A DNA stretch of 63,442 nt, filler included, from Malassezia furfur (taxonomy: Eukaryota), in NCBI GenBank assembly GCA_052055015.1. It is 18 parts of 18 records of this genome, joined end to end, with 100 filler letters (N's around TTAATTAATTAA, not from the genome) between each part and the next. Parts side by side here need not be neighbours in the genome. Positions count along the whole stretch, not along the records: positions 1 to 3,522 come from JBQJIT010000763.1; positions 3,623 to 7,136 come from JBQJIT010000764.1; positions 7,237 to 10,733 come from JBQJIT010000765.1; positions 10,834 to 14,306 come from JBQJIT010000766.1; positions 14,407 to 17,877 come from JBQJIT010000767.1; positions 17,978 to 21,438 come from JBQJIT010000768.1; positions 21,539 to 24,985 come from JBQJIT010000769.1; positions 25,086 to 28,521 come from JBQJIT010000770.1; 10 more parts are not named here. One strand, 5' to 3'. Below are positions 1 through 63,442 of this stretch, piece after piece. The notes below the pieces were generated by a model. That model made no database searches. It saw only the letters and a program-made list of their open reading frames with translations, and was not told the DNA's origin. The position numbers were made by a program, and so were the translations under genes. Within the stretch, counting starts at the first letter, position 1, and each line of letters opens with the position of its first letter.

Positions 1-262
1 GGTGCGGCCCGTCCGGCTAAACACACCCATCGCGCCGCTGTGGTGCTTTTGGAGACTGTTCTGCACAGCGCTCACCACCAGACCGACCGCGGCACCGAGC
101 GACGCCGCATTGAAGGCGCTGCCCACGGGCGACCGGACGTGGAACACGGGCTCTTCCTCAGCGGACATTGACGATGGTCTTACAACCGAGCGTCCGCAGA
201 AGGGGAACTCGGAAAACATAATTCCCCAACTGTGTGACCCGTGCGTCCGGCCGTCTTCCAGC

Positions 263-1599
263 ATGGACGCCGCCCTTGCCCAGTTTGTGAGCGTGACCGG
301 CGCGTCGTCGGACACGGCACAGTACGTCGCATAGCTTACGCAGGAGCATCCTCGAGTCGACCAACGGCGACGTCTCCGCCGCACTCGCGCTGTTCTACGA
401 CCAGCACGAAGAAGACGCCGCCGCATCGCAGGCCGCGTCATCGACCCCACACGCCGCGCCCGCCACGAGCGCAGCACCTGCGGCACCTGCCGCGCCCACC
501 GGACCGCGCACACTGAGCGGCGCCGTCGCGCACGACCCTGCGCCATGGCCGTCGGCGGCGCCGCGCGCAAAAAGCAGCCAGTCACGGCCGCGCACGGGCG
601 GCATTATGTCGTTCAACGACCTGCGTGGGCGCGAGATGCCCGACGACGAGCACGACGACGACCGTGATCCTGTGAACTTGTTTACCGGTGGCGAGCGCAG
701 TGGCCTGAGTGTCGAGAACCCCGACGCGCGCCGCGGGCAGGACGACGAGAACAGCATCGTGCGCGACATCCTGTCGGAGGCCGCGTCGGCGGCGCAGGGT
801 GCGTCGCGCGCGCACGAGCTCGATCTGCACGGCTCGTCGTCGTCGCCGCGTGTGCAGGCATTCAGTGGCGCGGGCCACTCGATCGGCGGCGCGACGGTGG
901 AGCCGGAGCGGCCAGCGGCAGGGATGCCGGGCGCCTTGGGCGCCGGTGACGAGGAGGACGAGGAGGACGAGGAGCCGGCCGTGCGCCACCTGACGTTCTG
1001 GCAGGACGGCTTCTCGATCGAGGACGGGCCGCTGATGCGCTACGACGACCCGGCGAACCGCGAGACGCTCGAGGCGATCAATGCCGGACGTGCGCCGCTG
1101 TCGCTGCTGAACGTGCGCTTTGGACAGCCCGTTGAGCTGCTGGTCGCGCGGCGCACGAACGAGAAGTACGTGCCGCCGCCGCCGCCGCCGATGCAGCCGT
1201 TTGGCGGGACGGGTAACCGGCTGGGAGCGCCTGCGCCCGCGCGTCCGGCGGCGTCTACGCCTGCGCCTGCGAGCAGCGCGGCGGCGTCTACCTCTGCGCC
1301 CGCGCCGCGCGATGTGCCTGCGGTGGACGAGTCGGCGCCCGTGACGCAGATCCAGGTGCGCCTGCCCGATGGCCAGCGCCTGATTGCGAAGCTGAACCAC
1401 ACGCATACGGTGGGCGATCTGCGGCGCTACATCCAAGCGTATGTACACTATGACTGACGGATCCAGGCATCGCCCCGAGCTTGCCGAGCAGGCGTATACG
1501 CTGCAGACCGGCTTCCCCCCGCGCGCGCTCACGGCCGAGACGCAGTCGGTGGCCGACGCGCAGCTCCTCCACGCGGTGGTGATGGTGAAATTCACGTGA
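263..1599 (+). CDS. SHP1: UBX-domain Cdc48/p97 cofactor Shp1/p47 (UBA-SEP-UBX); introns 322-343 and 1439-1466
   Basis: Spliced product begins MDAALAQFVSVTG..AQSILESTNGDVSAALALFY (UBA-like). SEP domain LTFWQDGFSIEDGPL, SHP box FGGTGNRLG, UBX with GFPPR loop, TGA at 1597-1599. Confidence 0.93.
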
Positions 1600-1942
1600 A
1601 GGTCTAAGTGGAGGTTGAACCAAGATACCCACGTGATTGTACGAAGCGCGTCCGTAGTTGGATTGGCTGGCCTGTGGCCGGTGTGCCAGCACATATCGTA
1701 CCCGACCTGGATTCGTCCAATTATTGCCGGAATCGCCCGAGCCGCATGCACAATCGCCCGGCACGCAGCCTGCGCACGGCGCGGCGGCCAATATTCGGGC
1801 CAAGCACGGCGGATTTGGCAGGGTCCTTTTCCGAAGCACCGGTCGGGTTAAAACAGGTGCAATCTTCGACACTTTTCCTTACCCTCACCCCTTCTTGATC
1901 AAGTACGTTGCCTGCGAAGAAGTGCCCTTCTAACCACCAGCT

Positions 1943-2902
1943 ATGTCTTCCCCGATCTCGGAAGCCAAGGCGGCTCAGCCCAAGACTGTTAGCGGTTTCG
2001 CGACCGACTTCCTGATGGGCGGTGTGTCTGCCGCCGTCGCGAAGACGGCCGCTGCCCCCATTGAGCGTGTGAAGCTCCTGATCCAGAACCAGGATGAGAT
2101 GATCAAGCAGGGTCGTCTCGCCCAGCCCTACAAGGGCATTGGCGACTGCTTCATCCGCACCTACCAGTCCGAGGGTCTCGCCTCGCTCTGGCGCGGTAAC
2201 ACGGCCAACGTCATCCGCTACTTCCCGACGCAGGCCTTGAACTTTGCCTTCAAGGACTACTTCAAGTCGATGTTCGCCGTGTCGAAGAATGCTCCTTACG
2301 TCAAGAAGCTCGGTGCTAACATTGCCTCGGGTGGTGCTGCTGGTGCCTCGTCGCTGGTCTTTGTGTACTCGCTTGACTACGCTCGTACCCGTCTTGCTAA
2401 CGACGCCAAGTCGGCTGCCAAGGGCGGCGGTGAGCGCCAGTTCAACGGTATGATTGACGTGTACCGCAAGACGCTCGCTTCGGACGGTATCGCTGGTCTC
2501 TACCGTGGCTTCATCCCCTCGGTCGTTGGTATCATTGTCTACCGTGGTCTCTACTTCGGTCTCTACGACTCGCTCAAGCCCGTTGTCCTGCCCGGTGAGC
2601 TCTCGAAGAACTTCCTTGCCTCGTTCCTGCTCGGCTGGGTTGTTACTACTTCGGCTGGTCTCGCTTCGTACCCGCTCGACACGATCCGTCGTCGCATGAT
2701 GATGACCTCGGGTGGTACCGTGCACTACAAGAGCATGCTCGACGCTGCCAGCTCGATCGTCGCCAAGGAGGGCATGCGCTCGCTCTTCAAGGGTGCCGGC
2801 GCTAACATTCTCCGTGGTATCGCTGCCGCTGGTACCATCTCGGGCTACGACAAGCTCCAGGAGATCATGTTCGGCAAGGTGTACAAGGGTGGTTCGGGTT
2901 AA
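1943..2902 (+). CDS. AAC2: Mitochondrial ADP/ATP carrier
   Basis: RRRMMM signature, [21 protein letters not shown] and strong high-expression codon bias. Probable 5'-UTR intron at 1903-1940 (GTACGT..CTAAC..CAG). Confidence 0.97.
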
Positions 2903-3008
2903 ACGACCCGCTCCGGCCTCGCAGTACACGCGGACTCGGTTCGATAGCTTGCTTTCGTTCTCTGGTCCAATGCGCCGTAGCACGTCAATCTACAAAATGG
3001 TTGGCGAC

Positions 3009-3522
3009 TCAACAACAACCGCCCGCGGCGGTGCGGCCGCTGGCGCCGCTGCTGCCGCCCGTGCGCTCCTGCACGTTGACCAGCTCGTGGCGCGCGTCGG
3101 CGCCCGCACGCGTCGGCGGCGGCTTGACCTGGTCGAGCGGGATGTGTTTCGCTGGGTGAGCGCCGTAGGGAACGTACCAATCTCCGTAAACACCTCAAGC
3201 ACATGTTCGCCTGTCTTGGCGCTCGTCTCGAAAAAGAGCAGCTGGTTCTCGTGCGCGTACGCCTCGGCGTCCGCGTACGGCACCTCGCGCTCGGCCGGCG
3301 CGGGCGCCTCGGCGTCGTCCGCGTCGGTGTCGGCGTCGGTGTTCTCTGCGGGCGCCACGAGATCGATCTTGTTCCCGACGAGCGCGATGACGATGTGCGG
3401 GCTGGCCTGGCGCTGCAGCTCCTTGACCCATAGTTTGGCCTTCTCGAACGAGGCCTGTGTGAGGCGTGTGCGCACGTACCGCCTTGGTCACGTCGTAGAC
3501 GACGGCGCTGGCCTGTGCATTG
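3009..3522 (-). CDS. Rab5-family GTPase (Vps21/Ypt52-like), 5' truncated; introns 3455-3479 and 3152-3177
   Basis: [23 protein letters not shown] and FFETSAKTG motifs. The spliced C-terminus ends GGCC*, a geranylgeranylation motif. Confidence 0.9.
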
Positions 3523-3622
3523 NNNNNNNNNNNNNNNNNNNNNNNNNNNNNNNNNNNNNNNNNNNNTTAATTAATTAANNNNNNNNNNNNNNNNNNNNNN
3601 NNNNNNNNNNNNNNNNNNNNNN
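3523..3622. other. Artificial contig-joining spacer (44 N + TTAATTAATTAA + 44 N), first of 17
   Basis: Identical 100-bp spacer with stops in all six frames. The others start at 7137, 10734, 14307, 17878, 21439, 24986, 28522, 32054, 35583, 39097, 42588, 46078, 49555, 53030, 56503 and 59976. Contig lengths never increase along the window. Confidence 0.98.
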
Positions 3623-4443
3623 ATGTTCACGGGCCTGGGTACGTGCGGCGCACTGACGCAGTCGAGACGATTGGGCGTGTGACAGACGTGACGAAGCATG
3701 ATGCCGAGAGCGGATCATATGCGGTGACGATTGGCGACGTAGCGTCGATCTTGGATGACTGCCACACGGGCGACAGCATTGCGGTGAACGGGGTGTGCCT
3801 CACCGTGACGCACTTTGATGCATCCGCGGGCTGGTTCCGTGTGGACTTGGCCCCCGAGACGCTTTTCCGCAGCAATTTGGGTGACCTTGCTCCCGGCTCG
3901 CGCGTGAACTGCGAGCGTGCCATGTCCTCGCACACACGGTTTGGTGGCCACATCGTGCAGGGCCACGTCGATACGATCGCGCGTCTGGTGGCAATGGAGC
4001 CGAACGAGTCGGCACTGACGCTCACGCTGCGCCTGCAATACGACGCGCCGCGCCCCGGTGCCGAGACACTGCCGCTACCGTCGACATTGTCCCCTTACCT
4101 TGTGCCCAAGGGCTTTGTGACGTTAGACGGCACGTCGCTGACGCTCATCGACGTCTCGCCGCCGAATGGCGGTGCGCTCGCGGCACCCGACGACGTGATC
4201 CCCCCGACGGAAACAGTGGACTTCACTGTGATGCTCATCCCGCACACGCAGGAGCACATCGTGTTGCCGACGAAGCGCGTGGGCGATGCCGTGAACGTCG
4301 AGTTCGACATGGTTGGCAAGTACGTCTACCGCTCGATCCTTGGCCAGTTCCAGCGCCTGGACGCGTCGTCGGGCAGCGACGGCGTGCTGAGCTCCACGAT
4401 GCTCGACCGGCTCGTGGAGCGCGCGCTGCGTCGTATTACGTAG
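3623..4443 (+). CDS. RIB5: Riboflavin synthase; 23-nt intron 3639-3661
   Basis: Splicing restores the canonical N-terminus MFTGLVETIG. Also GDSIAVNGVCLTV, RFGGHIVQGHVD and KGFVTLDGTSLT. Confidence 0.96.
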
Positions 4444-4445
4444 TT

Positions 4446-7013
4446 CTACCGTGTTCTGTGTACATTGCGCGCCGCGCGCGCCACGTCCGCGTCCGCAATC
4501 TCTAGACCATCGAGCCACGTCAGCGACGCACATGCCATCCCGCACAGGCCGCGGTACACGGCACGCTGCGTCGCAATCTTGGGCGGGAGCGTCGCGACAA
4601 AGCGCTCGTCGGCGGCGGCAAACAGCGCCGCGGTGCGCCGCCCGGCTTGCTCGCGCACGTCGTCGGTCGGTTCGGGCGCGAGAAGCATGGTGCGCTTGTG
4701 GAACTGCGAGCGGTCCGCGAGCGCCTGCGCCGCGGCGCGCCGCGCCGCAAGCGCTGCCTCGAGCGCCGCCTCGGTGTCGGGCTGCGCGATCGATGGGTGC
4801 GGCACAGGCGGCAACACCTCGTCGTCGGCAGCACCCGCGGGCACGGGAAGCAGCACCGGCGGGTAGAGCCCAAGTGTGCACGGATTCATGCGCACATCGA
4901 GCACGCATAGCGCGTCGTGACCGTCGACCGCATGCACCACCGCCTCGAGCCGCGGCACACGGCCCCCCACCAGGCTCAGCCGCTTGAGCCGCGGCCAAGA
5001 GGCGAGCGGCGGCGGCGCAGCGAGAGGGTTGTGGTCAAGGTTGAGCGTGCGCAGCGCGGGCGTCTGGCGTGGCAAGCGACGCGGCACGTCGGTCAGCTGG
5101 CACCCCGCCAGCTCAAGATAGACGAGACGCGGTGCGCGTGCGCCCAGCACCTCGGCGTCCGTCAACGCATTGCCAGACAGAAAAAGGCGCGCAAGTGATG
5201 CAGGGTTCGCAAGCGGCACGGCAAGGCGTAGATGCTGCTGGCGCAGCGACCAGCGCTCGAGCGCCGCGGCGTCCTCAATGCCGTCGACGCGCGCCAGGCT
5301 GCATCGGTCCGCGTACAACGTGCGCAGCTGCGGCGCACGCCCGACGTCGAGCGTGTGCAGCGCCGTATTCCCGCTCACCCGCAGCGTGTGCAGGCGCGCG
5401 AGGGGCACATCGAGGCGCGTCAACGCATTGTCCTCGACATCGAGCGCCTCGAGCGTGGCGAGCGTCGCAAGACCTTCGAGGCGTGTGAGCGCATTGCGTG
5501 CGGCCCGCAGCGTGGTGATGCGCGGCCAGTGCAGCGCATCGAGCGCGAGGGCGCCGCCGAGCACATTGTCGCGCACGTCGACGTGCTCGAGCCGCGTCAG
5601 CTGCTCGAGGCCGTGCAGGCTGGTGAGCTGGTTGTGTGATGCACGCAGTTCAACGAGCGCCGGAAGATCTGCCAGCGCCGCAAGCGACGTCAGCTCGTTG
5701 GCGCTCACGTCAAGCACCTCGAGGCGACGCAGGTGCGCAAACGACGCGAGCTCCGAGAAGCAGTTGTGGGACGCGGTGAGCATGCGCACCGACGGCGGTA
5801 CGCCTGTGGCAAAAGCCACGCGGTTGTGGTCGATCCACAGTTCCTCGACGTGCGGCACATAGTCCTCCAGCCCGATGCACGACTCGAGGCGCCGCGCACG
5901 CAGGTCAACGCGTGCAAGACGCGCCCAGTCGGGCTCCCACGGCGCCGCATCCGTGAGCAGCTCCAGAAGCCGCTCGCGCGTTAGCCGGAAGGAGGCGCCG
6001 CTCGTGGCGGAGCGATCCGCATCCATGGTGCGTACAGCGCGCGGCGTCGACGTGTCCAGCGCGTCAGACGCGCGCAAGGCGCTCAGCGGACGTGCGCGCG
6101 CAGGCCGCGGTGTGTCGTGCGTCACGTTGAGTTCCTCAAGCTCGGCCAGTACCTGGTCGAGACGCGCGGTGCGGGGCGTAACGTGGGCAGACGACGAGGA
6201 TGGCACGCGCGGCGTGGCTCGTGGCGTGGTATGTGCGTCGCCTCTATGCATCGGAACACCGCGCTCATCCGCAAAGCTGATCGACCGCGACGGCGTACGG
6301 CCGAGCGACTCAGGCTTGCTCTTGAGGATGGAGCGCGGCAGCGACGGCGGTGTATCGGCCATGATGTTGGTACTGCGGTACGCGAGCGGGACACGCTTCC
6401 GTGCTGCAGGCGTCGCGGCGGCCGCAGATGGCGCCTTGGGCGCACCCGCGTGCCATTCTGTAGCCTCAGGGGACGCTGGCGGCTTCGAGTGACGACGCAG
6501 CCGTTTGCTCTGACGCATGTGCTGCAGCGTGCTCGCGTCCGTAGCGTGCGAGACATCTTCGGCATGGGTATCGTGCCCTTCCATGAGCTGCTCGAGTCCG
6601 CTGCGAACGTGCGTGTCGTACTGCACATTGAAAAGACGCAGCGGCACATGCGGCCCGCCGGGTGTCGACGGCGGCGGCGCTTCGCGCGATACGCGGCGGA
6701 CCTCGCGCGGTGCGAGCGGCGTCGAAGACGTTGTGGCGGACGCACCCGTGCGTCCGGCACGCAGTGTGCCCAATCCCGCGCCCGCGCCAGCGCTCGCGCC
6801 AGCGCTCGCGCCAGCGCCTGCGCTCGGCCGCCGCACGCTGTTGCTCGGCGATTGAAACATTTGCTGGAGCTTGATCGGGGAAAACATGTCGCCACCGATC
6901 GCATTGAGCCGCTCACGGCCCTTGGCCGGTGACGCTTTCCACGCCGGCTGGAACATGGGCGGGAGCGTCGACACGTCCGAACGGTGAATCACCGTACCGT
7001 CCTCGGACACCAT
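4446..7013 (-). CDS. NUD1: Leucine-rich-repeat spindle-pole scaffold, Nud1/Cdc11(SIN)-like
   Basis: 855-aa ORF with N-terminal MFSPIKLQQMF motif, a low-complexity middle, a long LRR array and a C-terminal LDVRMNPCTLGLYPP...LTWLDGL cap. Orthology is from remembered motif resemblance. Confidence 0.72.
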   Translation of the reverse strand: MVSEDGTVIHRSDVSTLPPMFQPAWKASPAKGRERLNAIGGDMFSPIKLQQMFQSPSNSVRRPSAGAGASAGASAGAGAGLGTLRAGRTGASATTSSTPLAPREVRRVSREAPPPSTPGGPHVPLRLFNVQYDTHVRSGLEQLMEGHDTHAEDVSHATDASTLQHMRQSKRLRRHSKPPASPEATEWHAGAPKAPSAAAATPAARKRVPLAYRSTNIMADTPPSLPRSILKSKPESLGRTPSRSISFADERGVPMHRGDAHTTPRATPRVPSSSSAHVTPRTARLDQVLAELEELNVTHDTPRPARARPLSALRASDALDTSTPRAVRTMDADRSATSGASFRLTRERLLELLTDAAPWEPDWARLARVDLRARRLESCIGLEDYVPHVEELWIDHNRVAFATGVPPSVRMLTASHNCFSELASFAHLRRLEVLDVSANELTSLAALADLPALVELRASHNQLTSLHGLEQLTRLEHVDVRDNVLGGALALDALHWPRITTLRAARNALTRLEGLATLATLEALDVEDNALTRLDVPLARLHTLRVSGNTALHTLDVGRAPQLRTLYADRCSLARVDGIEDAAALERWSLRQQHLRLAVPLANPASLARLFLSGNALTDAEVLGARAPRLVYLELAGCQLTDVPRRLPRQTPALRTLNLDHNPLAAPPPLASWPRLKRLSLVGGRVPRLEAVVHAVDGHDALCVLDVRMNPCTLGLYPPVLLPVPAGAADDEVLPPVPHPSIAQPDTEAALEAALAARRAAAQALADRSQFHKRTMLLAPEPTDDVREQAGRRTAALFAAADERFVATLPPKIATQRAVYRGLCGMACASLTWLDGLEIADADVARAARNVHRTR

Positions 7014-7236
7014 CGTCGCTTGCGGTCGCCCCGGCCTCGGACGCGCGCGCGCGTCCCAACACTATCACGTGATATACGCGTCGCGCGCGGCACGTGCGAA
7101 AGCAACACGGCGCCCACGACCATCGCGGCGCACGATNNNNNNNNNNNNNNNNNNNNNNNNNNNNNNNNNNNNNNNNNNNNTTAATTAATTAANNNNNNNN
7201 NNNNNNNNNNNNNNNNNNNNNNNNNNNNNNNNNNNN

Positions 7237-8130
7237 GCGGCGAGACGTCCGAGCACGCGCGGCGGCTCTGGACCGAGACGCCCGAGCAGCGTGCGCAGCG
7301 CATCCTGCGGGGCGGCGACGATGCGGCGGCCGACGCGGCGGCCGACGAGGATGCGCGCGAGCGGCTTGCGCGCGAGCAGGCCGCGAAGCGCGATGCCGAG
7401 ATCCGTGCGCAGATTGAGCAGATGGTACGTATATGGCTTATGGAAGGACGCGACGCGGCGTGCGCCGTTGATGGAGCAGCACCGGCAGAAGCAGATTGAC
7501 GAGGTGAAGCGGCGGCGTGCCGAGCGGGACGGGGGCGAGCGCGGCGAGCGCGGCGAGCGCGGCGAGCGCGGCGAGCCAGGGGAGTCCGGCGAGGGAAAGT
7601 GGAGCGAGGGGCGTGCGAGGGAGTGGAGGGGTTCGGAGAAAGATCGGGAGCGGTCCGAAGGGCGCGAGCGGGCGCGTTCCGAAGGGCGCGAGCGGGAGCG
7701 TTCCGAGCGGCATGAGCGGGAGCGTGCCGAGCGCCACGCGCGCCACGAGCGGGAGCGGTCCGAGCGCCACGAGCGGCACGAGCGGGAGCGGGCCGAGCGG
7801 CATGAGCGCCACCGGCGCGAGCGGCACGAACGCGAGCGCGAGCGCTCCGAGCGCCACCGCGACGACCGGCACCGCTCCGACCGCTCCGAGCGCCACCACT
7901 CCGAGCGCCACCGGCACCGCCGGCGCTCGGCGTCGCCGCCGCGGCGCAAGACGCGTGCGGAGCGCGAGGCCGAGGACCTCGCGCACCCCCCCACGCCGCT
8001 GTTCGACAAAGACAAGGTGCTGGGCGCCGGCGCGCGCATGATGGACGAGCGCACGCGCGCGCGCACCGTCGCGGACGCCGCGGAGCTGGGTGCGCGCTTC
8101 GCGAACGGCGCGCGAGGGGCGTTTCTGTAG
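7237..8130 (+). CDS. DUF3752/GPALPP1-like protein with E/R/H-rich insert, 5' truncated; probable 22-nt intron 7425-7446
   Basis: [12 protein letters not shown] and C-terminal FDKDKVL...[10 protein letters not shown] resemble DUF3752. The intron joins the two reading frames. Confidence 0.6.
7537..7925 (+). repeat. Coding low-complexity repeat (GER/ERH/ERS units; GAGCGC/GAGCGG-rich)
   Basis: GGCGAGCGC tandem units followed by degenerate GAGCGG/CACGAG units. Confidence 0.75.
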
Positions 8131-8244
8131 TCGTGTGGCCATAGCGCCTCCACATTCTTTCGTTCGGCCGAGCGCAGCGGGGCCGGTGCGGCGCGCGCGC
8201 GGCTCCCTCTCCCAGTCACGAGCTGCGTGTGTGGGCGGGACGCG

Positions 8245-9961
8245 ATGGGAAATCTGTGCAGTTGCTGTGCCGGCGCGCGCGGTCCGCAGTACGAGCCGCT
8301 CCTGCTCGACAACGAGCGGGATGCGGTGGCTGATCTCTTGCAGTACCTGGAGAGTGCGTATCGCACCGCATGCTGACGCAGACCGCTCCGAGACCGACTT
8401 TTTCGCTGGGGAGCCGCTGCGGGCGCTGTCGACGCTGTCGTTCAGCGATAACGTGGACCTGCAGCGGAGTGCGGCGCTCGCGTTTGCCGAGATCACCGAG
8501 AAGGAGGTGCGCGAGGTGGGCCGCGAGACGCTGGAGCCCGTGCTGTTTCTGCTGCAATCGCACGACGTCGAGGTGCAGCGCGCGTCGTCGGCGGCGCTCG
8601 GCAACCTCGCGGTGAACCCCGAGAACAAGCTGCTGATCGTCAAGCTCGGCGGGCTCGAGCCGCTGATCCGGCAGATGCTCAGCCCGAACGTCGAGGTGCA
8701 GTGCAACGCCGTGGGCTGCATCACCAACCTCGCGACGCACGACGAGAACAAGACGAAGATCGCCAAGTCGGGTGCGCTCGTGCCGCTGACGCGCCTCGCG
8801 CGCTCGAAGGATATCCGTGTGCAGCGCAACGCCGCGGGCGCGCTGCTCAACATGACGCACAGCGACGAGAACCGGCAGCAGCTCGTGAACGCCGGCGCGA
8901 TTAGCGTGCTGGTGACGCTGCTGGCGAGCCCCGACATGGACGTGCAGTACTACTGCACGACCGCGCTGAGCAACATCGCGGTCGACGCCGTGAACCGCAA
9001 GAAGCTCGCGCAGAGCGAGCCGCGCCTCGTGCAGAACCTCATCGGGCTGATGGAGAGCGGCAGCCTCAAGGTGCAGTGCCAGGCGGCGCTCGCGCTGCGC
9101 AACCTCGCGAGCGACGAAAAGTACCAGATCGAGATCGTGCGCAGCAACGGCCTGCCGCCGCTGCTGCGCCTGCTCCGCTCGTCGTTCCTGCCGCTCATCC
9201 TCTCCGCCGCCGCGTGCGTGCGCAATGTGTCGATCCACCCGCAGAACGAGAGCCCGATCATCGACGCGGGCTTCCTGCACCCGCTCATCGAGCTGCTCAG
9301 CCACGAGGAGAACGAGGAGCTGCAGTGCCACGCGATCAGCACGCTGCGCAACCTCGCGGCGAGCAGCGAGCGCAACAAGGCCGCGATCATCGACGCGGGC
9401 GCCGTCGAGCGCATCAAGGAGCTGGCGCTGCACGTGCCGCTGAGCGTGCAGAGCGAGATGACGGCGTGCACGGCGGTGCTCGCGCTGTCCGAGGACCTCA
9501 AGCCGCAGCTGCTCGACCTCGGCATCCTCGAGGTGCTGTTGCCGCTCACCGCGTCGCCCTCGATCGAGGTGCAGGGCAACTCGGCGGCGGCGATCGGCAA
9601 CCTGAGCAGCAAGTCGGACGACTACGCGCCGTTCAACGCGGTGTGGGACAAGCCGAACAGCGGCCTGCACGGCTACCTCGTCCGCTTCCTCGAGTCGGAC
9701 GACACCACCTTCCAGCACATCGCCGTCTGGACGCTCGTCCAGCTGCTCGAGTCGGGCAATGCCGAGCTCGAGCAGCATGTGCGCGACAGCGCGCACATCC
9801 GCGCGCTCGTGCGCCAGCTCCAGAGCCGCACCGACGCCGACGACGAGCGCGCCGACGACGACGACACGTCGCAGGCCGACTCGGCGACGCCCGAGCGCGA
9901 GATCGCCGCGCTCTCGCGGCGCATCGACGAGATCCTCGAGGGGGGGGACAACACGTCGTAG
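8245..9961 (+). CDS. VAC8: Vacuolar armadillo-repeat protein Vac8; intron 8354-8381
   Basis: Spliced N-terminus MGNLCSCC (myristoylation/palmitoylation) ... [26 protein letters not shown] repeats including [15 protein letters not shown]. Confidence 0.97.
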
Positions 9962-9994
9962 TGGTGTAGCAGCAAGGTTCTATATCAAAGGCAG

Positions 9995-10442
9995 CTATTC
10001 CTCCGGCGCGGGGTAGTTCACCTCGGGGTTGAAGAAGAGCGACTGGTTGCCCCACGGGAACTGCTTGTGCCGCAGGTTCAGGTAGCTGTACTCGGCACGC
10101 TCCGGCAGCTGCCCGTCGTTCTCCTCGAGGACGTGCTTCGTGTGCGCGTGGTGCGCGCTCTCGATCTTGTACGCGTACGCGCCAAACACGATGCACCCAG
10201 GCACCAGCACAAACAGCGACGCGTTGCGCCACATGCCGGTCGTCTCTGCGGCGTGTCAGCTCGGGGGGATGGGACAACGTACTGGCAGCATGCTCAAACG
10301 TCTCGTGACGCGCCTCGGCAAACGCCTTCGCCGCCGCCGTGTCGGGGCGCCAGTACGCCTCGGCCTCGGTGGCCAGCGAGCGGCGCGCCGCAGGCGCAGC
10401 ACGCACAAATGCAGCACGGGGGATGGCACGCAGCATCGACAT
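9995..10442 (-). CDS. COX13: Cytochrome c oxidase subunit VIa; intron 10246-10282
   Basis: Mitochondrial presequence, HAAKTTGMWRNAS, one TM helix, and YLNLRHKQFPWGNQSLFFNPEVN. Confidence 0.93.
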
Positions 10443-10833
10443 GGCGAAAATGAAGGGGCGGATAAGCGCCGCGCAGAGCCCTCGGCCCGGCCGGGTCCGA
10501 GGTCACGTGCTGTGGTCAGCAAGCTCGCGTGGCGCGCGCCGCCTCAGGCACTGGGCGGCCCCGCACGCCGCACGGGCGCACGCGGACCGCTGGCGCTCAG
10601 GAGTCACGCGTAAGGATGACACACATCCTCGGCGGCGCTTCTGCTACGTACCTAGCCGCCGTCGCGCCGCGCGCCGCGCGGCCCCAAGGACGGCTCCGCC
10701 GGCGCGGAGGAGGGGGGAGAGGTGCCCAGTGCGNNNNNNNNNNNNNNNNNNNNNNNNNNNNNNNNNNNNNNNNNNNNTTAATTAATTAANNNNNNNNNNN
10801 NNNNNNNNNNNNNNNNNNNNNNNNNNNNNNNNN

Positions 10834-12282
10834 CGGTGCCGCGCTCGTCATCACGCCCAGCTCGCTCGCGGGCAGCAGTGCGGGCGCCGCAGGCGCACCG
10901 ACGGCCGTCAGCGGGACGGCCGAGTCGGGGCGCGTCTCGCTCGTGCTGATCGGTGGCGCCAAGGTCGGCGCGGCGTACGGCGCATGCGCCAGGGACGCGT
11001 CCGATGCGTCGGTGGCCATGTGCTCCACGCCCGAGTGCCCGTCGTGCAGCGTGAGGGTGCTGGGCGCACTGGACATCCCCGACGTCGGCGGCACCTGCAC
11101 GGTCGAGTACGGCGAGGAGGTCGACGTCGAGGGCCCACCGTGTGCCGCCGCATCCAAGGCAGGCGGCGTCGTGACCTGCGCGCGCGTAGCCGACGTCGTG
11201 ACCGACGTGGGCGCGATCGGCGTCGAAGCCAGCGACGTCGGTGCGTCGAGCGTCGCGATCGACGCGCGCGCCGATGGCGCCGTGCCCGACGCGCCGCTGG
11301 GGCGCGCTTCGCGGCCGAGGAAGAGGTCGGGCGCGGCGTTGCCGTTGGCACGCGGCTCGTGCGACGTGCCAAACAGCATGCGCGCGGGCAGCGACCGCGT
11401 GCTCTGGTCGGCCTCCTCCTTGTCGCCGAGCGGCGCGCCGCGGGGCGACACGCTCAGCCCATCGAGCTTGCGGAGCACGTCCGTGGAGCTCAGTCCGAGG
11501 AACTTGCGTGCGCTGTGCGCGCTGGACGGCGTGGCCGATTGTGCGTGCGTCTGCGACGACTCGCTCGGCTCGCGCCGCAAAAAGTTGGGCAAAAACGAAG
11601 AAGAAGAGATCCGCTGCGAGCGCCGCTGCGGCGTCGCCCCGGACGACACGTTGGGTGAGCGGGCAAGCGGCGAGGCCGCGGGCGATGCACTTGTCGACGC
11701 GCCCGACGCACCCACCGAGCGCTCGGGCGATCCGCGTGTGTGTGACATGCTCGGTGGCGATGCGGGTGTCTCGCTAATATGCTGCATCGACGCAAACGCC
11801 TGGAGCGACGCCCGCGGCTCGCTGCGCGGCGGCAGCGCAGGCGCGACCGAGTACGAGATTGCGCGTGCGTGGCGCGCGGCGGCCTGCTGCTGTTGTGTGA
11901 GCGGGCTGCTCGACAATTCGGTGGGTATGTGCGAGGGGGCGCGGCTCGGCGACGCAATCGGCGTTCCCTGCACGCCCGTAGGGAAGCGCTCACCGAGCTG
12001 CGCCGACCACCGTGGCGTGGCGAGCTCACCGATCCCGACCTGGCCGGACCGATCGTAGGTGCGTGGCGAGGCAGGCGAACTGTAGGGGTAGTCGTACGGC
12101 GAGGTAGCGGTCAGGCTTGGCATCGCCTGCGTCTGCGCCGACCGCTGAGGGGTGCCAAGACTGGGTGGACTTTGCGGCGAAGACGCCATCGCAGCCAAGC
12201 CAAACCCGTCTGCCCCGATATCGAGGGGGGGCGCAGCGACAGGATCGGCAGCCGCTCGCCAGGGAGGGCCATGCGCGTCCAT
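10834..12282 (-). CDS. Uncharacterised Ser/Pro-rich protein, N-terminal part (copy A), 3' truncated
   Basis: Long open frame from MDAHGPPW, conserved with the copy at 16431-17877 (in-frame indels only). Contains the motif GQVGIGELATPRW. Confidence 0.7.
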
Positions 12283-12525
12283 CGTAGCCGCGTCGCCAAA
12301 GTGGGGTGTGGCCGCACCGTCAGTACCGACACCGCACGATGCGTGGATGCGAGCTGCGCCGCCAACGCGAGCAGGCCCTGCAGGGTGGCGCATACACGTG
12401 CAGGACATCGGGCCCCCTAGGCCCATGTTCATGCCTCCACATGCACTCCGGCCACCGTGTGGCTGGTGCGTTGGGGATCGACGGGAGGGACAAACGACAG
12501 GGGAACCCACTCCACATTTCGGCCG

Positions 12526-13338
12526 CTACGGATTCAAGTCCAAATCAAACGCGTCGTCGTCGTCCATCGCATACGACTCGAGCGCCGCGGGCGCGGGCGC
12601 TGGCGGCTCGACCTCCATCCCACCTGCCGCAGCCGCCGCGGCCTCTGGCGGCACACCGCTCGGCTCGGGTTGGAGCACTCCACCCGCCGCGTCCGCATAC
12701 AAAATGCCCTGCCGCATCAACCGGTCCGAGGGGAACGGCAGCTCTTGCGGCATCGTAGGGATCGCGGGATCGTAGTAGCCAGCGGCACGCGTCGCATCAG
12801 GGTTATAGTCAGGTGCAAGGCGCTGTGAGCGGTCGTCGCCCTTGGGCGCCTGGGGGTCAGGCTGCAGGCGGTAGCCGGGCGGCGCCGAGGTGTACCGCGC
12901 CAAGCGCTGGGCATAAGCAAGTACGGCCGTAGGCGACAGGGGGTCTGTGGGTCAGCATTGCACGCCCGACGTACCGTCTTCAGCGCGCTGCATCTCGTCG
13001 CGCTCGGCGTCCGCGGCATCCAAAAGAGCTTGCAGCTCAGAACGGAGCGACGCAATCTGCGCAATGCTGTTCCGCTGCAGGGTATCACGCTCTTTGATGC
13101 GTCGGAGCAGCGGGTCAAGTCGCGCCTGGTTTGCTTGGTGCGCAGCAGCCAGCCCCAGTGTCGTGGGCAGCGACGCCTCCAACGAGGTCAGTGCCGCGAG
13201 GTGCTCGCCAATCGCATCCGTCTCATCAACACCGTGCTGATCTAGTGCCGCGTTGCGCGCGAGCTCGTCAAAGAGCGACTGGGCATGCGTGCGCAATGCC
13301 CCCAGCACGCCCCCGAGCTCCGCCTGCAGCGTTCCCAT
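12526..13338 (-). CDS. MED4: Mediator subunit Med4 (copy A); intron 12945-12974
   Basis: Coiled coil, then AVLAYAQRLARYTSAPPG...PFPSDRLMRQGIL and acidic tail FDLDLNP, typical of fungal Med4. Confidence 0.82.
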
Positions 13339-13390
13339 CCGCCGTCGTCGGTGGAGGTCGAGACCAGCCACTCCACATCGACGCACGCCC

Positions 13391-14306
13391 ATGGCCGAGC
13401 GCGCGGCGCGCGGCGCGTCGTCGCTGTACGCCGGCATTTTTGGCCCAGCGGACGACAAAGAGCAGAAAAGTGGTGAGGTCCAATCACAGCCGCACGCAGT
13501 CATGCTGCCCCCTGCCAGTGACGAGGCTAGTCCTCTTGCCTCCCCGCCAGATCTCCACAACCCTGCGCCTTTACGCGCCCGGGCAGACGCACCCGCGGCC
13601 TGGTCCCCCGCGCTCCGATTCGTGCCAAGGAAGCGGACAGAGCGAGTGCGTACCACCAAAAGCGCGATACATCTCCTACCCTCGGCCACGCACGAGGCAG
13701 TAACGCACGAAACACCCCGACCGTCCGCATCCACCCACCCTGCCTCGGTGGAGACGCCCACAGCCGGGGCGGAGCAGCACCCGCCCCCCGCCCCACCACC
13801 GCTGCGCTTGCCCGATTCCGAGCTGGAAAGAGACCGTGAGCGTGCACGCGCGGTGGCCGAGGCGTACAGCGAGCTCGAGGCCGAGTCGCTGGACACGGAC
13901 GAGGTGGATGAATTCCACGCGCATCATCCACGCAAAGTAGGTCGCTTCGCTCACCCAGAAACCACGGAGGGTACACTCATCGTCGGTCTCGGCGCTTGTG
14001 CGCAGTTTGAATGCAGACTATGACCCCGCTGTGCCGAACGATTATACCCAGCTCAGGGCACTCATAAACGAGCGCCGCCGTCGTCACCCGGATACGGACA
14101 GGTGGGAGGGCGAAGACGAAGAAGATCGAGGCCATGCACATCGCTTCCGCAAATTCGCCCCACCGTCGTCTTATACCCCCGTTGCACCGGCCCACGCCAT
14201 CCAGGAAGCGATCGAGGTGGGCTCTACGTACACCGACCCGAGTGCCGAACAATCCGTGCGGCGGTCCCCTGGGCCCCCACCTAAGTCACCACCAAGGCCC
14301 CCACCT
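13391..14306 (+). CDS. Splicing factor SPF45/RBM17-like, N-terminal part (copy A); 22-nt intron 13937-13958
   Basis: SLYAGI, WSPALRFVP, SPF45-type DYDPAVPNDY and FAPPSSY motifs. Truncated before the expected G-patch. Confidence 0.7.
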
Positions 14307-14406
14307 NNNNNNNNNNNNNNNNNNNNNNNNNNNNNNNNNNNNNNNNNNNNTTAATTAATTAANNNNNNNNNNNNNNNNNNNNNNNNNNNNNNNNNNNNNN
14401 NNNNNN

Positions 14407-15319
14407 GGGACCTGGCGGGGGACCTGGCGGAGGCCCAGGAGAGCGCCGCACATTTTGCCCGACAGCCGAGTCGGTGCGCGCATAGTCCATTTCGACTGCC
14501 TCCTGGACTGCATGAGCGGGCACGCTGGGGGTATAGGACGGCGGCGGGGCGAATTTGCGGAAACGGCGTGCATAGCCTCGATCTTCTTCCTCGTCTTCGC
14601 CTTTCCACCGATTCGCATCCGCGCGACGGCGTCGGCGCTCGTTCATGAGCGCCTTGAACTGGGTATAATCGTTTGGCACAGCAGGGTCGTAGTCTGCATT
14701 AAGACTGCGCACCAGCGCCAAGGCAGGTGACGGGTGTTCCCTCCGTGGTTTCTGGGTGAGCAAACCGACCTACTTTTCGAGGATGTTGCGCATGGGACAC
14801 ATCCACATCGTCCGTCTCGAGGGGTTCGGCATCCAGCTCGCCGTATACTTCGGCTACTGCGCGCGCGCGCGCGCGGTCTCTTTCCAGCTCGGCCTCTGGG
14901 AGGCGCAGAGGCGGCGTGGCAAATGACAAAGGCTGTTCTGCCTGCGTCGAAGGCGACTCCACCGAGGCGGGGTGAGTAGGTGCAGACGGTTGGGGGGCCT
15001 CGTGCGCTGCTGCCCTGTGCGTGACCGGGGGCAAGAGGTGGATGGCACTTTTCGTGGTACGCGCACGCTCTGTCCGCTTCCTTGGCACAAATCGGAGAGC
15101 GGGTGACCAGTTTGCCGGCGCGTCAGTCTGGACCTGCGACGCTGCAGGCTCGTGTGGAGCTGGCGGAGAAGCAGGCATGTTGGCCGCGTCGCTGGGCGCA
15201 TGGGGCGCATCCGTGTGCGGTTGCGACTGGGTCTCGCCACCCGGCTCCTTCTTCTCGTCATCTGGCCCGAAAATGCCGGCGTACAGCGACGACGCGCCGC
15301 GCGCCGCGCGCTCGGCCAT
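14407..15319 (-). CDS. Splicing factor SPF45/RBM17-like, N-terminal part (copy B); 22-nt intron 14752-14773
   Basis: Diverged homolog of 13391-14306 with the same motifs and intron position. Confidence 0.7.
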
Positions 15320-15371
15320 GGGCGTGCGTCGATGTGGAGTTGCTCGTCTCGACCTCCACCGACGACGGCGG

Positions 15372-16188
15372 ATGGGAACGCTGCAGGCGGAGCTCGGGGG
15401 TGTGCTGGGGGCGTTGCGCACGCATGCCCAGTCGCTCTTTGACGAGCTTGCGCGCAATGCGGCACTAGACCAACACGGCGCCGATGAGACGGACGCGATC
15501 GGTGAGCACCTCGCGGCGCTGGCCTCTCTGGAGGCGTCGCTGCCCACGACGCTGGGACTCGCTGCCGCGCACCAAGCGAACCAAGCGCGGCTCGACCCGC
15601 TGCTCCAACGCATCAAGGAGCGTGATACCCTGCAGCGGGACAGCATCGCGCAGATCGCGTCGCTCCGTTCCGAGCTGCAAGCTCTTTTGGATGCCGCGGA
15701 CGCCGAGCGCGACGAGATGCAGCGCGCCGAGGACGGTACGTTGGCCCACCCCCCCATGCTGACCTATAGAACCCCTGTCACCCGCGGCCGTACTAGCGTA
15801 TGCCCAGCGCTTGGCGCGGTACACTTCGGCGCCGCCCGGCTACCGCCTGCAGCCAGACCCCCAGGCGCCGAAGGGCGACGACCGCGCGCAGCGTCTTGCG
15901 CCTGACTATAACCCCCACGCGACGCGTGCTGCTGGCTACTATGACCCTGCGATCCCTACGATGCCGCAAGAGCTGCCGTTCCCCTCGGACCGGCTGATGC
16001 GGCAGGGCATTTTGTATGCGGACGCGGCGGGCGGTGTGCTCCAGCCGGAGCCGGGTGGTGCGCCGGCCGAGGCTGCTGCTGCTACTGCGAGTGGGATGGA
16101 CGTCGAGCCGCCTGCGCCTGCGCCGGCGGCACTCGAGTCGTATGCGATGGACGACGACGATGCGTTTGATTTGGACTTGAATCCGTAG
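15372..16188 (+). CDS. MED4: Mediator subunit Med4 (copy B); intron 15736-15769
   Basis: Near-identical protein to copy A, with many synonymous changes. Confidence 0.82.
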
Positions 16189-16430
16189 CTGCCGAAATGT
16201 GGAGTGGATTCCCCTGTCGTCCTCCCCTCCCGATGATCCCCAGCGCACCAGCCACACGGTGGCCGGCGTGCATGTGGAGGCATGAGCACGGGCCTAAGAG
16301 GCCGAGTGTCCTGCACGTGTATGCACCACCCTGCAGGGCCTGCTCGCGTTGGCGGCGCAGCCTCGCATCCACGCATCGTGCGGTGTCGGCGCTGACGGTG
16401 CGGCCACCCCACTTTGGCGACGCGGCTACG

Positions 16431-17877
16431 ATGGACGCGCATGGCCCTCCCTGGCGAGCGGCTGCCGATCCTGTCGCTGCGCCCCCCCTCGATATCGGGG
16501 CAGACGGGTTTGGCTTGGCTGCGATGGCCTCTCCGTCGCAAAGTTCGCCCGGTCTTGGCACCCCCCAGCGGCCGACGCAGACGCAGACGATGTCAGGTAT
16601 GACCGCGACTTCGCCCTACGACTACACCTACAGCTCTCCTGCCTCGCCACGCACCTACGACCGGTCTGGCCAGGTCGGCATCGGGGAGCTTGCCACGCCG
16701 CGGTGGTCGGCGCAGCTTGGCGAGCGTTTCCCCACCGGCGTGCAGAGGACGCCGGTCGCCTCGCCGAGCCGCGCCCCCTCGCACATACCCACCGAGCTGT
16801 CGAGCAGCCCGCTTACGCAGCAGCAGCAGGCTGCTGCGCGCCACGCCCGCGCGATCTCGTACTCGGTCGCGCCTGCGTTGCCGCCACGCAGCGAGCCGCG
16901 GGCGTCGCTGCAGGCGTTTGCGTCGATGCAGCACATCAGCGAGACGCCCGCGTCGCCCCCGAGCGCGTCGTATGCACACGCATCGCCCGAGCACTCTGCA
17001 GGTGCGCCGGGCGCCTCGGCGAGTGCCCCGCCGCCCGCGTCATCGCCCGCCGCATCGCCACTCGCCCGCTCGCCGCGCTCGCCCAAGGTGTCGTCCGGGA
17101 CGACGCCGCAGCGGCGCTCGCAGCGGATCTCTTCCTCTTCCTTCTTGCCGCACTTTTTGCGACGCGAGCCGAGCGAGTCGTCGCAGACGCAGACGCAATC
17201 GGCCACGCCATCGAATGCACACAGCGCACGCAAGTTCCTCGGGCTGAGCTCCACCGACGTGCTCCGCAAGCTCGATGGACTGAGTGTCTCGCCGCGTGGG
17301 GGCGCACCGCTCGGCGACAAGGACGAGGCCGACCAGAGCACGCGGTCGCTGCCCGCGCGCATGCTGTTTGGCACGTCGCACGAGCCGCGCACGAACAGCA
17401 CCGCTGCGCCCGACCTCTTCTTGGGCCGCGAGGTGCGCCACAACGGCACGAACGGCACCGTGCCTTCGGCGCGTGCGTCGATCGCGACGCTCGACGCGCC
17501 GACGTCGCTGGGCTCGACGCCGATCGCCCCGACCTCGGTCACGACGTCGGGCATGCGCGCGCAGCCCTCGACGCCGCCCGCCAGTTCGGACGCGGGGGCG
17601 CGCGGCATGCCCTCGACGTCGACGTCGTCGCCGCACTCGATGGTGCAGGCGCCGCCGACCTCGTCGGGGCTGTCCAGTGCGCCGAGCACCCTCACGCTGC
17701 ACGACGGGCACTCGGGCGTAGAGCACATGGCCACCGATGCGTCGGACGCGTCGCTGGCGCATGCGTCGGCCGCCGCGCCGACGCTGGCGCCGCCCTTGGG
17801 CCCCAGTGAGGCGCGCCCCGACTCGGCCGTCCCGCTGAACACCGTCGGTGCGCCGCCGGGGTTCCTGTCGCGTATAC
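16431..17877 (+). CDS. Uncharacterised Ser/Pro-rich protein, N-terminal part (copy B), 3' truncated
   Basis: Diverged homolog of 10834-12282. Confidence 0.7.
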
Positions 17878-17977
17878 NNNNNNNNNNNNNNNNNNNNNNN
17901 NNNNNNNNNNNNNNNNNNNNNTTAATTAATTAANNNNNNNNNNNNNNNNNNNNNNNNNNNNNNNNNNNNNNNNNNNN

Positions 17978-18896
17978 AGCTCAAAGTCGCCGTCGAGCGG
18001 CACAAAGTGGATGCTGCGGTCGCGCTCGAGCGTGTCGAGCTGGACGCACGGGTGGAAGGAGCAGTCGCTCAGCTTCACGGCCGAGGCCGTGGGCGGCGTC
18101 GAGGTGCTGGGGCGCGGCGACGTATCGATGCCGACGTCCGTGCTGAGCCCGATGCTGCATTCCGGCATGCCGCTCAGGTACGCGCGCATCATCACCTGGC
18201 CGTCGACGTCGGAGCGCAGCAGTGTGCCCTCGCTGCTGAGCAAGACGTGCATCGTCTCGATCACATCGACGTAGCATTCGTTCTTGCGGTACCGCACGTC
18301 GGGCCGCCGCCACGAGATCTGTTGCTGCTGCTGCTGCTGCTGCGCTTGCTGCTGGTGCGACGGCGGGGATATGCTCCAAAACAGGTCGTCGCCGCGGAAC
18401 CCGTCGTCGAGACGCAGGTCGTCGTTCGCCGTGTACATTTTGAGGGCGTTCATTTCGCTGTTCTAGGGGTATCCGAAATCCACGATTTCATCCAGCAGCT
18501 CGTACACGAGCGCAAAGTTTTTCTTGACCGTTTCCTCGCACAGCGGCGCCCGGAACGAGGTGCGCCAGATGGACTGGAAGCGGTACAAGAACTCGAACAC
18601 CAGCGCGGCATTCGCGTTGCACCGCGTGACGGCAACAAGGTACACGTCCTCTTCGCGCACCCACAGAAAACTGGTGCTGCCCAATGTCACGATCGGCACG
18701 GCGGTGTCAGCCGTGGGCAAGACGTGCGCACGGAACGCGTCGGGAATCCCGCGCCTGGCGTCAGTGGGGCGTGCGCGACGACGTACCGGAGATCGCTGCG
18801 GAACAGGCGCGAGATGAGCAAGTCGCCGCCCAAGTTGAACAAGAAGAAACCCTGCGTCAGTATGCGAGCGTGACGCGCGCGGCGTACCGAGATCAT
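17978..18896 (-). pseudogene. APM4: AP-2 adaptor mu subunit with in-frame TAG at 18463-18465 (nonsense allele or base error), 3' truncated; introns 18852-18887 and 18755-18786
   Basis: Spliced MISGFFLFNLGGDLLISRLFRSDL...[28 protein letters not shown]...ISWRRPDVRYRKNECYVDVIE...YLSGMPEC...FHPCV. The frame continues past the stop. Confidence 0.75.
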
Positions 18897-19052
18897 GGCG
18901 CGGAGTCTGGCCGCCGGTGTGCGCGCCCGCGTCCGCGGGGGGTGGGTGGGGTGTGGAGAGCGCCGTGTACCTCGCGAAATCCACGCAGGTGCGGCGAGCG
19001 GCTGACTAAACCACGACGCAGGCGGCTGGGCGGGGTGGAGGTCGTTCTCGCC

Positions 19053-20973
19053 ATGGCCCACCAAGCTGCGCGACCGAAGGACGCGGCGCCGACGCCGCGC
19101 ACGGCTACGGCATGGCCGCTCCGCCGTGCGCTGTTGCTCGCCGGCGCCGGCGTACTGCTCGCCATTGCCGCATACTTTGCGATGGACGAGCCACAGTCCG
19201 AGCTGGCCGCGTCTGTGCCGTCCTCCTCGGCGTCGTCGTCCGCCGCATCGTCCGCGGCGCCCTCGGCGTCGGCCGCCAAGGAGGCATATGCGGCCGAAGG
19301 CCGTACGCAAAAGGTGCCCTTCCGTCTGCCGCCCGTGCATCCCATCCCCGACCACCCCGTGGACGGGGCCGACGACGCGAAGCGCGAGGCGGTCCACAAC
19401 GCCTTCCGGCAGTCGTGGGCGGCGTACGAGCGGCACGCATGGGGCCTGGACGAGTTCCACCCCCTGTCGCGCTCTGGCAGCAACCTGCTGGGCGACAACC
19501 ATCCGCTCGGATACACGATCATCGATGCGCTCGACATGCTCATCCTGCTGAACGAGACCGAGGCGTATGCGCGTGCGCGGGACTGGATCCGCGACGAGCT
19601 GGACTGGGCGATCGATGGCCGTCTGAATGTGTTTGAGACGACGATCCGTGTGCTGGGTGGCCTGCTGTCTGCCACGGCGCTCGTGCGGGACCCGCCTGCT
19701 GGCGCGCTGCGGGCGCCCGAAGAAGATGCGGATTTGTTCCTCGAAAAAGCCGTGGCGCTCGCCGACCGGCTGCTGCCCGCGTTTGCGACGCCGACCGGTA
19801 TCCCGCTGCGTGAGGTGGATTTGATGACCGGCGAGGCGTTCCCCGACACGGACAACCACAATGCGAGCAGTCTCGCCGAGGCGACGACGGTGCAGCTCGA
19901 GTTCAAGTATTTGTCGCACCTCACCGACGACCCCAAGTACTGGCGCGCGGCCGAGCGGCCGATGCAGTATGCGCGGGCGATGAGTTTGCCGCCGACGCTC
20001 GGCATCCTGCCGATTTTGATGAGGTGGGTGTATTGCGACTGACGCAGTGTCGAGACGGGCCAGTTTTACATGACCGACATCCGGCTGGGCTCGCGCGGCG
20101 ACTCGTACTACGAGTACCTGGTGAAGCAGTACCTGCAGACGAACCGGACCGAGGAAGTGTACCGCGAGATGTACGAGTACGCCTTTGACGGGATCAAGAC
20201 GGGGCTGCTGGGGCTGAGCACGCGGCAGGACCCGCCGCTGGTGCACACCATCGAGCTCATCCCGCGCCCCGGTCCCGAGGGTCCGACGTGGCACAAGGTG
20301 CCGAAGCAGGACCACCTCGTGTGCTTCTTGGGCGGCACGATGATGCTGGGTGCGGCGGCGTCGCTGCCCGGTGCGCTCGCGCCGCCGCGCACGGCGCGCA
20401 ATGCGACGCGCGCGGCCATCGAAGACTGGCGTGTGGGCCACGAGCTGACGCGCGCGTGTGTCGACACGTATACGCGCTCGCGCACGGGCCTTGGCGCCGA
20501 GATTGTCTTCTACTTGCCGCCCGACGTGGGCGAGCCGGACGCGCGCGACTGGATGGTGAAGCGGTGCGTGGGCGTGTGAAAACTGACGGCGCAGGGCCCG
20601 CGGTACGGAGGAGACGCCGCCGATCGATGCGCGCAACATTCTGCGCCCCGAGACGGTCGAGTCGCTGTACATTGCGTACCAGCTGACCGGCGACGAGGTG
20701 TACCGCACGTGGGGCTGGTCGATCTTTGAGGCGTTTGTGCGCTACGGGCAGGTCGACGGGGGCCGCGGCGGCTATGCCGGGATCGACGACGTGGACGCGG
20801 AGCATCCGCAGCAGCTGGACCGCATGGAGACGTTCTGGCTCTCGGAGACGCTCAAGTACCTCTACCTGCTCTTTTCGCCGCGGCACGCCGTGCCGCTCGA
20901 TGCGTGGGTGTTCAACACCGAGGCGCACCCGCTGCCGGTCTTTCGCCCCACGCAGCCGACGTCCATAGTTTAG
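19053..20973 (+). CDS. MNS1: ER alpha-1,2-mannosidase, GH47; introns 20024-20047 and 20564-20594
   Basis: Type II TM anchor. Motifs NVFETTIRVLGGLLS, GSRGDSYYEYL, ILRPETVES, METFWLSETLKYLYLLF and VFNTEAHP. Confidence 0.94.
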
Positions 20974-21078
20974 TCAGCCTGCTCTGGCCGCGCGTGGGCG
21001 GGGCGCCAGCGCCCCGCACCGGCGCCCCTCCACTTGATCGCGGGTTGTCCCCAGCCGGGTGTGTGTGCGGAGGCAGCG

Positions 21079-21438
21079 ATGAGCGACGAGGGTGCGGAGC
21101 ACCCGTGCATCGCCGAGGAGCGGCCGGACGGCGAACCCTGCACGCACATGCTGGAGGAGCCGAGTGGGCCCATCGCCGGCTGCGACGAGCAGCCGCGGCG
21201 CACGTTCCCGACGCTGCACGAGCTGCAAGACGCCGTGCACCGACTGGAGCGGGAGCTGCGCATTGACCGGGCGAACAGTCCACTGAGCGGGCGCATCATC
21301 CATGTTGCGCACAAGATGCCATTTGTGCTGCAGTCCATGGCCGAGGTCGAGCACCACGGGCGGCTCGCGGCGCAGACCGCGGCGGTCGACCGCGTTGCGC
21401 AGCTCGCGCAGGCGGCGCGTGCGCGGCGCGCCGAGCGC
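21079..21438 (+). CDS. TPS2: Probable trehalose-6-phosphate phosphatase Tps2, N-terminal fragment
   Basis: PLSGRIIHVAHKMPF resembles the start of the GT20 region of basidiomycete Tps2. Only about 120 codons are present. Confidence 0.55.
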
Positions 21439-21538
21439 NNNNNNNNNNNNNNNNNNNNNNNNNNNNNNNNNNNNNNNNNNNNTTAATTAATTAANNNNNN
21501 NNNNNNNNNNNNNNNNNNNNNNNNNNNNNNNNNNNNNN

Positions 21539-23821
21539 TCGCCCGAGCGCGCCGAACCCGTGGTGCCGCCCGACCACCCGTGGGCCGCCGTGCTCGCCCC
21601 GCCCGCGCTCGGCGGGCGTACGCCCAATGCGCCAGCGATGCCGCGTACACCACTTACGCTGCCGCGCACGCCGCTTGCGCTGCCGCGCACACCCGGCATT
21701 GTGCCGCCCGCGGCAGAGGCTCAGGCACCGAAGGATGCGCCCCCCGCGTCGTCTGGGTTCCTGGGCGTGCCTGGCATGCCTGCGGCGTCCGCACCATCCA
21801 CAGAGCCCACGAAGCTCGCGCCGCCTCCTACGCTCGAGGCACCGCGTCCCTCGCCGGGGAAGCCGGGCTTTTTCCCGACCCTGCCGCCCGACGCCGGAAA
21901 GCGGCCCAGCAGCGCGCCCAATCTGTCGGTGCCGACACTGCGGCTGCCTGGGCAGGGCGGTGCTATACCGAGCGGTGCAGCGCTGCCACAGGGCGCGCTT
22001 GCTGGGCGCCGGCCACAGGCACGCACCCCGTCGCCGAACATCCCCGAGGTGGCCTCTGGGCGTATTCAGTCGCTTACCGCCGCGGCGCTGGTCGAGCGGC
22101 TCCATGCAGAGGACCCGTTGCTGGTCGTTGATATCCGTCCTGCGACGGCGTTTGCGCGAGGGCACATCCGCGACAGCGTGAACCTGTGTGCGCCCAGCAC
22201 GCTGCTGAAGCGCAAAGAGTTCACGCTGGACCGCCTCGAGACGCAGATGCTTGACCCAGGCGCAGAACGCGAGCGATTCGCGGCGTGGCGTACGCACAAG
22301 TCGAATGCGTGGGTGGTTGCCCTCGACACCGACGCCGTATCCGCGACGAGCATGGGCCGGTCGACGTCGGGAGGCGGCGGTCCGTGCCTGGTGGGCCTGC
22401 TGTGCAAATTCGCGCAGGAGGACTACCCTGGCCGCCTGTGCTGGCTGCACGGCGGCTTTACGGCGTTCCAGGCACTCGCCGAGGCCAAGCCCCTCATTGT
22501 GCGGGAGGAGGTGCAGGCGGTGCGCGCGCAGTCGCTGCCTGTGTCACCCGAGATCGTGCGGCCACGTGGCCTGTCGCTCGAGGCGTTCCGGCTGCCGACG
22601 TGCGACGCACAGGCCCCGGCGCAAGCGGCGAATCCGTTCTTTGACAACATCCGGCAGAACCTCGAGCTGGCGTGCGGCATCACGGACGTGGTGCCGCTCG
22701 AGCCGGGCGAGCTGTCCGATGCGCAAAAAGCGCGCCTGCCAGCGTTCCTCCAGTCGCTGCTAGCGCAGCCCTCGAAAAAGCGGGCCGAGCACCTCGCGGA
22801 GCTCTTTTACCGGATCGAAAAGAGCGAGCAGGAGCGACTGCAGGGCGTGATGCGCCGCCACTCGCACGGCGACGCACGGGCCGACTCCGCACAGCTCTCG
22901 GCGCGCGCGGCGCACCCACAGACGCCGACGGAGCGCGAGGTGGCCGACGATGCGGGCTTCCCGCTGAGCATCACGGCGGCGCTCGAGCGCGGGATGGACA
23001 ACCGGTACCGCAATCTGTGGACGTATGAGCACTCGCGCGTGAAGCTGTCGCACCCGCTGGACCCGAACGACCCCGGCTCGAACTACGTGAATGCGTCGTT
23101 TGTGAACCCGCTGCGCCATCGCGGGAGCCACCGCGTGAGCATCGCGACACAAGCGCCGCTCCCCGTGACTTTCCTGGCATTCTGGGAGGCGATCTGGGAG
23201 CAGAATACCCATGTCATTGTGATGCTGGCGCGCGAGTTTGAGGCGGGCCGGCTGCAGTGCCACAACTACTGGACGTTTGACTCGCCGCAGCTCTCGGTGG
23301 AGGTGGAGCGCGAGGAGCCGCTGACGCGCGCCGACCTCGGTCTCGAGGGCGATGCGCGCGTCGCGCTGCACCGCGTGCTCGTCGTGCACCGCGGCGACGC
23401 GACGCGCCGCGTGCACCAGTTCCAGTACCTTGGCTGGCCGGACCACAGCGTGCCCGATTCCGCCGACGAGCTGCTCGCGCTGTCGGCGCGGGCGGACGCG
23501 GCGCGCGGCGCGCATGATGGCCCGATGGTCGTACACTGCTCCGCAGGCATCGGGCGCACCGGCACCCAGATCATCATCGACGCCGTGTTGCACTATTTGC
23601 GCCGCACGCAGGCGCGCCTGGACGCGGCGGACCGCGGCGCGACGGACCGCGACGCGGCGGACGTGCGTGCGGCGCGCGACGCGTGGTACGGCTCGACGGA
23701 CATCATATTTGAGGCGCTCTCGGTGATGCGCGAGCAGCGCATGTCGGTGGTGCAGACGGTGCGCCAGTACGTCTTCATCTACCTCGCCGTGATCCACGCC
23801 CTCGCCGGTAGCTGTACATAA
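21539..23821 (+). CDS. MAPK-type protein tyrosine phosphatase (rhodanese + PTP; Ptp2/Ptp3/Pyp1-like), 5' truncated
   Basis: Rhodanese region DIRP..F..GHIRDSVNL, then NPFFDNIRQN, NRYRN, YVNAS, IATQAP, GWPDH and catalytic VHCSAGIGRTG. Confidence 0.92.
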   Translation, partial: SPERAEPVVPPDHPWAAVLAPPALGGRTPNAPAMPRTPLTLPRTPLALPRTPGIVPPAAEAQAPKDAPPASSGFLGVPGMPAASAPSTEPTKLAPPPTLEAPRPSPGKPGFFPTLPPDAGKRPSSAPNLSVPTLRLPGQGGAIPSGAALPQGALAGRRPQARTPSPNIPEVASGRIQSLTAAALVERLHAEDPLLVVDIRPATAFARGHIRDSVNLCAPSTLLKRKEFTLDRLETQMLDPGAERERFAAWRTHKSNAWVVALDTDAVSATSMGRSTSGGGGPCLVGLLCKFAQEDYPGRLCWLHGGFTAFQALAEAKPLIVREEVQAVRAQSLPVSPEIVRPRGLSLEAFRLPTCDAQAPAQAANPFFDNIRQNLELACGITDVVPLEPGELSDAQKARLPAFLQSLLAQPSKKRAEHLAELFYRIEKSEQERLQGVMRRHSHGDARADSAQLSARAAHPQTPTEREVADDAGFPLSITAALERGMDNRYRNLWTYEHSRVKLSHPLDPNDPGSNYVNASFVNPLRHRGSHRVSIATQAPLPVTFLAFWEAIWEQNTHVIVMLAREFEAGRLQCHNYWTFDSPQLSVEVEREEPLTRADLGLEGDARVALHRVLVVHRGDATRRVHQFQYLGWPDHSVPDSADELLALSARADAARGAHDGPMVVHCSAGIGRTGTQIIIDAVLHYLRRTQARLDAADRGATDRDAADVRAARDAWYGSTDIIFEALSVMREQRMSVVQTVRQYVFIYLAVIHALAGSCT

Positions 23822-23888
23822 GAAGGTGGAGGCGTTGCACGTGATGGGCGTGTTGTTGTGGGCGGCGCGTTCAGGGCGACTCCACACC

Positions 23889-24985
23889 ATGGCGGCGGAC
23901 GCGGCGCGCGCGCTGGTGCGCGAGCGGCTCTATGCGCCGCTCGTGCTGGGCGAGCCGGAGACGGCGGCACAGGTGCCGTACGAGCTTGAGCCATTGGCCA
24001 TCCTTCTGGACGAGTGCATGGAGATCGTCGAGTTCCGTGACGCGGAGCGCGCCGCGGAGCACAAGGCGCTGCGCCGCGCGTACGACGAGCAGGCCGCGCA
24101 GGCGCCCACGGCGCTTGCCGCCGAGCTGGAGCACACACAGTTTAACTACGCCCTGGCGCTCGACGCGGTGGCCGCGCTGCAGCCAGACCCAGACGCGACG
24201 TGCGTCGATGGCCGCCTGCGGCCGCCGGTGGACGACGCGGCCCTCGACACGCTGCGGGCCGAGCACAGCGCGGCGCTCGCGGCGCTGCGCGAAGAGCACG
24301 CCGCCGCGCTCGAGGCGCTGCACACACAGCACGCCGACACACTCGCGGCGCGCACGGCGGCGCACGACGCAGCGCTGCACACTGCACACACCCAGCATGC
24401 CGAGGCGCTCGCGGCGCAGGCGCAGGCGCACTCCGATGCGCTGGACGCCGAGCGCACCGCGCACGCCGACGCCCAGCAGAGCGCGGCGCACGAGCACGAT
24501 AGCGCGGTGCGCGCGCTGCAGGACACACACGCGCGCGAGACCGAGGCCCTTGCGGCGCGGCACACCGACGAGCTGCATGCGCTGCGGGCCGCGCACGCCG
24601 CCGCACTAGATACCCAGCGTGCCGAGCACGCGGCGCGCGCGCACGCGTGGGACACGGAGCGTGCGGCGTGGGCGCAGGCCGCGGACGCGGCAGCGGCGCA
24701 GCGCGCGGCCGACGCCGAGCGCATCGCGAGCCTCTCTGCGACGGTCGATGCGCTCGCACGCAGCGTGCAGCAGAGCGAGGTGCTGCTGGCGTCGGTGCGG
24801 GAGCGCGTCGATGCGCACGAGGCGTGGGACGCACAGCACGCACGCGCCTATGCGGCGCTGGCGGAACGGTACGTCGCCGCCTACTGACCCAGGCTCTCTG
24901 CCGAGCAGGCGCGGACGGAGGAGCACGAAGCGGCGCGCGCGGCCGCCGAGCAGGCGCGCGACGCGGCACACGCGGCGGGCGAGGC
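23889..24985 (+). CDS. Ala/His/Glu-rich coiled-coil protein, 3' truncated; 24-nt intron 24869-24892
   Basis: Heptad/hendecad-like repeats (LRAEHSAALAA). The apparent stop at 24887 lies inside a GTACGT..CTGAC.CCAG intron and the frame continues after it. Confidence 0.65.
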
Positions 24986-25085
24986 NNNNNNNNNNNNNNN
25001 NNNNNNNNNNNNNNNNNNNNNNNNNNNNNTTAATTAATTAANNNNNNNNNNNNNNNNNNNNNNNNNNNNNNNNNNNNNNNNNNNN

Positions 25086-25865
25086 CCGCACTGCTGGCCG
25101 CCGGCGCCGGGCGCGCGCGATGCGCTGCGCACGCCTGGCGAGCTGAGCGGCACGCAGCGCCCCATGATGTTCGCCTCGCGGCTGCGTCCGGCGCTGCTGC
25201 CAACGCCCGACTTTGCGCTCGATGCACCCCCGCCGCGCAGCAGTGCGTACCCGAGCCGCGACGTGCTCCGCGCGACGCGGATGCCTGCCGAGGGCGCGCG
25301 CGACAGCGGCGCATATACGGCGGCGAGCCGCGCCGAGGTCGCGAGCACGTCGTCGGCGTCGAGCGAGCACTCCAAGTCGTCGGAGGATGTCGGCGATGGG
25401 CAGAGCACGCAGGCGACCGACATCGAGCAGGACGTGACGATGCACGAGTCCAAGGACTTTGGCATCGCGAGCGACTCGGAGGACGAGCTGCCGTCGCCCG
25501 AAGAGCAGCGCGAGCGCGCGCTCAAGCTGGCCGAGCGCTGGCGGTACGACGAGGACGGCGGGCGCTGGGCAGGGCTCGGCCTTTTGGGCCTCGGCGGCAT
25601 GGAGGGCGACGAAGAGGCGGTGTTGGACGACTACGACCACCGCTTCGTCCGGTACCGCATGTCGCTGCTCGACGAGACGAACCTGCTCAAGCTGTCGACC
25701 GACTGGACGTACATGCGCCAGGCCCTCGCGGCCGCCGAGATGCACCCGTCCGATGCGCAAGCCGCGGCGGCAACCAAGCCCGGCGCGCAACCGCCTGCCG
25801 ACACCAAACAGGCGCACCCGGCGCACGACGAGCAGGCCGCCAAGCCTGCGCAGCGTGCGGCCTAA
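25086..25865 (+). CDS. EPL1: Probable Enhancer-of-polycomb-like protein Epl1, C-terminal part
   Basis: ERWRYDEDGG...VLDDYDHRFVRYRMSLL resembles the basidiomycete Epl1 C-terminal region (from memory). 5' truncated. Confidence 0.6.
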   Translation, partial: PHCWPPAPGARDALRTPGELSGTQRPMMFASRLRPALLPTPDFALDAPPPRSSAYPSRDVLRATRMPAEGARDSGAYTAASRAEVASTSSASSEHSKSSEDVGDGQSTQATDIEQDVTMHESKDFGIASDSEDELPSPEEQRERALKLAERWRYDEDGGRWAGLGLLGLGGMEGDEEAVLDDYDHRFVRYRMSLLDETNLLKLSTDWTYMRQALAAAEMHPSDAQAAAATKPGAQPPADTKQAHPAHDEQAAKPAQRAA

Positions 25866-26414
25866 TCCAACGTCGCCCCCGCCCCGCATGGACGGAGGTG
25901 CGACGTGGATGTATCATACCGAGGATGTACAGTATTGCATCACGACGATCGCGCCCTGTAGGCTGCGAGCGATCGCCAGCACCAGAAAAAAAGACGTAGT
26001 GCTTCATGGAAGCCATCTGTATCATAAATATGGGGTCATACTAAACGAGCCAAGAGACTGCATCCAAACAGGAGGACGTAGCGTGCTGAGCACTCGTAGT
26101 CGTGCACGGTGTGGGCATGCGCGGCTCCGAACGGGGCGTGCCGCTCAACGCAGCTGCCGAGCATAGAACGCATAGCCGCGGCCGCACTCATGCGATTGAA
26201 TCGCCGCTGCGGCCCTCGCGCTGCGCACCTTGGGGCAACGCACCTGCCCCACCTCGGCTTCGGCCTCGGCTTCGGCCCCGGGGCGCGCTCCACCCCGCAG
26301 ACTCGCGTGCGGCTCAGGAGTTTCCGCTATGGTCGTCTACTCTCCCACTCCCCCGCGCAGCACCATCGAGGCACTGCGCCATCGTCCGGCGCGACGCATT
26401 CATCCGTGCGACGC

Positions 26415-26957
26415 TTAGAAGCCCGGCGGGCGCAGACCCTGCGGCTGCGCACCCTGCGCGGCAGCAGCCTGCGCGGCGACCTCCGCCGGCAGACCGCCGC
26501 CAGCACCGGGGTGACCACCCTGCTGCGCAATGAGCTCCTTCTCCTGGGCCGAGATGCGGCTCTCGTCCTCGACGGCCAGCGCAAACGGCAGGCCGACGAG
26601 CAGCGCCGAGGTGACGCCGATCCAGATCAGCTTCCCAGCGACCCAGCCGCCAAAGTACGAGTAGGTCGACACCGTCTTCCACGTCTTGGCCAGCTCAGCG
26701 CGCGTCGTCGGCGAGATAATGTCCTTCAGCGCTGCGATGCGGTCCAAGAGCGACTCGTCGCGCAGCGCAAGACCACGCTCGGTCACCTCGTCTTCGTCGT
26801 CCGACAGGTCCTCCTGCGGTCAGCCTCCTGCGCGCGCACGTACATCGTCGGACTCGTCCGAGGTCGCCTCCCAGTCCTTCTCGTCATCGGCCGGGATGTC
26901 GAAGCCCTGCTGCCTGAGCTTGTCGGCCTCGTCTTGCACTTCTTCGATGCGCACCAT
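26415..26957 (-). CDS. TOM22: Mitochondrial import receptor Tom22; intron 26814-26843
   Basis: MVRIEEV, acidic N-terminus, ESLLDRIAALKDII, and TM WIGVTSALLVGLPFALAVEDE. Confidence 0.93.
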
Positions 26958-27077
26958 GATCGGCTAATCGCCACTCCTCTGCGTCCGCACTCAGCGGAAG
27001 ATTTCCGGTCACGTGTTTCGCACGCGCTGGGGGCCAGCGTCATTCGCCGTCCGTGCATCGGTCCTTTGTCAGCGTGG

Positions 27078-28263
27078 ATGAGCGCGGAGCCGACCAAGGT
27101 GCCGCCGGACGCGCCTGCGACGGACGAGGAGGCGCGTCGTGCGGCGCTCCGGCTCGCTGCATTGCAGTCACGGAAGTCGGGTGCGTCCGCGAAGAAGACG
27201 GCGCCGGCTAAGGACGCGCCGGGCCCCGTCACTGCGGCGCGCACCGACGTGTCGCCGACCCCGACGCCGACCTCGCCGGCAGCGGCGAATCGCGAACCTC
27301 CTACGCCAAGACCGCCCGCACCACGGCGTGCTGCGCACAGGAATGGCTATCGCGATGTAGATATGCCTGACACAGGCGCAGTGGATCTGCTGGCATACTT
27401 GGACTACGATCAACCGTCCACTTCTGCGGGCCCCGACGCCCAACGTACGCGGCCACGGATTTCATACGCGGACGAGTTTAGCACGAATCCTATCGCGCCT
27501 TCGGGCGAGGTAGGTCTCGCGCCCTGGCTCGACTTGCCGTTGGACGCTGCCGTGTCGTCGCCGCCGGTACACACCACCCCCCGATCGTTCCCGCGCCGAC
27601 AGACCGTTGCCTCGAGTGGCCCTAAACAGGATCCACACACGGTTGCACGCTCCATCACGCAGAATACCTTCTCCAACTTTGTGAACCGGCCGTTGCATGG
27701 GCCCTTTATTATTGAGTGGTCCGACGACGAGGACGACGATGAGGACACACGTCGCAATGAGGAGCGCGTGAGAGCATTCGCCATGCGAGACGCATTAGGC
27801 GACAATGCGAGGTCGGTCCTCGTCTCTTCCGCAGTTCTCTCGGAGAAGGAGCGCGAGATTCAGCGGATGCTTGCCCGGATCCAGGAGCTTGAGCAGCGCA
27901 AACGAACGCAGCCGAGTACGAGTACGAGGGGCACGGCGGGAGACACGGCAGACGAGCCGACCACAGCCGTTCTTGGCAAACGGACGGGTTCTGTATGCGA
28001 AGAGGCAATTCAAAGTGCGGGGTCGACTGCCAAGGTACGTATGCGGTTCCACATTGCAATGAGGTCGCGGGCGACTTATGCTGCAGCGACCGAAAACGGA
28101 GAGTGCTGCTCCACGCAGCACAAGAGCGAACACGTTCAGTGTACGTGGAATACCTACCCCTACTGTGTGATCAGACTAACCAACTCCATTATAGATTACA
28201 GGATGGATTCGCGATCGGTTTCGCTGGGCATTCGGCAATGGTCCGTCGAATGCCCAGCGATAG
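27078..28263 (+). CDS. Uncharacterised protein with a short coiled coil; 3' exon structure tentative (introns 28035-28086 and 28141-28194)
   Basis: Open frame from MSAEPTKV with coding-like composition and LSEKEREIQRMLARIQELEQ. Two GTACGT donors lie near the 3' end. Confidence 0.5.
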
Positions 28264-28621
28264 TGCTGGTTCATTAGCATCCTTGCTTATGCCCTGTCAG
28301 ATACCAGAATGGGTCGCGACAGCACCCATCATACTGTGCGTTGCGCAACCGTAGCGTACAACGGAAAAATGTATTGTCAATCCATACGCTCCTTTCGAGG
28401 ACAAGCACATGTACATCCCTAAGCGAATGGAACCGCCGCGCTTGCAAAAATAAAATAAGAATAAATAAATGCCCACTGGCTGGATCGAACAACCGACCTC
28501 GTCATGTCGCTAAGGACGTTCNNNNNNNNNNNNNNNNNNNNNNNNNNNNNNNNNNNNNNNNNNNNTTAATTAATTAANNNNNNNNNNNNNNNNNNNNNNN
28601 NNNNNNNNNNNNNNNNNNNNN

Positions 28622-29500
28622 CAGCCGCCGCTCGCGCAGTTCCCGTTTGTGCCGCGCGCCGCGGGCCACAGCGTGCGTTCCCACGAGGCGAGCGCCGCGG
28701 GCTCCTCGTCCCAGTCCTCGTCGTCGCCGTCGGACGCTGCCGTCTGCTCGAGCGCGGTAAAGAAGCTCGCAAACAGCACGCCGAGCGACCACATGTCGGC
28801 TTGGTACGCGTCGTAGCCGCGCGTCGGTGCAAACAGCAGCTCGGGTGCACGGAACGCGCCGGTGCCTACCTCGCTGATCATCGCGCGCGGCGCACCTGGG
28901 TCCGCGTGCGCATACACCGTGGACTCGGGGAACTCGGGCGACCACGCGACGCCGAGGTCAATCAGCCGCACGCGGCCGTCCGTGCTGAGCATCACGTTGG
29001 CCGGCTTGATGTCGCGGTGCGCGATGCCCGCCGCGTGCAGGTACGCGACTGCGTCGAGCAGCTGGCGCATCGCCGCACCCACAAACGACACGTACGTCTC
29101 GCCCGCAAGCAGCTTCTCCCACGCGTCGGCCGCGTCGGCGGCGAACGGCGGCGTGTGCGGCGCAAAGCGCGGCGCGTCTAAAACCGCCGCGAGGCCCACA
29201 GGGTACAGCGGCATCGCGAGGTGGTGCACGGTGGTGAACGCGTCGGGCGTCTCGGTGAACGCGGCGAGCAGCGTCGCGAGGTGGTCGTGCCGCGTCGTGC
29301 GCAGCAGAGCGACTTCGCGCTCGACGTCGTGCGGCGCGTTCTGCTCGTCGACGTCGACGTGCTTCAGACACAGCCAGCCGGCGACGCCGCCGTGCGCCTC
29401 GAGCACCGAGGTCGCGGCGCGCATCGGCGCCTTGCTCACCACGGAGCACAGGCCGTGGCCGACTGGCAGGAGCAGGTGCGCCTCGAACGCGTCGTCAAGC
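28622..29500 (-). CDS. Ser/Thr protein kinase, CMGC/CAK (Csk1/Cak1)-like; 3' truncated, start unresolved
   Basis: GHGLCSVV loop, [42 protein letters not shown] and DMWSLG. Confidence 0.8.
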
Positions 29501-29548
29501 CTATCTAGCCGGCGCGGTAAGCATGCCTCTCAGCGGGAACGCAACCAC

Positions 29549-29976
29549 CTACCACATATCGGAGGCGCCCGTGCGCTTCCCAAAGTACTGGGTGAGAGGC
29601 GCCAACGTACCTCGTCCAGCAGCGCAAAGAACGCCTGCTTGTCCGCCTCGGTGAACTGCGAGTAGGCGACGTGCGTCGTCGACGGCGGCGCATACGCCGG
29701 CGCAGGCGCAGCAGCGCCCCCTGCCGACGCCGTGGATGCGGGCACCGTGTGTGTCTGCGGCATGGGCGCCATGTCCGGCGGGAGCGGCGGCATGTGCCGG
29801 TGCTGCGACGTGCCGGCCATGGTCTCTGCGGCGCTGCCCGCGCCGCGCATCGACGCAAGCCGCTCCTCGTACGAAGACTTCATCGCCCGGCTCCCGCGGA
29901 GCTTGTTGAGCGGCTCCTCGCCGAGGCGGTCAAACTTCTCGTTCATCTCCTGGCGCCATTTCTCGAACGGCGGCAT
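29549..29976 (-). CDS. Small uncharacterised Pro-rich protein; 23-nt intron 29588-29610
   Basis: [15 protein letters not shown]...[30 protein letters not shown]. The intron has canonical GTACGT/CTCAC/CAG signals. Confidence 0.6.
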
Positions 29977-30037
29977 CGCGGCCCGGGGCACGTGGAGGAA
30001 GTGGAGTGCGAAGGCTTGTGCACTTTTTTTTTGGACC

Positions 30038-31426
30038 ATGGCGTCAGAAGGGGCCGCAGACGCACCCGAGGGCGCCGAGGCGCCCATGCCCGCGACCTTT
30101 CGCGAGCTCGGCGTGATTGAGCCGCTGTGCGAGGCGTGCGACAAGCTGCACTTCACGAAGCCCACGCCGATCCAGGCCAAGGCGATCCCCGAGGCGCTGC
30201 AGGGCCACGACGTGATTGGCCTCGCGCAGACCGGCAGCGGTAAGACGGCCGCGTTCAGCATCCCGATCCTCCAGGCGCTCTGGGACAACCCACGCCCGTT
30301 CTTTGCGTGCGTGCTGGCGCCCACGCGCGAGCTGTCGTACCAGATTGCGCAGCAGATCGAGGCGCTCGGCGCGACGATCGGCGCGCGGTGTGCGACGATC
30401 GTCGGTGGCATGGACATGATGACGCAGTCGATCGCGCTGTCGAAGCGCCCGCATGTGATCGTCGCGACGCCGGGGCGGCTGCAGGACCACCTCGAGAACA
30501 CCAAGGGATTCAGCCTGCGCGGCCTGCAGTACCTCGTCATGGACGAGGCCGACCGCCTGCTCGACCTCGACTTTGGGCCGATCATCGACAAGCTCTTGCA
30601 AAACATCCCGAAGGAGCGCCGCACCATGCTGTTCAGCGCGACGATGACCACCAAGGTCGCGAAGCTGCAGCGCGCATCGCTCCGCAGCCCCGTGCGCGTG
30701 GAGATCGGCACCAAGTACGCCACGGTCTCGACGCTGCATCAGTACTACCTGTTCATGCCGTTCGCACACAAGGACACCTACCTCACCTTCCTCGCGAACG
30801 AGCAGGCCGGCCAGTCGATCATCGTGTTCACACGCACGGTGCACGACGCGCAGCGCATCGCAGTGATGCTCCGCCTGCTCGGCTTCTCGGCGATTCCGCT
30901 GCACGGGCAGCTGTCGCAGACCGCGCGGCTCGGCGCGCTGAACAAGTTCAAGTCGGGCGGGCGCAACATCATGGTGTGCACCGACGTCGCGGCGCGCGGC
31001 CTCGACATCCCGGCGGTGGACCTGGTGGTGAACTACGACATCCCCACGCACTCCAAAGACTACATCCACCGCGTCGGCCGCACGGCGCGTGCGGGGCGCC
31101 AGGGGCGTAGCGTCACGCTCGTCACGCAGTACGACGTCGAGCTGCTCCAGCGCATCGAGACGGCGATCAACAAGAAGCTCGACGAGTTCCCCGACGCGCG
31201 CGACCGCGAAATGGTCATGCTTCTCTCGGAACGCGTCGGCGAGGCGCAGCGCGCTGCGCTCCGCGAGCTCCAGGAGAAGGGGCTCGGCGGCGCGGGCGGC
31301 GCGGGCAAGCGCAAGCGCCGCCTCGCGGCCAACCTCGAGGACGACCGCGACCGCGACGACGACGTCGTCCAGGCGGGCGCCTACCGGAGCAAGGCCAAGG
31401 GCGGCGCGGGGAAACGGCGGAAATAG
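30038..31426 (+). CDS. RRP3: DEAD-box rRNA helicase Rrp3/DDX47
   Basis: [42 protein letters not shown] and VTQYDVE. Confidence 0.95.
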
Positions 31427-31430
31427 ACAG

Positions 31431-32053
31431 CTACTTGGCAAGTCCAGTCTCTTTGTACGGGTATTCGAGCGGGCCGTCGTCCTTGCGGCGCCACAGCTTG
31501 CGCTTTTTGCCGTCGGAGCCGGCGGCCCACACCTCGACGCAGTGCTTCGCCTTGAACTGGCGCACGAACCGCGGGTCCCACAGCTCCGACGCAATGCCCA
31601 GGTCCTTACAGCACCGCATCAGCGCATTCGACTTGGCGCCCTCGCTCGCCGTCGACACGCCGCTCGGCCGGAAGAACTCTTGCTCGCCGCGCGCCGTCGA
31701 CACAAAGCGGCCCAGGCACACGAGCGCCCACTCGCGGCTCACGATGCCCTGCCCGACCTCGAGCTCGGAGCGCGGCACCATGCCCCACCCGCCGGGGCCG
31801 AACGCGCGGTTCAAAATGCGCCGGTACTTGATCTCGGGCAGGTACAGCAGACCGTCCGGCTTGATTTCAATGTCGTCCTTGTCCAGCGGCTGGCACAGGA
31901 TGCGCGCCGTCTCGCTCGTGAATGGGCGCCGGCCGATCCCGTCGTAGCCCTGGGTCCAGTCCACCTCGGCGCCCGATTCGGGCGCAGACGGCGCCTCGGC
32001 GTCGGGCGCCGCTGCACGCTCCGTCGCGGGCGCCGGCGCCGGCGCTGGTGTGG
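31431..32053 (-). CDS. MGM101: Mitochondrial genome maintenance protein Mgm101 (Rad52-like), 5' truncated
   Basis: IEIKPDGLLYLPEIKYRRILNRAFGPGGWG and SNALMRCCKDLGIASELWDP. Confidence 0.96.
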
Positions 32054-32153
32054 NNNNNNNNNNNNNNNNNNNNNNNNNNNNNNNNNNNNNNNNNNNNTTA
32101 ATTAATTAANNNNNNNNNNNNNNNNNNNNNNNNNNNNNNNNNNNNNNNNNNNN

Positions 32154-32269
32154 GCAAGCGCAACGACGACGAGGACGCCAAGGAGAAGCTGTACACCTAC
32201 GCCACCCCGGTGCTGGGCATCACCAACTTCCACGGCCTCGAGACCACCGTGATTGAGCAGGACGAGTAA
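32154..32269 (+). CDS. RPL31: 60S ribosomal protein eL31, C-terminal fragment
   Basis: [37 protein letters not shown]. Confidence 0.85.
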
Positions 32270-32438
32270 GGTGCGCCGCTGCGCCCGTGACGACGCCCCC
32301 CAAAAAACCCGTGAACGCGGTGTGCATCCTGGCCCCGTTGCAGCGCATGCGCACGGCGTGTGCACCGCGGGCTCGACTGCGTGTGTTTCATAGTGCCACG
32401 TTCGCATGTGCGTGGACTACGTAGGCGGTTCGCTTCCC

Positions 32439-33107
32439 CTACTTGGACGTCCGGCTCCCACTCGGGTAGCCCTTGTTCAGGCCCCGCACGCCCTTGGCCG
32501 CAAACTGCTGCCAGGCCGCCTGCTTGTCGGCGTGCACGCGGTTCTTCTCCGCCTCGCGCGCCAGCTTCTTCTCCTTGCGCGCCTTTTTCCGCTCCCGCTC
32601 GCGCGCGCGCTCGTCGTTCGTCATCATGCGCTGCGCCTGCGCCTTTGCCGCACTCTTGGCGGGGCGCGGCGCAGGCGCATTGGGGTCCGCCTTGCGTACG
32701 CGCAAGTCGGCGCCCCGCAGCGTCTCGGTCGTGCGCGTCTTGGTATAGATGACCGAGTACACCGCGTGCTCGCCCGCGTTCGTCACCGACGCGATGCGCG
32801 CCGGGTACCACTTGCCGTCCGCCTCGTGCCGCGCCATCACCTCGTCGCCCGTGCGGAAGGTGGGCGCGGCCTCGGCGGGCGCGGCGCGCGCGTCCGGCGC
32901 AGCGTCGGTGTCGGCGAGCGATTTCGTGAGCTGGATCAGGTTCGTCAGCTCGTCGCGCAGCGACACGAGCTCGGCATTGTCCGGCTCGGCCTGCAGCGCC
33001 GCCTCGACCTGGCCGAGCTGGACTGGGTCAGCAGGGGGGGCGACGTACACTCGTACGTGCGGAGCCTGCGTTAGTTCACGAGGGGGGACCTACTCCGCCG
33101 CGTCCAT
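32439..33107 (-). CDS. SPF30: Tudor-domain splicing factor Spf30/SMNDC1; introns 33066-33093 and 33023-33048 flank a 17-nt microexon
   Basis: Spliced MDAAELRTYEFQLGQVEAALQAEPDNAELVSLRDEL, Tudor GDEVMAR..DGKWYPARI, and KQAAWQQFAAK. Confidence 0.88.
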
Positions 33108-33137
33108 CGTCGCACGTGACGAGGTGTGGGGAACGGC

Positions 33138-34091
33138 ATGCCGGCGTCGACGTTCCGCACCGCGGACGGGGCGCAGATTGCGTACGATGTGGTCGGTACG
33201 CGCACTGCGCACCTGCCGCTCGTGCTGATCAACGGGATGAGTGCGATTATGGAGGACTGGGCCGAGCTGGCTGCCGCCCTCGGCGAGACGCGCCAAGGTA
33301 CGTGCGGCGCTGCCGCCGCTGACGCAGTCGTGGTGCTTGACCACCGTGGGATCGGCGCGTCGCATCTCGCCGGCGACGAGACATACACGATCGAGCTGCT
33401 CGCCGACGACGTGCTTGCGCTGCTGCAGCACCTCGGCCTGACGCGCGTGCAGCTGCTGGGCTTCTCGATGGGCGGGCTGGTGACGCAGGCGATGGTCGCG
33501 CACCCTGCGGCGCGCGCGAGTGCGGACGGTGCGGGTGTGGTGGTGCGCGGGGTCGAGGTGCGCGCGATCGTGCTCACGGCGACGTTTGCCAAGATGCCCA
33601 AGAGCGACTTTAATCTGAAGAAGCAGTACGTGTGCGTCTGACGCAGGCCATCGACAACCGGGATGAGCGGCGCGGAGCGTGCGCGGGCGCTGGCCGCGTT
33701 CATGCTGCGGTACCAGTACGACGAGGCGTCGCTCGCGTCGAGTGGTACGCTGGCCGCGCGCCTGCAGGCGCGGATCGATGCGAGCGAGGGCACGCGGCGG
33801 CCGCAGGCGGTGATTCTGCAGCAGGCGGGTGCGATTGCGCAGTACGATGCGCGCGAGGCGCTGCGGCGTGTGCCGCGCGGGCTGCCTGTGCTGATTGTGC
33901 ATGGGCGGTGCGACCGGATGGTGGACTACGGCGAGGCGCGTGAGCTGGAGGCGTGCCTGCCGCAGGCGCAGCGGTATGTGCCGCGCGACGGCGAGGCGTA
34001 TGGGCACATGTGGTTCGACTACTACGAGCTGCGCGGCGCGTGGGTGGGTCCCCTCGTTGCGTTTCTGGATGCGGGGCGCGCGCGGCTGTAG
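33138..34091 (+). CDS. Alpha/beta hydrolase; introns 33298-33327 and 33626-33646 (21 nt)
   Basis: LVLING, LDHRGIG, nucleophile elbow GFSMGG, VLIVHGRCD and YGHMWF. Confidence 0.88.
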
Positions 34092-34241
34092 CGCGAGGAA
34101 GTGCGCGACTCGGCCGACGTCGAGGTCGACACGTAGAGGAAATAATCGCGCGCAAGGGCGCGACGCGGCGCGTGCGGCCGGGGCAGCGGCCGGGGCTTCT
34201 GGCGGCTGTCTGACCTCCTCCACGGCGTCGGCGGAGCGTGC

Positions 34242-35582
34242 ATGCCGTTTGTGAAGCGAAAGGCGGTGGAGCCGCTGCCCGTCCCCGCGGCGCTGGTGGA
34301 CGCGCAGGCCGCCGGGCAGAACCCCGCCGTGTTCTTCCTGGCGGCGACGGGCGAGGTGTTTGTGGACTACGAGTGCGTTGCACGGGCGCTGACGCAGGGC
34401 GTACATTGCGCGGCTTAGCTACTACCACCAGCGCATCTTCCAGAGCGAGCCGAGCGGCAAGGGCAACCTGACGTTCTTTGAGGCCGCCGAGACCGAGGCG
34501 CAGCAGGCACGGGCCATTCAGCAGCGCTTCCCGGACGCGCTCAAGGCGCCGGTGCTGCGCGCGGCGCACTTCCACACCACGGGCCGCCTCGACGGGCTGG
34601 TCGAGGAGGTCGCGGAGCGGTTCAAGGACCGCTTCTTCCGCGACGAGGCCGTGTCGGTCGACCTCGACGGCGACCGCTACCTGGCGCTCGTCAAGCAGGT
34701 CTTCCGGCCGCGCCAGGCCGAGGCGCCGGCCGCGCAGGTGCACGAGCTGGGCACGCAGCTCTGGTGCACGCCCGAGGAGGCGGCGCGGCTGGACGACGCC
34801 GCGGAGTACCTCTACTCGATCCAGCTGGTGGACAACGAGGGGCGCTTCACGGGCAGCATCATGGAGGTGCGCGCCAAGGTGCTGAGCCGCGACCGGCTGA
34901 CCTTTTCCAAGTCGATTCTGCGCAAGTTTCTGCGCGACGGCGTGACGCGCGACGCGCAGCTGGGGAGCCCGTGGGTGGTGCGTGAGCCGCTCGCGAAGCG
35001 GCTGGGCCTGCCGCGCGAGATGCCCGCGGAGCTGGCGCAGCGCAGCGAGGGCATCCGCGAGGGGCAGCTGTCCAAGCGGCGCAAGGTCGGCGACGGCGAC
35101 GCGTCGAGTGCGCGGCGGCGTGCGCGCGACGAGAAGCGTGCGCGGGCCGACGCGCCTGCGCCCGTGGAGAAGAAGCCGCTCAAGTTCCCGGCCGAGGACC
35201 TGCTGCTCGACGCGATCTCCGCGCAGGAGCTCGCCGCCGAGACGCCCGGCGAGCTGCTCAAGCGTGCGGCGCGCCCCGCGGTCGAGGGCGCGCAGCAGCT
35301 CGGCGTGCCGGCGCACGCGCTGGACGCGTTCCTCGCCGTGTACTACTTCTTCCTGACGCTCGGCCGACCGCTCGGCATCTCGACCATGGCGTGGGACGAC
35401 CTCGAGAGCGCGCTGCGGCACCCGACGCACGACCCGCCGTGCGTGCTGCTCGCCGAGGTGCACGGTGTGCTGCTGAATGCGATCGTGCGCGACGGCGCCC
35501 ATAGTCGTGACCTGGCGCCCGGCGTCATCGCCGCCAAGCAGCGGCAGGCGGCGGCGGCGAGCGCCGCGGCGAGTGCGGCGGC
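34242..35582 (+). CDS. ITC1: ISWI-complex subunit Itc1 (WAC + DDT), 3' truncated; intron 34373-34397
   Basis: MPFVKRK, TGEVFVDYEAYIARLSYY..RIFQ...GNLTFFEA (WAC), RDRLTFSKSILRKF, KFPAEDL and a DDT-like helix. Confidence 0.88.
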
Positions 35583-35713
35583 NNNNNNNNNNNNNNNNNN
35601 NNNNNNNNNNNNNNNNNNNNNNNNNNTTAATTAATTAANNNNNNNNNNNNNNNNNNNNNNNNNNNNNNNNNNNNNNNNNNNNCATCCCACCTCCACCCCC
35701 GCTTCCCCACACG

Positions 35714-37550
35714 ATGCACCTGAACCGCGCCTACACGCCGCCGCCCTCGTCGCGCCCGCCGGACGATCGTCCGTTTGAGCTGCGCTCGAGCATGCCTGGT
35801 GGTACTCTGCATTACGTCACGCCGCTCACGCCCGTACATTTCTTGCTGCGCGCCGCACTCGTCCGGCCAGACAAGCTCGCGATCGTGCACCCCGAGCAGG
35901 GCTATCACTTCACCTATGCGCAATGGGCAGCGCGTGTGCTAAGCCTGGCATTTGCGCTGCGCGAGGTGCCGGGGTGGAAGAGCGGTGACCGCGTCGCGAT
36001 CCTGAGCCCCAACGTGCCGTTGATCGCCGACGCGCACTTTGGCGTGCTGGCTGCCGGCGGAGTCTGCACGCCGCTCAAGTACGTCAACGCGCTGACTTAG
36101 CTACCGCAATTCGCCCAAAGAAATTGAATTTATTCTACAGCATGCCGACGTGCGAGTCGTGCTGGTCGACCATGCCGTGGCACACCTGGTACCACCGAAC
36201 CTGCCGTCGAGTGTCACGGTGGTGGTGTCGCTCGACTCGGGCGGGCAGCGCAAAGACGACGCATACGAAGCGTTCCTGATGCGCGGGCATGCGGCGTGGC
36301 AGGCCGCGCAGCATCATGCTGGTGGCGCGTGCGACTGGGCGCTGCTGACGCAGCCCGCCGACGAACTGGCGACGTGTGCCCTGTGTTACACCTCAGGCAC
36401 GACGGGGCGTCCCAAGGGTGTCGAGTACTCGTTCCGAGGCGCGTACTTAAGTGCGCTGGGCAACGTGATCGAGTCAGGTCTCACGGGCGACTCGGTGTAC
36501 TTGTGGGTGCTGCCCATGTTCCACTGCTGTGGGTGGACCTTTCCCTGGGCAGTGACGGCGGGCATGGGGACGCACTACATGCTGCGCCAGGTGGACTATA
36601 CACAGATCTGGGACGCCTTGCTGCACGGCGGCGTGACGCACTACTCGGGCGCGCCGACCGTGCAGCTCGGCGTGGTGAATGCGCCGCAGGCCAAGCGCCT
36701 CGACCATGCCGTGCGTGTGTCGGTCGCGGCGAGTGCACCGACCGCGACACTGCTGGGGCGCATGGAGGGCCTACAACTGTACCCCGTGCACGTGTATGGG
36801 CTTACCGAGACGGTGCGTATCGTCGCTGATGCAGTACGGTCCGAATACGCGGCGGTTTGCCGAGGCGGCCTGGCAGACGCTCGACTTGGATGCGCGCTCG
36901 CGGCTGCAGGCGCGGCAGGGGCACGCGATGGTCACGAGCGACGAGACGCGCGTTGTGCGGCGCACGGACGAATCGCAGACTGATGCCACGCTCGAGGACG
37001 TGCAGCGCGACGGCCAGGAAGTCGGCGAGATTGTGATGCGGGGCAACATGACGCTCAAGGGCTACTATCGCGACCCTGCCGCGACGGCGCAGGCGACGCG
37101 TGGCGGCTGGTTCCACACGGGCGACCTGGCGGTGCGGTACCCCGGCGGCGAGGTGCAGATTCTGGACCGGGGCAAGGACGTGATCATCTCGGGCGGGGAG
37201 AACATCTCGTCGGTGATGGTGGAGCAGGAGCTGGCGGCGCACCCGTGGGTGAACGAGTCGGCGGTGGTCGCGCGCGTGCATCCGCAGTGGGGCGAGGTGG
37301 TGCACGCGTTTGTGCTGCTATCGCGCGAGGGGGAGCGTGCGCTTGCCGGCAAGGACCCCACGGCGGCTACGGCGGCGCTGGCTCAGGCGCTCGAGGCGCA
37401 CTGCCGGCAGCACATGAGCAAGTTTGCGGTGCCCAAAGCATACACGATCGTCACCGAGCTACCCAAGACGAGCACCGGCAGTACGTTGCGTGCCACACTC
37501 ACGCAGAAATCCAGAAGAAGGTGTTGCGCGAGCGCATCGCGCGCCTGTAG
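35714..37550 (+). CDS. Acyl-CoA synthetase (AMP-binding), probably peroxisomal; introns 36079-36100, 36813-36834 and 37481-37506
   Basis: YTSGTTGRPKG, YGLTETYGP, WFHTGDL, DRGKDVIISGGENISS and LPKTSTGKIQK. The spliced C-terminus -ARL* is PTS1-like. Confidence 0.92.
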
Positions 37551-37659
37551 TGTGCCCCGTGCGTGGCCGTAGGGCGTCGGTAGTCGCGTGGGGCGCCTTC
37601 GGCGTGAACTCGGCCGAGCGAACAATCGCTTTGGATCCTTCTCCGCCACGCCCTTCACC

Positions 37660-39096
37660 ATGGCCGGCGTCGAGGCGGTGCCCGATGTGCCCACCTGCCG
37701 CATCTGCCGCATGGAGGAAGAGCCTGGTGTGCCGCTGTATCGCCCATGTCGCTGCAGCGGGAGTATCCAGTACTGCCACCAGGAGTGGTACGTGTGCGCC
37801 GACTCACCCAGCCTCGTGCAATGGCTCCAGCACAGCCAAAAGACTTACTGCGAGCTGTGCAACTACTCGTTTGTGTTCCACAAGCGCTATACCCACTCAA
37901 TGCCGCCGGGCACGCTGCCTGTGTGGCTATACGTGCGCTACATTGCGTGGCGCACCACGCAGACCGTCACGTACGTCGTGCGCGCCGCGGTCGTTCTGTT
38001 TGCCTGGCTGCTGCTCGTGCCGTACACAACGTACCGCGTGTGGCGCATGTACTTCAACGTCGGCGACCGGATCGCCGACGCGATGCTCGGTACGCACATC
38101 TTCCGCGCGAGCGCCGCCGCAGCCCACGCCGCACCGTGGCCCGCGCTGGTGTGGACGTCGCCGCGCGCGCTCCTTGCGTCGCTCGTGGCGCTCGCGCGGC
38201 GCGTGTTCGACGAGGTCACCGAGACGTGGGTCACGTCGGTCGTCGTGACCGGCAGTGTGGTGCTCTCGTTCGTCGCCGTGCTGCTGCTGCGCGAGTGGGT
38301 CATGCACAACGTGCCCGATGCACCGGCGCCGCTCGAGGACGACGCGCCGGCGCCCGCCGAGGACGCGGCGCGCGAGCGCATGCGCATCGCGGCGCTTGCG
38401 ACCGCGCAGGCGCGTGCGGAGCACATGCTCGCCGCCGACCCCGCGCAGATGGCGTACGACGACCTGGCACGTGCGGCGCTGCTCCAGGCGCCCCATGCGG
38501 GTGCGCCCGTCGTGGAGCCCGGCGCGCCGCGGCCTGCGCCTCCTGTGTGGGGCGCCGCACCGGACGCCGACGAGGACGCGTGGACCGATGACGAGCCGGC
38601 AGGCGCGCCCGACGCGGTCGGCGCGGACGACGAGTGGGTCGACGAGACGGACAGCGAGGCGTCGCACGACGCGGACCGCGCGCACGACCTTGCGGCGCAC
38701 ATGGAGGCGCATGCGGTGTTTCCGCAGGCGGTGCGGGACGACGAGGACGACGAGGACGACGAATTTGGCTGGGACGACGTCGATGGCGGCGACCACTTTG
38801 CCGAGGACATCGAGAGCGTGCTCGAGGCCGTTGGCCTGCTCGGCCCGTTCGTCAACTTCCTGCAGACCCTCGCGCTCGTGCAGGCGCTCGCGGTGTCGGT
38901 GATTACGGTGTTTGTCGCGATCCCCTACTGTGCCGGCCGCCTGCTGGGCTTCCGCGTGCTCGACCTGGTGCTGCTCCCGGCGCAGGCGCTGCGCCGCGTG
39001 ACCGACCCCGTGTTTGAGGCGGCGCTCGCTGTGGTGCTCGCGCCCGTGCGCTGGGCGTGGCCTGCAGCGCTCGAGGCGCGCGCCGTGCCGGCCGCT
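37660..39096 (+). CDS. DOA10: ERAD RING-CH E3 ligase Doa10/Ssm4, 3' truncated; 24-nt intron 37788-37811
   Basis: CRICR..[24 protein letters not shown]..CELC after splicing, followed by TM segments and LLREWV. Confidence 0.9.
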
Positions 39097-39196
39097 NNNN
39101 NNNNNNNNNNNNNNNNNNNNNNNNNNNNNNNNNNNNNNNNTTAATTAATTAANNNNNNNNNNNNNNNNNNNNNNNNNNNNNNNNNNNNNNNNNNNN

Positions 39197-40322
39197 CGGC
39201 GATGGCGAACGACGCGGCGTCCGTGGCCGCGCCGGTGGCCGACGACGGCGGTGCCGAGGCATCCGCCGTGTCGTTTTTCGGGGGCTGCTTGTCGTCCTTC
39301 GGCGCTTGCGGCTCGGTGGCCTCGAGCGTGCGCAGCTCCTCGGCGTACAGCTCCTGGACCAGCGCACCGCCCAGCTTCTCCTCGAGCCACTCGAGCGCGC
39401 CGAGGTCCATCACCACCTTGGGGTACTGCAGCACCTGGTACGCGTGCAGCTCACCAGGCTGCTTGGCGTGCTCGGGGCGCGGGCGCGCGTGCGGCGGAAG
39501 CTTGTGCAGCGCCAGCACCTCGACGTTCGGCAGGTTGCGCGCGGCCACCGTGAAGCTGCGCGCGTAGCGTGCGTGGCGCTCCAGCTGCTCCACGTCGTAC
39601 TCCATGTCGGCCGCCGACGGACGCGCCTCGGCCGCGCGGTCGCTCGCGGGGTTCGTCGGCCGCCGCGGCGCAGTGAGGAACACGGCGTGGTCCCACGCCT
39701 TGTCGCGCAGCAGCCGCGCGAGCTTGTTGGTCGACACAGGCGGGCGCTGCCACTGCAGGCTCGGCACGACGTGCAGGTTGCCCTCGCGCAGGCGCGCGCT
39801 GAGGGCGGAGCGCAGTGCCAGTTCGCGGACCTTGCGCGGGAGGTCCGTCGCAAAGTCGCGCGGGTGCGGGCCGTGGGCGACACCACCCTTGCGGAGCATC
39901 GGGTTGCCGGCATCGCTCAGGCGTGCGTGGCCTGTCCCCTTTTGCGGGCGCAGGCGCTTGCCCGAGAAGGCGACGTCGGAGCGGGTCTTGGTGCTCGCCG
40001 TGCCGCTGCGCAGCGCATCGAGGTAATACACGGTGGCGAGATGCATGGCGTGCTGGTGCGGCGGCGTGTTGAACACATGCGACGAGAGCGGCACGTACTG
40101 GTGCGCTGGCGCGCCGTCGCCCGTCGGCCGCGTCGCCGGGTCGAGGTAGGCTAGGCGCGCGTGCACCACGGGCTCGGTGCGCTCCAGCGCGAAAAACTCG
40201 GGCACCGGCGCAGGCACCGCGTCCTCACCCGCGGTGTGGGTGCGCGAGGCGCTCGTGTGCACTGGGCGCGCGGCGTGCGCGCCCAGCCATCCGCGCGCGC
40301 TTCGCACGGCGCGGCTCAGCAT
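39197..40322 (-). CDS. YML6: Mitochondrial ribosomal protein uL4m, 3' end truncated
   Basis: Presequence, then RSGTASTKTRSDV..SGKRLRPQKGTGHARL...GGVAHGPHPRDF..DLPRKV. Confidence 0.92.
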
Positions 40323-40496
40323 GGTCGTTCCGGCGGACGACGTTCCACTCGGCCGAAATATTAGTCAGCGATGAAACTGTATGGTTCCGCACGCATCACG
40401 TGGATGCGCGCGAAAAGCAGCGGGGCGCACCTGGCGTCTCATTGTTCCCTCACATCAAGGTGGGTGTGCTGCACGACCGCCTGTACTAACCACCAG

Positions 40497-40968
40497 ATGT
40501 CTGAGTCGAAGGGTGCTACGCCGTTCGTTTCGTGCTTCGGTAAGAAGAAGACCGCGACGGCTGTCGCCCACGCTCGCGAGGGCAAGGGCCTCATCCGCCT
40601 CAACGGCCAGCCGCTCAGCCTCGTGACCCCCGAGACGCTCCGCATCAAGGCGTTTGAGCCGGTGCTCGTCGTCGGCGAGGACAAGTTCGCGTACGTTTCT
40701 TAGCGCGCTGACCAGCAGCAACGTCGACATCCGCATCAAGGTCTCGGGTGGTGGCCACGTCTCGCAGATCTACGCGATCCGCCAGGCGATTGCCAAGGCG
40801 CTCGTGGCTTACTACGCCAAGTACTACGACGCCGCCTCGGCGCTCGAGCTCCGCCAGCTCTTCATCTCGTACGACCGCACGCTCCTCATTGCCGACCCGC
40901 GCCGCTGCGAGCCCAAGAAGTTCGGTGGTCGTGGTGCCCGCGCGCGCCGCCAGAAGTCGTACCGTTAA
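40497..40968 (+). CDS. RPS16: 40S ribosomal protein uS9/S16; intron 40691-40718
   Basis: [28 protein letters not shown] and [24 protein letters not shown]. Probable 5'-UTR intron at 40460-40496. Confidence 0.97.
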
Positions 40969-41346
40969 GGTACTCTGTGCGCAGGACCTTGCGTGGATCG
41001 TTTGCAGGATCACGTTTTGCCTGGGCTGTATGGAGCGCGGTGCTCTGTAACCTACGCATGTGGCCCGGTGTGGCTGCGTCGCGAAAACCTCGTGTATCCA
41101 GAGGAATATATGCCTTTACCCCAAGTGTGTGTGTGTTGATGGGTGCCTTGGTGCACCTCGGTCCATAGTGTGTGCGGTGGTGCAACAGGGCGGCAGTGCG
41201 GTAGTGCGGTGCGGCCCAGGCCGGCCGCGCGTAGACACGAGGTGCCAGGGCCGTACGCCCGTGAGCGTCCCTCGCGTCTTCCCCTGGCTGCCCTCGCCTC
41301 TGTGCCCCCGCCGGTCTCGTCGCGTCCCCTCTCCCGCTACGTCTCC

Positions 41347-42587
41347 CTACTTGGCCTCGGCACGCGGGCGCGCTTGCAGCTCCTGCAGCCGCTGCGCAAG
41401 CCGCTGCGACTCGGTGACAATCACCGCCTCGTTCACCCACGCGCCTTGGAACGTCTCGGCATGCCGCATCTCTTCCGCGCCAAAGTCGGTCACACCGCCC
41501 GCCCCGTCGCCGCCGCGCCCGCCGTGCGCGGTGCCGAGCAGGGTATCCAAGTCGCGCGCCTGGCTCGTGATCCACGTGTGCAGGTGCTGCTGCGGGTCCT
41601 GCGCAAACGACGTAAAGAACTGGCGCGCCGCGGCGCGGTTGCGGATCGTCATGGCGGTCTGCGCGATCTGCTCGTCGAGCGCCGCGATCTCGTTGCTCGT
41701 CGTGCTGTTCGCGTCGAAGCGCGCGAGCACGTTGTGCTGCCGCGTGCGCACCGCCCAGTCGTCCATCTCGAGCTCGATGTCAAACGCAAAGGGGTGCTTG
41801 TGCTCCGCCTTGTCGGTGTGCACGATGTACTCGAGCACGATCGGCTGGGGCAGGTGCAAGAAGCGGTGCAGCACCTCGGGTATGTGGTGGAAGTTGATCG
41901 TGGGCGTCCGGAAGAGCGCCTGGAGCGGCGCATCGAGCCGCACGACGCGGTGGTCGTTGTCGTCGAGCAGGCGGCGGCTCTTGATGTAGCCCCACAGCGC
42001 ACTCAGCACGCCCGCGCGCGTGTCCTCCTGCACGTCGAGCAGCTGCGCGAGCGGCTGTGCCACCGAGTAGCGCTCCGGCACATACAGGGGGTACAGCACA
42101 ATCTTGGCCTTCACCGGCACACTGCCGGTGCGCTTGATCTCGAAGCCGTCCAGCGCGGGCTCCGACGAGTGGATGAGCGGGTGCTCCGTCGCGGTGCTCC
42201 CGCCCGTGCCCGGCACGGGCGGCTGCGGCGCAACCGACGGCGCGGGGCGGTGCCATTCCACCACGTCGCCCTGGCCGCCGTCGGGGTACAGCGCAGGGTC
42301 GCGCTCGAGCTCCACGACACACGACTTGATCAGGTTGCTGAACTTGTGCGCGCCGATGCGGCTCGCGGTCGCCTGCGCGGACAGCGCCGCCCCCGCACGC
42401 GACCGGAAGCTCGGGTCGAGCAGGCGGCCCTCGATGCGCAGCGTCCACGAGGGCACCTCTTGTGCGGCCTTTTCCTTGGAGCGCGCATCGAGCTCGTCGC
42501 CGTCGAGCTCCTCGGTGGTCGCGCCGTCCTTCTGCTCGAGCTGGAACGGCTGGTTCGCACACGTGTTGCTCACAAACACGCGCAGCG
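41347..42587 (-). CDS. SNF12: SWI/SNF-RSC SWIB-domain subunit Snf12/Rsc6 (BAF60), 5' truncated
   Basis: WTLRIEGRLLD, LDGFEIKR, ALWGYIKSRRL and FAQDPQQHLHTWITSQARDL. Confidence 0.92.
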
Positions 42588-42687
42588 NNNNNNNNNNNNN
42601 NNNNNNNNNNNNNNNNNNNNNNNNNNNNNNNTTAATTAATTAANNNNNNNNNNNNNNNNNNNNNNNNNNNNNNNNNNNNNNNNNNNN

Positions 42688-43872
42688 GCCAATCGCCACG
42701 ACAATTGTCGCATTTTTGACGTACTGCCGAAGCAGGTCGTAGATGGATTGCTCCGAGTACCGCACAAGGTCCGGGGAAATGCGTGCGGTCGAGTCGTGGG
42801 TGACCAAGTCGCCAGTGACAATTCCCAGGTCGAATGATCCATCTTGCTGCGCCAGAGCCGAGATCGCTTGCATGGCCGATTCCACCAGAGACCATGGCGA
42901 GTCGCATTGGTACCAGCCCCAATAGCCAGCGGGTTCCGAGATATTTTCTTTCGGGAGTGTCCCGGGCTCAAACGTAGGCTGTGCCAGGGTAGAATTAAAC
43001 GAGTCGGCGCGACAGCATTGGCCGCTGTCGCAGTTGGCCTCAGCGCCGACCATGTACCGAGGATCGAGATGAATATCCGAAAGATGGAGCACCCGCAATG
43101 GTTGATCGCGAGCAGGACCCACTTTGTTTCGTACGCCTGTAAGAATGGGGTGCTCTGGTGCACTCTGGTTGAACCAAGATTGATAGAATTCGCCGCGGTT
43201 ATCCCACACGCTGATATTGATCTTTGGGCACGGCTCTTCGTCCACAAGGTAGGCGCAGATGTGATCTGCCGCGGCCGTGCTGTTGGTGAAGTTTGCATAG
43301 CTGAGAAGTTGTGTGTACATTGTTCCCATCTGTCCCGCACTGTACCTAGCTTCGCAGTCGGTCTTGGGGTCTTGCGATTTGGTATAGTTGAAGTTTACGC
43401 ACAGTTCCACCAACGTATCTGTCACACCTGAAGGGGTAGACCTTGCCACACTCTGTCCAATAGACAGTGCCCTGCGACAGGTATCGCACACGGTGCTGTT
43501 AGGGTCACGAATCATATCTGTAATGTTTTTGACGACAGACTCTTGGGACTCGAAGCCGCCCGTGGCGCCTTGCGTGGGCTCAGGCAAAACACCCGACGTT
43601 GTTGGTGTCGGATTGGGCAGCATCGTCGGATTCACAAGCGTATCATTGAATCTCCCACTGCTTAGGCTCGTGATTACCGGACGCGGCTCCGCTTCGTGTC
43701 CGGACGGCATAAAGTCCATGGACCCAAAGTCGGACGTCGGAAATGCGGATGACGCCGTGTAGACGGCAGTTCCATCGGGGAGATTCAGTGCATAGTCCGT
43801 AGACGTAGCACACAGCGCGGTAGTGATCCAACTCACGGTTGAAACCGCGACTCCAAAGGCTCGTGCTCTCAT
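42688..43872 (-). CDS. Secreted acid-sphingomyelinase-like phosphodiesterase, N-terminal half, 3' truncated
   Basis: Signal peptide, saposin-like Cys pattern (CDTC...LC...C...IC), LHLSDIHLDPRY, CCR, WGWYQCDSP and TGDLVTHD. Confidence 0.88.
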
Positions 43873-44399
43873 CGCGGTGGAGGTGGCTTGCCTCGGTCGC
43901 ACGGGCGCTTGGCAATAAGACCCTTGCGGACGTCACCCCACATGGCTGTGTATTCTGAAAATTTATTTGCAAGTATCAAATTAAGGTTCCAATCTGCGCA
44001 CCTTATTCGTCCTGTTCACTCTGGGGCCTAACGAGGTCTTTACCACGAGTCGTGATGCAGCCGCACCTGCCAATGTACGCGAGTCGTATTTTAACCACGA
44101 TAAAATAGAAGAAGTATAGCAACTGACTAGTATGAGTATCAAGGATACAAATTCGGTTCGAACCAGGGCTCAATGAGCCGTCGTGAATACCGCGTATTTG
44201 ATGTTAAAAATATCCTATTGACCTTGGTTGATTGAAGCAAGATTGTGAACTGGGCAATACTACCGTAGCTCATCACCTCTCGCATTTGACAATGCCTAAC
44301 TCAGTTATGGGTCGTAGAGATTTATCTTTAACAAGACAGGCTTCAAATTCGCGCTTATGATTTATTCCTTCTTCTTCACGGGCTTGACAAAATCTACTT

Positions 44400-44880
44400 G
44401 GTCGGACCAGCTAGTGCAAGTCACACGTTGGATCCCAAATGAACGCCGCAGTGTAGGCGTTTCCATTCTTGATGCAATCAATCATACCCTGAGAGCAGTA
44501 ACCGCTACTGTGGGGATCAATGCGGGAGCTGTTACGCACTTGGCGCTGGTTAGATTGAAGATGATTTCCGGGCTTGGCAAGTCCAATGCAACCCTATACC
44601 AAAAGACCATATTCAAGGAAACATTCAATGGCCATAAAGTGTCGCCATGGACATAAAAATTCTCAGTGAAATTCCCGTATGTTTCACGAGCAGAGTACAG
44701 CTTTCGCATTACAGGACCATGATCAGTCAGGTTCTTGAATTCATCCACAATTGTGTAGTATCGATGATAGTCCATCACCTCTTATGTCTCTGGACCGACC
44801 TCATAAATTCGGAACGACGGCTGCAAGTTATAATTAAGCGTGAATGAAGGCGCGATAAACGCGTGCGCGACTTGGTCTTC
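44400..44880 (-). pseudogene. Decayed fragment of a sphingomyelinase C-terminal region
   Basis: AHAFIAPSFTLNYNLQPSFRIYEVGPET*EVMDYHRYYTIVDEFKNLTD parallels the copy at 45114-46077. In-frame TAA at 44782-44784, a later frameshift, and no N-terminal part. Confidence 0.82.
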
Positions 44881-45113
44881 ATGTAGATTAGCATCATTGC
44901 CTTAGCGCCCTTGGAACGCTCATACGAATTTAGCGCGCTCAATGACGCAGCCCGTCGGCCAATTGAAGCCAAAATGGTCTTTGTTACCAAGTAGTATTAA
45001 TGATATCTGATCGTTCTCCGTACTGAACGATACCCAGCCTGGCCATGTGCGCACGTAATTTAACTTTATAGAGAAAGGTCTTCAAGGCGAATTTGTTTTA
45101 ATTGCCCTCACCA

Positions 45114-46077
45114 TCAGGGCGATGATTGATAATAGTTTCCAATTTTCATGTGTTCCGTTAAATCCAAAGCACAGTCTCTGTTACACATGAGAGGGAACCG
45201 GGGACTGTTACGTGTTTGATGTTGATAGAACGGTGTAATATTTTCCGGGTGATAAAAGTACTCCATCTGGAGCGAGAACCAAAACTCTGTATTCAACGAC
45301 GCATTGGATGGCCATTGAGAGCTGCCATCATCAATGTATGACTTTGTGAAATTCCCATATGCCTCGCGAGCAGAGTATAGCTTGCGCCACACTGGGCCTT
45401 GATCGGTTAAATTCCTGAATTCATCCACAATTGTATAGTATTGATGGTAGTCCATCACCTCGTACGATTCCGGGTCAATTTCATAAATCCGAAAAGATGG
45501 CTGTAAGTTGAAATTCGGAGTCAGGGACGGCGCAATGAGCGCATGTCCGACCGTCCATTGAAATTCACCTGAGACAGGATATGTGGATGTCAAATTGGGA
45601 AAGAAGTGGAATTGGTCTTTGTGCGTATGCCCGAAAAAGATATGCGCGATAGTCGCAGCATAGTGTGAGACAATATAATTGAAAAGATTTGATGCACCAA
45701 GAACCGAGTAGCTTGTATCCCACCCAGTTGGAACACTCGCGATGATCCATGCGCGCTCGTTCGCCGCATTTGCCCGGTAGAGTTCATCCGTCAGCCAGTG
45801 AAATACACCGCTTGGATCTGGCTCTTCAGGACTGATGTAGTTAAATAAGTTGCCTGAATACCAGAAATCGGAGTTGATGGAAATAATACGCAAGCCCTCT
45901 CGCGGGCTAATCGAATACCCTCCATAGTGCGTCCGGATACTGTCCGCCGTACTGTCATTTCCCCACCCCTCGGATTTGACCAATGCTGCAATATTTTCGT
46001 AGTCCCAAGCAAGTTGCTTACCATGATCATTGGGGAGTTTGTCCGGCATTGCCTGGCCTGGTGGTGCTGTGTCACTA
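45114..46077 (-). CDS. Acid-sphingomyelinase-like phosphodiesterase, C-terminal half, 5' truncated
   Basis: GGYS..GLRIISINSDFWY..N, DPSG...WL..EL, FFGHTHKDQF and PSLTP..NLQPSFRIY. Confidence 0.85.
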
Positions 46078-46178
46078 NNNNNNNNNNNNNNNNNNNNNNN
46101 NNNNNNNNNNNNNNNNNNNNNTTAATTAATTAANNNNNNNNNNNNNNNNNNNNNNNNNNNNNNNNNNNNNNNNNNNNC

Positions 46179-49100
46179 ATGTCGTGGCTCAAAAAGGTCG
46201 GCAAGGCCAAGGGCGGGCACGCCGAGCCCGCGGCGCCGCTTGCGCCGCTCAATGCGCGCCTGCGCGACTGGGCTGGCGAGCTGCGTGACGAGACCAAGTT
46301 CGCCGAGGGCTTCCTCGACCAGCTGACACTGCCTGGCCAAGTGTCGGCGCTCGCGTACGAGCCCGGCATCGGCCTGCTCGCGGTCGGTAGGTAACGCGGC
46401 ACTGTACTGACACCAGGCACCTCGGCAGGCACCGTGCACATTTACGGCGCGCCGCCCGTGCGTGTGTCGATCACGCTGCGACCCGCTTTGCGTGTCAAGC
46501 ATCTCGTGTTCAAGTCAGACACCTACCTGCTCGTGTGCATCGACGAGAAGGACAACCTGAGCGTGTACGACCTGTCGCGGCAGGACCCACACGCCGCGAC
46601 GCTGCGCGGCAGTGGGCGCCGTGCGCCGCCGACGGCGAGCAGCGCGGGTGCGAACCCGACGCAGATCGCCGACGCGCCGCTGCGCACGGCGACCCACTGC
46701 GCGCGCAACGCCGTGCTGTGTGTCGAGGTCACCGCCGAGCACAGCCACCTGTTCCTCGGCCTCGCGGACGGCACCGTGGATGCGTACGACCTCGAGCGGT
46801 GTGCGCCTGCTCCGTACCGCATCCCGAACCTGTGGTGGAACGAGGAAGAGGCGATGCGGCGCACCAACGAGCCGGGCGCGCCGAGCCGCTTGCACGTCCC
46901 GCTGATCATCGACATCAAGACGCACCCGCGCGACCTGAACCTGCTGCTGCTGTGCTACGAGGGCGGCGCGGTGCTCTACTCGGTGCGCGACAAGGCGGCG
47001 GTGCGTGCGTTCCGCCTGCGCCTGCTGCCCGGCGCGCCGGGTCCGCAGCCCGACGCGCCGATGGAGGAGATTTGGAGCGAGCGCGCGTGTCCTGCGACGG
47101 CAATCGCGTGGGGGCCCGACGGCGAGCAGTTTGCCATGGGCCACGAGAACGGGTGCGTGTCGTTCTGGTCGATCAAGGACGAGGACAAGCCGCTGCAGGT
47201 GCGCACGCTCGACGAGGTCGACGTCGACCGCCCGACGGCACCCGAGGAGCTTGCGCAGCGGCGCTCGGCGGGCGCGCGCGAGCCCATCTTCAAGCTCGCC
47301 TGGTCGGCATTCCCCGGCCCGGGCTGGTACGAGTCGGCCGCGTCCGTGCTGGGCAGCGGCAGCAGCAGCAGCAGCAACGCCGCGTCCGACGCCGCACAGG
47401 CGCACGTCAACGAAACCGGCACGCAGGGCACCGTGCTCACCGTGATGGGCGGCACGCCCGTGCGCCAGAACTCGGCGTGCCTGCACACCTTCCACCTGCC
47501 GCCCGCGGCGCCGAGCGCACTGTGGACGAGCACCACGCCCGAGGCGCAGTACAAGGCACGCCGCGCGCAGCAGGAGGCGCTCGTCCCCCGCCACATGTGC
47601 GTGTACCGCACGAGCGCGACGGTCGAGGACTTTGTGCTGCTGCCGCGGCTCAGTCCGTTCTACAACGGCACGTACGACCCGTACGCCATCCTCGTGCTCG
47701 TCGGCCCCGACGAGTCGCTGCCGTCGCTGGCGGCCCAGACGACGCACCGCGGCCTCGAGACGTACTCGTTCCCGCCCAAGCCCCAGAGCACCGCGCCGTA
47801 CGTGCGCCTGACGCTGCCGCTGCCGCTGCAGTGTGTCGGCCGCGGCGCGGTGCTGGGCGCCAAGACGTACTCGGTGCCGCTCGCGACCTACCGGCGCCTC
47901 GTGCAGGACGCACACGCGCCGCCCAAGGGCTCGATCCACCCGGACGTCGCAATGGGCGGCTTTGCGACGCCGCACCTCACGGGCGGCGCCACGCGCGCGC
48001 ATGCGCCCGCGATCGCACGCAACGGCCAGCCGCGTATGCTCGTCACCTGGCACCTGGACGGCAGCGTGCGCGTGCACGACGCGTCGCCGCACCTGCTGCT
48101 GCTCGGCGTGGACGAGGCGCGGCGCGGCACGGTGCTTGAGCGCCCCTTCCCCGCGCCGCTGCCGCACCTCGCGACGAACGTGCGCGACGTCGTGCTGCAC
48201 CCGTCGGCGATCGGTGCGCCCGCGCTCGAGCCGCTGCAGCGCTTCCCGATGCGCATGCAGGTCGCCGACGTCGTCCCGGCCTGGGACGCCGCCGAGCTCG
48301 CGGTGCGCCTCACCACCGGCCACGTGCTACATCTGGCGTACGCGCCGGCGGCGCTCGTGGGCGACGCGAGCGCCGCCGTCGCCGATGCGCTGCACGGCCT
48401 TGCGCTGCACGACACGCCGAGCGCCAACAGTGCGCCGCTGCCCGAGTTTACGCCGCTCGAGGCGACGGCACAGGCGCACGTGCCCGGCTTCAAACGTACG
48501 TCCCTGACTGACTGACCCAGCGCACGCCATGCTCCATCTGCTCCCCATGCCGCCAACGTGCATGGCACTGAGCGACACGGGCCTGTGCGCCGTGGCGTCC
48601 GGCGGCCTGCTCGCTGTGGCCGACGCGCGCTCGCAGGAGATGGTCGTCCGCGCCGGGTTTGGTGCGCACGACTTCTTCTCGCGCCAGATCGGCGACCGCG
48701 AGGCGCGCATCGTTGCGGCCGAGGCGCACGGCGAGATCGCCGCGCTCACGTTTGCCGTGTGCCGCATCGCCGAGGACCGCATGCTTGCGCCGCGCCTCAT
48801 CGTCGTGCGCACCAGCGGCTACGTGACGGTGTGGACGTTTGAGCAGGGCAGCCTCGGCGACTGGTTCGGCTTCCGCTCCGCGGGCGTCCAGCTCGATGTA
48901 AAGGGGCCCGTGCTCACCGCCACGGTCCTCGACCCGTCCGGCCAGCCCGCGCGGTGCACCGCCGACGAGGTGCAGCGCGCGCGCATCGAGCAGGAGTCGC
49001 CGGACGGCGGCATGGCGTCGAGTGCACACCACTTCCACCTGCTCCTCGTCGTCACCGAGCGGTGCGCGACGATGCGCGATCAGATCACCGGCCCGCGCAT

Positions 49101-49554
49101 CGGCCACGCCGACCTCCCGGACAAGGCGGACGGCGCACAGGTCGTCTCGCGCCCGCACGGCCGCGTGCTGCTCACCGTGTCGCCGAGCAGCATCACAGCG
49201 CTGACGCTCCCGCGCCTCGACACGGCGCACCGCATCCAGCGCCACGTCCCGCCGTCGCTCGAGGTGGTCGCTGCGCCGCCCAAGGTCAGCATCGAGGCGC
49301 AGGGCGACTTCGCCGAGCTCTCCGACGGGCAGCAGCTCCGCATCTGGACCGCGTTTGCGACACAGCCGCACGGCGAGATGCCCAACATGTGCCTCTTTAC
49401 GCCGCGCCCGCTCCCGTACGCGCCGGGCGTCGGCGCGGGGGGGTACATTGCGAGTCTCGGGCAGTGGCTCGGCACCGCCGCCGTCTCGACGCTCTCGCCC
49501 GGCGCTGCTGGTACACGGTGCGGCGGTGCGACACCTCCTCGGGGCATCCGTCGG
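46179..49554 (+). CDS. SRO7: Lgl/tomosyn-family WD40 exocytosis regulator Sro7/Sro77-like, 3' truncated; introns 46387-46416 and 48496-48520
   Basis: ALAYEPGIGLLAVGTSAGTVHIYG, SHLFLGLADGTV, FAMGHENGCVSFW, REPIFKLAW and LVTWHLDGSVRVHD. Confidence 0.85.
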
Positions 49555-49877
49555 NNNNNNNNNNNNNNNNNNNNNNNNNNNNNNNNNNNNNNNNNNNNTT
49601 AATTAATTAANNNNNNNNNNNNNNNNNNNNNNNNNNNNNNNNNNNNNNNNNNNNGTGTGCGTCCGCCGGTCGATGATGCGCTGGACGCGCCGGCGCCGGC
49701 GACCTCGGCCGCGCCGCGCGACGCCGACGGCCCATCTGTCTCGCTGGACTACGGCCCACCCGAGCCCGTGCAGGCGCCGGCGCACGACTCCGTGCTGCAC
49801 CGCCTGCGCTCGCTGCAAGCCGCCGTGTTCGGCCACCGTAGCACGTGATCCACCAAAAAAAGTTGCGTTGCACCGCG

Positions 49878-50563
49878 ATGGCGAATCCGAGGCAGCGGCG
49901 CAAGTCGCGCTCGTCCAAGTACTCGGGCGCGACCAAGAGCGCCAAGCGCGCGCAGAACAAGCGCATCCACCGTGCGCCGACGGTCATGGGACCCGATGTG
50001 CTGCGCGAGAACTGGGATAAGACGCTGACGACGCGGCAAAACTATGCCAAGCTCGGCCTCGCGCCCTCGCTCGGGCTCCCGACCGGCGGCCTGGACCGCA
50101 AGGACCCGTACCGGCACGCCGAGGCGCCCGCGAAGCCGAGCAAGCAGCCGCGCAAGGGCATGGCGCGCATCGTGCGCGACGAGAACGGCGAGGTGGTCGA
50201 CATTGTCGAGGGCGACGAAGAGCACACCGAGACGACGCCGTGGGGCGCGGTGCTGAACGACGACGAAGACGAGCCCGCGGACCTGACCATGTTCCCGCCC
50301 AAGCTTCACGAGGAGGAGGGCGAGACGGTGCGTGCGCTGTCGGAGCTGGCCAAGGAGGCCAAGCCCGTGGAGCGCTATGTGTCGCACGGCGAGGCGTCGT
50401 GGCTCGTGGACCTTGTGCGTGCGCACGGCGAAGACGTGGACGCCATGGCGCGCGACCGTGTGCGGAATATCCAGCAGCGCACCCCCGGCGAGATCCGGCG
50501 CGCGTACGTATGCATCACTCACGCAGCATCCGCAAGGCCGGTGGGTTTGCGGCGTTTTTGTAG
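49878..50563 (+). CDS. NOP16: Nucleolar protein Nop16; 23-nt intron 50504-50526
   Basis: MANPRQRRK, NWDKTLTTRQNYAKLGL and HGEDVDAMARDRVRN.QQRTPGEIRRAI. Confidence 0.92.
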
Positions 50564-50606
50564 AGTAGAGCTGGTGTGGAGGCCCTCCACCCCGACGATC
50601 GCGACG

Positions 50607-53029
50607 ATGGGCAACGCCCTGTCCGGCACGAGCAACCGGCTTGGCGGGGCCGGCGAGCTCATGCTGGATAGCCAGTTGCAGTATGAGAGTAGTATGGGTT
50701 CGTCCCGATTCCTGCGTGCGACGCGCGTGCGGCACCCGCTCGGCCCGCTGGTCGTCAAGACGTTTATCAAGCCGGACGCGTCGATGCGCCTGCGGCGCTT
50801 TGTGCGCCGCCTGAAGCGTACGTGTGCGCGCTGACGCAGTGGAGCGCGAGGCGCTGAGCGACGTGCCCAACGTGCTCACGTACCAGGAGGTGATCGAGAC
50901 CGAGGAGGCCGGCTACCTCGTGCGCCAGTGGCTCATGTGCAGCCTGTACGACCGCATCAGGTACGTTGGCCCACCGCGCTGACGCAGCACGCGCCCCTTT
51001 CTCGCGCCGTCCGAGAAGCTGTGGATCAGTTACCAGCTGCTGTATGCCATGACCGCGTCGTCGGAGCGCCACGTCGCGCACGGCGACCTTAAGTGCGAGA
51101 ATGTGCTGGTCACTTCGTCGCTCTCTGTGTACATTACCGACTTTGCCTCGTCGTTCAAGCCGACCTACCTCCCGCTCGACGACCCGGCCGACTTTTCGCT
51201 CTTTTTCGATACCGCGCGCCGGCGGACGTGCTATGTGGCGCCCGAGCGCTTCTACGACTCGCTCAGCGAGCTCACCGACCGCGTGCAGCAGCTCGACGTG
51301 CCCGGCCTGCACGCGGACGACGTCGAGAACGTCTCGGAGCTGCTCACGCGCGAGCCGTACCTCGAGACGCTCGGGCTTGGGCGCCCGAGCGGGTGCGTCA
51401 CGGAAAAGATGGACGTCTTTTCCCTTGGCTGCGTGCTTGCGGAGGTGTGGCGCGACGGCGCTCCGCTCTTTACCCTGTCGCAGCTCTTCCGCTACCGCGA
51501 CGGGCAGTACGACGTCGGCGCACTGCTCGGCGAGATCCCGCACGACGGCATCCGCGGCGTCATCGCGCGCATGGTGCACGTCGACCCTACGGAGCGGCCG
51601 ACGTTTGCCGAGCTGCTGGCGGACGCCAGTGCGTCCGTCTTCCCGCCGGCCTATGCGGCGTTCCTGCACGCCTACCTCGTGGAGCTGCAGCGCCCGTCGC
51701 ACGGCACACCCTCGCCGGGCGACGCGGACGTCGAGACGCGTAAGCTGCGCCTCGCACGCGCGCTCGAGCCCGACGAGCGCATCGAGCAGCTGTACGAGGA
51801 CTGGGCGCTACTCGTCCCGTCGCTCGGCGCGATGGGCGAGCCCGTAGACGGCGCACCGCTCGCGCTCGGTGTCTGCCTGCCGCACGTCGCGCTCCCCGAG
51901 CCCGCGCCGCGCCGCGCGCGCGCGCCTGCGGACACCGAGGCGCTCATTGTGCTTTCGGTGCTGCTTGCCAACGTGCGCAACTGCCGGCGCGCCACGGCAC
52001 GGTGCCATGCGATCGAAATGGTCGTGCACCTCGCGTACGGCTGGTTGACGGACGAGGCGTGCCTCGACCGTGTCGTGCCGTACCTCGTGCGCCTGCTCGA
52101 CGACGCGCACGCGCTGTGCCGTGCGTCTGCGCTGCATGCGCTCGTGGCCGTGCTCGAGTGCGTCGCGACGACGACGCGCGGCAACATCGGCCTGTTCCCC
52201 GAGTACGTCTGGCCGCACGTGCAGCGCCTGACGCACGACACGAGCGTCGCTGTGCGCACGGCGTACGCGGCGCACCTCGCGCGCCTCGTGCAGTGCGCCG
52301 CGCGCTTTGTGCACTACGAGCACGCCGAGCGCGACGAGCCGACGGGCGCCGACACGTACGATGCCCAGATGGAGCGCCTGCGCCTCACCGCGCAGGAGCA
52401 GACGCTCCTCCTGCTCACCGACGCGTCCGCGGACGTGCGCCGCGCGCTGCTCGCCGACCTCGGGCAGCTGGGCGTGCTCCTCGGCGCGGCGCGCGTCGAG
52501 TCGTCGCTGCTGGGCCACCTGTTGACCTACTTCAACGACCCCGACTGGGCGCTGCGCAACGCCTTTTTCCGCGCGCTCGAGCAGCTTGTGCCGCTGCTCG
52601 GCGCACACACGATCGAGCACGCCGTGCAGCCGCTGCTGGTCCAGGCGCTTGGCGACGCGGAAGAGTGGGTCGTAGTCGATGCGCTGCGCAGTTTCCGCAG
52701 CCTGCAGCGCGCGGGCCTCTTTCGCGACGCGGCGCGCGACGACCTGCTCCGCCGCGCCGCGGGCCTGCTGTGCCACCCCAACGCGGCGATCCGCACGGCC
52801 GCTGCCGGTGCGTTTGCCGAGGCGGCCGCGCACGCCTCGCCCACCGACGCATGGACGCGCGTGTACCTCTTGCTGCGCCCCCGCCTACGTAGCGACGTTG
52901 TGGCGCTCGACGAGGCGTCGATTACGCGCGCGCTCGTTGCGCCGCTCCCGCGCGCGGTGCTCGCCGCGGCCGTCGCCGCCAAGGCGCACGGCCACGGCGT
53001 GTTTCTCGCGTACTGGCAGCGCCGCGCGG
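50607..53029 (+). CDS. VPS15: Vps15 kinase-like PI3K regulatory subunit, 3' truncated; introns 50818-50839 and 50961-50987
   Basis: MGN myristoylation start, MGSSRFL, LYDRISTRPFL, HGDLKCEN, TDFASSFKPTYLP.DDP.DF..FFDT and HEAT repeats. Confidence 0.95.
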
Positions 53030-53276
53030 NNNNNNNNNNNNNNNNNNNNNNNNNNNNNNNNNNNNNNNNNNNNTTAATTAATTAANNNNNNNNNNNNNNN
53101 NNNNNNNNNNNNNNNNNNNNNNNNNNNNNGCCGCGCCGCTGCTGTCCTCAAGCTCGGCGCGCCCGTCCCCGTACGCATCTGGACGCACGTCGCCAGCGCC
53201 GACGTCGAGCTCGGCCACGAGCCGCACGTCGTGGCACTCGGCGCACGACACATGAGATACCCCGTCGCGCTACGGG

Positions 53277-53996
53277 CTAGAATCCCGACGGTCTATGTAT
53301 AGCCGCGAGAAGCTCGTCGGTCGTTTCGTACATCTGCACGCCGTACGCGCGCATCTTCTCGCGCGCGTCCTGCGTGGTTTTGGGATCGACGCCGCGCATG
53401 CAGTCGTCCACGACATATACACGCAGCCCAAACTTGGCCGCATCCACCGCCGTCGATAGCACACAGTAGTCGGTCGCGAGGCCCACCACCACGACGGTGC
53501 GGATCGGATGCGGCTGTGCGCTGAACAGCACGCTGATCAGCTCCGTGAACATGATGTATTCGTTCGACGCAAATGCCGAGTAGCTGTCAAAGTTGGGGTC
53601 TTGCCCCTTTTGCACGTAGCGCACCGGCGTGCCCCACGCCTTGCGCTCGTCGAGCGCCGCCGTGATGGTATCGTCGATCTCGGCGCCCTGTGTGCCTTGT
53701 ACGCAGTGCACCGGCCACATCATCTGCGACACGGTCGACTTGCTCTCCCAGAAGGGGTGCGGCACATCGTGCATCTGGAACGGCGCGACGCCATGCCGCT
53801 CAGCAAACGAGATATGGTTCGGCGGGTGGAAGTCTTGCGTCGCGACCACCAGGTCCCAGTCGCCCTCCTTGATGATGCGCACCAGGTTCGGCAGGATGCC
53901 GCGGGCTTCGGGCACCGCCAGCGACCCGTCCAAAAAGTCGTACTGCACGTCCACCACAAGCAGCGCGATCCCCCCCTCGGGCACGGACGACGGCAT
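53277..53996 (-). CDS. PNC1: Nicotinamidase/pyrazinamidase
   Basis: VVDVQYDF..GSLAV, TQDFHP.NH.SF, WPVHCVQ, KG, DSYSAF and VGLATDYCV. Confidence 0.94.
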   Translation of the reverse strand: MPSSVPEGGIALLVVDVQYDFLDGSLAVPEARGILPNLVRIIKEGDWDLVVATQDFHPPNHISFAERHGVAPFQMHDVPHPFWESKSTVSQMMWPVHCVQGTQGAEIDDTITAALDERKAWGTPVRYVQKGQDPNFDSYSAFASNEYIMFTELISVLFSAQPHPIRTVVVVGLATDYCVLSTAVDAAKFGLRVYVVDDCMRGVDPKTTQDAREKMRAYGVQMYETTDELLAAIHRPSGF

Positions 53997-54133
53997 CGTG
54001 CAGCAAACCGCACACACAAGGTACCGATGCGGGAATTAAGCCCTGGTGTGCCTGGCCGCGCGCCGATCGTACGGTTTGGGCACGCGCCAAGCCAGTCTTG
54101 TTTCCAGCACGTGCTTGGTGCATCTCGGCGCAG

Positions 54134-54150
54134 AAAAAAAAAAAAAAAAA
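54134..54150 (-). terminator. RNA polymerase III terminator (T17)
   Basis: 17 T residues on the minus strand immediately after the tRNA 3' end. Confidence 0.85.
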
Positions 54151-54258
54151 CGACGAGAACAGGATTCGAACCTGTGCGGTCAGAGACCAAACGCTGGCCA
54201 CCGAATCGGTGTAGAAACAAGTTCTAGGCGTTCCCGATAACCACTCCGGCACCTCGTC
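54151..54258 (-). tRNA. tRNA-Ser(AGA) with a 26-nt intron
   Basis: Acceptor stem GACGAGG/TCTCGTC plus discriminator G. D-arm CCGGAGTGGTTATCGG. Anticodon stem AACGC/GCGTT with loop CT-AGA-A, then the intron. Long variable arm GGTC-TCT-GACC. T-arm ACAGG-TTCGAAT-CCTGT. Confidence 0.92.
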
Positions 54259-54459
54259 GACGCCTAGGGAGGAGCGTGGCGTCCGCGGTATATGGGCGGC
54301 AGGCGGCCTGGATCGGGCCCGCGCACGCGAGAGTGGAGGCGCATGGCGCACGAGGGCCGTCCGTTTCGCAACGGCCCACGAGTGTTGGGATCCGCGACGA
54401 TCCTGCACTTGCATCGCCCCAGCAGCCGCCCGCTGCTGTCGGCACGTGCCTTGCTTTGC

Positions 54460-55920
54460 ATGCGTGCATCTTGTTGCGCTCCTGCGCATGCGCTCGCGGC
54501 GTCCTCCGCGTCGTGTGCATCTGCCCGGCGCGCGACGGCGCCGCGGCGCATGTGGCCCGTGTGCACACGCCTTGCGCGTGCGATACCCCCCCGGCGCCTG
54601 TACTATAGCAGCGATGCGGGTGTCCCGAGCACCCCCTATGTGTTCCACTCGGCCGCGTACGGGATCCCGAAGCACCGCGTGAAGAAGACGCCGCAGACGC
54701 GCGGGAAGAGCCAGAGCATGTTTGGCCCGATTGCCGACTTTCTGATCGGCGGCGGCGAGGCGAGTCGTGCGCCGCCGCCGCCGCCCGAGGAGGAGGAGGA
54801 GGCGGTGCTTCCGAGCGAGGTCGACTACCTGCGCGGCAAAGGGCTGCACTCGGCGATCCGCGACAAGGGCCGCATTGTACATACTCGGCTGCAGAGTCAG
54901 CAGGTCGGCGAGGACGCGTATTTTCTGAAAAGCGACGCGCTCGGCATCGCGGACGGCGTCGGCGGGTGGGCGTCGAGCAAGCGCGCGGACCCTGCGCTGT
55001 TTTCGCGGCTGCTGATGCACTTTTGCTATGCGGAGCTGAGCCAGCTGGACGCGGCGTGTGCAAAGCAGAGCGAGGCGCCCGACGCGGCCGGCGAGGCGGG
55101 CGCCGACGACGACGACGCGGTGGCGCGGTGGAACAACGTGGACCCCGTGATGGTGCTGCAGACCGCGTGGGAGCGGTGTGTGCGGGCGTCGAAGCGCGAG
55201 GGGATCATGGGCAGCTCGACGGCGCTGCTGGCGATGCTGCGTGGGAACGAGCTGCGCATCGCGAACCTGGGCGACTGTGTGCTGATGCTCATCCGGCAGA
55301 ACGAGATGATTTTCCGGAGCGCGGAGCAGCAGCACTCGTTCAACTTCCCGCTGCAGCTCGGGATGATGGATGCGACGGTGGAGAGTGTGAGTCTGGCGTC
55401 GGCGCTGTGCCAGCACCGCGACGGGAACATCCCCGACGGCGCGCTGGACGACGAGCTGCCCGACGTGAACGAGCGGCTGAACCACGTGCTGCACTCGTTC
55501 GACGGCAAGAGCGACAAGACCGAGTGGGACTCGCCCGTGGAGGACGCGGGGTATTGGGCGCTGCACGTGCAGGACGGCGACATTGTGATCATGGCGAGCG
55601 ACGGGCTGCTCGACAACCTGTTTGATGAGGACATTGTCGAGCGGGTCGAGGAGATCGTGAACCACTTCGAGGCAAAGTCGGACAACGAGCCGGAGAGCAA
55701 GGTGGACCTGCCGTACATGATCTCCGAGTCGCTGTGCCGCATGGCGAAGGCCGCGAGCGAGGATCCGCGCCTGCTCACGAGCCCGTTCCAGCAGCAGGCG
55801 AACGAGGAGGGCATCTACTACGTCGGCGGAAAGAACGACGACATCACCGTGCTCACGGCGACCATCGCGCTCCACGAGCCGCTCGAGCCCGCGGGGTGGG
55901 CGCGCGCGCTCCCCGACTAG
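54460..55920 (+). CDS. PTC7: PP2C-family phosphatase Ptc7-like (start codon uncertain)
   Basis: VGEDAYF, GIADGVGGW, GSSTA, ANLGDC, EQQHSFNFPLQLG, ASDGLLDNLF and GGKNDDITV. The N-terminus looks like a presequence. Confidence 0.9.
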   Translation: MRASCCAPAHALAASSASCASARRATAPRRMWPVCTRLARAIPPRRLYYSSDAGVPSTPYVFHSAAYGIPKHRVKKTPQTRGKSQSMFGPIADFLIGGGEASRAPPPPPEEEEEAVLPSEVDYLRGKGLHSAIRDKGRIVHTRLQSQQVGEDAYFLKSDALGIADGVGGWASSKRADPALFSRLLMHFCYAELSQLDAACAKQSEAPDAAGEAGADDDDAVARWNNVDPVMVLQTAWERCVRASKREGIMGSSTALLAMLRGNELRIANLGDCVLMLIRQNEMIFRSAEQQHSFNFPLQLGMMDATVESVSLASALCQHRDGNIPDGALDDELPDVNERLNHVLHSFDGKSDKTEWDSPVEDAGYWALHVQDGDIVIMASDGLLDNLFDEDIVERVEEIVNHFEAKSDNEPESKVDLPYMISESLCRMAKAASEDPRLLTSPFQQQANEEGIYYVGGKNDDITVLTATIALHEPLEPAGWARALPD

Positions 55921-55998
55921 CGCCCGATCGCCCGATCGTAGACTTGGACCTAGCAGGCCCCGATACCATTTTTTCTGCCGCGGACGCTCCACGGTGCG

Positions 55999-56502
55999 AT
56001 GGGCAGTGAGCGCGCGGGGGGCACGGCGTCGAGCAGCCGTGTGACGCTCGAGTCGCTGCGCAAGGCGCGCGCGGCGGAATGGAATGCCGAGATTGCGTAC
56101 GTGCACCCGCTGACGCAGCCAACTCACGGCGTCGCGCCGCGCCGACATACACCGCCTGTACTACATGCTGCAGACCGCCGAGCAGCACGCCGACGACGCC
56201 GCGCGGCCGCCCGGCGCGCTGCCGGGCGACGCGGATGCCGCGCTCGATAAGGTCGTGCTCGAGGGAGAGAGGTACGTCGGCCGCCGCACTCACGCAGTGC
56301 CGCCGCGCTCCAGAAGCGCGTCGACGACGCCGTCCAGGCGCTCCAGAAGCGGGCGCACGAGGTGCTCGAGGGCGCGCCCGAGGCCAAGGACGACGCGTCC
56401 CACGCGCCCAATGACACACAGACACACGCGCCGAAAGACGCGCCGAACGACGCACCCAGCGCGCCGCCCGCCGAAGCGCCGCCCGCCGAGCCTGCCCGGC
56501 CG
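55999..56502 (+). CDS. Uncharacterised protein, N-terminal fragment; introns 56097-56118 and 56272-56297
   Basis: Two canonical short introns join three open frames: MGSERAGG...EIAQLTASRRADIHRLYYMLQ...AALQKRVDDAVQ. Confidence 0.55.
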
Positions 56503-56602
56503 NNNNNNNNNNNNNNNNNNNNNNNNNNNNNNNNNNNNNNNNNNNNTTAATTAATTAANNNNNNNNNNNNNNNNNNNNNNNNNNNNNNNNNNNNNNNNNN
56601 NN

Positions 56603-57349
56603 AGTGTGTGCAGCGCACGCAGCGCATTGGGCGGCGGCGTGCTCAAAGTGCAGAGGCCATTGGCCGCGAGTTCGAGGGTGCCGAGGCGCGGCAGTCCGGT
56701 GCTCAGCGCACATACGTCTGCCCACGATGTCTGCGCGGCGTTCAAGGCTAGGTGCGTGAGGTGCGGCCATATGGGTGGTTCTGTAGGTGCGGCGAGGCGG
56801 GTATGGCTGGGTGAGCGACACACGTACGACAAAATGAGGGTGTCTAAGCGCGGCACGCCGGCGGCCAAGTTGTGTAGCGCGTTCCACGATGGTAGGAGCG
56901 CGTAGGAGAGGTCGATGGCAGAGACATGGGCGCATGCACGGTGAATGGCATCCACGTCGTCGATTGACGCGATATACACACTGGATGCATCTGGCACGGC
57001 GGGTGGCGGAGCGCCGCCGGTGAGAGAGAGCCAGGTGCGGACGTGGCCCTCGTACTTTTCGTGGAGCGCGTGGAGGAACGTGGTACCCCACTGGATGGGT
57101 GCGGAGGCGCGCACAAAGCCCGCATGAAGCGGCTCGCTGCGGCGTCAGCGGCGATGTAGGTGTGCCGACGTACGTGGTAAAGTAGCGCGTGCCGTCGGGA
57201 CCGACGCCGTCGTGTTTCCCGCGCCGCGCGCGGTCCCATGCGACGCCGATCCACACGCCAGGCTCAGGCGGGAGTGGCCCGACATAGCGCACCGTGCCGT
57301 ACTCGCCGCGGTACACGAGGCGTGCACCGATGCGTGCGCTCGAGTCCAT
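56603..57349 (-). CDS. PAC2: Tubulin-folding cofactor E (CAP-Gly + LRR), 3' truncated; introns 57137-57173 and probably 56807-56827
   Basis: GTVRYVG...WIGVAWD..RGKHDG, FLHALHEKY, and LRRs (IDLSYALL, LELAANGL). Confidence 0.9.
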
Positions 57350-57416
57350 GAGCGTGCGTGCCCTGACGCGGGGGTTGACTCAATGTGGAGGGAACACTGG
57401 TAGCATAACGAGTGAC

Positions 57417-59975
57417 CTATGAGATTCGGATGACGACCACGCCGCTGTCCTTGTCGGATTCGCCGTCTTCGTCCAACGCACGTGCAGCATCTTCGAGCGG
57501 GAGAATGGACTGGATGCGGGGGCAAATTGCGCCGCGCTGGGCGGCGACTTTGATGGATTCCAGGGCGATGCGGCAGTCGGGACCGGCGTCGATGCCGATC
57601 CACTCGTAGCCGATGCCTTTGCGGTCCTTGCGGAAGAAGGAGCGGCGGAGCGAGCGGAGATGCGAGCGGTACGTCGGCGTGGGCAGTGCACGGTCGTCGC
57701 CGTAGCACGTCACAAACTGCCCCTGGTGCGCCAGGATGCGACGGCACGCGTCATAGATGTGGCGCCCGCCAATGGTGTCGACGATCAGGTTAAAGCTGGA
57801 CTCGTGGAGCAGGTTGATCGCCCAGAGCGCCTCGCCTGTGATGACTTCCGTCGCGCCGTTCGCCTCGCAGATGCTCACGCCATCGGCGGCGTGCGCCGGG
57901 ACATGCGCAATGATGATCAGGCCGAGCCGCGACGCTTCCTGCATCGCGAGCAGCCCAATGCCGTCGTGCGCATTGAGGATGAGCACACGCGCGCCGCGCG
58001 GCAGCACCATGCAGTGGTTCTGTACAATCTGGTGCACCATCACACCCGTGCTCGGCAGCGCGGCGATCTGCTCGGCGCTCAGGCGGCCTTCGGGCGCAAG
58101 CGCACACAGGTCTTGGTCGATGCTCATAAACTCGGCGAGCGCGCCGCACTTGCGGTAGTCTTGCAGACCAAACACTGTGTCGCCCTTGCGCAGCTTCTTC
58201 ACATCCCAGCCGCTCTCGATCACGCGGCCACAGAAGCTGCGCCCGGGCACAAACGGCGTGCCGGGGTCGGTGTGTGCCCGCTCGCGGAGCAGTGCGCGGT
58301 CGATGTTGTCGATGGCGACCGCGATGATTTGCACGAGCACCTGCGTCGGGCTGATCTTGCGCGGCGGCGCCGAGTGCGACGAGAGTGCCACGGTCGACTG
58401 GACCGGCGCGTCGGGGGCGCCGTTCTTGTCGTCGCGGCGGCGGCGCGTGCCCTCGCTCGAGGTCGTCGACAGCTTGCGGCGCAGCGCACTGCCCGAGGCC
58501 GGCGGCACGTTGCTCGTGACATTGACCGTGATCATCGTCGGGCGGCTGCGCAGCAAATCCTTGGTCGAGATGCGCGTGCGACTCACCGACGAGCTCATGC
58601 TTGGCGGGCTCATCACGCTCTCGCTGTCGGTCGGTGCGAGGCCCAGCACGCGGTTCGTCGAGGCGCCCAGCGGCGCCTTCTTCATCACCGACGCCGTCGT
58701 GGGGTTCAGCACCGAGGTGCTTGCCGCCAGCGAGGGCTCCCGCGTGCCGAGTGGCGAGCCGGCCTGCTGCCGCAGCGTCGTGACGGCGCTTTGGGCGTCC
58801 ATGTCGGGGCTCGCACGCATGCGCGCGTCGGGCAGCGTCGGCGCGCGCAGCGCAGGCATCTGCGTGTCGTACCACGTCGACTGCCCGGCCACCGAGGCGG
58901 GCGGCGAGGCAAACTCGCCGCTCTCGGCGTACGGCACGGTGGGCGAGCCACGGAACCGGCCGCCCATCGCCACGTCGGGCGTCGAGCTGATGCGACGCAC
59001 ACCGCCAATCACCGGCGGCTCCTCCAACGGCGAAGTGGGTCGAGAGCTCTGCCGCTCGCTTGGCGGCAGTACCATTTGCGCACGCGGCGGCGCATGGCGC
59101 ACCGGCACAGGGCGGGGCGCACGCAGCGGCAGCGGCGCGCCGGGCGCCGTATGGCCGGGCGCCGGGGCGCCGGGCGACATGCTTGCGTACATGTTGGGAT
59201 GCATGCCCTGGGGAACGCCCTGGGGAACGCCCTGGGGAACGCCCTGGGGGACGATGCCTTCCGGCGCGCCCTGTGCATACTCAGGGCGCATGCGGGGGCG
59301 CACGTAGCCCTGCGGCGAAAAGCCGTACGCGGACGGCGACATGGGCAGGCGGCCGGGCGGGGGCGAGGCGTAGCCGCTCTGTGGCGCGCCGGCGGGGGGC
59401 ACCTGGGCAGCGCCCTGTGGCGCGCCTTGGAAAGCACCCGCCGGAGCGCCCTGCGCCTGCCCCTGGAGATGGGCCTGCGACGCACTCTGCGGCATGCCGG
59501 GGCGCACGGGCGCATAGCGCGGCACCTGGACCGGCGCACGCACGGCCGGGTATCCCTGCGCACCGACAGGTCCCGGGCGCGGCGCATACACCGGCACGCG
59601 GGGCACCGGCGGCACAGCCTCGTGCACCGGCGCGTCGTACGCCGCCGCCTCCGGTCCTGGCGTGGCGTACGCGGTGTGCGGCACGGTAGGCGGCGCACTC
59701 GGCACGCGGTTCGGCGTCATGGCCGCGTGCGCAGGGCGCGCGGGGTAGGCGTGCGGCGAGGCATACGGGCCCGGTGCATAGTACGCGTGCGTCGGCGAGC
59801 GCGGCATTGCGTGTGGCGGCTGCGACTGCTGCTGTGGCTGCGGCGACAGGGGCGGGCGCACGATGGGGCGCACCACGCCGGGCGCGCCGCTCTGCACCGG
59901 CACCGGGCGCGGGCGCACGTACCCGGCCCCCGGCGCGGGGGGACGCGGACGCGCGTGCGCATACGCCTGCGGCGC
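57417..59975 (-). CDS. MDR-superfamily oxidoreductase-like domain fused to a long Pro-rich disordered N-terminus, 5' truncated
   Basis: QVLVQIIAVAID, FVPGRSFCGRV, GDTVFGL, GALAEF, RVLILNAHDGIG and IVDTIGG. Confidence 0.8.
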   Translation of the reverse strand, partial: APQAYAHARPRPPAPGAGYVRPRPVPVQSGAPGVVRPIVRPPLSPQPQQQSQPPHAMPRSPTHAYYAPGPYASPHAYPARPAHAAMTPNRVPSAPPTVPHTAYATPGPEAAAYDAPVHEAVPPVPRVPVYAPRPGPVGAQGYPAVRAPVQVPRYAPVRPGMPQSASQAHLQGQAQGAPAGAFQGAPQGAAQVPPAGAPQSGYASPPPGRLPMSPSAYGFSPQGYVRPRMRPEYAQGAPEGIVPQGVPQGVPQGVPQGMHPNMYASMSPGAPAPGHTAPGAPLPLRAPRPVPVRHAPPRAQMVLPPSERQSSRPTSPLEEPPVIGGVRRISSTPDVAMGGRFRGSPTVPYAESGEFASPPASVAGQSTWYDTQMPALRAPTLPDARMRASPDMDAQSAVTTLRQQAGSPLGTREPSLAASTSVLNPTTASVMKKAPLGASTNRVLGLAPTDSESVMSPPSMSSSVSRTRISTKDLLRSRPTMITVNVTSNVPPASGSALRRKLSTTSSEGTRRRRDDKNGAPDAPVQSTVALSSHSAPPRKISPTQVLVQIIAVAIDNIDRALLRERAHTDPGTPFVPGRSFCGRVIESGWDVKKLRKGDTVFGLQDYRKCGALAEFMSIDQDLCALAPEGRLSAEQIAALPSTGVMVHQIVQNHCMVLPRGARVLILNAHDGIGLLAMQEASRLGLIIIAHVPAHAADGVSICEANGATEVITGEALWAINLLHESSFNLIVDTIGGRHIYDACRRILAHQGQFVTCYGDDRALPTPTYRSHLRSLRRSFFRKDRKGIGYEWIGIDAGPDCRIALESIKVAAQRGAICPRIQSILPLEDAARALDEDGESDKDSGVVVIRIS
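59205..59250 (-). repeat. 12-bp coding tandem repeat encoding (PQGV)n
   Basis: CCCTGGGGAACG repeated three times plus a partial unit on the plus strand. Confidence 0.8.
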
Positions 59976-60075
59976 NNNNNNNNNNNNNNNNNNNNNNNNN
60001 NNNNNNNNNNNNNNNNNNNTTAATTAATTAANNNNNNNNNNNNNNNNNNNNNNNNNNNNNNNNNNNNNNNNNNNN

Positions 60076-60392
60076 CACGGTGTTCGCCGTGTACTGCGTG
60101 ATGCGCACGACCATGTTCTTGTCGAGCGTGCGGTCCTCGACGAGCGGCTTGAGCTGCGTCGCAAGCATGGCTGCAGGGTGAGTGGGGGGCGCACACGCAC
60201 GCACGTACCTTGCGCATAGTACACGCCGTCGCTCAACACGACGCGGTAGCGCTCGCTGACGTTGGCGCTCGCGTTGCTGGTTTGGAGTTTCTTGAGACTG
60301 AGCACCTGGCACACGGGGTCCGCGACCGCGGAGCCGCTCGATGCGTCGAGCATCTGCGCCAGGACGCCCGAGGTGAGTTCTTCGACCGCCAT
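60076..60392 (-). CDS. RFA1: Replication protein A large subunit, N-terminal fragment; intron 60171-60208
   Basis: LTSG...PVCQVLSLKK...RYRVVLSDG..YAQAMLATQL (RPA70N OB fold). Confidence 0.92.
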
Positions 60393-60640
60393 GCTACGCG
60401 TTCGCCGGTGGCAAGAGCGTGGCGCGTGCCGCGGCGCGCGCGCGGCGCGTCGCGTGCGCCTCCCCCGCGCCCACGCGCCCTTCGGCCGAATCGGCCGAGA
60501 GATAAATGGCGCCCAAGGCGGCGCGCGTGGTCGACGGGCGTCTGGGGACGAGGGCGCCGCATTTGCGCCCGGCTGCATCCCTTCCTGCACCGCGTCGGGC
60601 GAGGCGATGCACTAGCGACCACGCCGGCCCCCTTCCCAGC

Positions 60641-63305
60641 ATGGACGAGCGACCCAAACAAGGGTGGAACTGGGTACGTCACGCGCACGCGCACTCACAC
60701 GCAGTCCCACACCATCCCCCAGGCCTCCCAGGTCCACCGCGAGCGCGCCCACTTCTTCGCACCGCAGCAGGCGCCCGAGGATGCGCGCCCTCCCCCGCCG
60801 CGCCCCGACTCGCGCAGCGCCTTGAGCGCGACGCACCCCGCCTCGCTCGCGCCCAACACGCAGTCGCCGCCGAGCGGCCAAAGCACCGCGTCGTCGTCGT
60901 CGCCCACAGCGTCGTCCGCCCTGCACAGCGGCGCGCTCGGCTCGCCGGTTACACGCACCTCGCAGCTGCGCACCGCCAACGCGATGCCCACGCACCGCGC
61001 CTCGCCGCCGCCCACCGTGCTGAGCCGCGGCAAGGCGGCGCCCGCACCGGCGCTCACCGGCGCGTCGCTCGGGTCGGTGGCCCCCGCCTACCTCTCGCGC
61101 CCCACGCGCGATGCGCGCGCCCCCGCCAACGCGCCCTCGACGTCGTCCGCCTCCGAGACCGAAACCGAGACCGAGACCGAGGGTGAGACCGAGACCGAGA
61201 CCGAAACCGACACCGACGCCGACGCCGAGCCGGACGATGTGCGCGCCGCGCGCCGCGAAGAACACGAGAGCCGCATGCCTTTCTTATACCCCGTGCCGCA
61301 AGACATGGCCGAGCAGATGCCCATCCCCTCGAGCGGGTTCGCCACGCCGCGCGGCTCGCTGTCGGCCGCCGGCACGCCGCGCATCGACACATTGGGCGTG
61401 TCGCCGGGGATGGGCGCGTTTGGCGGGCGGGCAACGACGCCCATCTGGGGGCCCGGCAGCCTGTCGGGCGCGAGCACCAGTGCGGGCTTCGCGGCCTCGC
61501 GGCGCTCGTCGCACAGCCGCCTGCCCTCGCTCAACCTGGGCCCGCGCGACGCCTCCTACACCGGCACGTCGGGCGGGTGGGGCAGCCTGCGCGGCACGGC
61601 GCTGCCCTCGCCGCGCACCGCGTCGGGGATGCCGTCGTACCTGCGCTCGGGCAGCCTGCGCACGCCGACGCTGCCGTCGGCGATCGAGGGCCACCCGACG
61701 AGCTTCCATCGCCCGTCGCTCACGCCGAGCGACGTGCCGGGCGCGCCGAGCGGCGCCGAGTCGCCACACGCGCTCTCCTCGTCGAACGATGCGCCGCTCG
61801 GCCCGTCGGCCATCTCGATGCAGCGCCGGCGGTCGAGCATGGTCGGCCAGCCCGCGCTGTGGATGACGTCGCGGCCCAGCTCACCGAGCGCCAGCGCCAT
61901 GATCACGCCGACGCAGCGCGATTTTCCCATCTCGCGCTCGCCGTCGGTGTTTGTGTCGCCGATGGTGTCGGCGGGCGCCGGCGAGGACGCGGCGCTCGCC
62001 GAGGTCACGCAGCGCCTGTCGCACCTGCCGTCGCCCATGGCGCAGAGCCCCGGGACGCCCGCCACGCCCAGCGGCTGGGCAGGCGCGCCGGGCGGCGACA
62101 TGCCGCTCACCGGCGCCCAGCTCGACTCACTGCACGCCGAGCTGGGGAACAAGCCGCTGTGGCAGCGGCGCGAGGCGACGCCGCTGCGCCTCTCGCGCAC
62201 GGGCTCCTCGACGTCGTTCCGCAACGTGCCCCCGAACGCCACACCGCCGGGGGCGCATACGCCGCGCACGCCGCTCGACGAGGCCAAGGACCGCGAGCTC
62301 TTCGAAGAGATCCGCGCGAACCGCTACTCGTCGATGCAGCCGTCGCCGCGCGGGCCGTTCGACCCGACGGCGGTGCTGCAGCGCGTCACGCAGTCGCTGC
62401 AGGAGCTGGGCTACGATGCGCCGCAGCGCACGCTGCCCTTCCGCCGCACGCGCGGCGCGAGCCTTAGCACCGTCGAGGACCCACTCGTGCTGCACGCGCC
62501 GCCCAAGGACGGCGAGGAGACCCTCCCGCCATACCTGTGCACGGTGCACATCGAGGGCTTCCTCCCGCGCAAGGTGGAGCTGGAGCGCTCGGGCGAGCCG
62601 GCGACGGGGCGCGGGTGGAAGCGCTGCTACGTCGTGCTGCAGGGCACGACGCTCCACGTCTACGACACGGACGTCTCGACGCTGTACGACCGCACGTGCA
62701 ACGCCGCGTTCGTCTGGCAGCTGCACAACGCCACGCACGTCCACACCGAGCCGCTCAGCGAGGCATGGCAGCCACCCACGCAGCCCGCGACGCGCGACGC
62801 AGGCGCAGACACCAACGCGTCCGACGGGCTGCTCAACAAGGGCTACGCCCTCGCCTCGGCCGTCGGCTCGTCGCTGCTCGCCTACGGCAAGGACACGCCC
62901 GACGCCGTTGCCGCGCGCCGCACCGCGCTCGAACAGGCGCTGCGCCAGCATCACGTACGCTCCTACTCGCTGCAGTGGGGCGAGTGCGGCTTTGCCGCCG
63001 ACTACACCAAGCGGCGCCACGTGATCCGCGTGCGCGCCGAGGGCGAGCAGTTCCTGCTACAGACACGCAACGACTTCCACATGGTGGAGTGGATCGAGGC
63101 GCTCCAGGCGGCGATCAACGTATCCCTCGACCTCGACGGGCGGCCGATGCCCAAGTTTGCAACGCTCCCGCGCCGCCGCCGCCGCCGACGCGGCTCGGAA
63201 GCCATCGCGCTCCGCTCGGACCGCCACGCCGCCGACCCGGCGGCGGGCGCACGTCCCTCGCACACCTCACACACTTCCGCGGCCCCCACGCCGATGGTGG
63301 CATAG
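60641..63305 (+). CDS. PH-domain protein of the YHR131C/YNL144C type with a long Ser/Pro-rich N-terminus; intron 60674-60704
   Basis: LPPYLCTVHIEG..RK.E, W...YVVLQGT.L, YSLQ.GE.G.A.DY.KR..V.RVRAEGEQFLL, WIE.LQA.....DLD.R.MP and PRRRRRR. Confidence 0.8.
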
Positions 63306-63442
63306 GATGTACAATAGTCTATTTCGGGCGCTTTAGTGCCGCAAAGCGCGACATGAGTGCGTCCCAGTCGGAGTGCGCCGCGGCGGGCGCGGCTGGCGCG
63401 GCTGGCGCGGCAGACGCGGCTGGTCCCCCGGCCGTGCTCGGT

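Follow-up and report, generated by a model that had tools for sequence, protein, structure and literature searches.

Intron candidates and the genes that carry them

The window, by which we mean the whole stretch of 63,442 nucleotides that was analysed, consists of 18 short Malassezia furfur-like contigs separated by linkers of the form N44-TTAATTAATTAA-N44, and is not a single locus. A VPS15 exon in it is 99% identical to an NCBI Malassezia furfur protein, its high G+C content gives rise to long spurious open frames, and no Rfam matches were found within it. We counted 43 GT-AG intron candidates, roughly 1 per gene and none crossing a linker (0/43), where the earlier note had spoken of about 40. 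Their lengths range from 21 to 48 nt (median 26, mean 27.8); 42 of the 43 are 38 nt or shorter, in line with the proposal that nearly all measure 21-38 nt, and 8 are exactly 22 nt long. This range is possibly biased downward because the search motif was limited to short spacers and may have missed a few long or weak-signal introns, a point on which a free GT..AG gene model with introns of up to 150 nt gave output too noisy to decide. The 11 introns previously listed one by one were recovered at exactly the same coordinates, all with GT..AG ends, 14752-14773 and 29588-29610 lying on the minus strand.

Several junctions can be compared directly with homologous proteins. In VPS15, the 22-nt intron at 50818..50839 (+) is gap-free in 11 of 15 homologues, including smut, rust-relative, mushroom, insect and plant orthologues; the other four rows are two M. 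furfur models without the upstream exon and two sequences cut or divergent just upstream. The 27-nt intron at 50961..50987 (+) is gap-free in 14 of 15, the M. cuniculi model being without 14 residues. Homologue alignment also places three plus-strand introns in an acyl-CoA-synthetase-like gene, at 36079..36100 (22 nt), 36813..36834 (22 nt, CTGAT branch) and 37481..37506 (26 nt); at the first, 13 of 15 aligned homologues, intron-less bacterial ones among them, are gap-free, and two Malassezia gene models break at the junction. An SPF30/SMNDC1-like gene (-) has a 17-nt micro-exon with a 28-nt intron on its 5' side (33066..33093) and a 26-nt intron on its 3' side (33023..33048), and the N-terminus obtained by splicing both can be aligned with basidiomycete SPF30 homologues. 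In RPS16, the yeast uS9 chain 3j6x_16 matches exon 1 at 3-60 and exon 2 at 62-143, leaving 1 residue for the split codon; these coordinates fit a 28-nt intron (40691..40718, +) that bypasses the AG at 40714-40715, and the 25-nt form was rejected on this ground.

Two genes occur as diverged copies on contigs 4 and 5, with intron positions kept in both. In the SPF45/RBM17-like copies, homologue P0290 is continuous without a gap across the 22-nt introns at 13937..13958 (+) and 14752..14773 (-), and copy-versus-copy substitutions by codon position (32/32/85 in the upstream exons, 23/16/38 in the downstream exons) are in excess at third positions in both spliced frames. The Med4 introns, 30 nt at 12945..12974 (-, contig 4) and 34 nt at 15736..15769 (+, contig 5), differ by 4 nt in length, and in each copy the Med4 profile passes from 73 to 82 with an exact residue count.

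Domain profiles bear on many of the remaining introns. The residue count is also exact in a GH47 mannosidase gene (20024..20047, +, 24 nt; Glyco_hydro_47 194 to 199) and in the N-terminal domain of the RPA large subunit (60171..60208, -, 38 nt; Rep-A_N 51 to 54); a second GH47 intron (20564..20594, +, 31 nt; 334 to 350) leaves about 5 residues of slack. In a Shp1/p47-like gene (UBA-SEP-UBX, +), UBA_4 1-18 finishes on the last residue before the 22-nt intron at 322..343 and 21 falls on downstream residue 2, and at the 28-nt intron 1439..1466 UBX 37 stands at the exon end and 43 at downstream residue 6, with 1 residue of slack. In a Rab-type GTPase gene (-), the Ras profile reaches 156 of 162 on the last residue upstream of the 26-nt intron 3152..3177, and Ras 86 falls on residue 2 downstream of the 25-nt intron 3455..3479, whose upstream exon is largely linker-masked. 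The profile enters close behind the junction in a riboflavin-synthase-like gene (3639..3661, +, 23 nt, after codon 5; Lum_binding from 6 at residue 2), COX6A (10246..10282, -, 37 nt; 37 at residue 1), a WAC/DDT chromatin-factor gene (34373..34397, +, 25 nt; WAC 18 at residue 2) and an Lgl/Sro7-like gene (48496..48520, +, 25 nt; Lgl_C from 81-82 at residue 3-4). It runs up to the junction in Nop16 near the C-terminus (50504..50526, +, 23 nt; 204 of 210 at the exon end), an intron missing from a public M. furfur model, which fuses Nop16 to VPS15, and in a CAP-Gly/LRR (tubulin cofactor E-like) gene (57137..57173, -, 37 nt; CAP_GLY 51 of 65 on the last upstream residue). Tom22 (26814..26843, -, 30 nt) has profile positions 1-42 upstream and 39-136 downstream. 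An alpha/beta-hydrolase gene (+) contains a 30-nt in-frame stop-free intron (33298..33327), which when read unspliced gives 97 residues for 89 profile positions, the downstream exon matching from 32; its 21-nt intron at 33626..33646 joins the Abhydrolase_1 halves and would bring a stop after 5 codons if retained. Likewise, a 24-nt in-frame stop-free intron in a RINGv gene (37788..37811, +), at whose upstream exon end the profile stands at 30 of 47, gives 55 residues for 47 RINGv positions when unspliced.

Reading-frame logic is the main basis for a further group. An AP mu-subunit gene (-) has a 36-nt intron with donor GTACGC after the third codon (18852..18887), proposed from sequence reading and frame logic only, and a 32-nt intron (18755..18786) with a weak Clat_adaptor_s match downstream. 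A protein-kinase gene (-) has a 23-nt intron (29588..29610) 5' of a 35-nt exon, placed by frame logic only, and the longest intron of the set, 48 nt (29505..29552), whose retention would bring a stop after 7 codons. The corresponding stop comes after 6 codons in a gene without a named family (24869..24892, +, 24 nt), after 2 in the Lgl/Sro7-like gene (46387..46416, +, 30 nt) and after 7 in a Vac8-like ARM-repeat gene (8354..8381, +, 28 nt), where the downstream exon matches the Vac8 chain from residue 2 and no match was found for the upstream exon. A small gene without a named family has introns of 22 nt (56097..56118, +; codon score positive on both flanks) and 26 nt (56272..56297, +), and frame logic only places those of 21 nt in the tubulin cofactor E-like gene (56807..56827, -) and of 31 nt early in a PH-domain gene (60674..60704, +). 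Two 5'-leader introns were called by the motif, one ending 2 nt before the ATG of a mitochondrial-carrier gene (1903..1940, +, 38 nt) and one adjoining the RPS16 ATG (40460..40496, +, 37 nt). Finally, the 22-nt candidate at 7425..7446 (+) has an AAG acceptor, DUF3752 in its upstream exon only, and a 55-nt alternative, 7425-7479, with identical frame.

Excess over chance and support across the set

The tight motif GT[AG][CAG]GT-N3-26-CTNAC-N1-4-YAG (donor GTRVGT) has 39 matches at 37 loci in the whole window, and Markov shuffles of orders 1-3 (100 each) averaged 0.5-1.2 matches and never exceeded 4. The stereotyped layout GTACGT ... CTNAC-N-YAG described beforehand holds, with 39 matches against about 1 in shuffles, and the earlier assignments to a Malassezia and to introns of spliceosomal type are likewise supported. 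This excess is observed directly, as are the layout itself and the exact restoration of protein alignments.

The earlier claim that removal of the introns restores conserved protein motifs has homology support in 29 of the 43 candidates. In 16, multiple alignment, Pfam profile coordinates or PDB chain coordinates place the junction with at most 1 residue of slack, and another 13 are homology-compatible, with one domain that is either found on each side of the junction or stops there. The claim lacks homology for the other 14, namely 11 based on reading-frame logic alone, the 2 leader introns with the motif as sole basis, and candidate 7425, which falls outside all support classes. Among the 11 introns of the original list, 322, 13937, 14752, 36079, 36813 and 50818 are placed by homology, 3639 and 50504 have compatible domain evidence, 29588 and 56097 rest on frame logic, and the remaining one is 7425-7446, with its atypical acceptor and same-frame alternative.

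These 14 candidates, the AAG acceptor of 7425-7446 and the spurious frames favoured by high G+C content could mean that a sizeable share of the list (say at least 5 of 43) is unspliced, being chance matches in coding or leader sequence or translated in-frame segments, and three candidates of length 3n without an in-frame stop (33298, 37788 and 56807; 18852-18887, at 36 nt also 3n, lies outside that check) could be read through. We consider this improbable. Chance alone should produce the tight motif about once over the whole window, each of the 29 candidates for which a domain or homologue offers a comparison behaves as an intron, and those without homology support show the same signals and are oriented like the genes in which they sit; moreover, retention would insert 8-10 extra residues into a Pfam domain in 2 of the 3 stop-free cases.

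Splice signals and branch-to-acceptor geometry

The donor is GTACGT in 30 of the 43 candidates, and G occupies +5 in all 43. Taking the adenosine of CTNAC, by consensus, as the putative branch point, the branch-site forms are CTGAC (24), CTCAC (12), CTAAC (3), CTTAC (2), CTTAT (1) and CTGAT (1), and the acceptors are CAG (39), TAG (3) and AAG (1). From branch A to the intron end there are 5 nt in 27/43 and at most 8 nt in 40/43; the gap between CTNAC and the AG dinucleotide is accordingly 2 nt (1 before YAG) in 27/43. In 10/43, branch A falls on nucleotide 16-17 of the intron; position -5 is C in 32/43 and -4 is G in 24/43. The first AG downstream of branch A serves as the acceptor in 42/43, which suggests a first-AG rule; only RPS16 departs from it, bypassing an AG 4 nt from branch A for the one at 7 nt. 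The earlier statement that there is no polypyrimidine tract applies to the stretch between branch site and AG, where none fits, and fails upstream of the branch site, where C-rich pyrimidine runs of at least 6 occur in 9/43.

Comparison with known introns and interpretation

The suggestion that these introns form an under-described system did not survive comparison with the available parts of the literature, in which both short introns (M. sympodialis) and branch-AG anchoring (Y. lipolytica, Trichomonas, Giardia) are published. The earlier statement that Malassezia introns are short is correct: the curated M. sympodialis annotation lists 5350 introns for 4493 genes, with a mean of 30 bp and 99% RNA-seq support (Zhu et al. 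2017, Nucleic Acids Res, PMC5389616, Table 2), against a mean of 27.8 nt here in a sequence of the same genus that is M. furfur-like and far richer in G+C. In the main text of that paper, the word "branch" occurs 0 times and branch-AG spacing is not described. Anchored introns of intron-poor eukaryotes have a strong WCTRAY branch, a fixed branch-AG distance, no 3' pyrimidine tract, C at -5 and a purine at -4, to be compared with the -5 and -4 counts above; branch sites anchored beside the AG are also reported for Trichomonas and Giardia, and Y. lipolytica has 2 nt from TACTAAC to AG, the same spacing as CTNAC-NN-AG here (Irimia and Roy 2008, PLoS Genet, PMC2483917). However, the introns of Y. 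lipolytica are long, averaging about 269 nt, whereas here the anchoring occurs in introns that measure 21-38 nt in all, and Malassezia is not among the 50 species that the paper's passages on this point list. Giardia, Trichomonas and Spironucleus share a composite conserved 3' motif, in which the branch point is fused with the 3' splice site, and a 2- or 7-nt shift of the branch motif abolished splicing in T. vaginalis; their motif-AG spacing is at least 4 nt, against 2 nt here, and they have very few introns, some trans-spliced, against about one per gene (Hudson et al. 2019, PMC6679479). Ciliates, microsporidia, dicyemids and myxozoans resemble the set in length (median 22-27 nt) and in an absent or very short pyrimidine tract, and their splicing machinery is judged canonical, but myxobolids have reduced splice-site motifs and a weak A run as branch, in contrast to the three strong signals here (Hadjez et al. 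2026, PMC13644364; Bondarenko and Gelfand 2016, PMC5014332). S. pombe has a similar fungal CTRAY-type branch near the 3' end, at a median of 12 bases rather than 5 (Bitton et al. 2014, PMC4079972).

If U1, SF1, U2AF and U2 cannot fit together on a lariat of 16-17 nt, real introns of this kind with a fused branch and 3' end might call for spliceosomes that assemble by a modified route or with an altered set of factors. The layout agrees with this as geometry only, with branch A at position 16-17 in 10/43 and a 2-nt gap in 27/43 that leaves a pyrimidine-tract reader nowhere to bind; in human cells, one group of short introns whose pyrimidine tracts are truncated reportedly uses SPF45/RBM17 instead of U2AF, and an SPF45-like gene is encoded in the window. 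Nevertheless, we regard such a route as improbable, given that other organisms splice equal or tighter layouts with no demonstrated route change: Y. lipolytica has the identical spacing (PMC2483917), and myxozoans, with 22-bp median introns, keep the canonical U2 branch-binding region and U2AF1/2. The signals here also belong to the types that are general among fungi, GTNNGT and CTRAY, and the SPF30- and SPF45-like splicing factors encoded in the window give no pointer to reduced machinery and favour a full one.

The set is a good example of ultra-short introns and not a new system, since very short introns have already been published for the genus Malassezia. With high probability, these introns are of the ordinary U2-dependent GT-AG kind, belong to a Malassezia furfur-like yeast and have shrunk almost to the minimum length that still works, with three short signals and a composite 3' end. 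As far as the machinery that splices them can be judged from their layout, nearly all information would reside in donor, branch site and acceptor: a 6-nt donor (GTACGT or GTRNGT), a CTNAC that would pair with the U2 branch-binding sequence with its A bulged, and a CAG taken as the first AG at least 5 nt past branch A, mostly exactly 5 (CTNAC-N-CAG). Because a pyrimidine tract has no room between them, branch site and AG are most likely read as a single composite 3' signal, as in Yarrowia, Trichomonas and Giardia. On this reading, it is the need for 6 unconstrained nt between donor and branch site that would fix the lower limit of 21-22 nt, with branch A at 16-17.

Anatomy of the candidate introns

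The 43 candidate introns have a median length of 26 nt and a mean of 27.8 nt (range 21-48 nt), with eight of exactly 22 nt. Their number agrees with the estimate of about 40 in the earlier note, and the length range of 21-38 nt given there for nearly all of them accommodates 42 of the 43, the remaining one being 48 nt long. The eleven elements that had been located individually were all found in place with GT..AG ends, two of them on the minus strand. All 43 candidates begin with GT and finish with AG. The donors are GTACGT (30), GTAGGT (5), GTGCGT (4), GTGGGT (2), GTATGT (1), and GTACGC (1); position +5 is G in every one of them and position +6 is T in all but one. The acceptors are CAG (39), TAG (3), and AAG (1). 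A branch motif occurs in all 43 (CTGAC 24, CTCAC 12, CTAAC 3, CTTAC 2, CTTAT 1, and CTGAT 1; the CTNAC form in 41), a figure that is partly circular, since the same motif served to find the candidates. The intron end lies 5 nt beyond the presumed branch A in 27 candidates and 6-8 nt beyond it in another 13 (range 5-13), and the acceptor is the first AG after this A in 42 of 43, the exception being RPS16, in which an AG 4 nt after the presumed branch A is passed over. Counted from the donor, this A falls at intron position 16-35 (median 21; 16-17 in ten candidates), and the gap between donor hexamer and branch pentamer is never shorter than six free nucleotides. T accounts for 18% of intron bases; the spacer from branch A to YAG consists of C and G apart from 7 A and 5 T in every 100 letters. 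The reported lack of a polypyrimidine tract is correct for the interval between branch and AG, but C-rich pyrimidine runs of 6-9 are found upstream of the branch site in nine of the 43. Both branch points and excision were deduced from the sequence. Among the longest candidates are two introns in 5' leaders (1903-1940, 38 nt; 40460-40496, 37 nt). The first stops 2 nt short of the start codon (ATG) of a mitochondrial-carrier gene and the second 0 nt short of that of RPS16, and both have the 3' end CTAACCACCAG with the branch A 7 nt from the end.

A loose form of the motif gave 54 matches, compared with 15 +/- 3.8 in Markov-1 shuffles. The tight form (GT[AG][CAG]GT, 3-26 nt, CTNAC, 1-4 nt, YAG) gave 39 matches at 37 loci in the window, compared with means of 1.2, 1.0, and 0.5 in shuffles of order 1, 2, and 3, and a maximum of 4 (100 shuffles each). 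The list of 43 was assembled from motif matches and from variants met in genes, namely the GTATGT and GTACGC donors, the CTGAT branch, and longer spacers. A free GT..AG Viterbi gene model allowing introns of 15-150 nt was dropped because many of the long introns that it called were implausible; its motif-restricted version served solely for drafting exons. GC3 or codon score alone separated real frames poorly in this G+C-rich DNA.

Homology, reading frame, and paired contigs

All evidence for the introns comes from DNA sequence and protein homology. Flanking exons were scanned one by one against Pfam, and the test was whether the profile coordinates continued over the junction. Continuation was exact at 322-343 (UBA_4 profile, 18 then 21), 12945-12974 (-) and 15736-15769 (+) (Med4, 73 then 82), 20024-20047 (GH47, 194 then 199), and 60171-60208 (Rep-A_N, 51 then 54), and it held with one residue of slack at 1439-1466 (UBX). 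Spliced gene models were also aligned with fetched homologues. For the acyl-CoA-synthetase gene, with introns of 22, 22, and 26 nt, the spliced model was gap-free against intron-less bacterial homologues and against most of the 15 homologues in the alignment; three gene models from Malassezia failed, each at one or two of the three junctions. The VPS15 introns (22 and 27 nt) were likewise gap-free against most of 15 orthologues, including fungal, insect, and plant proteins, and the rows that failed, four of them at the first junction and a single one at the other, were all Malassezia gene models. In the SPF30/SMNDC1-like gene, removal of two tiny introns around a 17-nt micro-exon (33049-33065, minus strand), which the alignment supports, restores the conserved N-terminus. 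A 35-nt micro-exon between two tiny introns of a kinase gene (29553-29587, minus strand) was called on frame logic. For RPS16, residues 3-60 of the yeast uS9 chain 3j6x_16 align with exon 1 and residues 62-143 with exon 2, which leaves exactly one residue for the split codon; thus the intron is 40691-40718 (28 nt), and a 25-nt form ending at the first AG was ruled out by the same alignment.

Overall, 16 of the 43 junctions were fixed by homology to within one residue, and 13 were compatible, with the same domain on both sides or a domain ending at the junction. The 14 outside the homology comparison comprise 11 called on reading-frame logic, the two leader introns called on motif, and the candidate at 7425, whose donor permits two forms in the same frame (7425-7446, with an AAG acceptor, and 7425-7479). 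The intron at 8354-8381 stays with the frame-logic group, as the upstream Vac8 exon had no PDB match. Wherever a domain or homologue allowed a comparison, the candidate behaved as an intron, with no failures. Lengths are not multiples of three in 31 of the 43; among 11 of the other 12 that were checked, eight contain an in-frame stop and three do not.

Two contigs (10834-14306 and 14407-17877) serve as a natural control for the intron calls. They are reverse-complement copies, 74-90% identical, that share three genes (Med4, an SPF45-like gene, and one unknown gene), and they look like diverged homeologous or allelic copies, which a hybrid genome or the presence of two strains in the assembly would explain. 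The apparent 7-kb palindrome that they form is not genomic, its arms being two whole contigs placed side by side in the concatenation. The Med4 intron and the 22-nt SPF45-like intron (13937-13958, plus; 14752-14773, minus) occupy the same positions in both copies. The two Med4 introns measure 30 and 34 nt, and a 4-nt difference is more than coding sequence could accommodate. In the SPF45-like gene, substitutions between the copies at codon positions one, two, and three number 32, 32, and 85 upstream of the intron and 23, 16, and 38 downstream, so that the third-position excess spans two frames that only splicing connects. One homologue (P0290) continues across this junction without a gap.

Relation to known systems and mechanism of recognition

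The observation of pervasive tiny introns with the branch point close to the 3' splice site is confirmed, and its interpretation is partly supported. The curated M. sympodialis annotation lists 5,350 introns that average 30 bp, 99% of them supported by RNA-seq (Zhu et al. 2017, PMC5389616), and a review terms Malassezia introns "very short". The window fits this picture by genus and by its mean of 27.8 nt, and our own count of 43 introns in roughly 43 recognised genes gives about one intron per gene. The anchored 3' end also has precedents. Irimia and Roy (2008, PMC2483917) describe loss of the 3' pyrimidine tract and fixation of the branch-to-AG distance in intron-poor lineages; in Y. lipolytica TACTAAC lies 2 nt from AG, and the spacing is 4 nt for both T. 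vaginalis and G. lamblia. The 2-nt spacing given there for Y. lipolytica is exactly the modal spacing of our candidates, which combine CTNAC with a predominant 5-nt distance and no pyrimidine tract between; in contrast, the S. pombe median branch distance is 12 bases (Bitton et al. 2014, PMC4079972). Median intron lengths of 22-27 nt are given for ciliates, dicyemids, and myxozoans by Hadjez et al. (2026, PMC13644364), according to whom U2AF1/2 and a canonical U2 branch-binding region are retained in the myxozoans. Our search of the literature on Malassezia branch points, splice sites, spliceosome, and U2AF found no description of branch site, spacing, or splicing factors, and the word "branch" is absent from the main text of Zhu et al. 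(2017, PMC5389616). Since short introns and the anchored layout have both been published, the former for this genus and the latter for other lineages, the window represents a further lineage of a known kind and is not regarded as a new system.

The candidates belong to the U2-type GT-AG class by their ends, GTRNGT donors, YTNAY branch sites, and the frame or alignment restored on removal. U12-type introns, with AT-AC ends or a GTATCC-type donor, do not account for them, as none of the 43 donors is of that type. Judged by sequence, the signals are those of the general fungal major spliceosome, and CTNAC should be able to pair with the U2 branch-binding sequence. The simplest and most likely reading is conventional U2-type splicing by intron definition, in which the 3' end may be read as a single composite unit and the second step would take the first AG within reach of the active site, which in these introns means 5 nt or more from the branch. 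The clustering of lengths at 21-22 nt is suggestive of a physical floor.

A modified route of spliceosome assembly, as proposed in the earlier note from the tight geometry, is made less likely by two observations. Machinery judged canonical copes with the same geometry elsewhere, and the window encodes an SPF30/SMNDC1-like Tudor protein (32439-33107, minus) and the N-terminal part, in two copies (13391-14306, plus; 14407-15319, minus), of a protein whose homologues carry a G-patch. The latter is presumably SPF45/RBM17-like, judging by its conserved motifs. SPF30 and SPF45 are accessory factors of complex spliceosomes, and their genes here bear on how tiny introns are recognised. An Rfam search over the window returned no matches, and no snRNA gene was found within its 63,442 bases.

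A bolder proposal, which we regard as improbable, is that Malassezia splices nearly all of its introns at the geometric floor of the spliceosome, with the 3' end recognised constitutively without a pyrimidine-tract reader. The lariat would then measure 16-17 nt, with only three nucleotides between branch A and AG. One candidate route would employ the SPF45/RBM17-like G-patch factor encoded in this window alongside U2 snRNP; what is a "short-intron" side route in human cells would here be the main route, and the rule that the acceptor is the first AG 5 nt or more beyond the branch would reflect the shortest distance at which the second-step active site can work. What keeps this proposal alive is the human link: in human cells, SPF45 is reported to take the place of U2AF on short introns whose pyrimidine tracts are truncated. 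In Cryptococcus, loss of RBM17 is reported to affect introns with an unusual branch-to-3'-splice-site distance. For splicing biology the value of the window is modest; the practical point about annotation is larger. Malassezia is a transformable fungus in which most introns are 21-30 nt with strong, simple signals, and it could therefore be used to determine how short the donor-to-branch and branch-to-AG distances can become with a full spliceosome.

Public gene models and make-up of the window

Alignments of the spliced models revealed that public gene models of several Malassezia species often mis-handle tiny introns. One M. furfur "VPS15" model is a Nop16-VPS15 fusion that skips the 22-nt intron, and one homologue carries the peptide VCPWLTQ exactly at the site of the 22-nt intron of the SPF45-like gene, as if a 21-nt intron had been translated. 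N-termini are missing or wrong in some models and aberrant in several of those for SPF30, the 17-nt micro-exon is dropped, 13-14 residues are missing beside a junction in M. psittaci and M. cuniculi models, and some models end inside an intron. The mis-called models, by our working handles for the homologous proteins, are P0121, P0122, P0149, P0001, P0003, P0006, P0241-P0248, P0289, and P0291-P0293. For these skin yeasts, the proteomes have to be re-annotated in an intron-aware manner, with introns allowed down to about 20 nt.

The window consists of 18 length-sorted contigs (3,522 down to 3,367 nt) and covers several loci rather than one. The contigs are joined by identical 100-nt linkers (44 N, TTAATTAATTAA, 44 N) at 3523-3622 and then every ~3.5 kb to 59976-60075; segments lying side by side are not adjacent in the genome, and genes including VPS15, a WAC/DDT gene, and an RPA N-terminal domain are truncated at linkers. 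One VPS15 exon is 99% identical to the NCBI protein VPS15 [Malassezia furfur], 94% to a second M. furfur protein, and 93% to an M. brasiliensis protein, and the top matches of the acyl-CoA-synthetase exon are M. psittaci (76%) and then other Malassezia; the source is therefore a Malassezia furfur-like yeast. Overall G+C is 66%. The contig at 42688-46077 has a G+C of 42-57%, compared with 62-69% elsewhere, and contains no convincing motif-type intron and no Pfam match in its three longest open frames; it may come from another organism or be an unusual region. In the AP-complex mu-subunit gene, an in-frame TAG (18463-18465, minus strand) lies between ..DFGYP and NSEMN..., and the adaptor domain resumes in the same frame just downstream, which could be due to a pseudogene, a sequencing error, or read-through.
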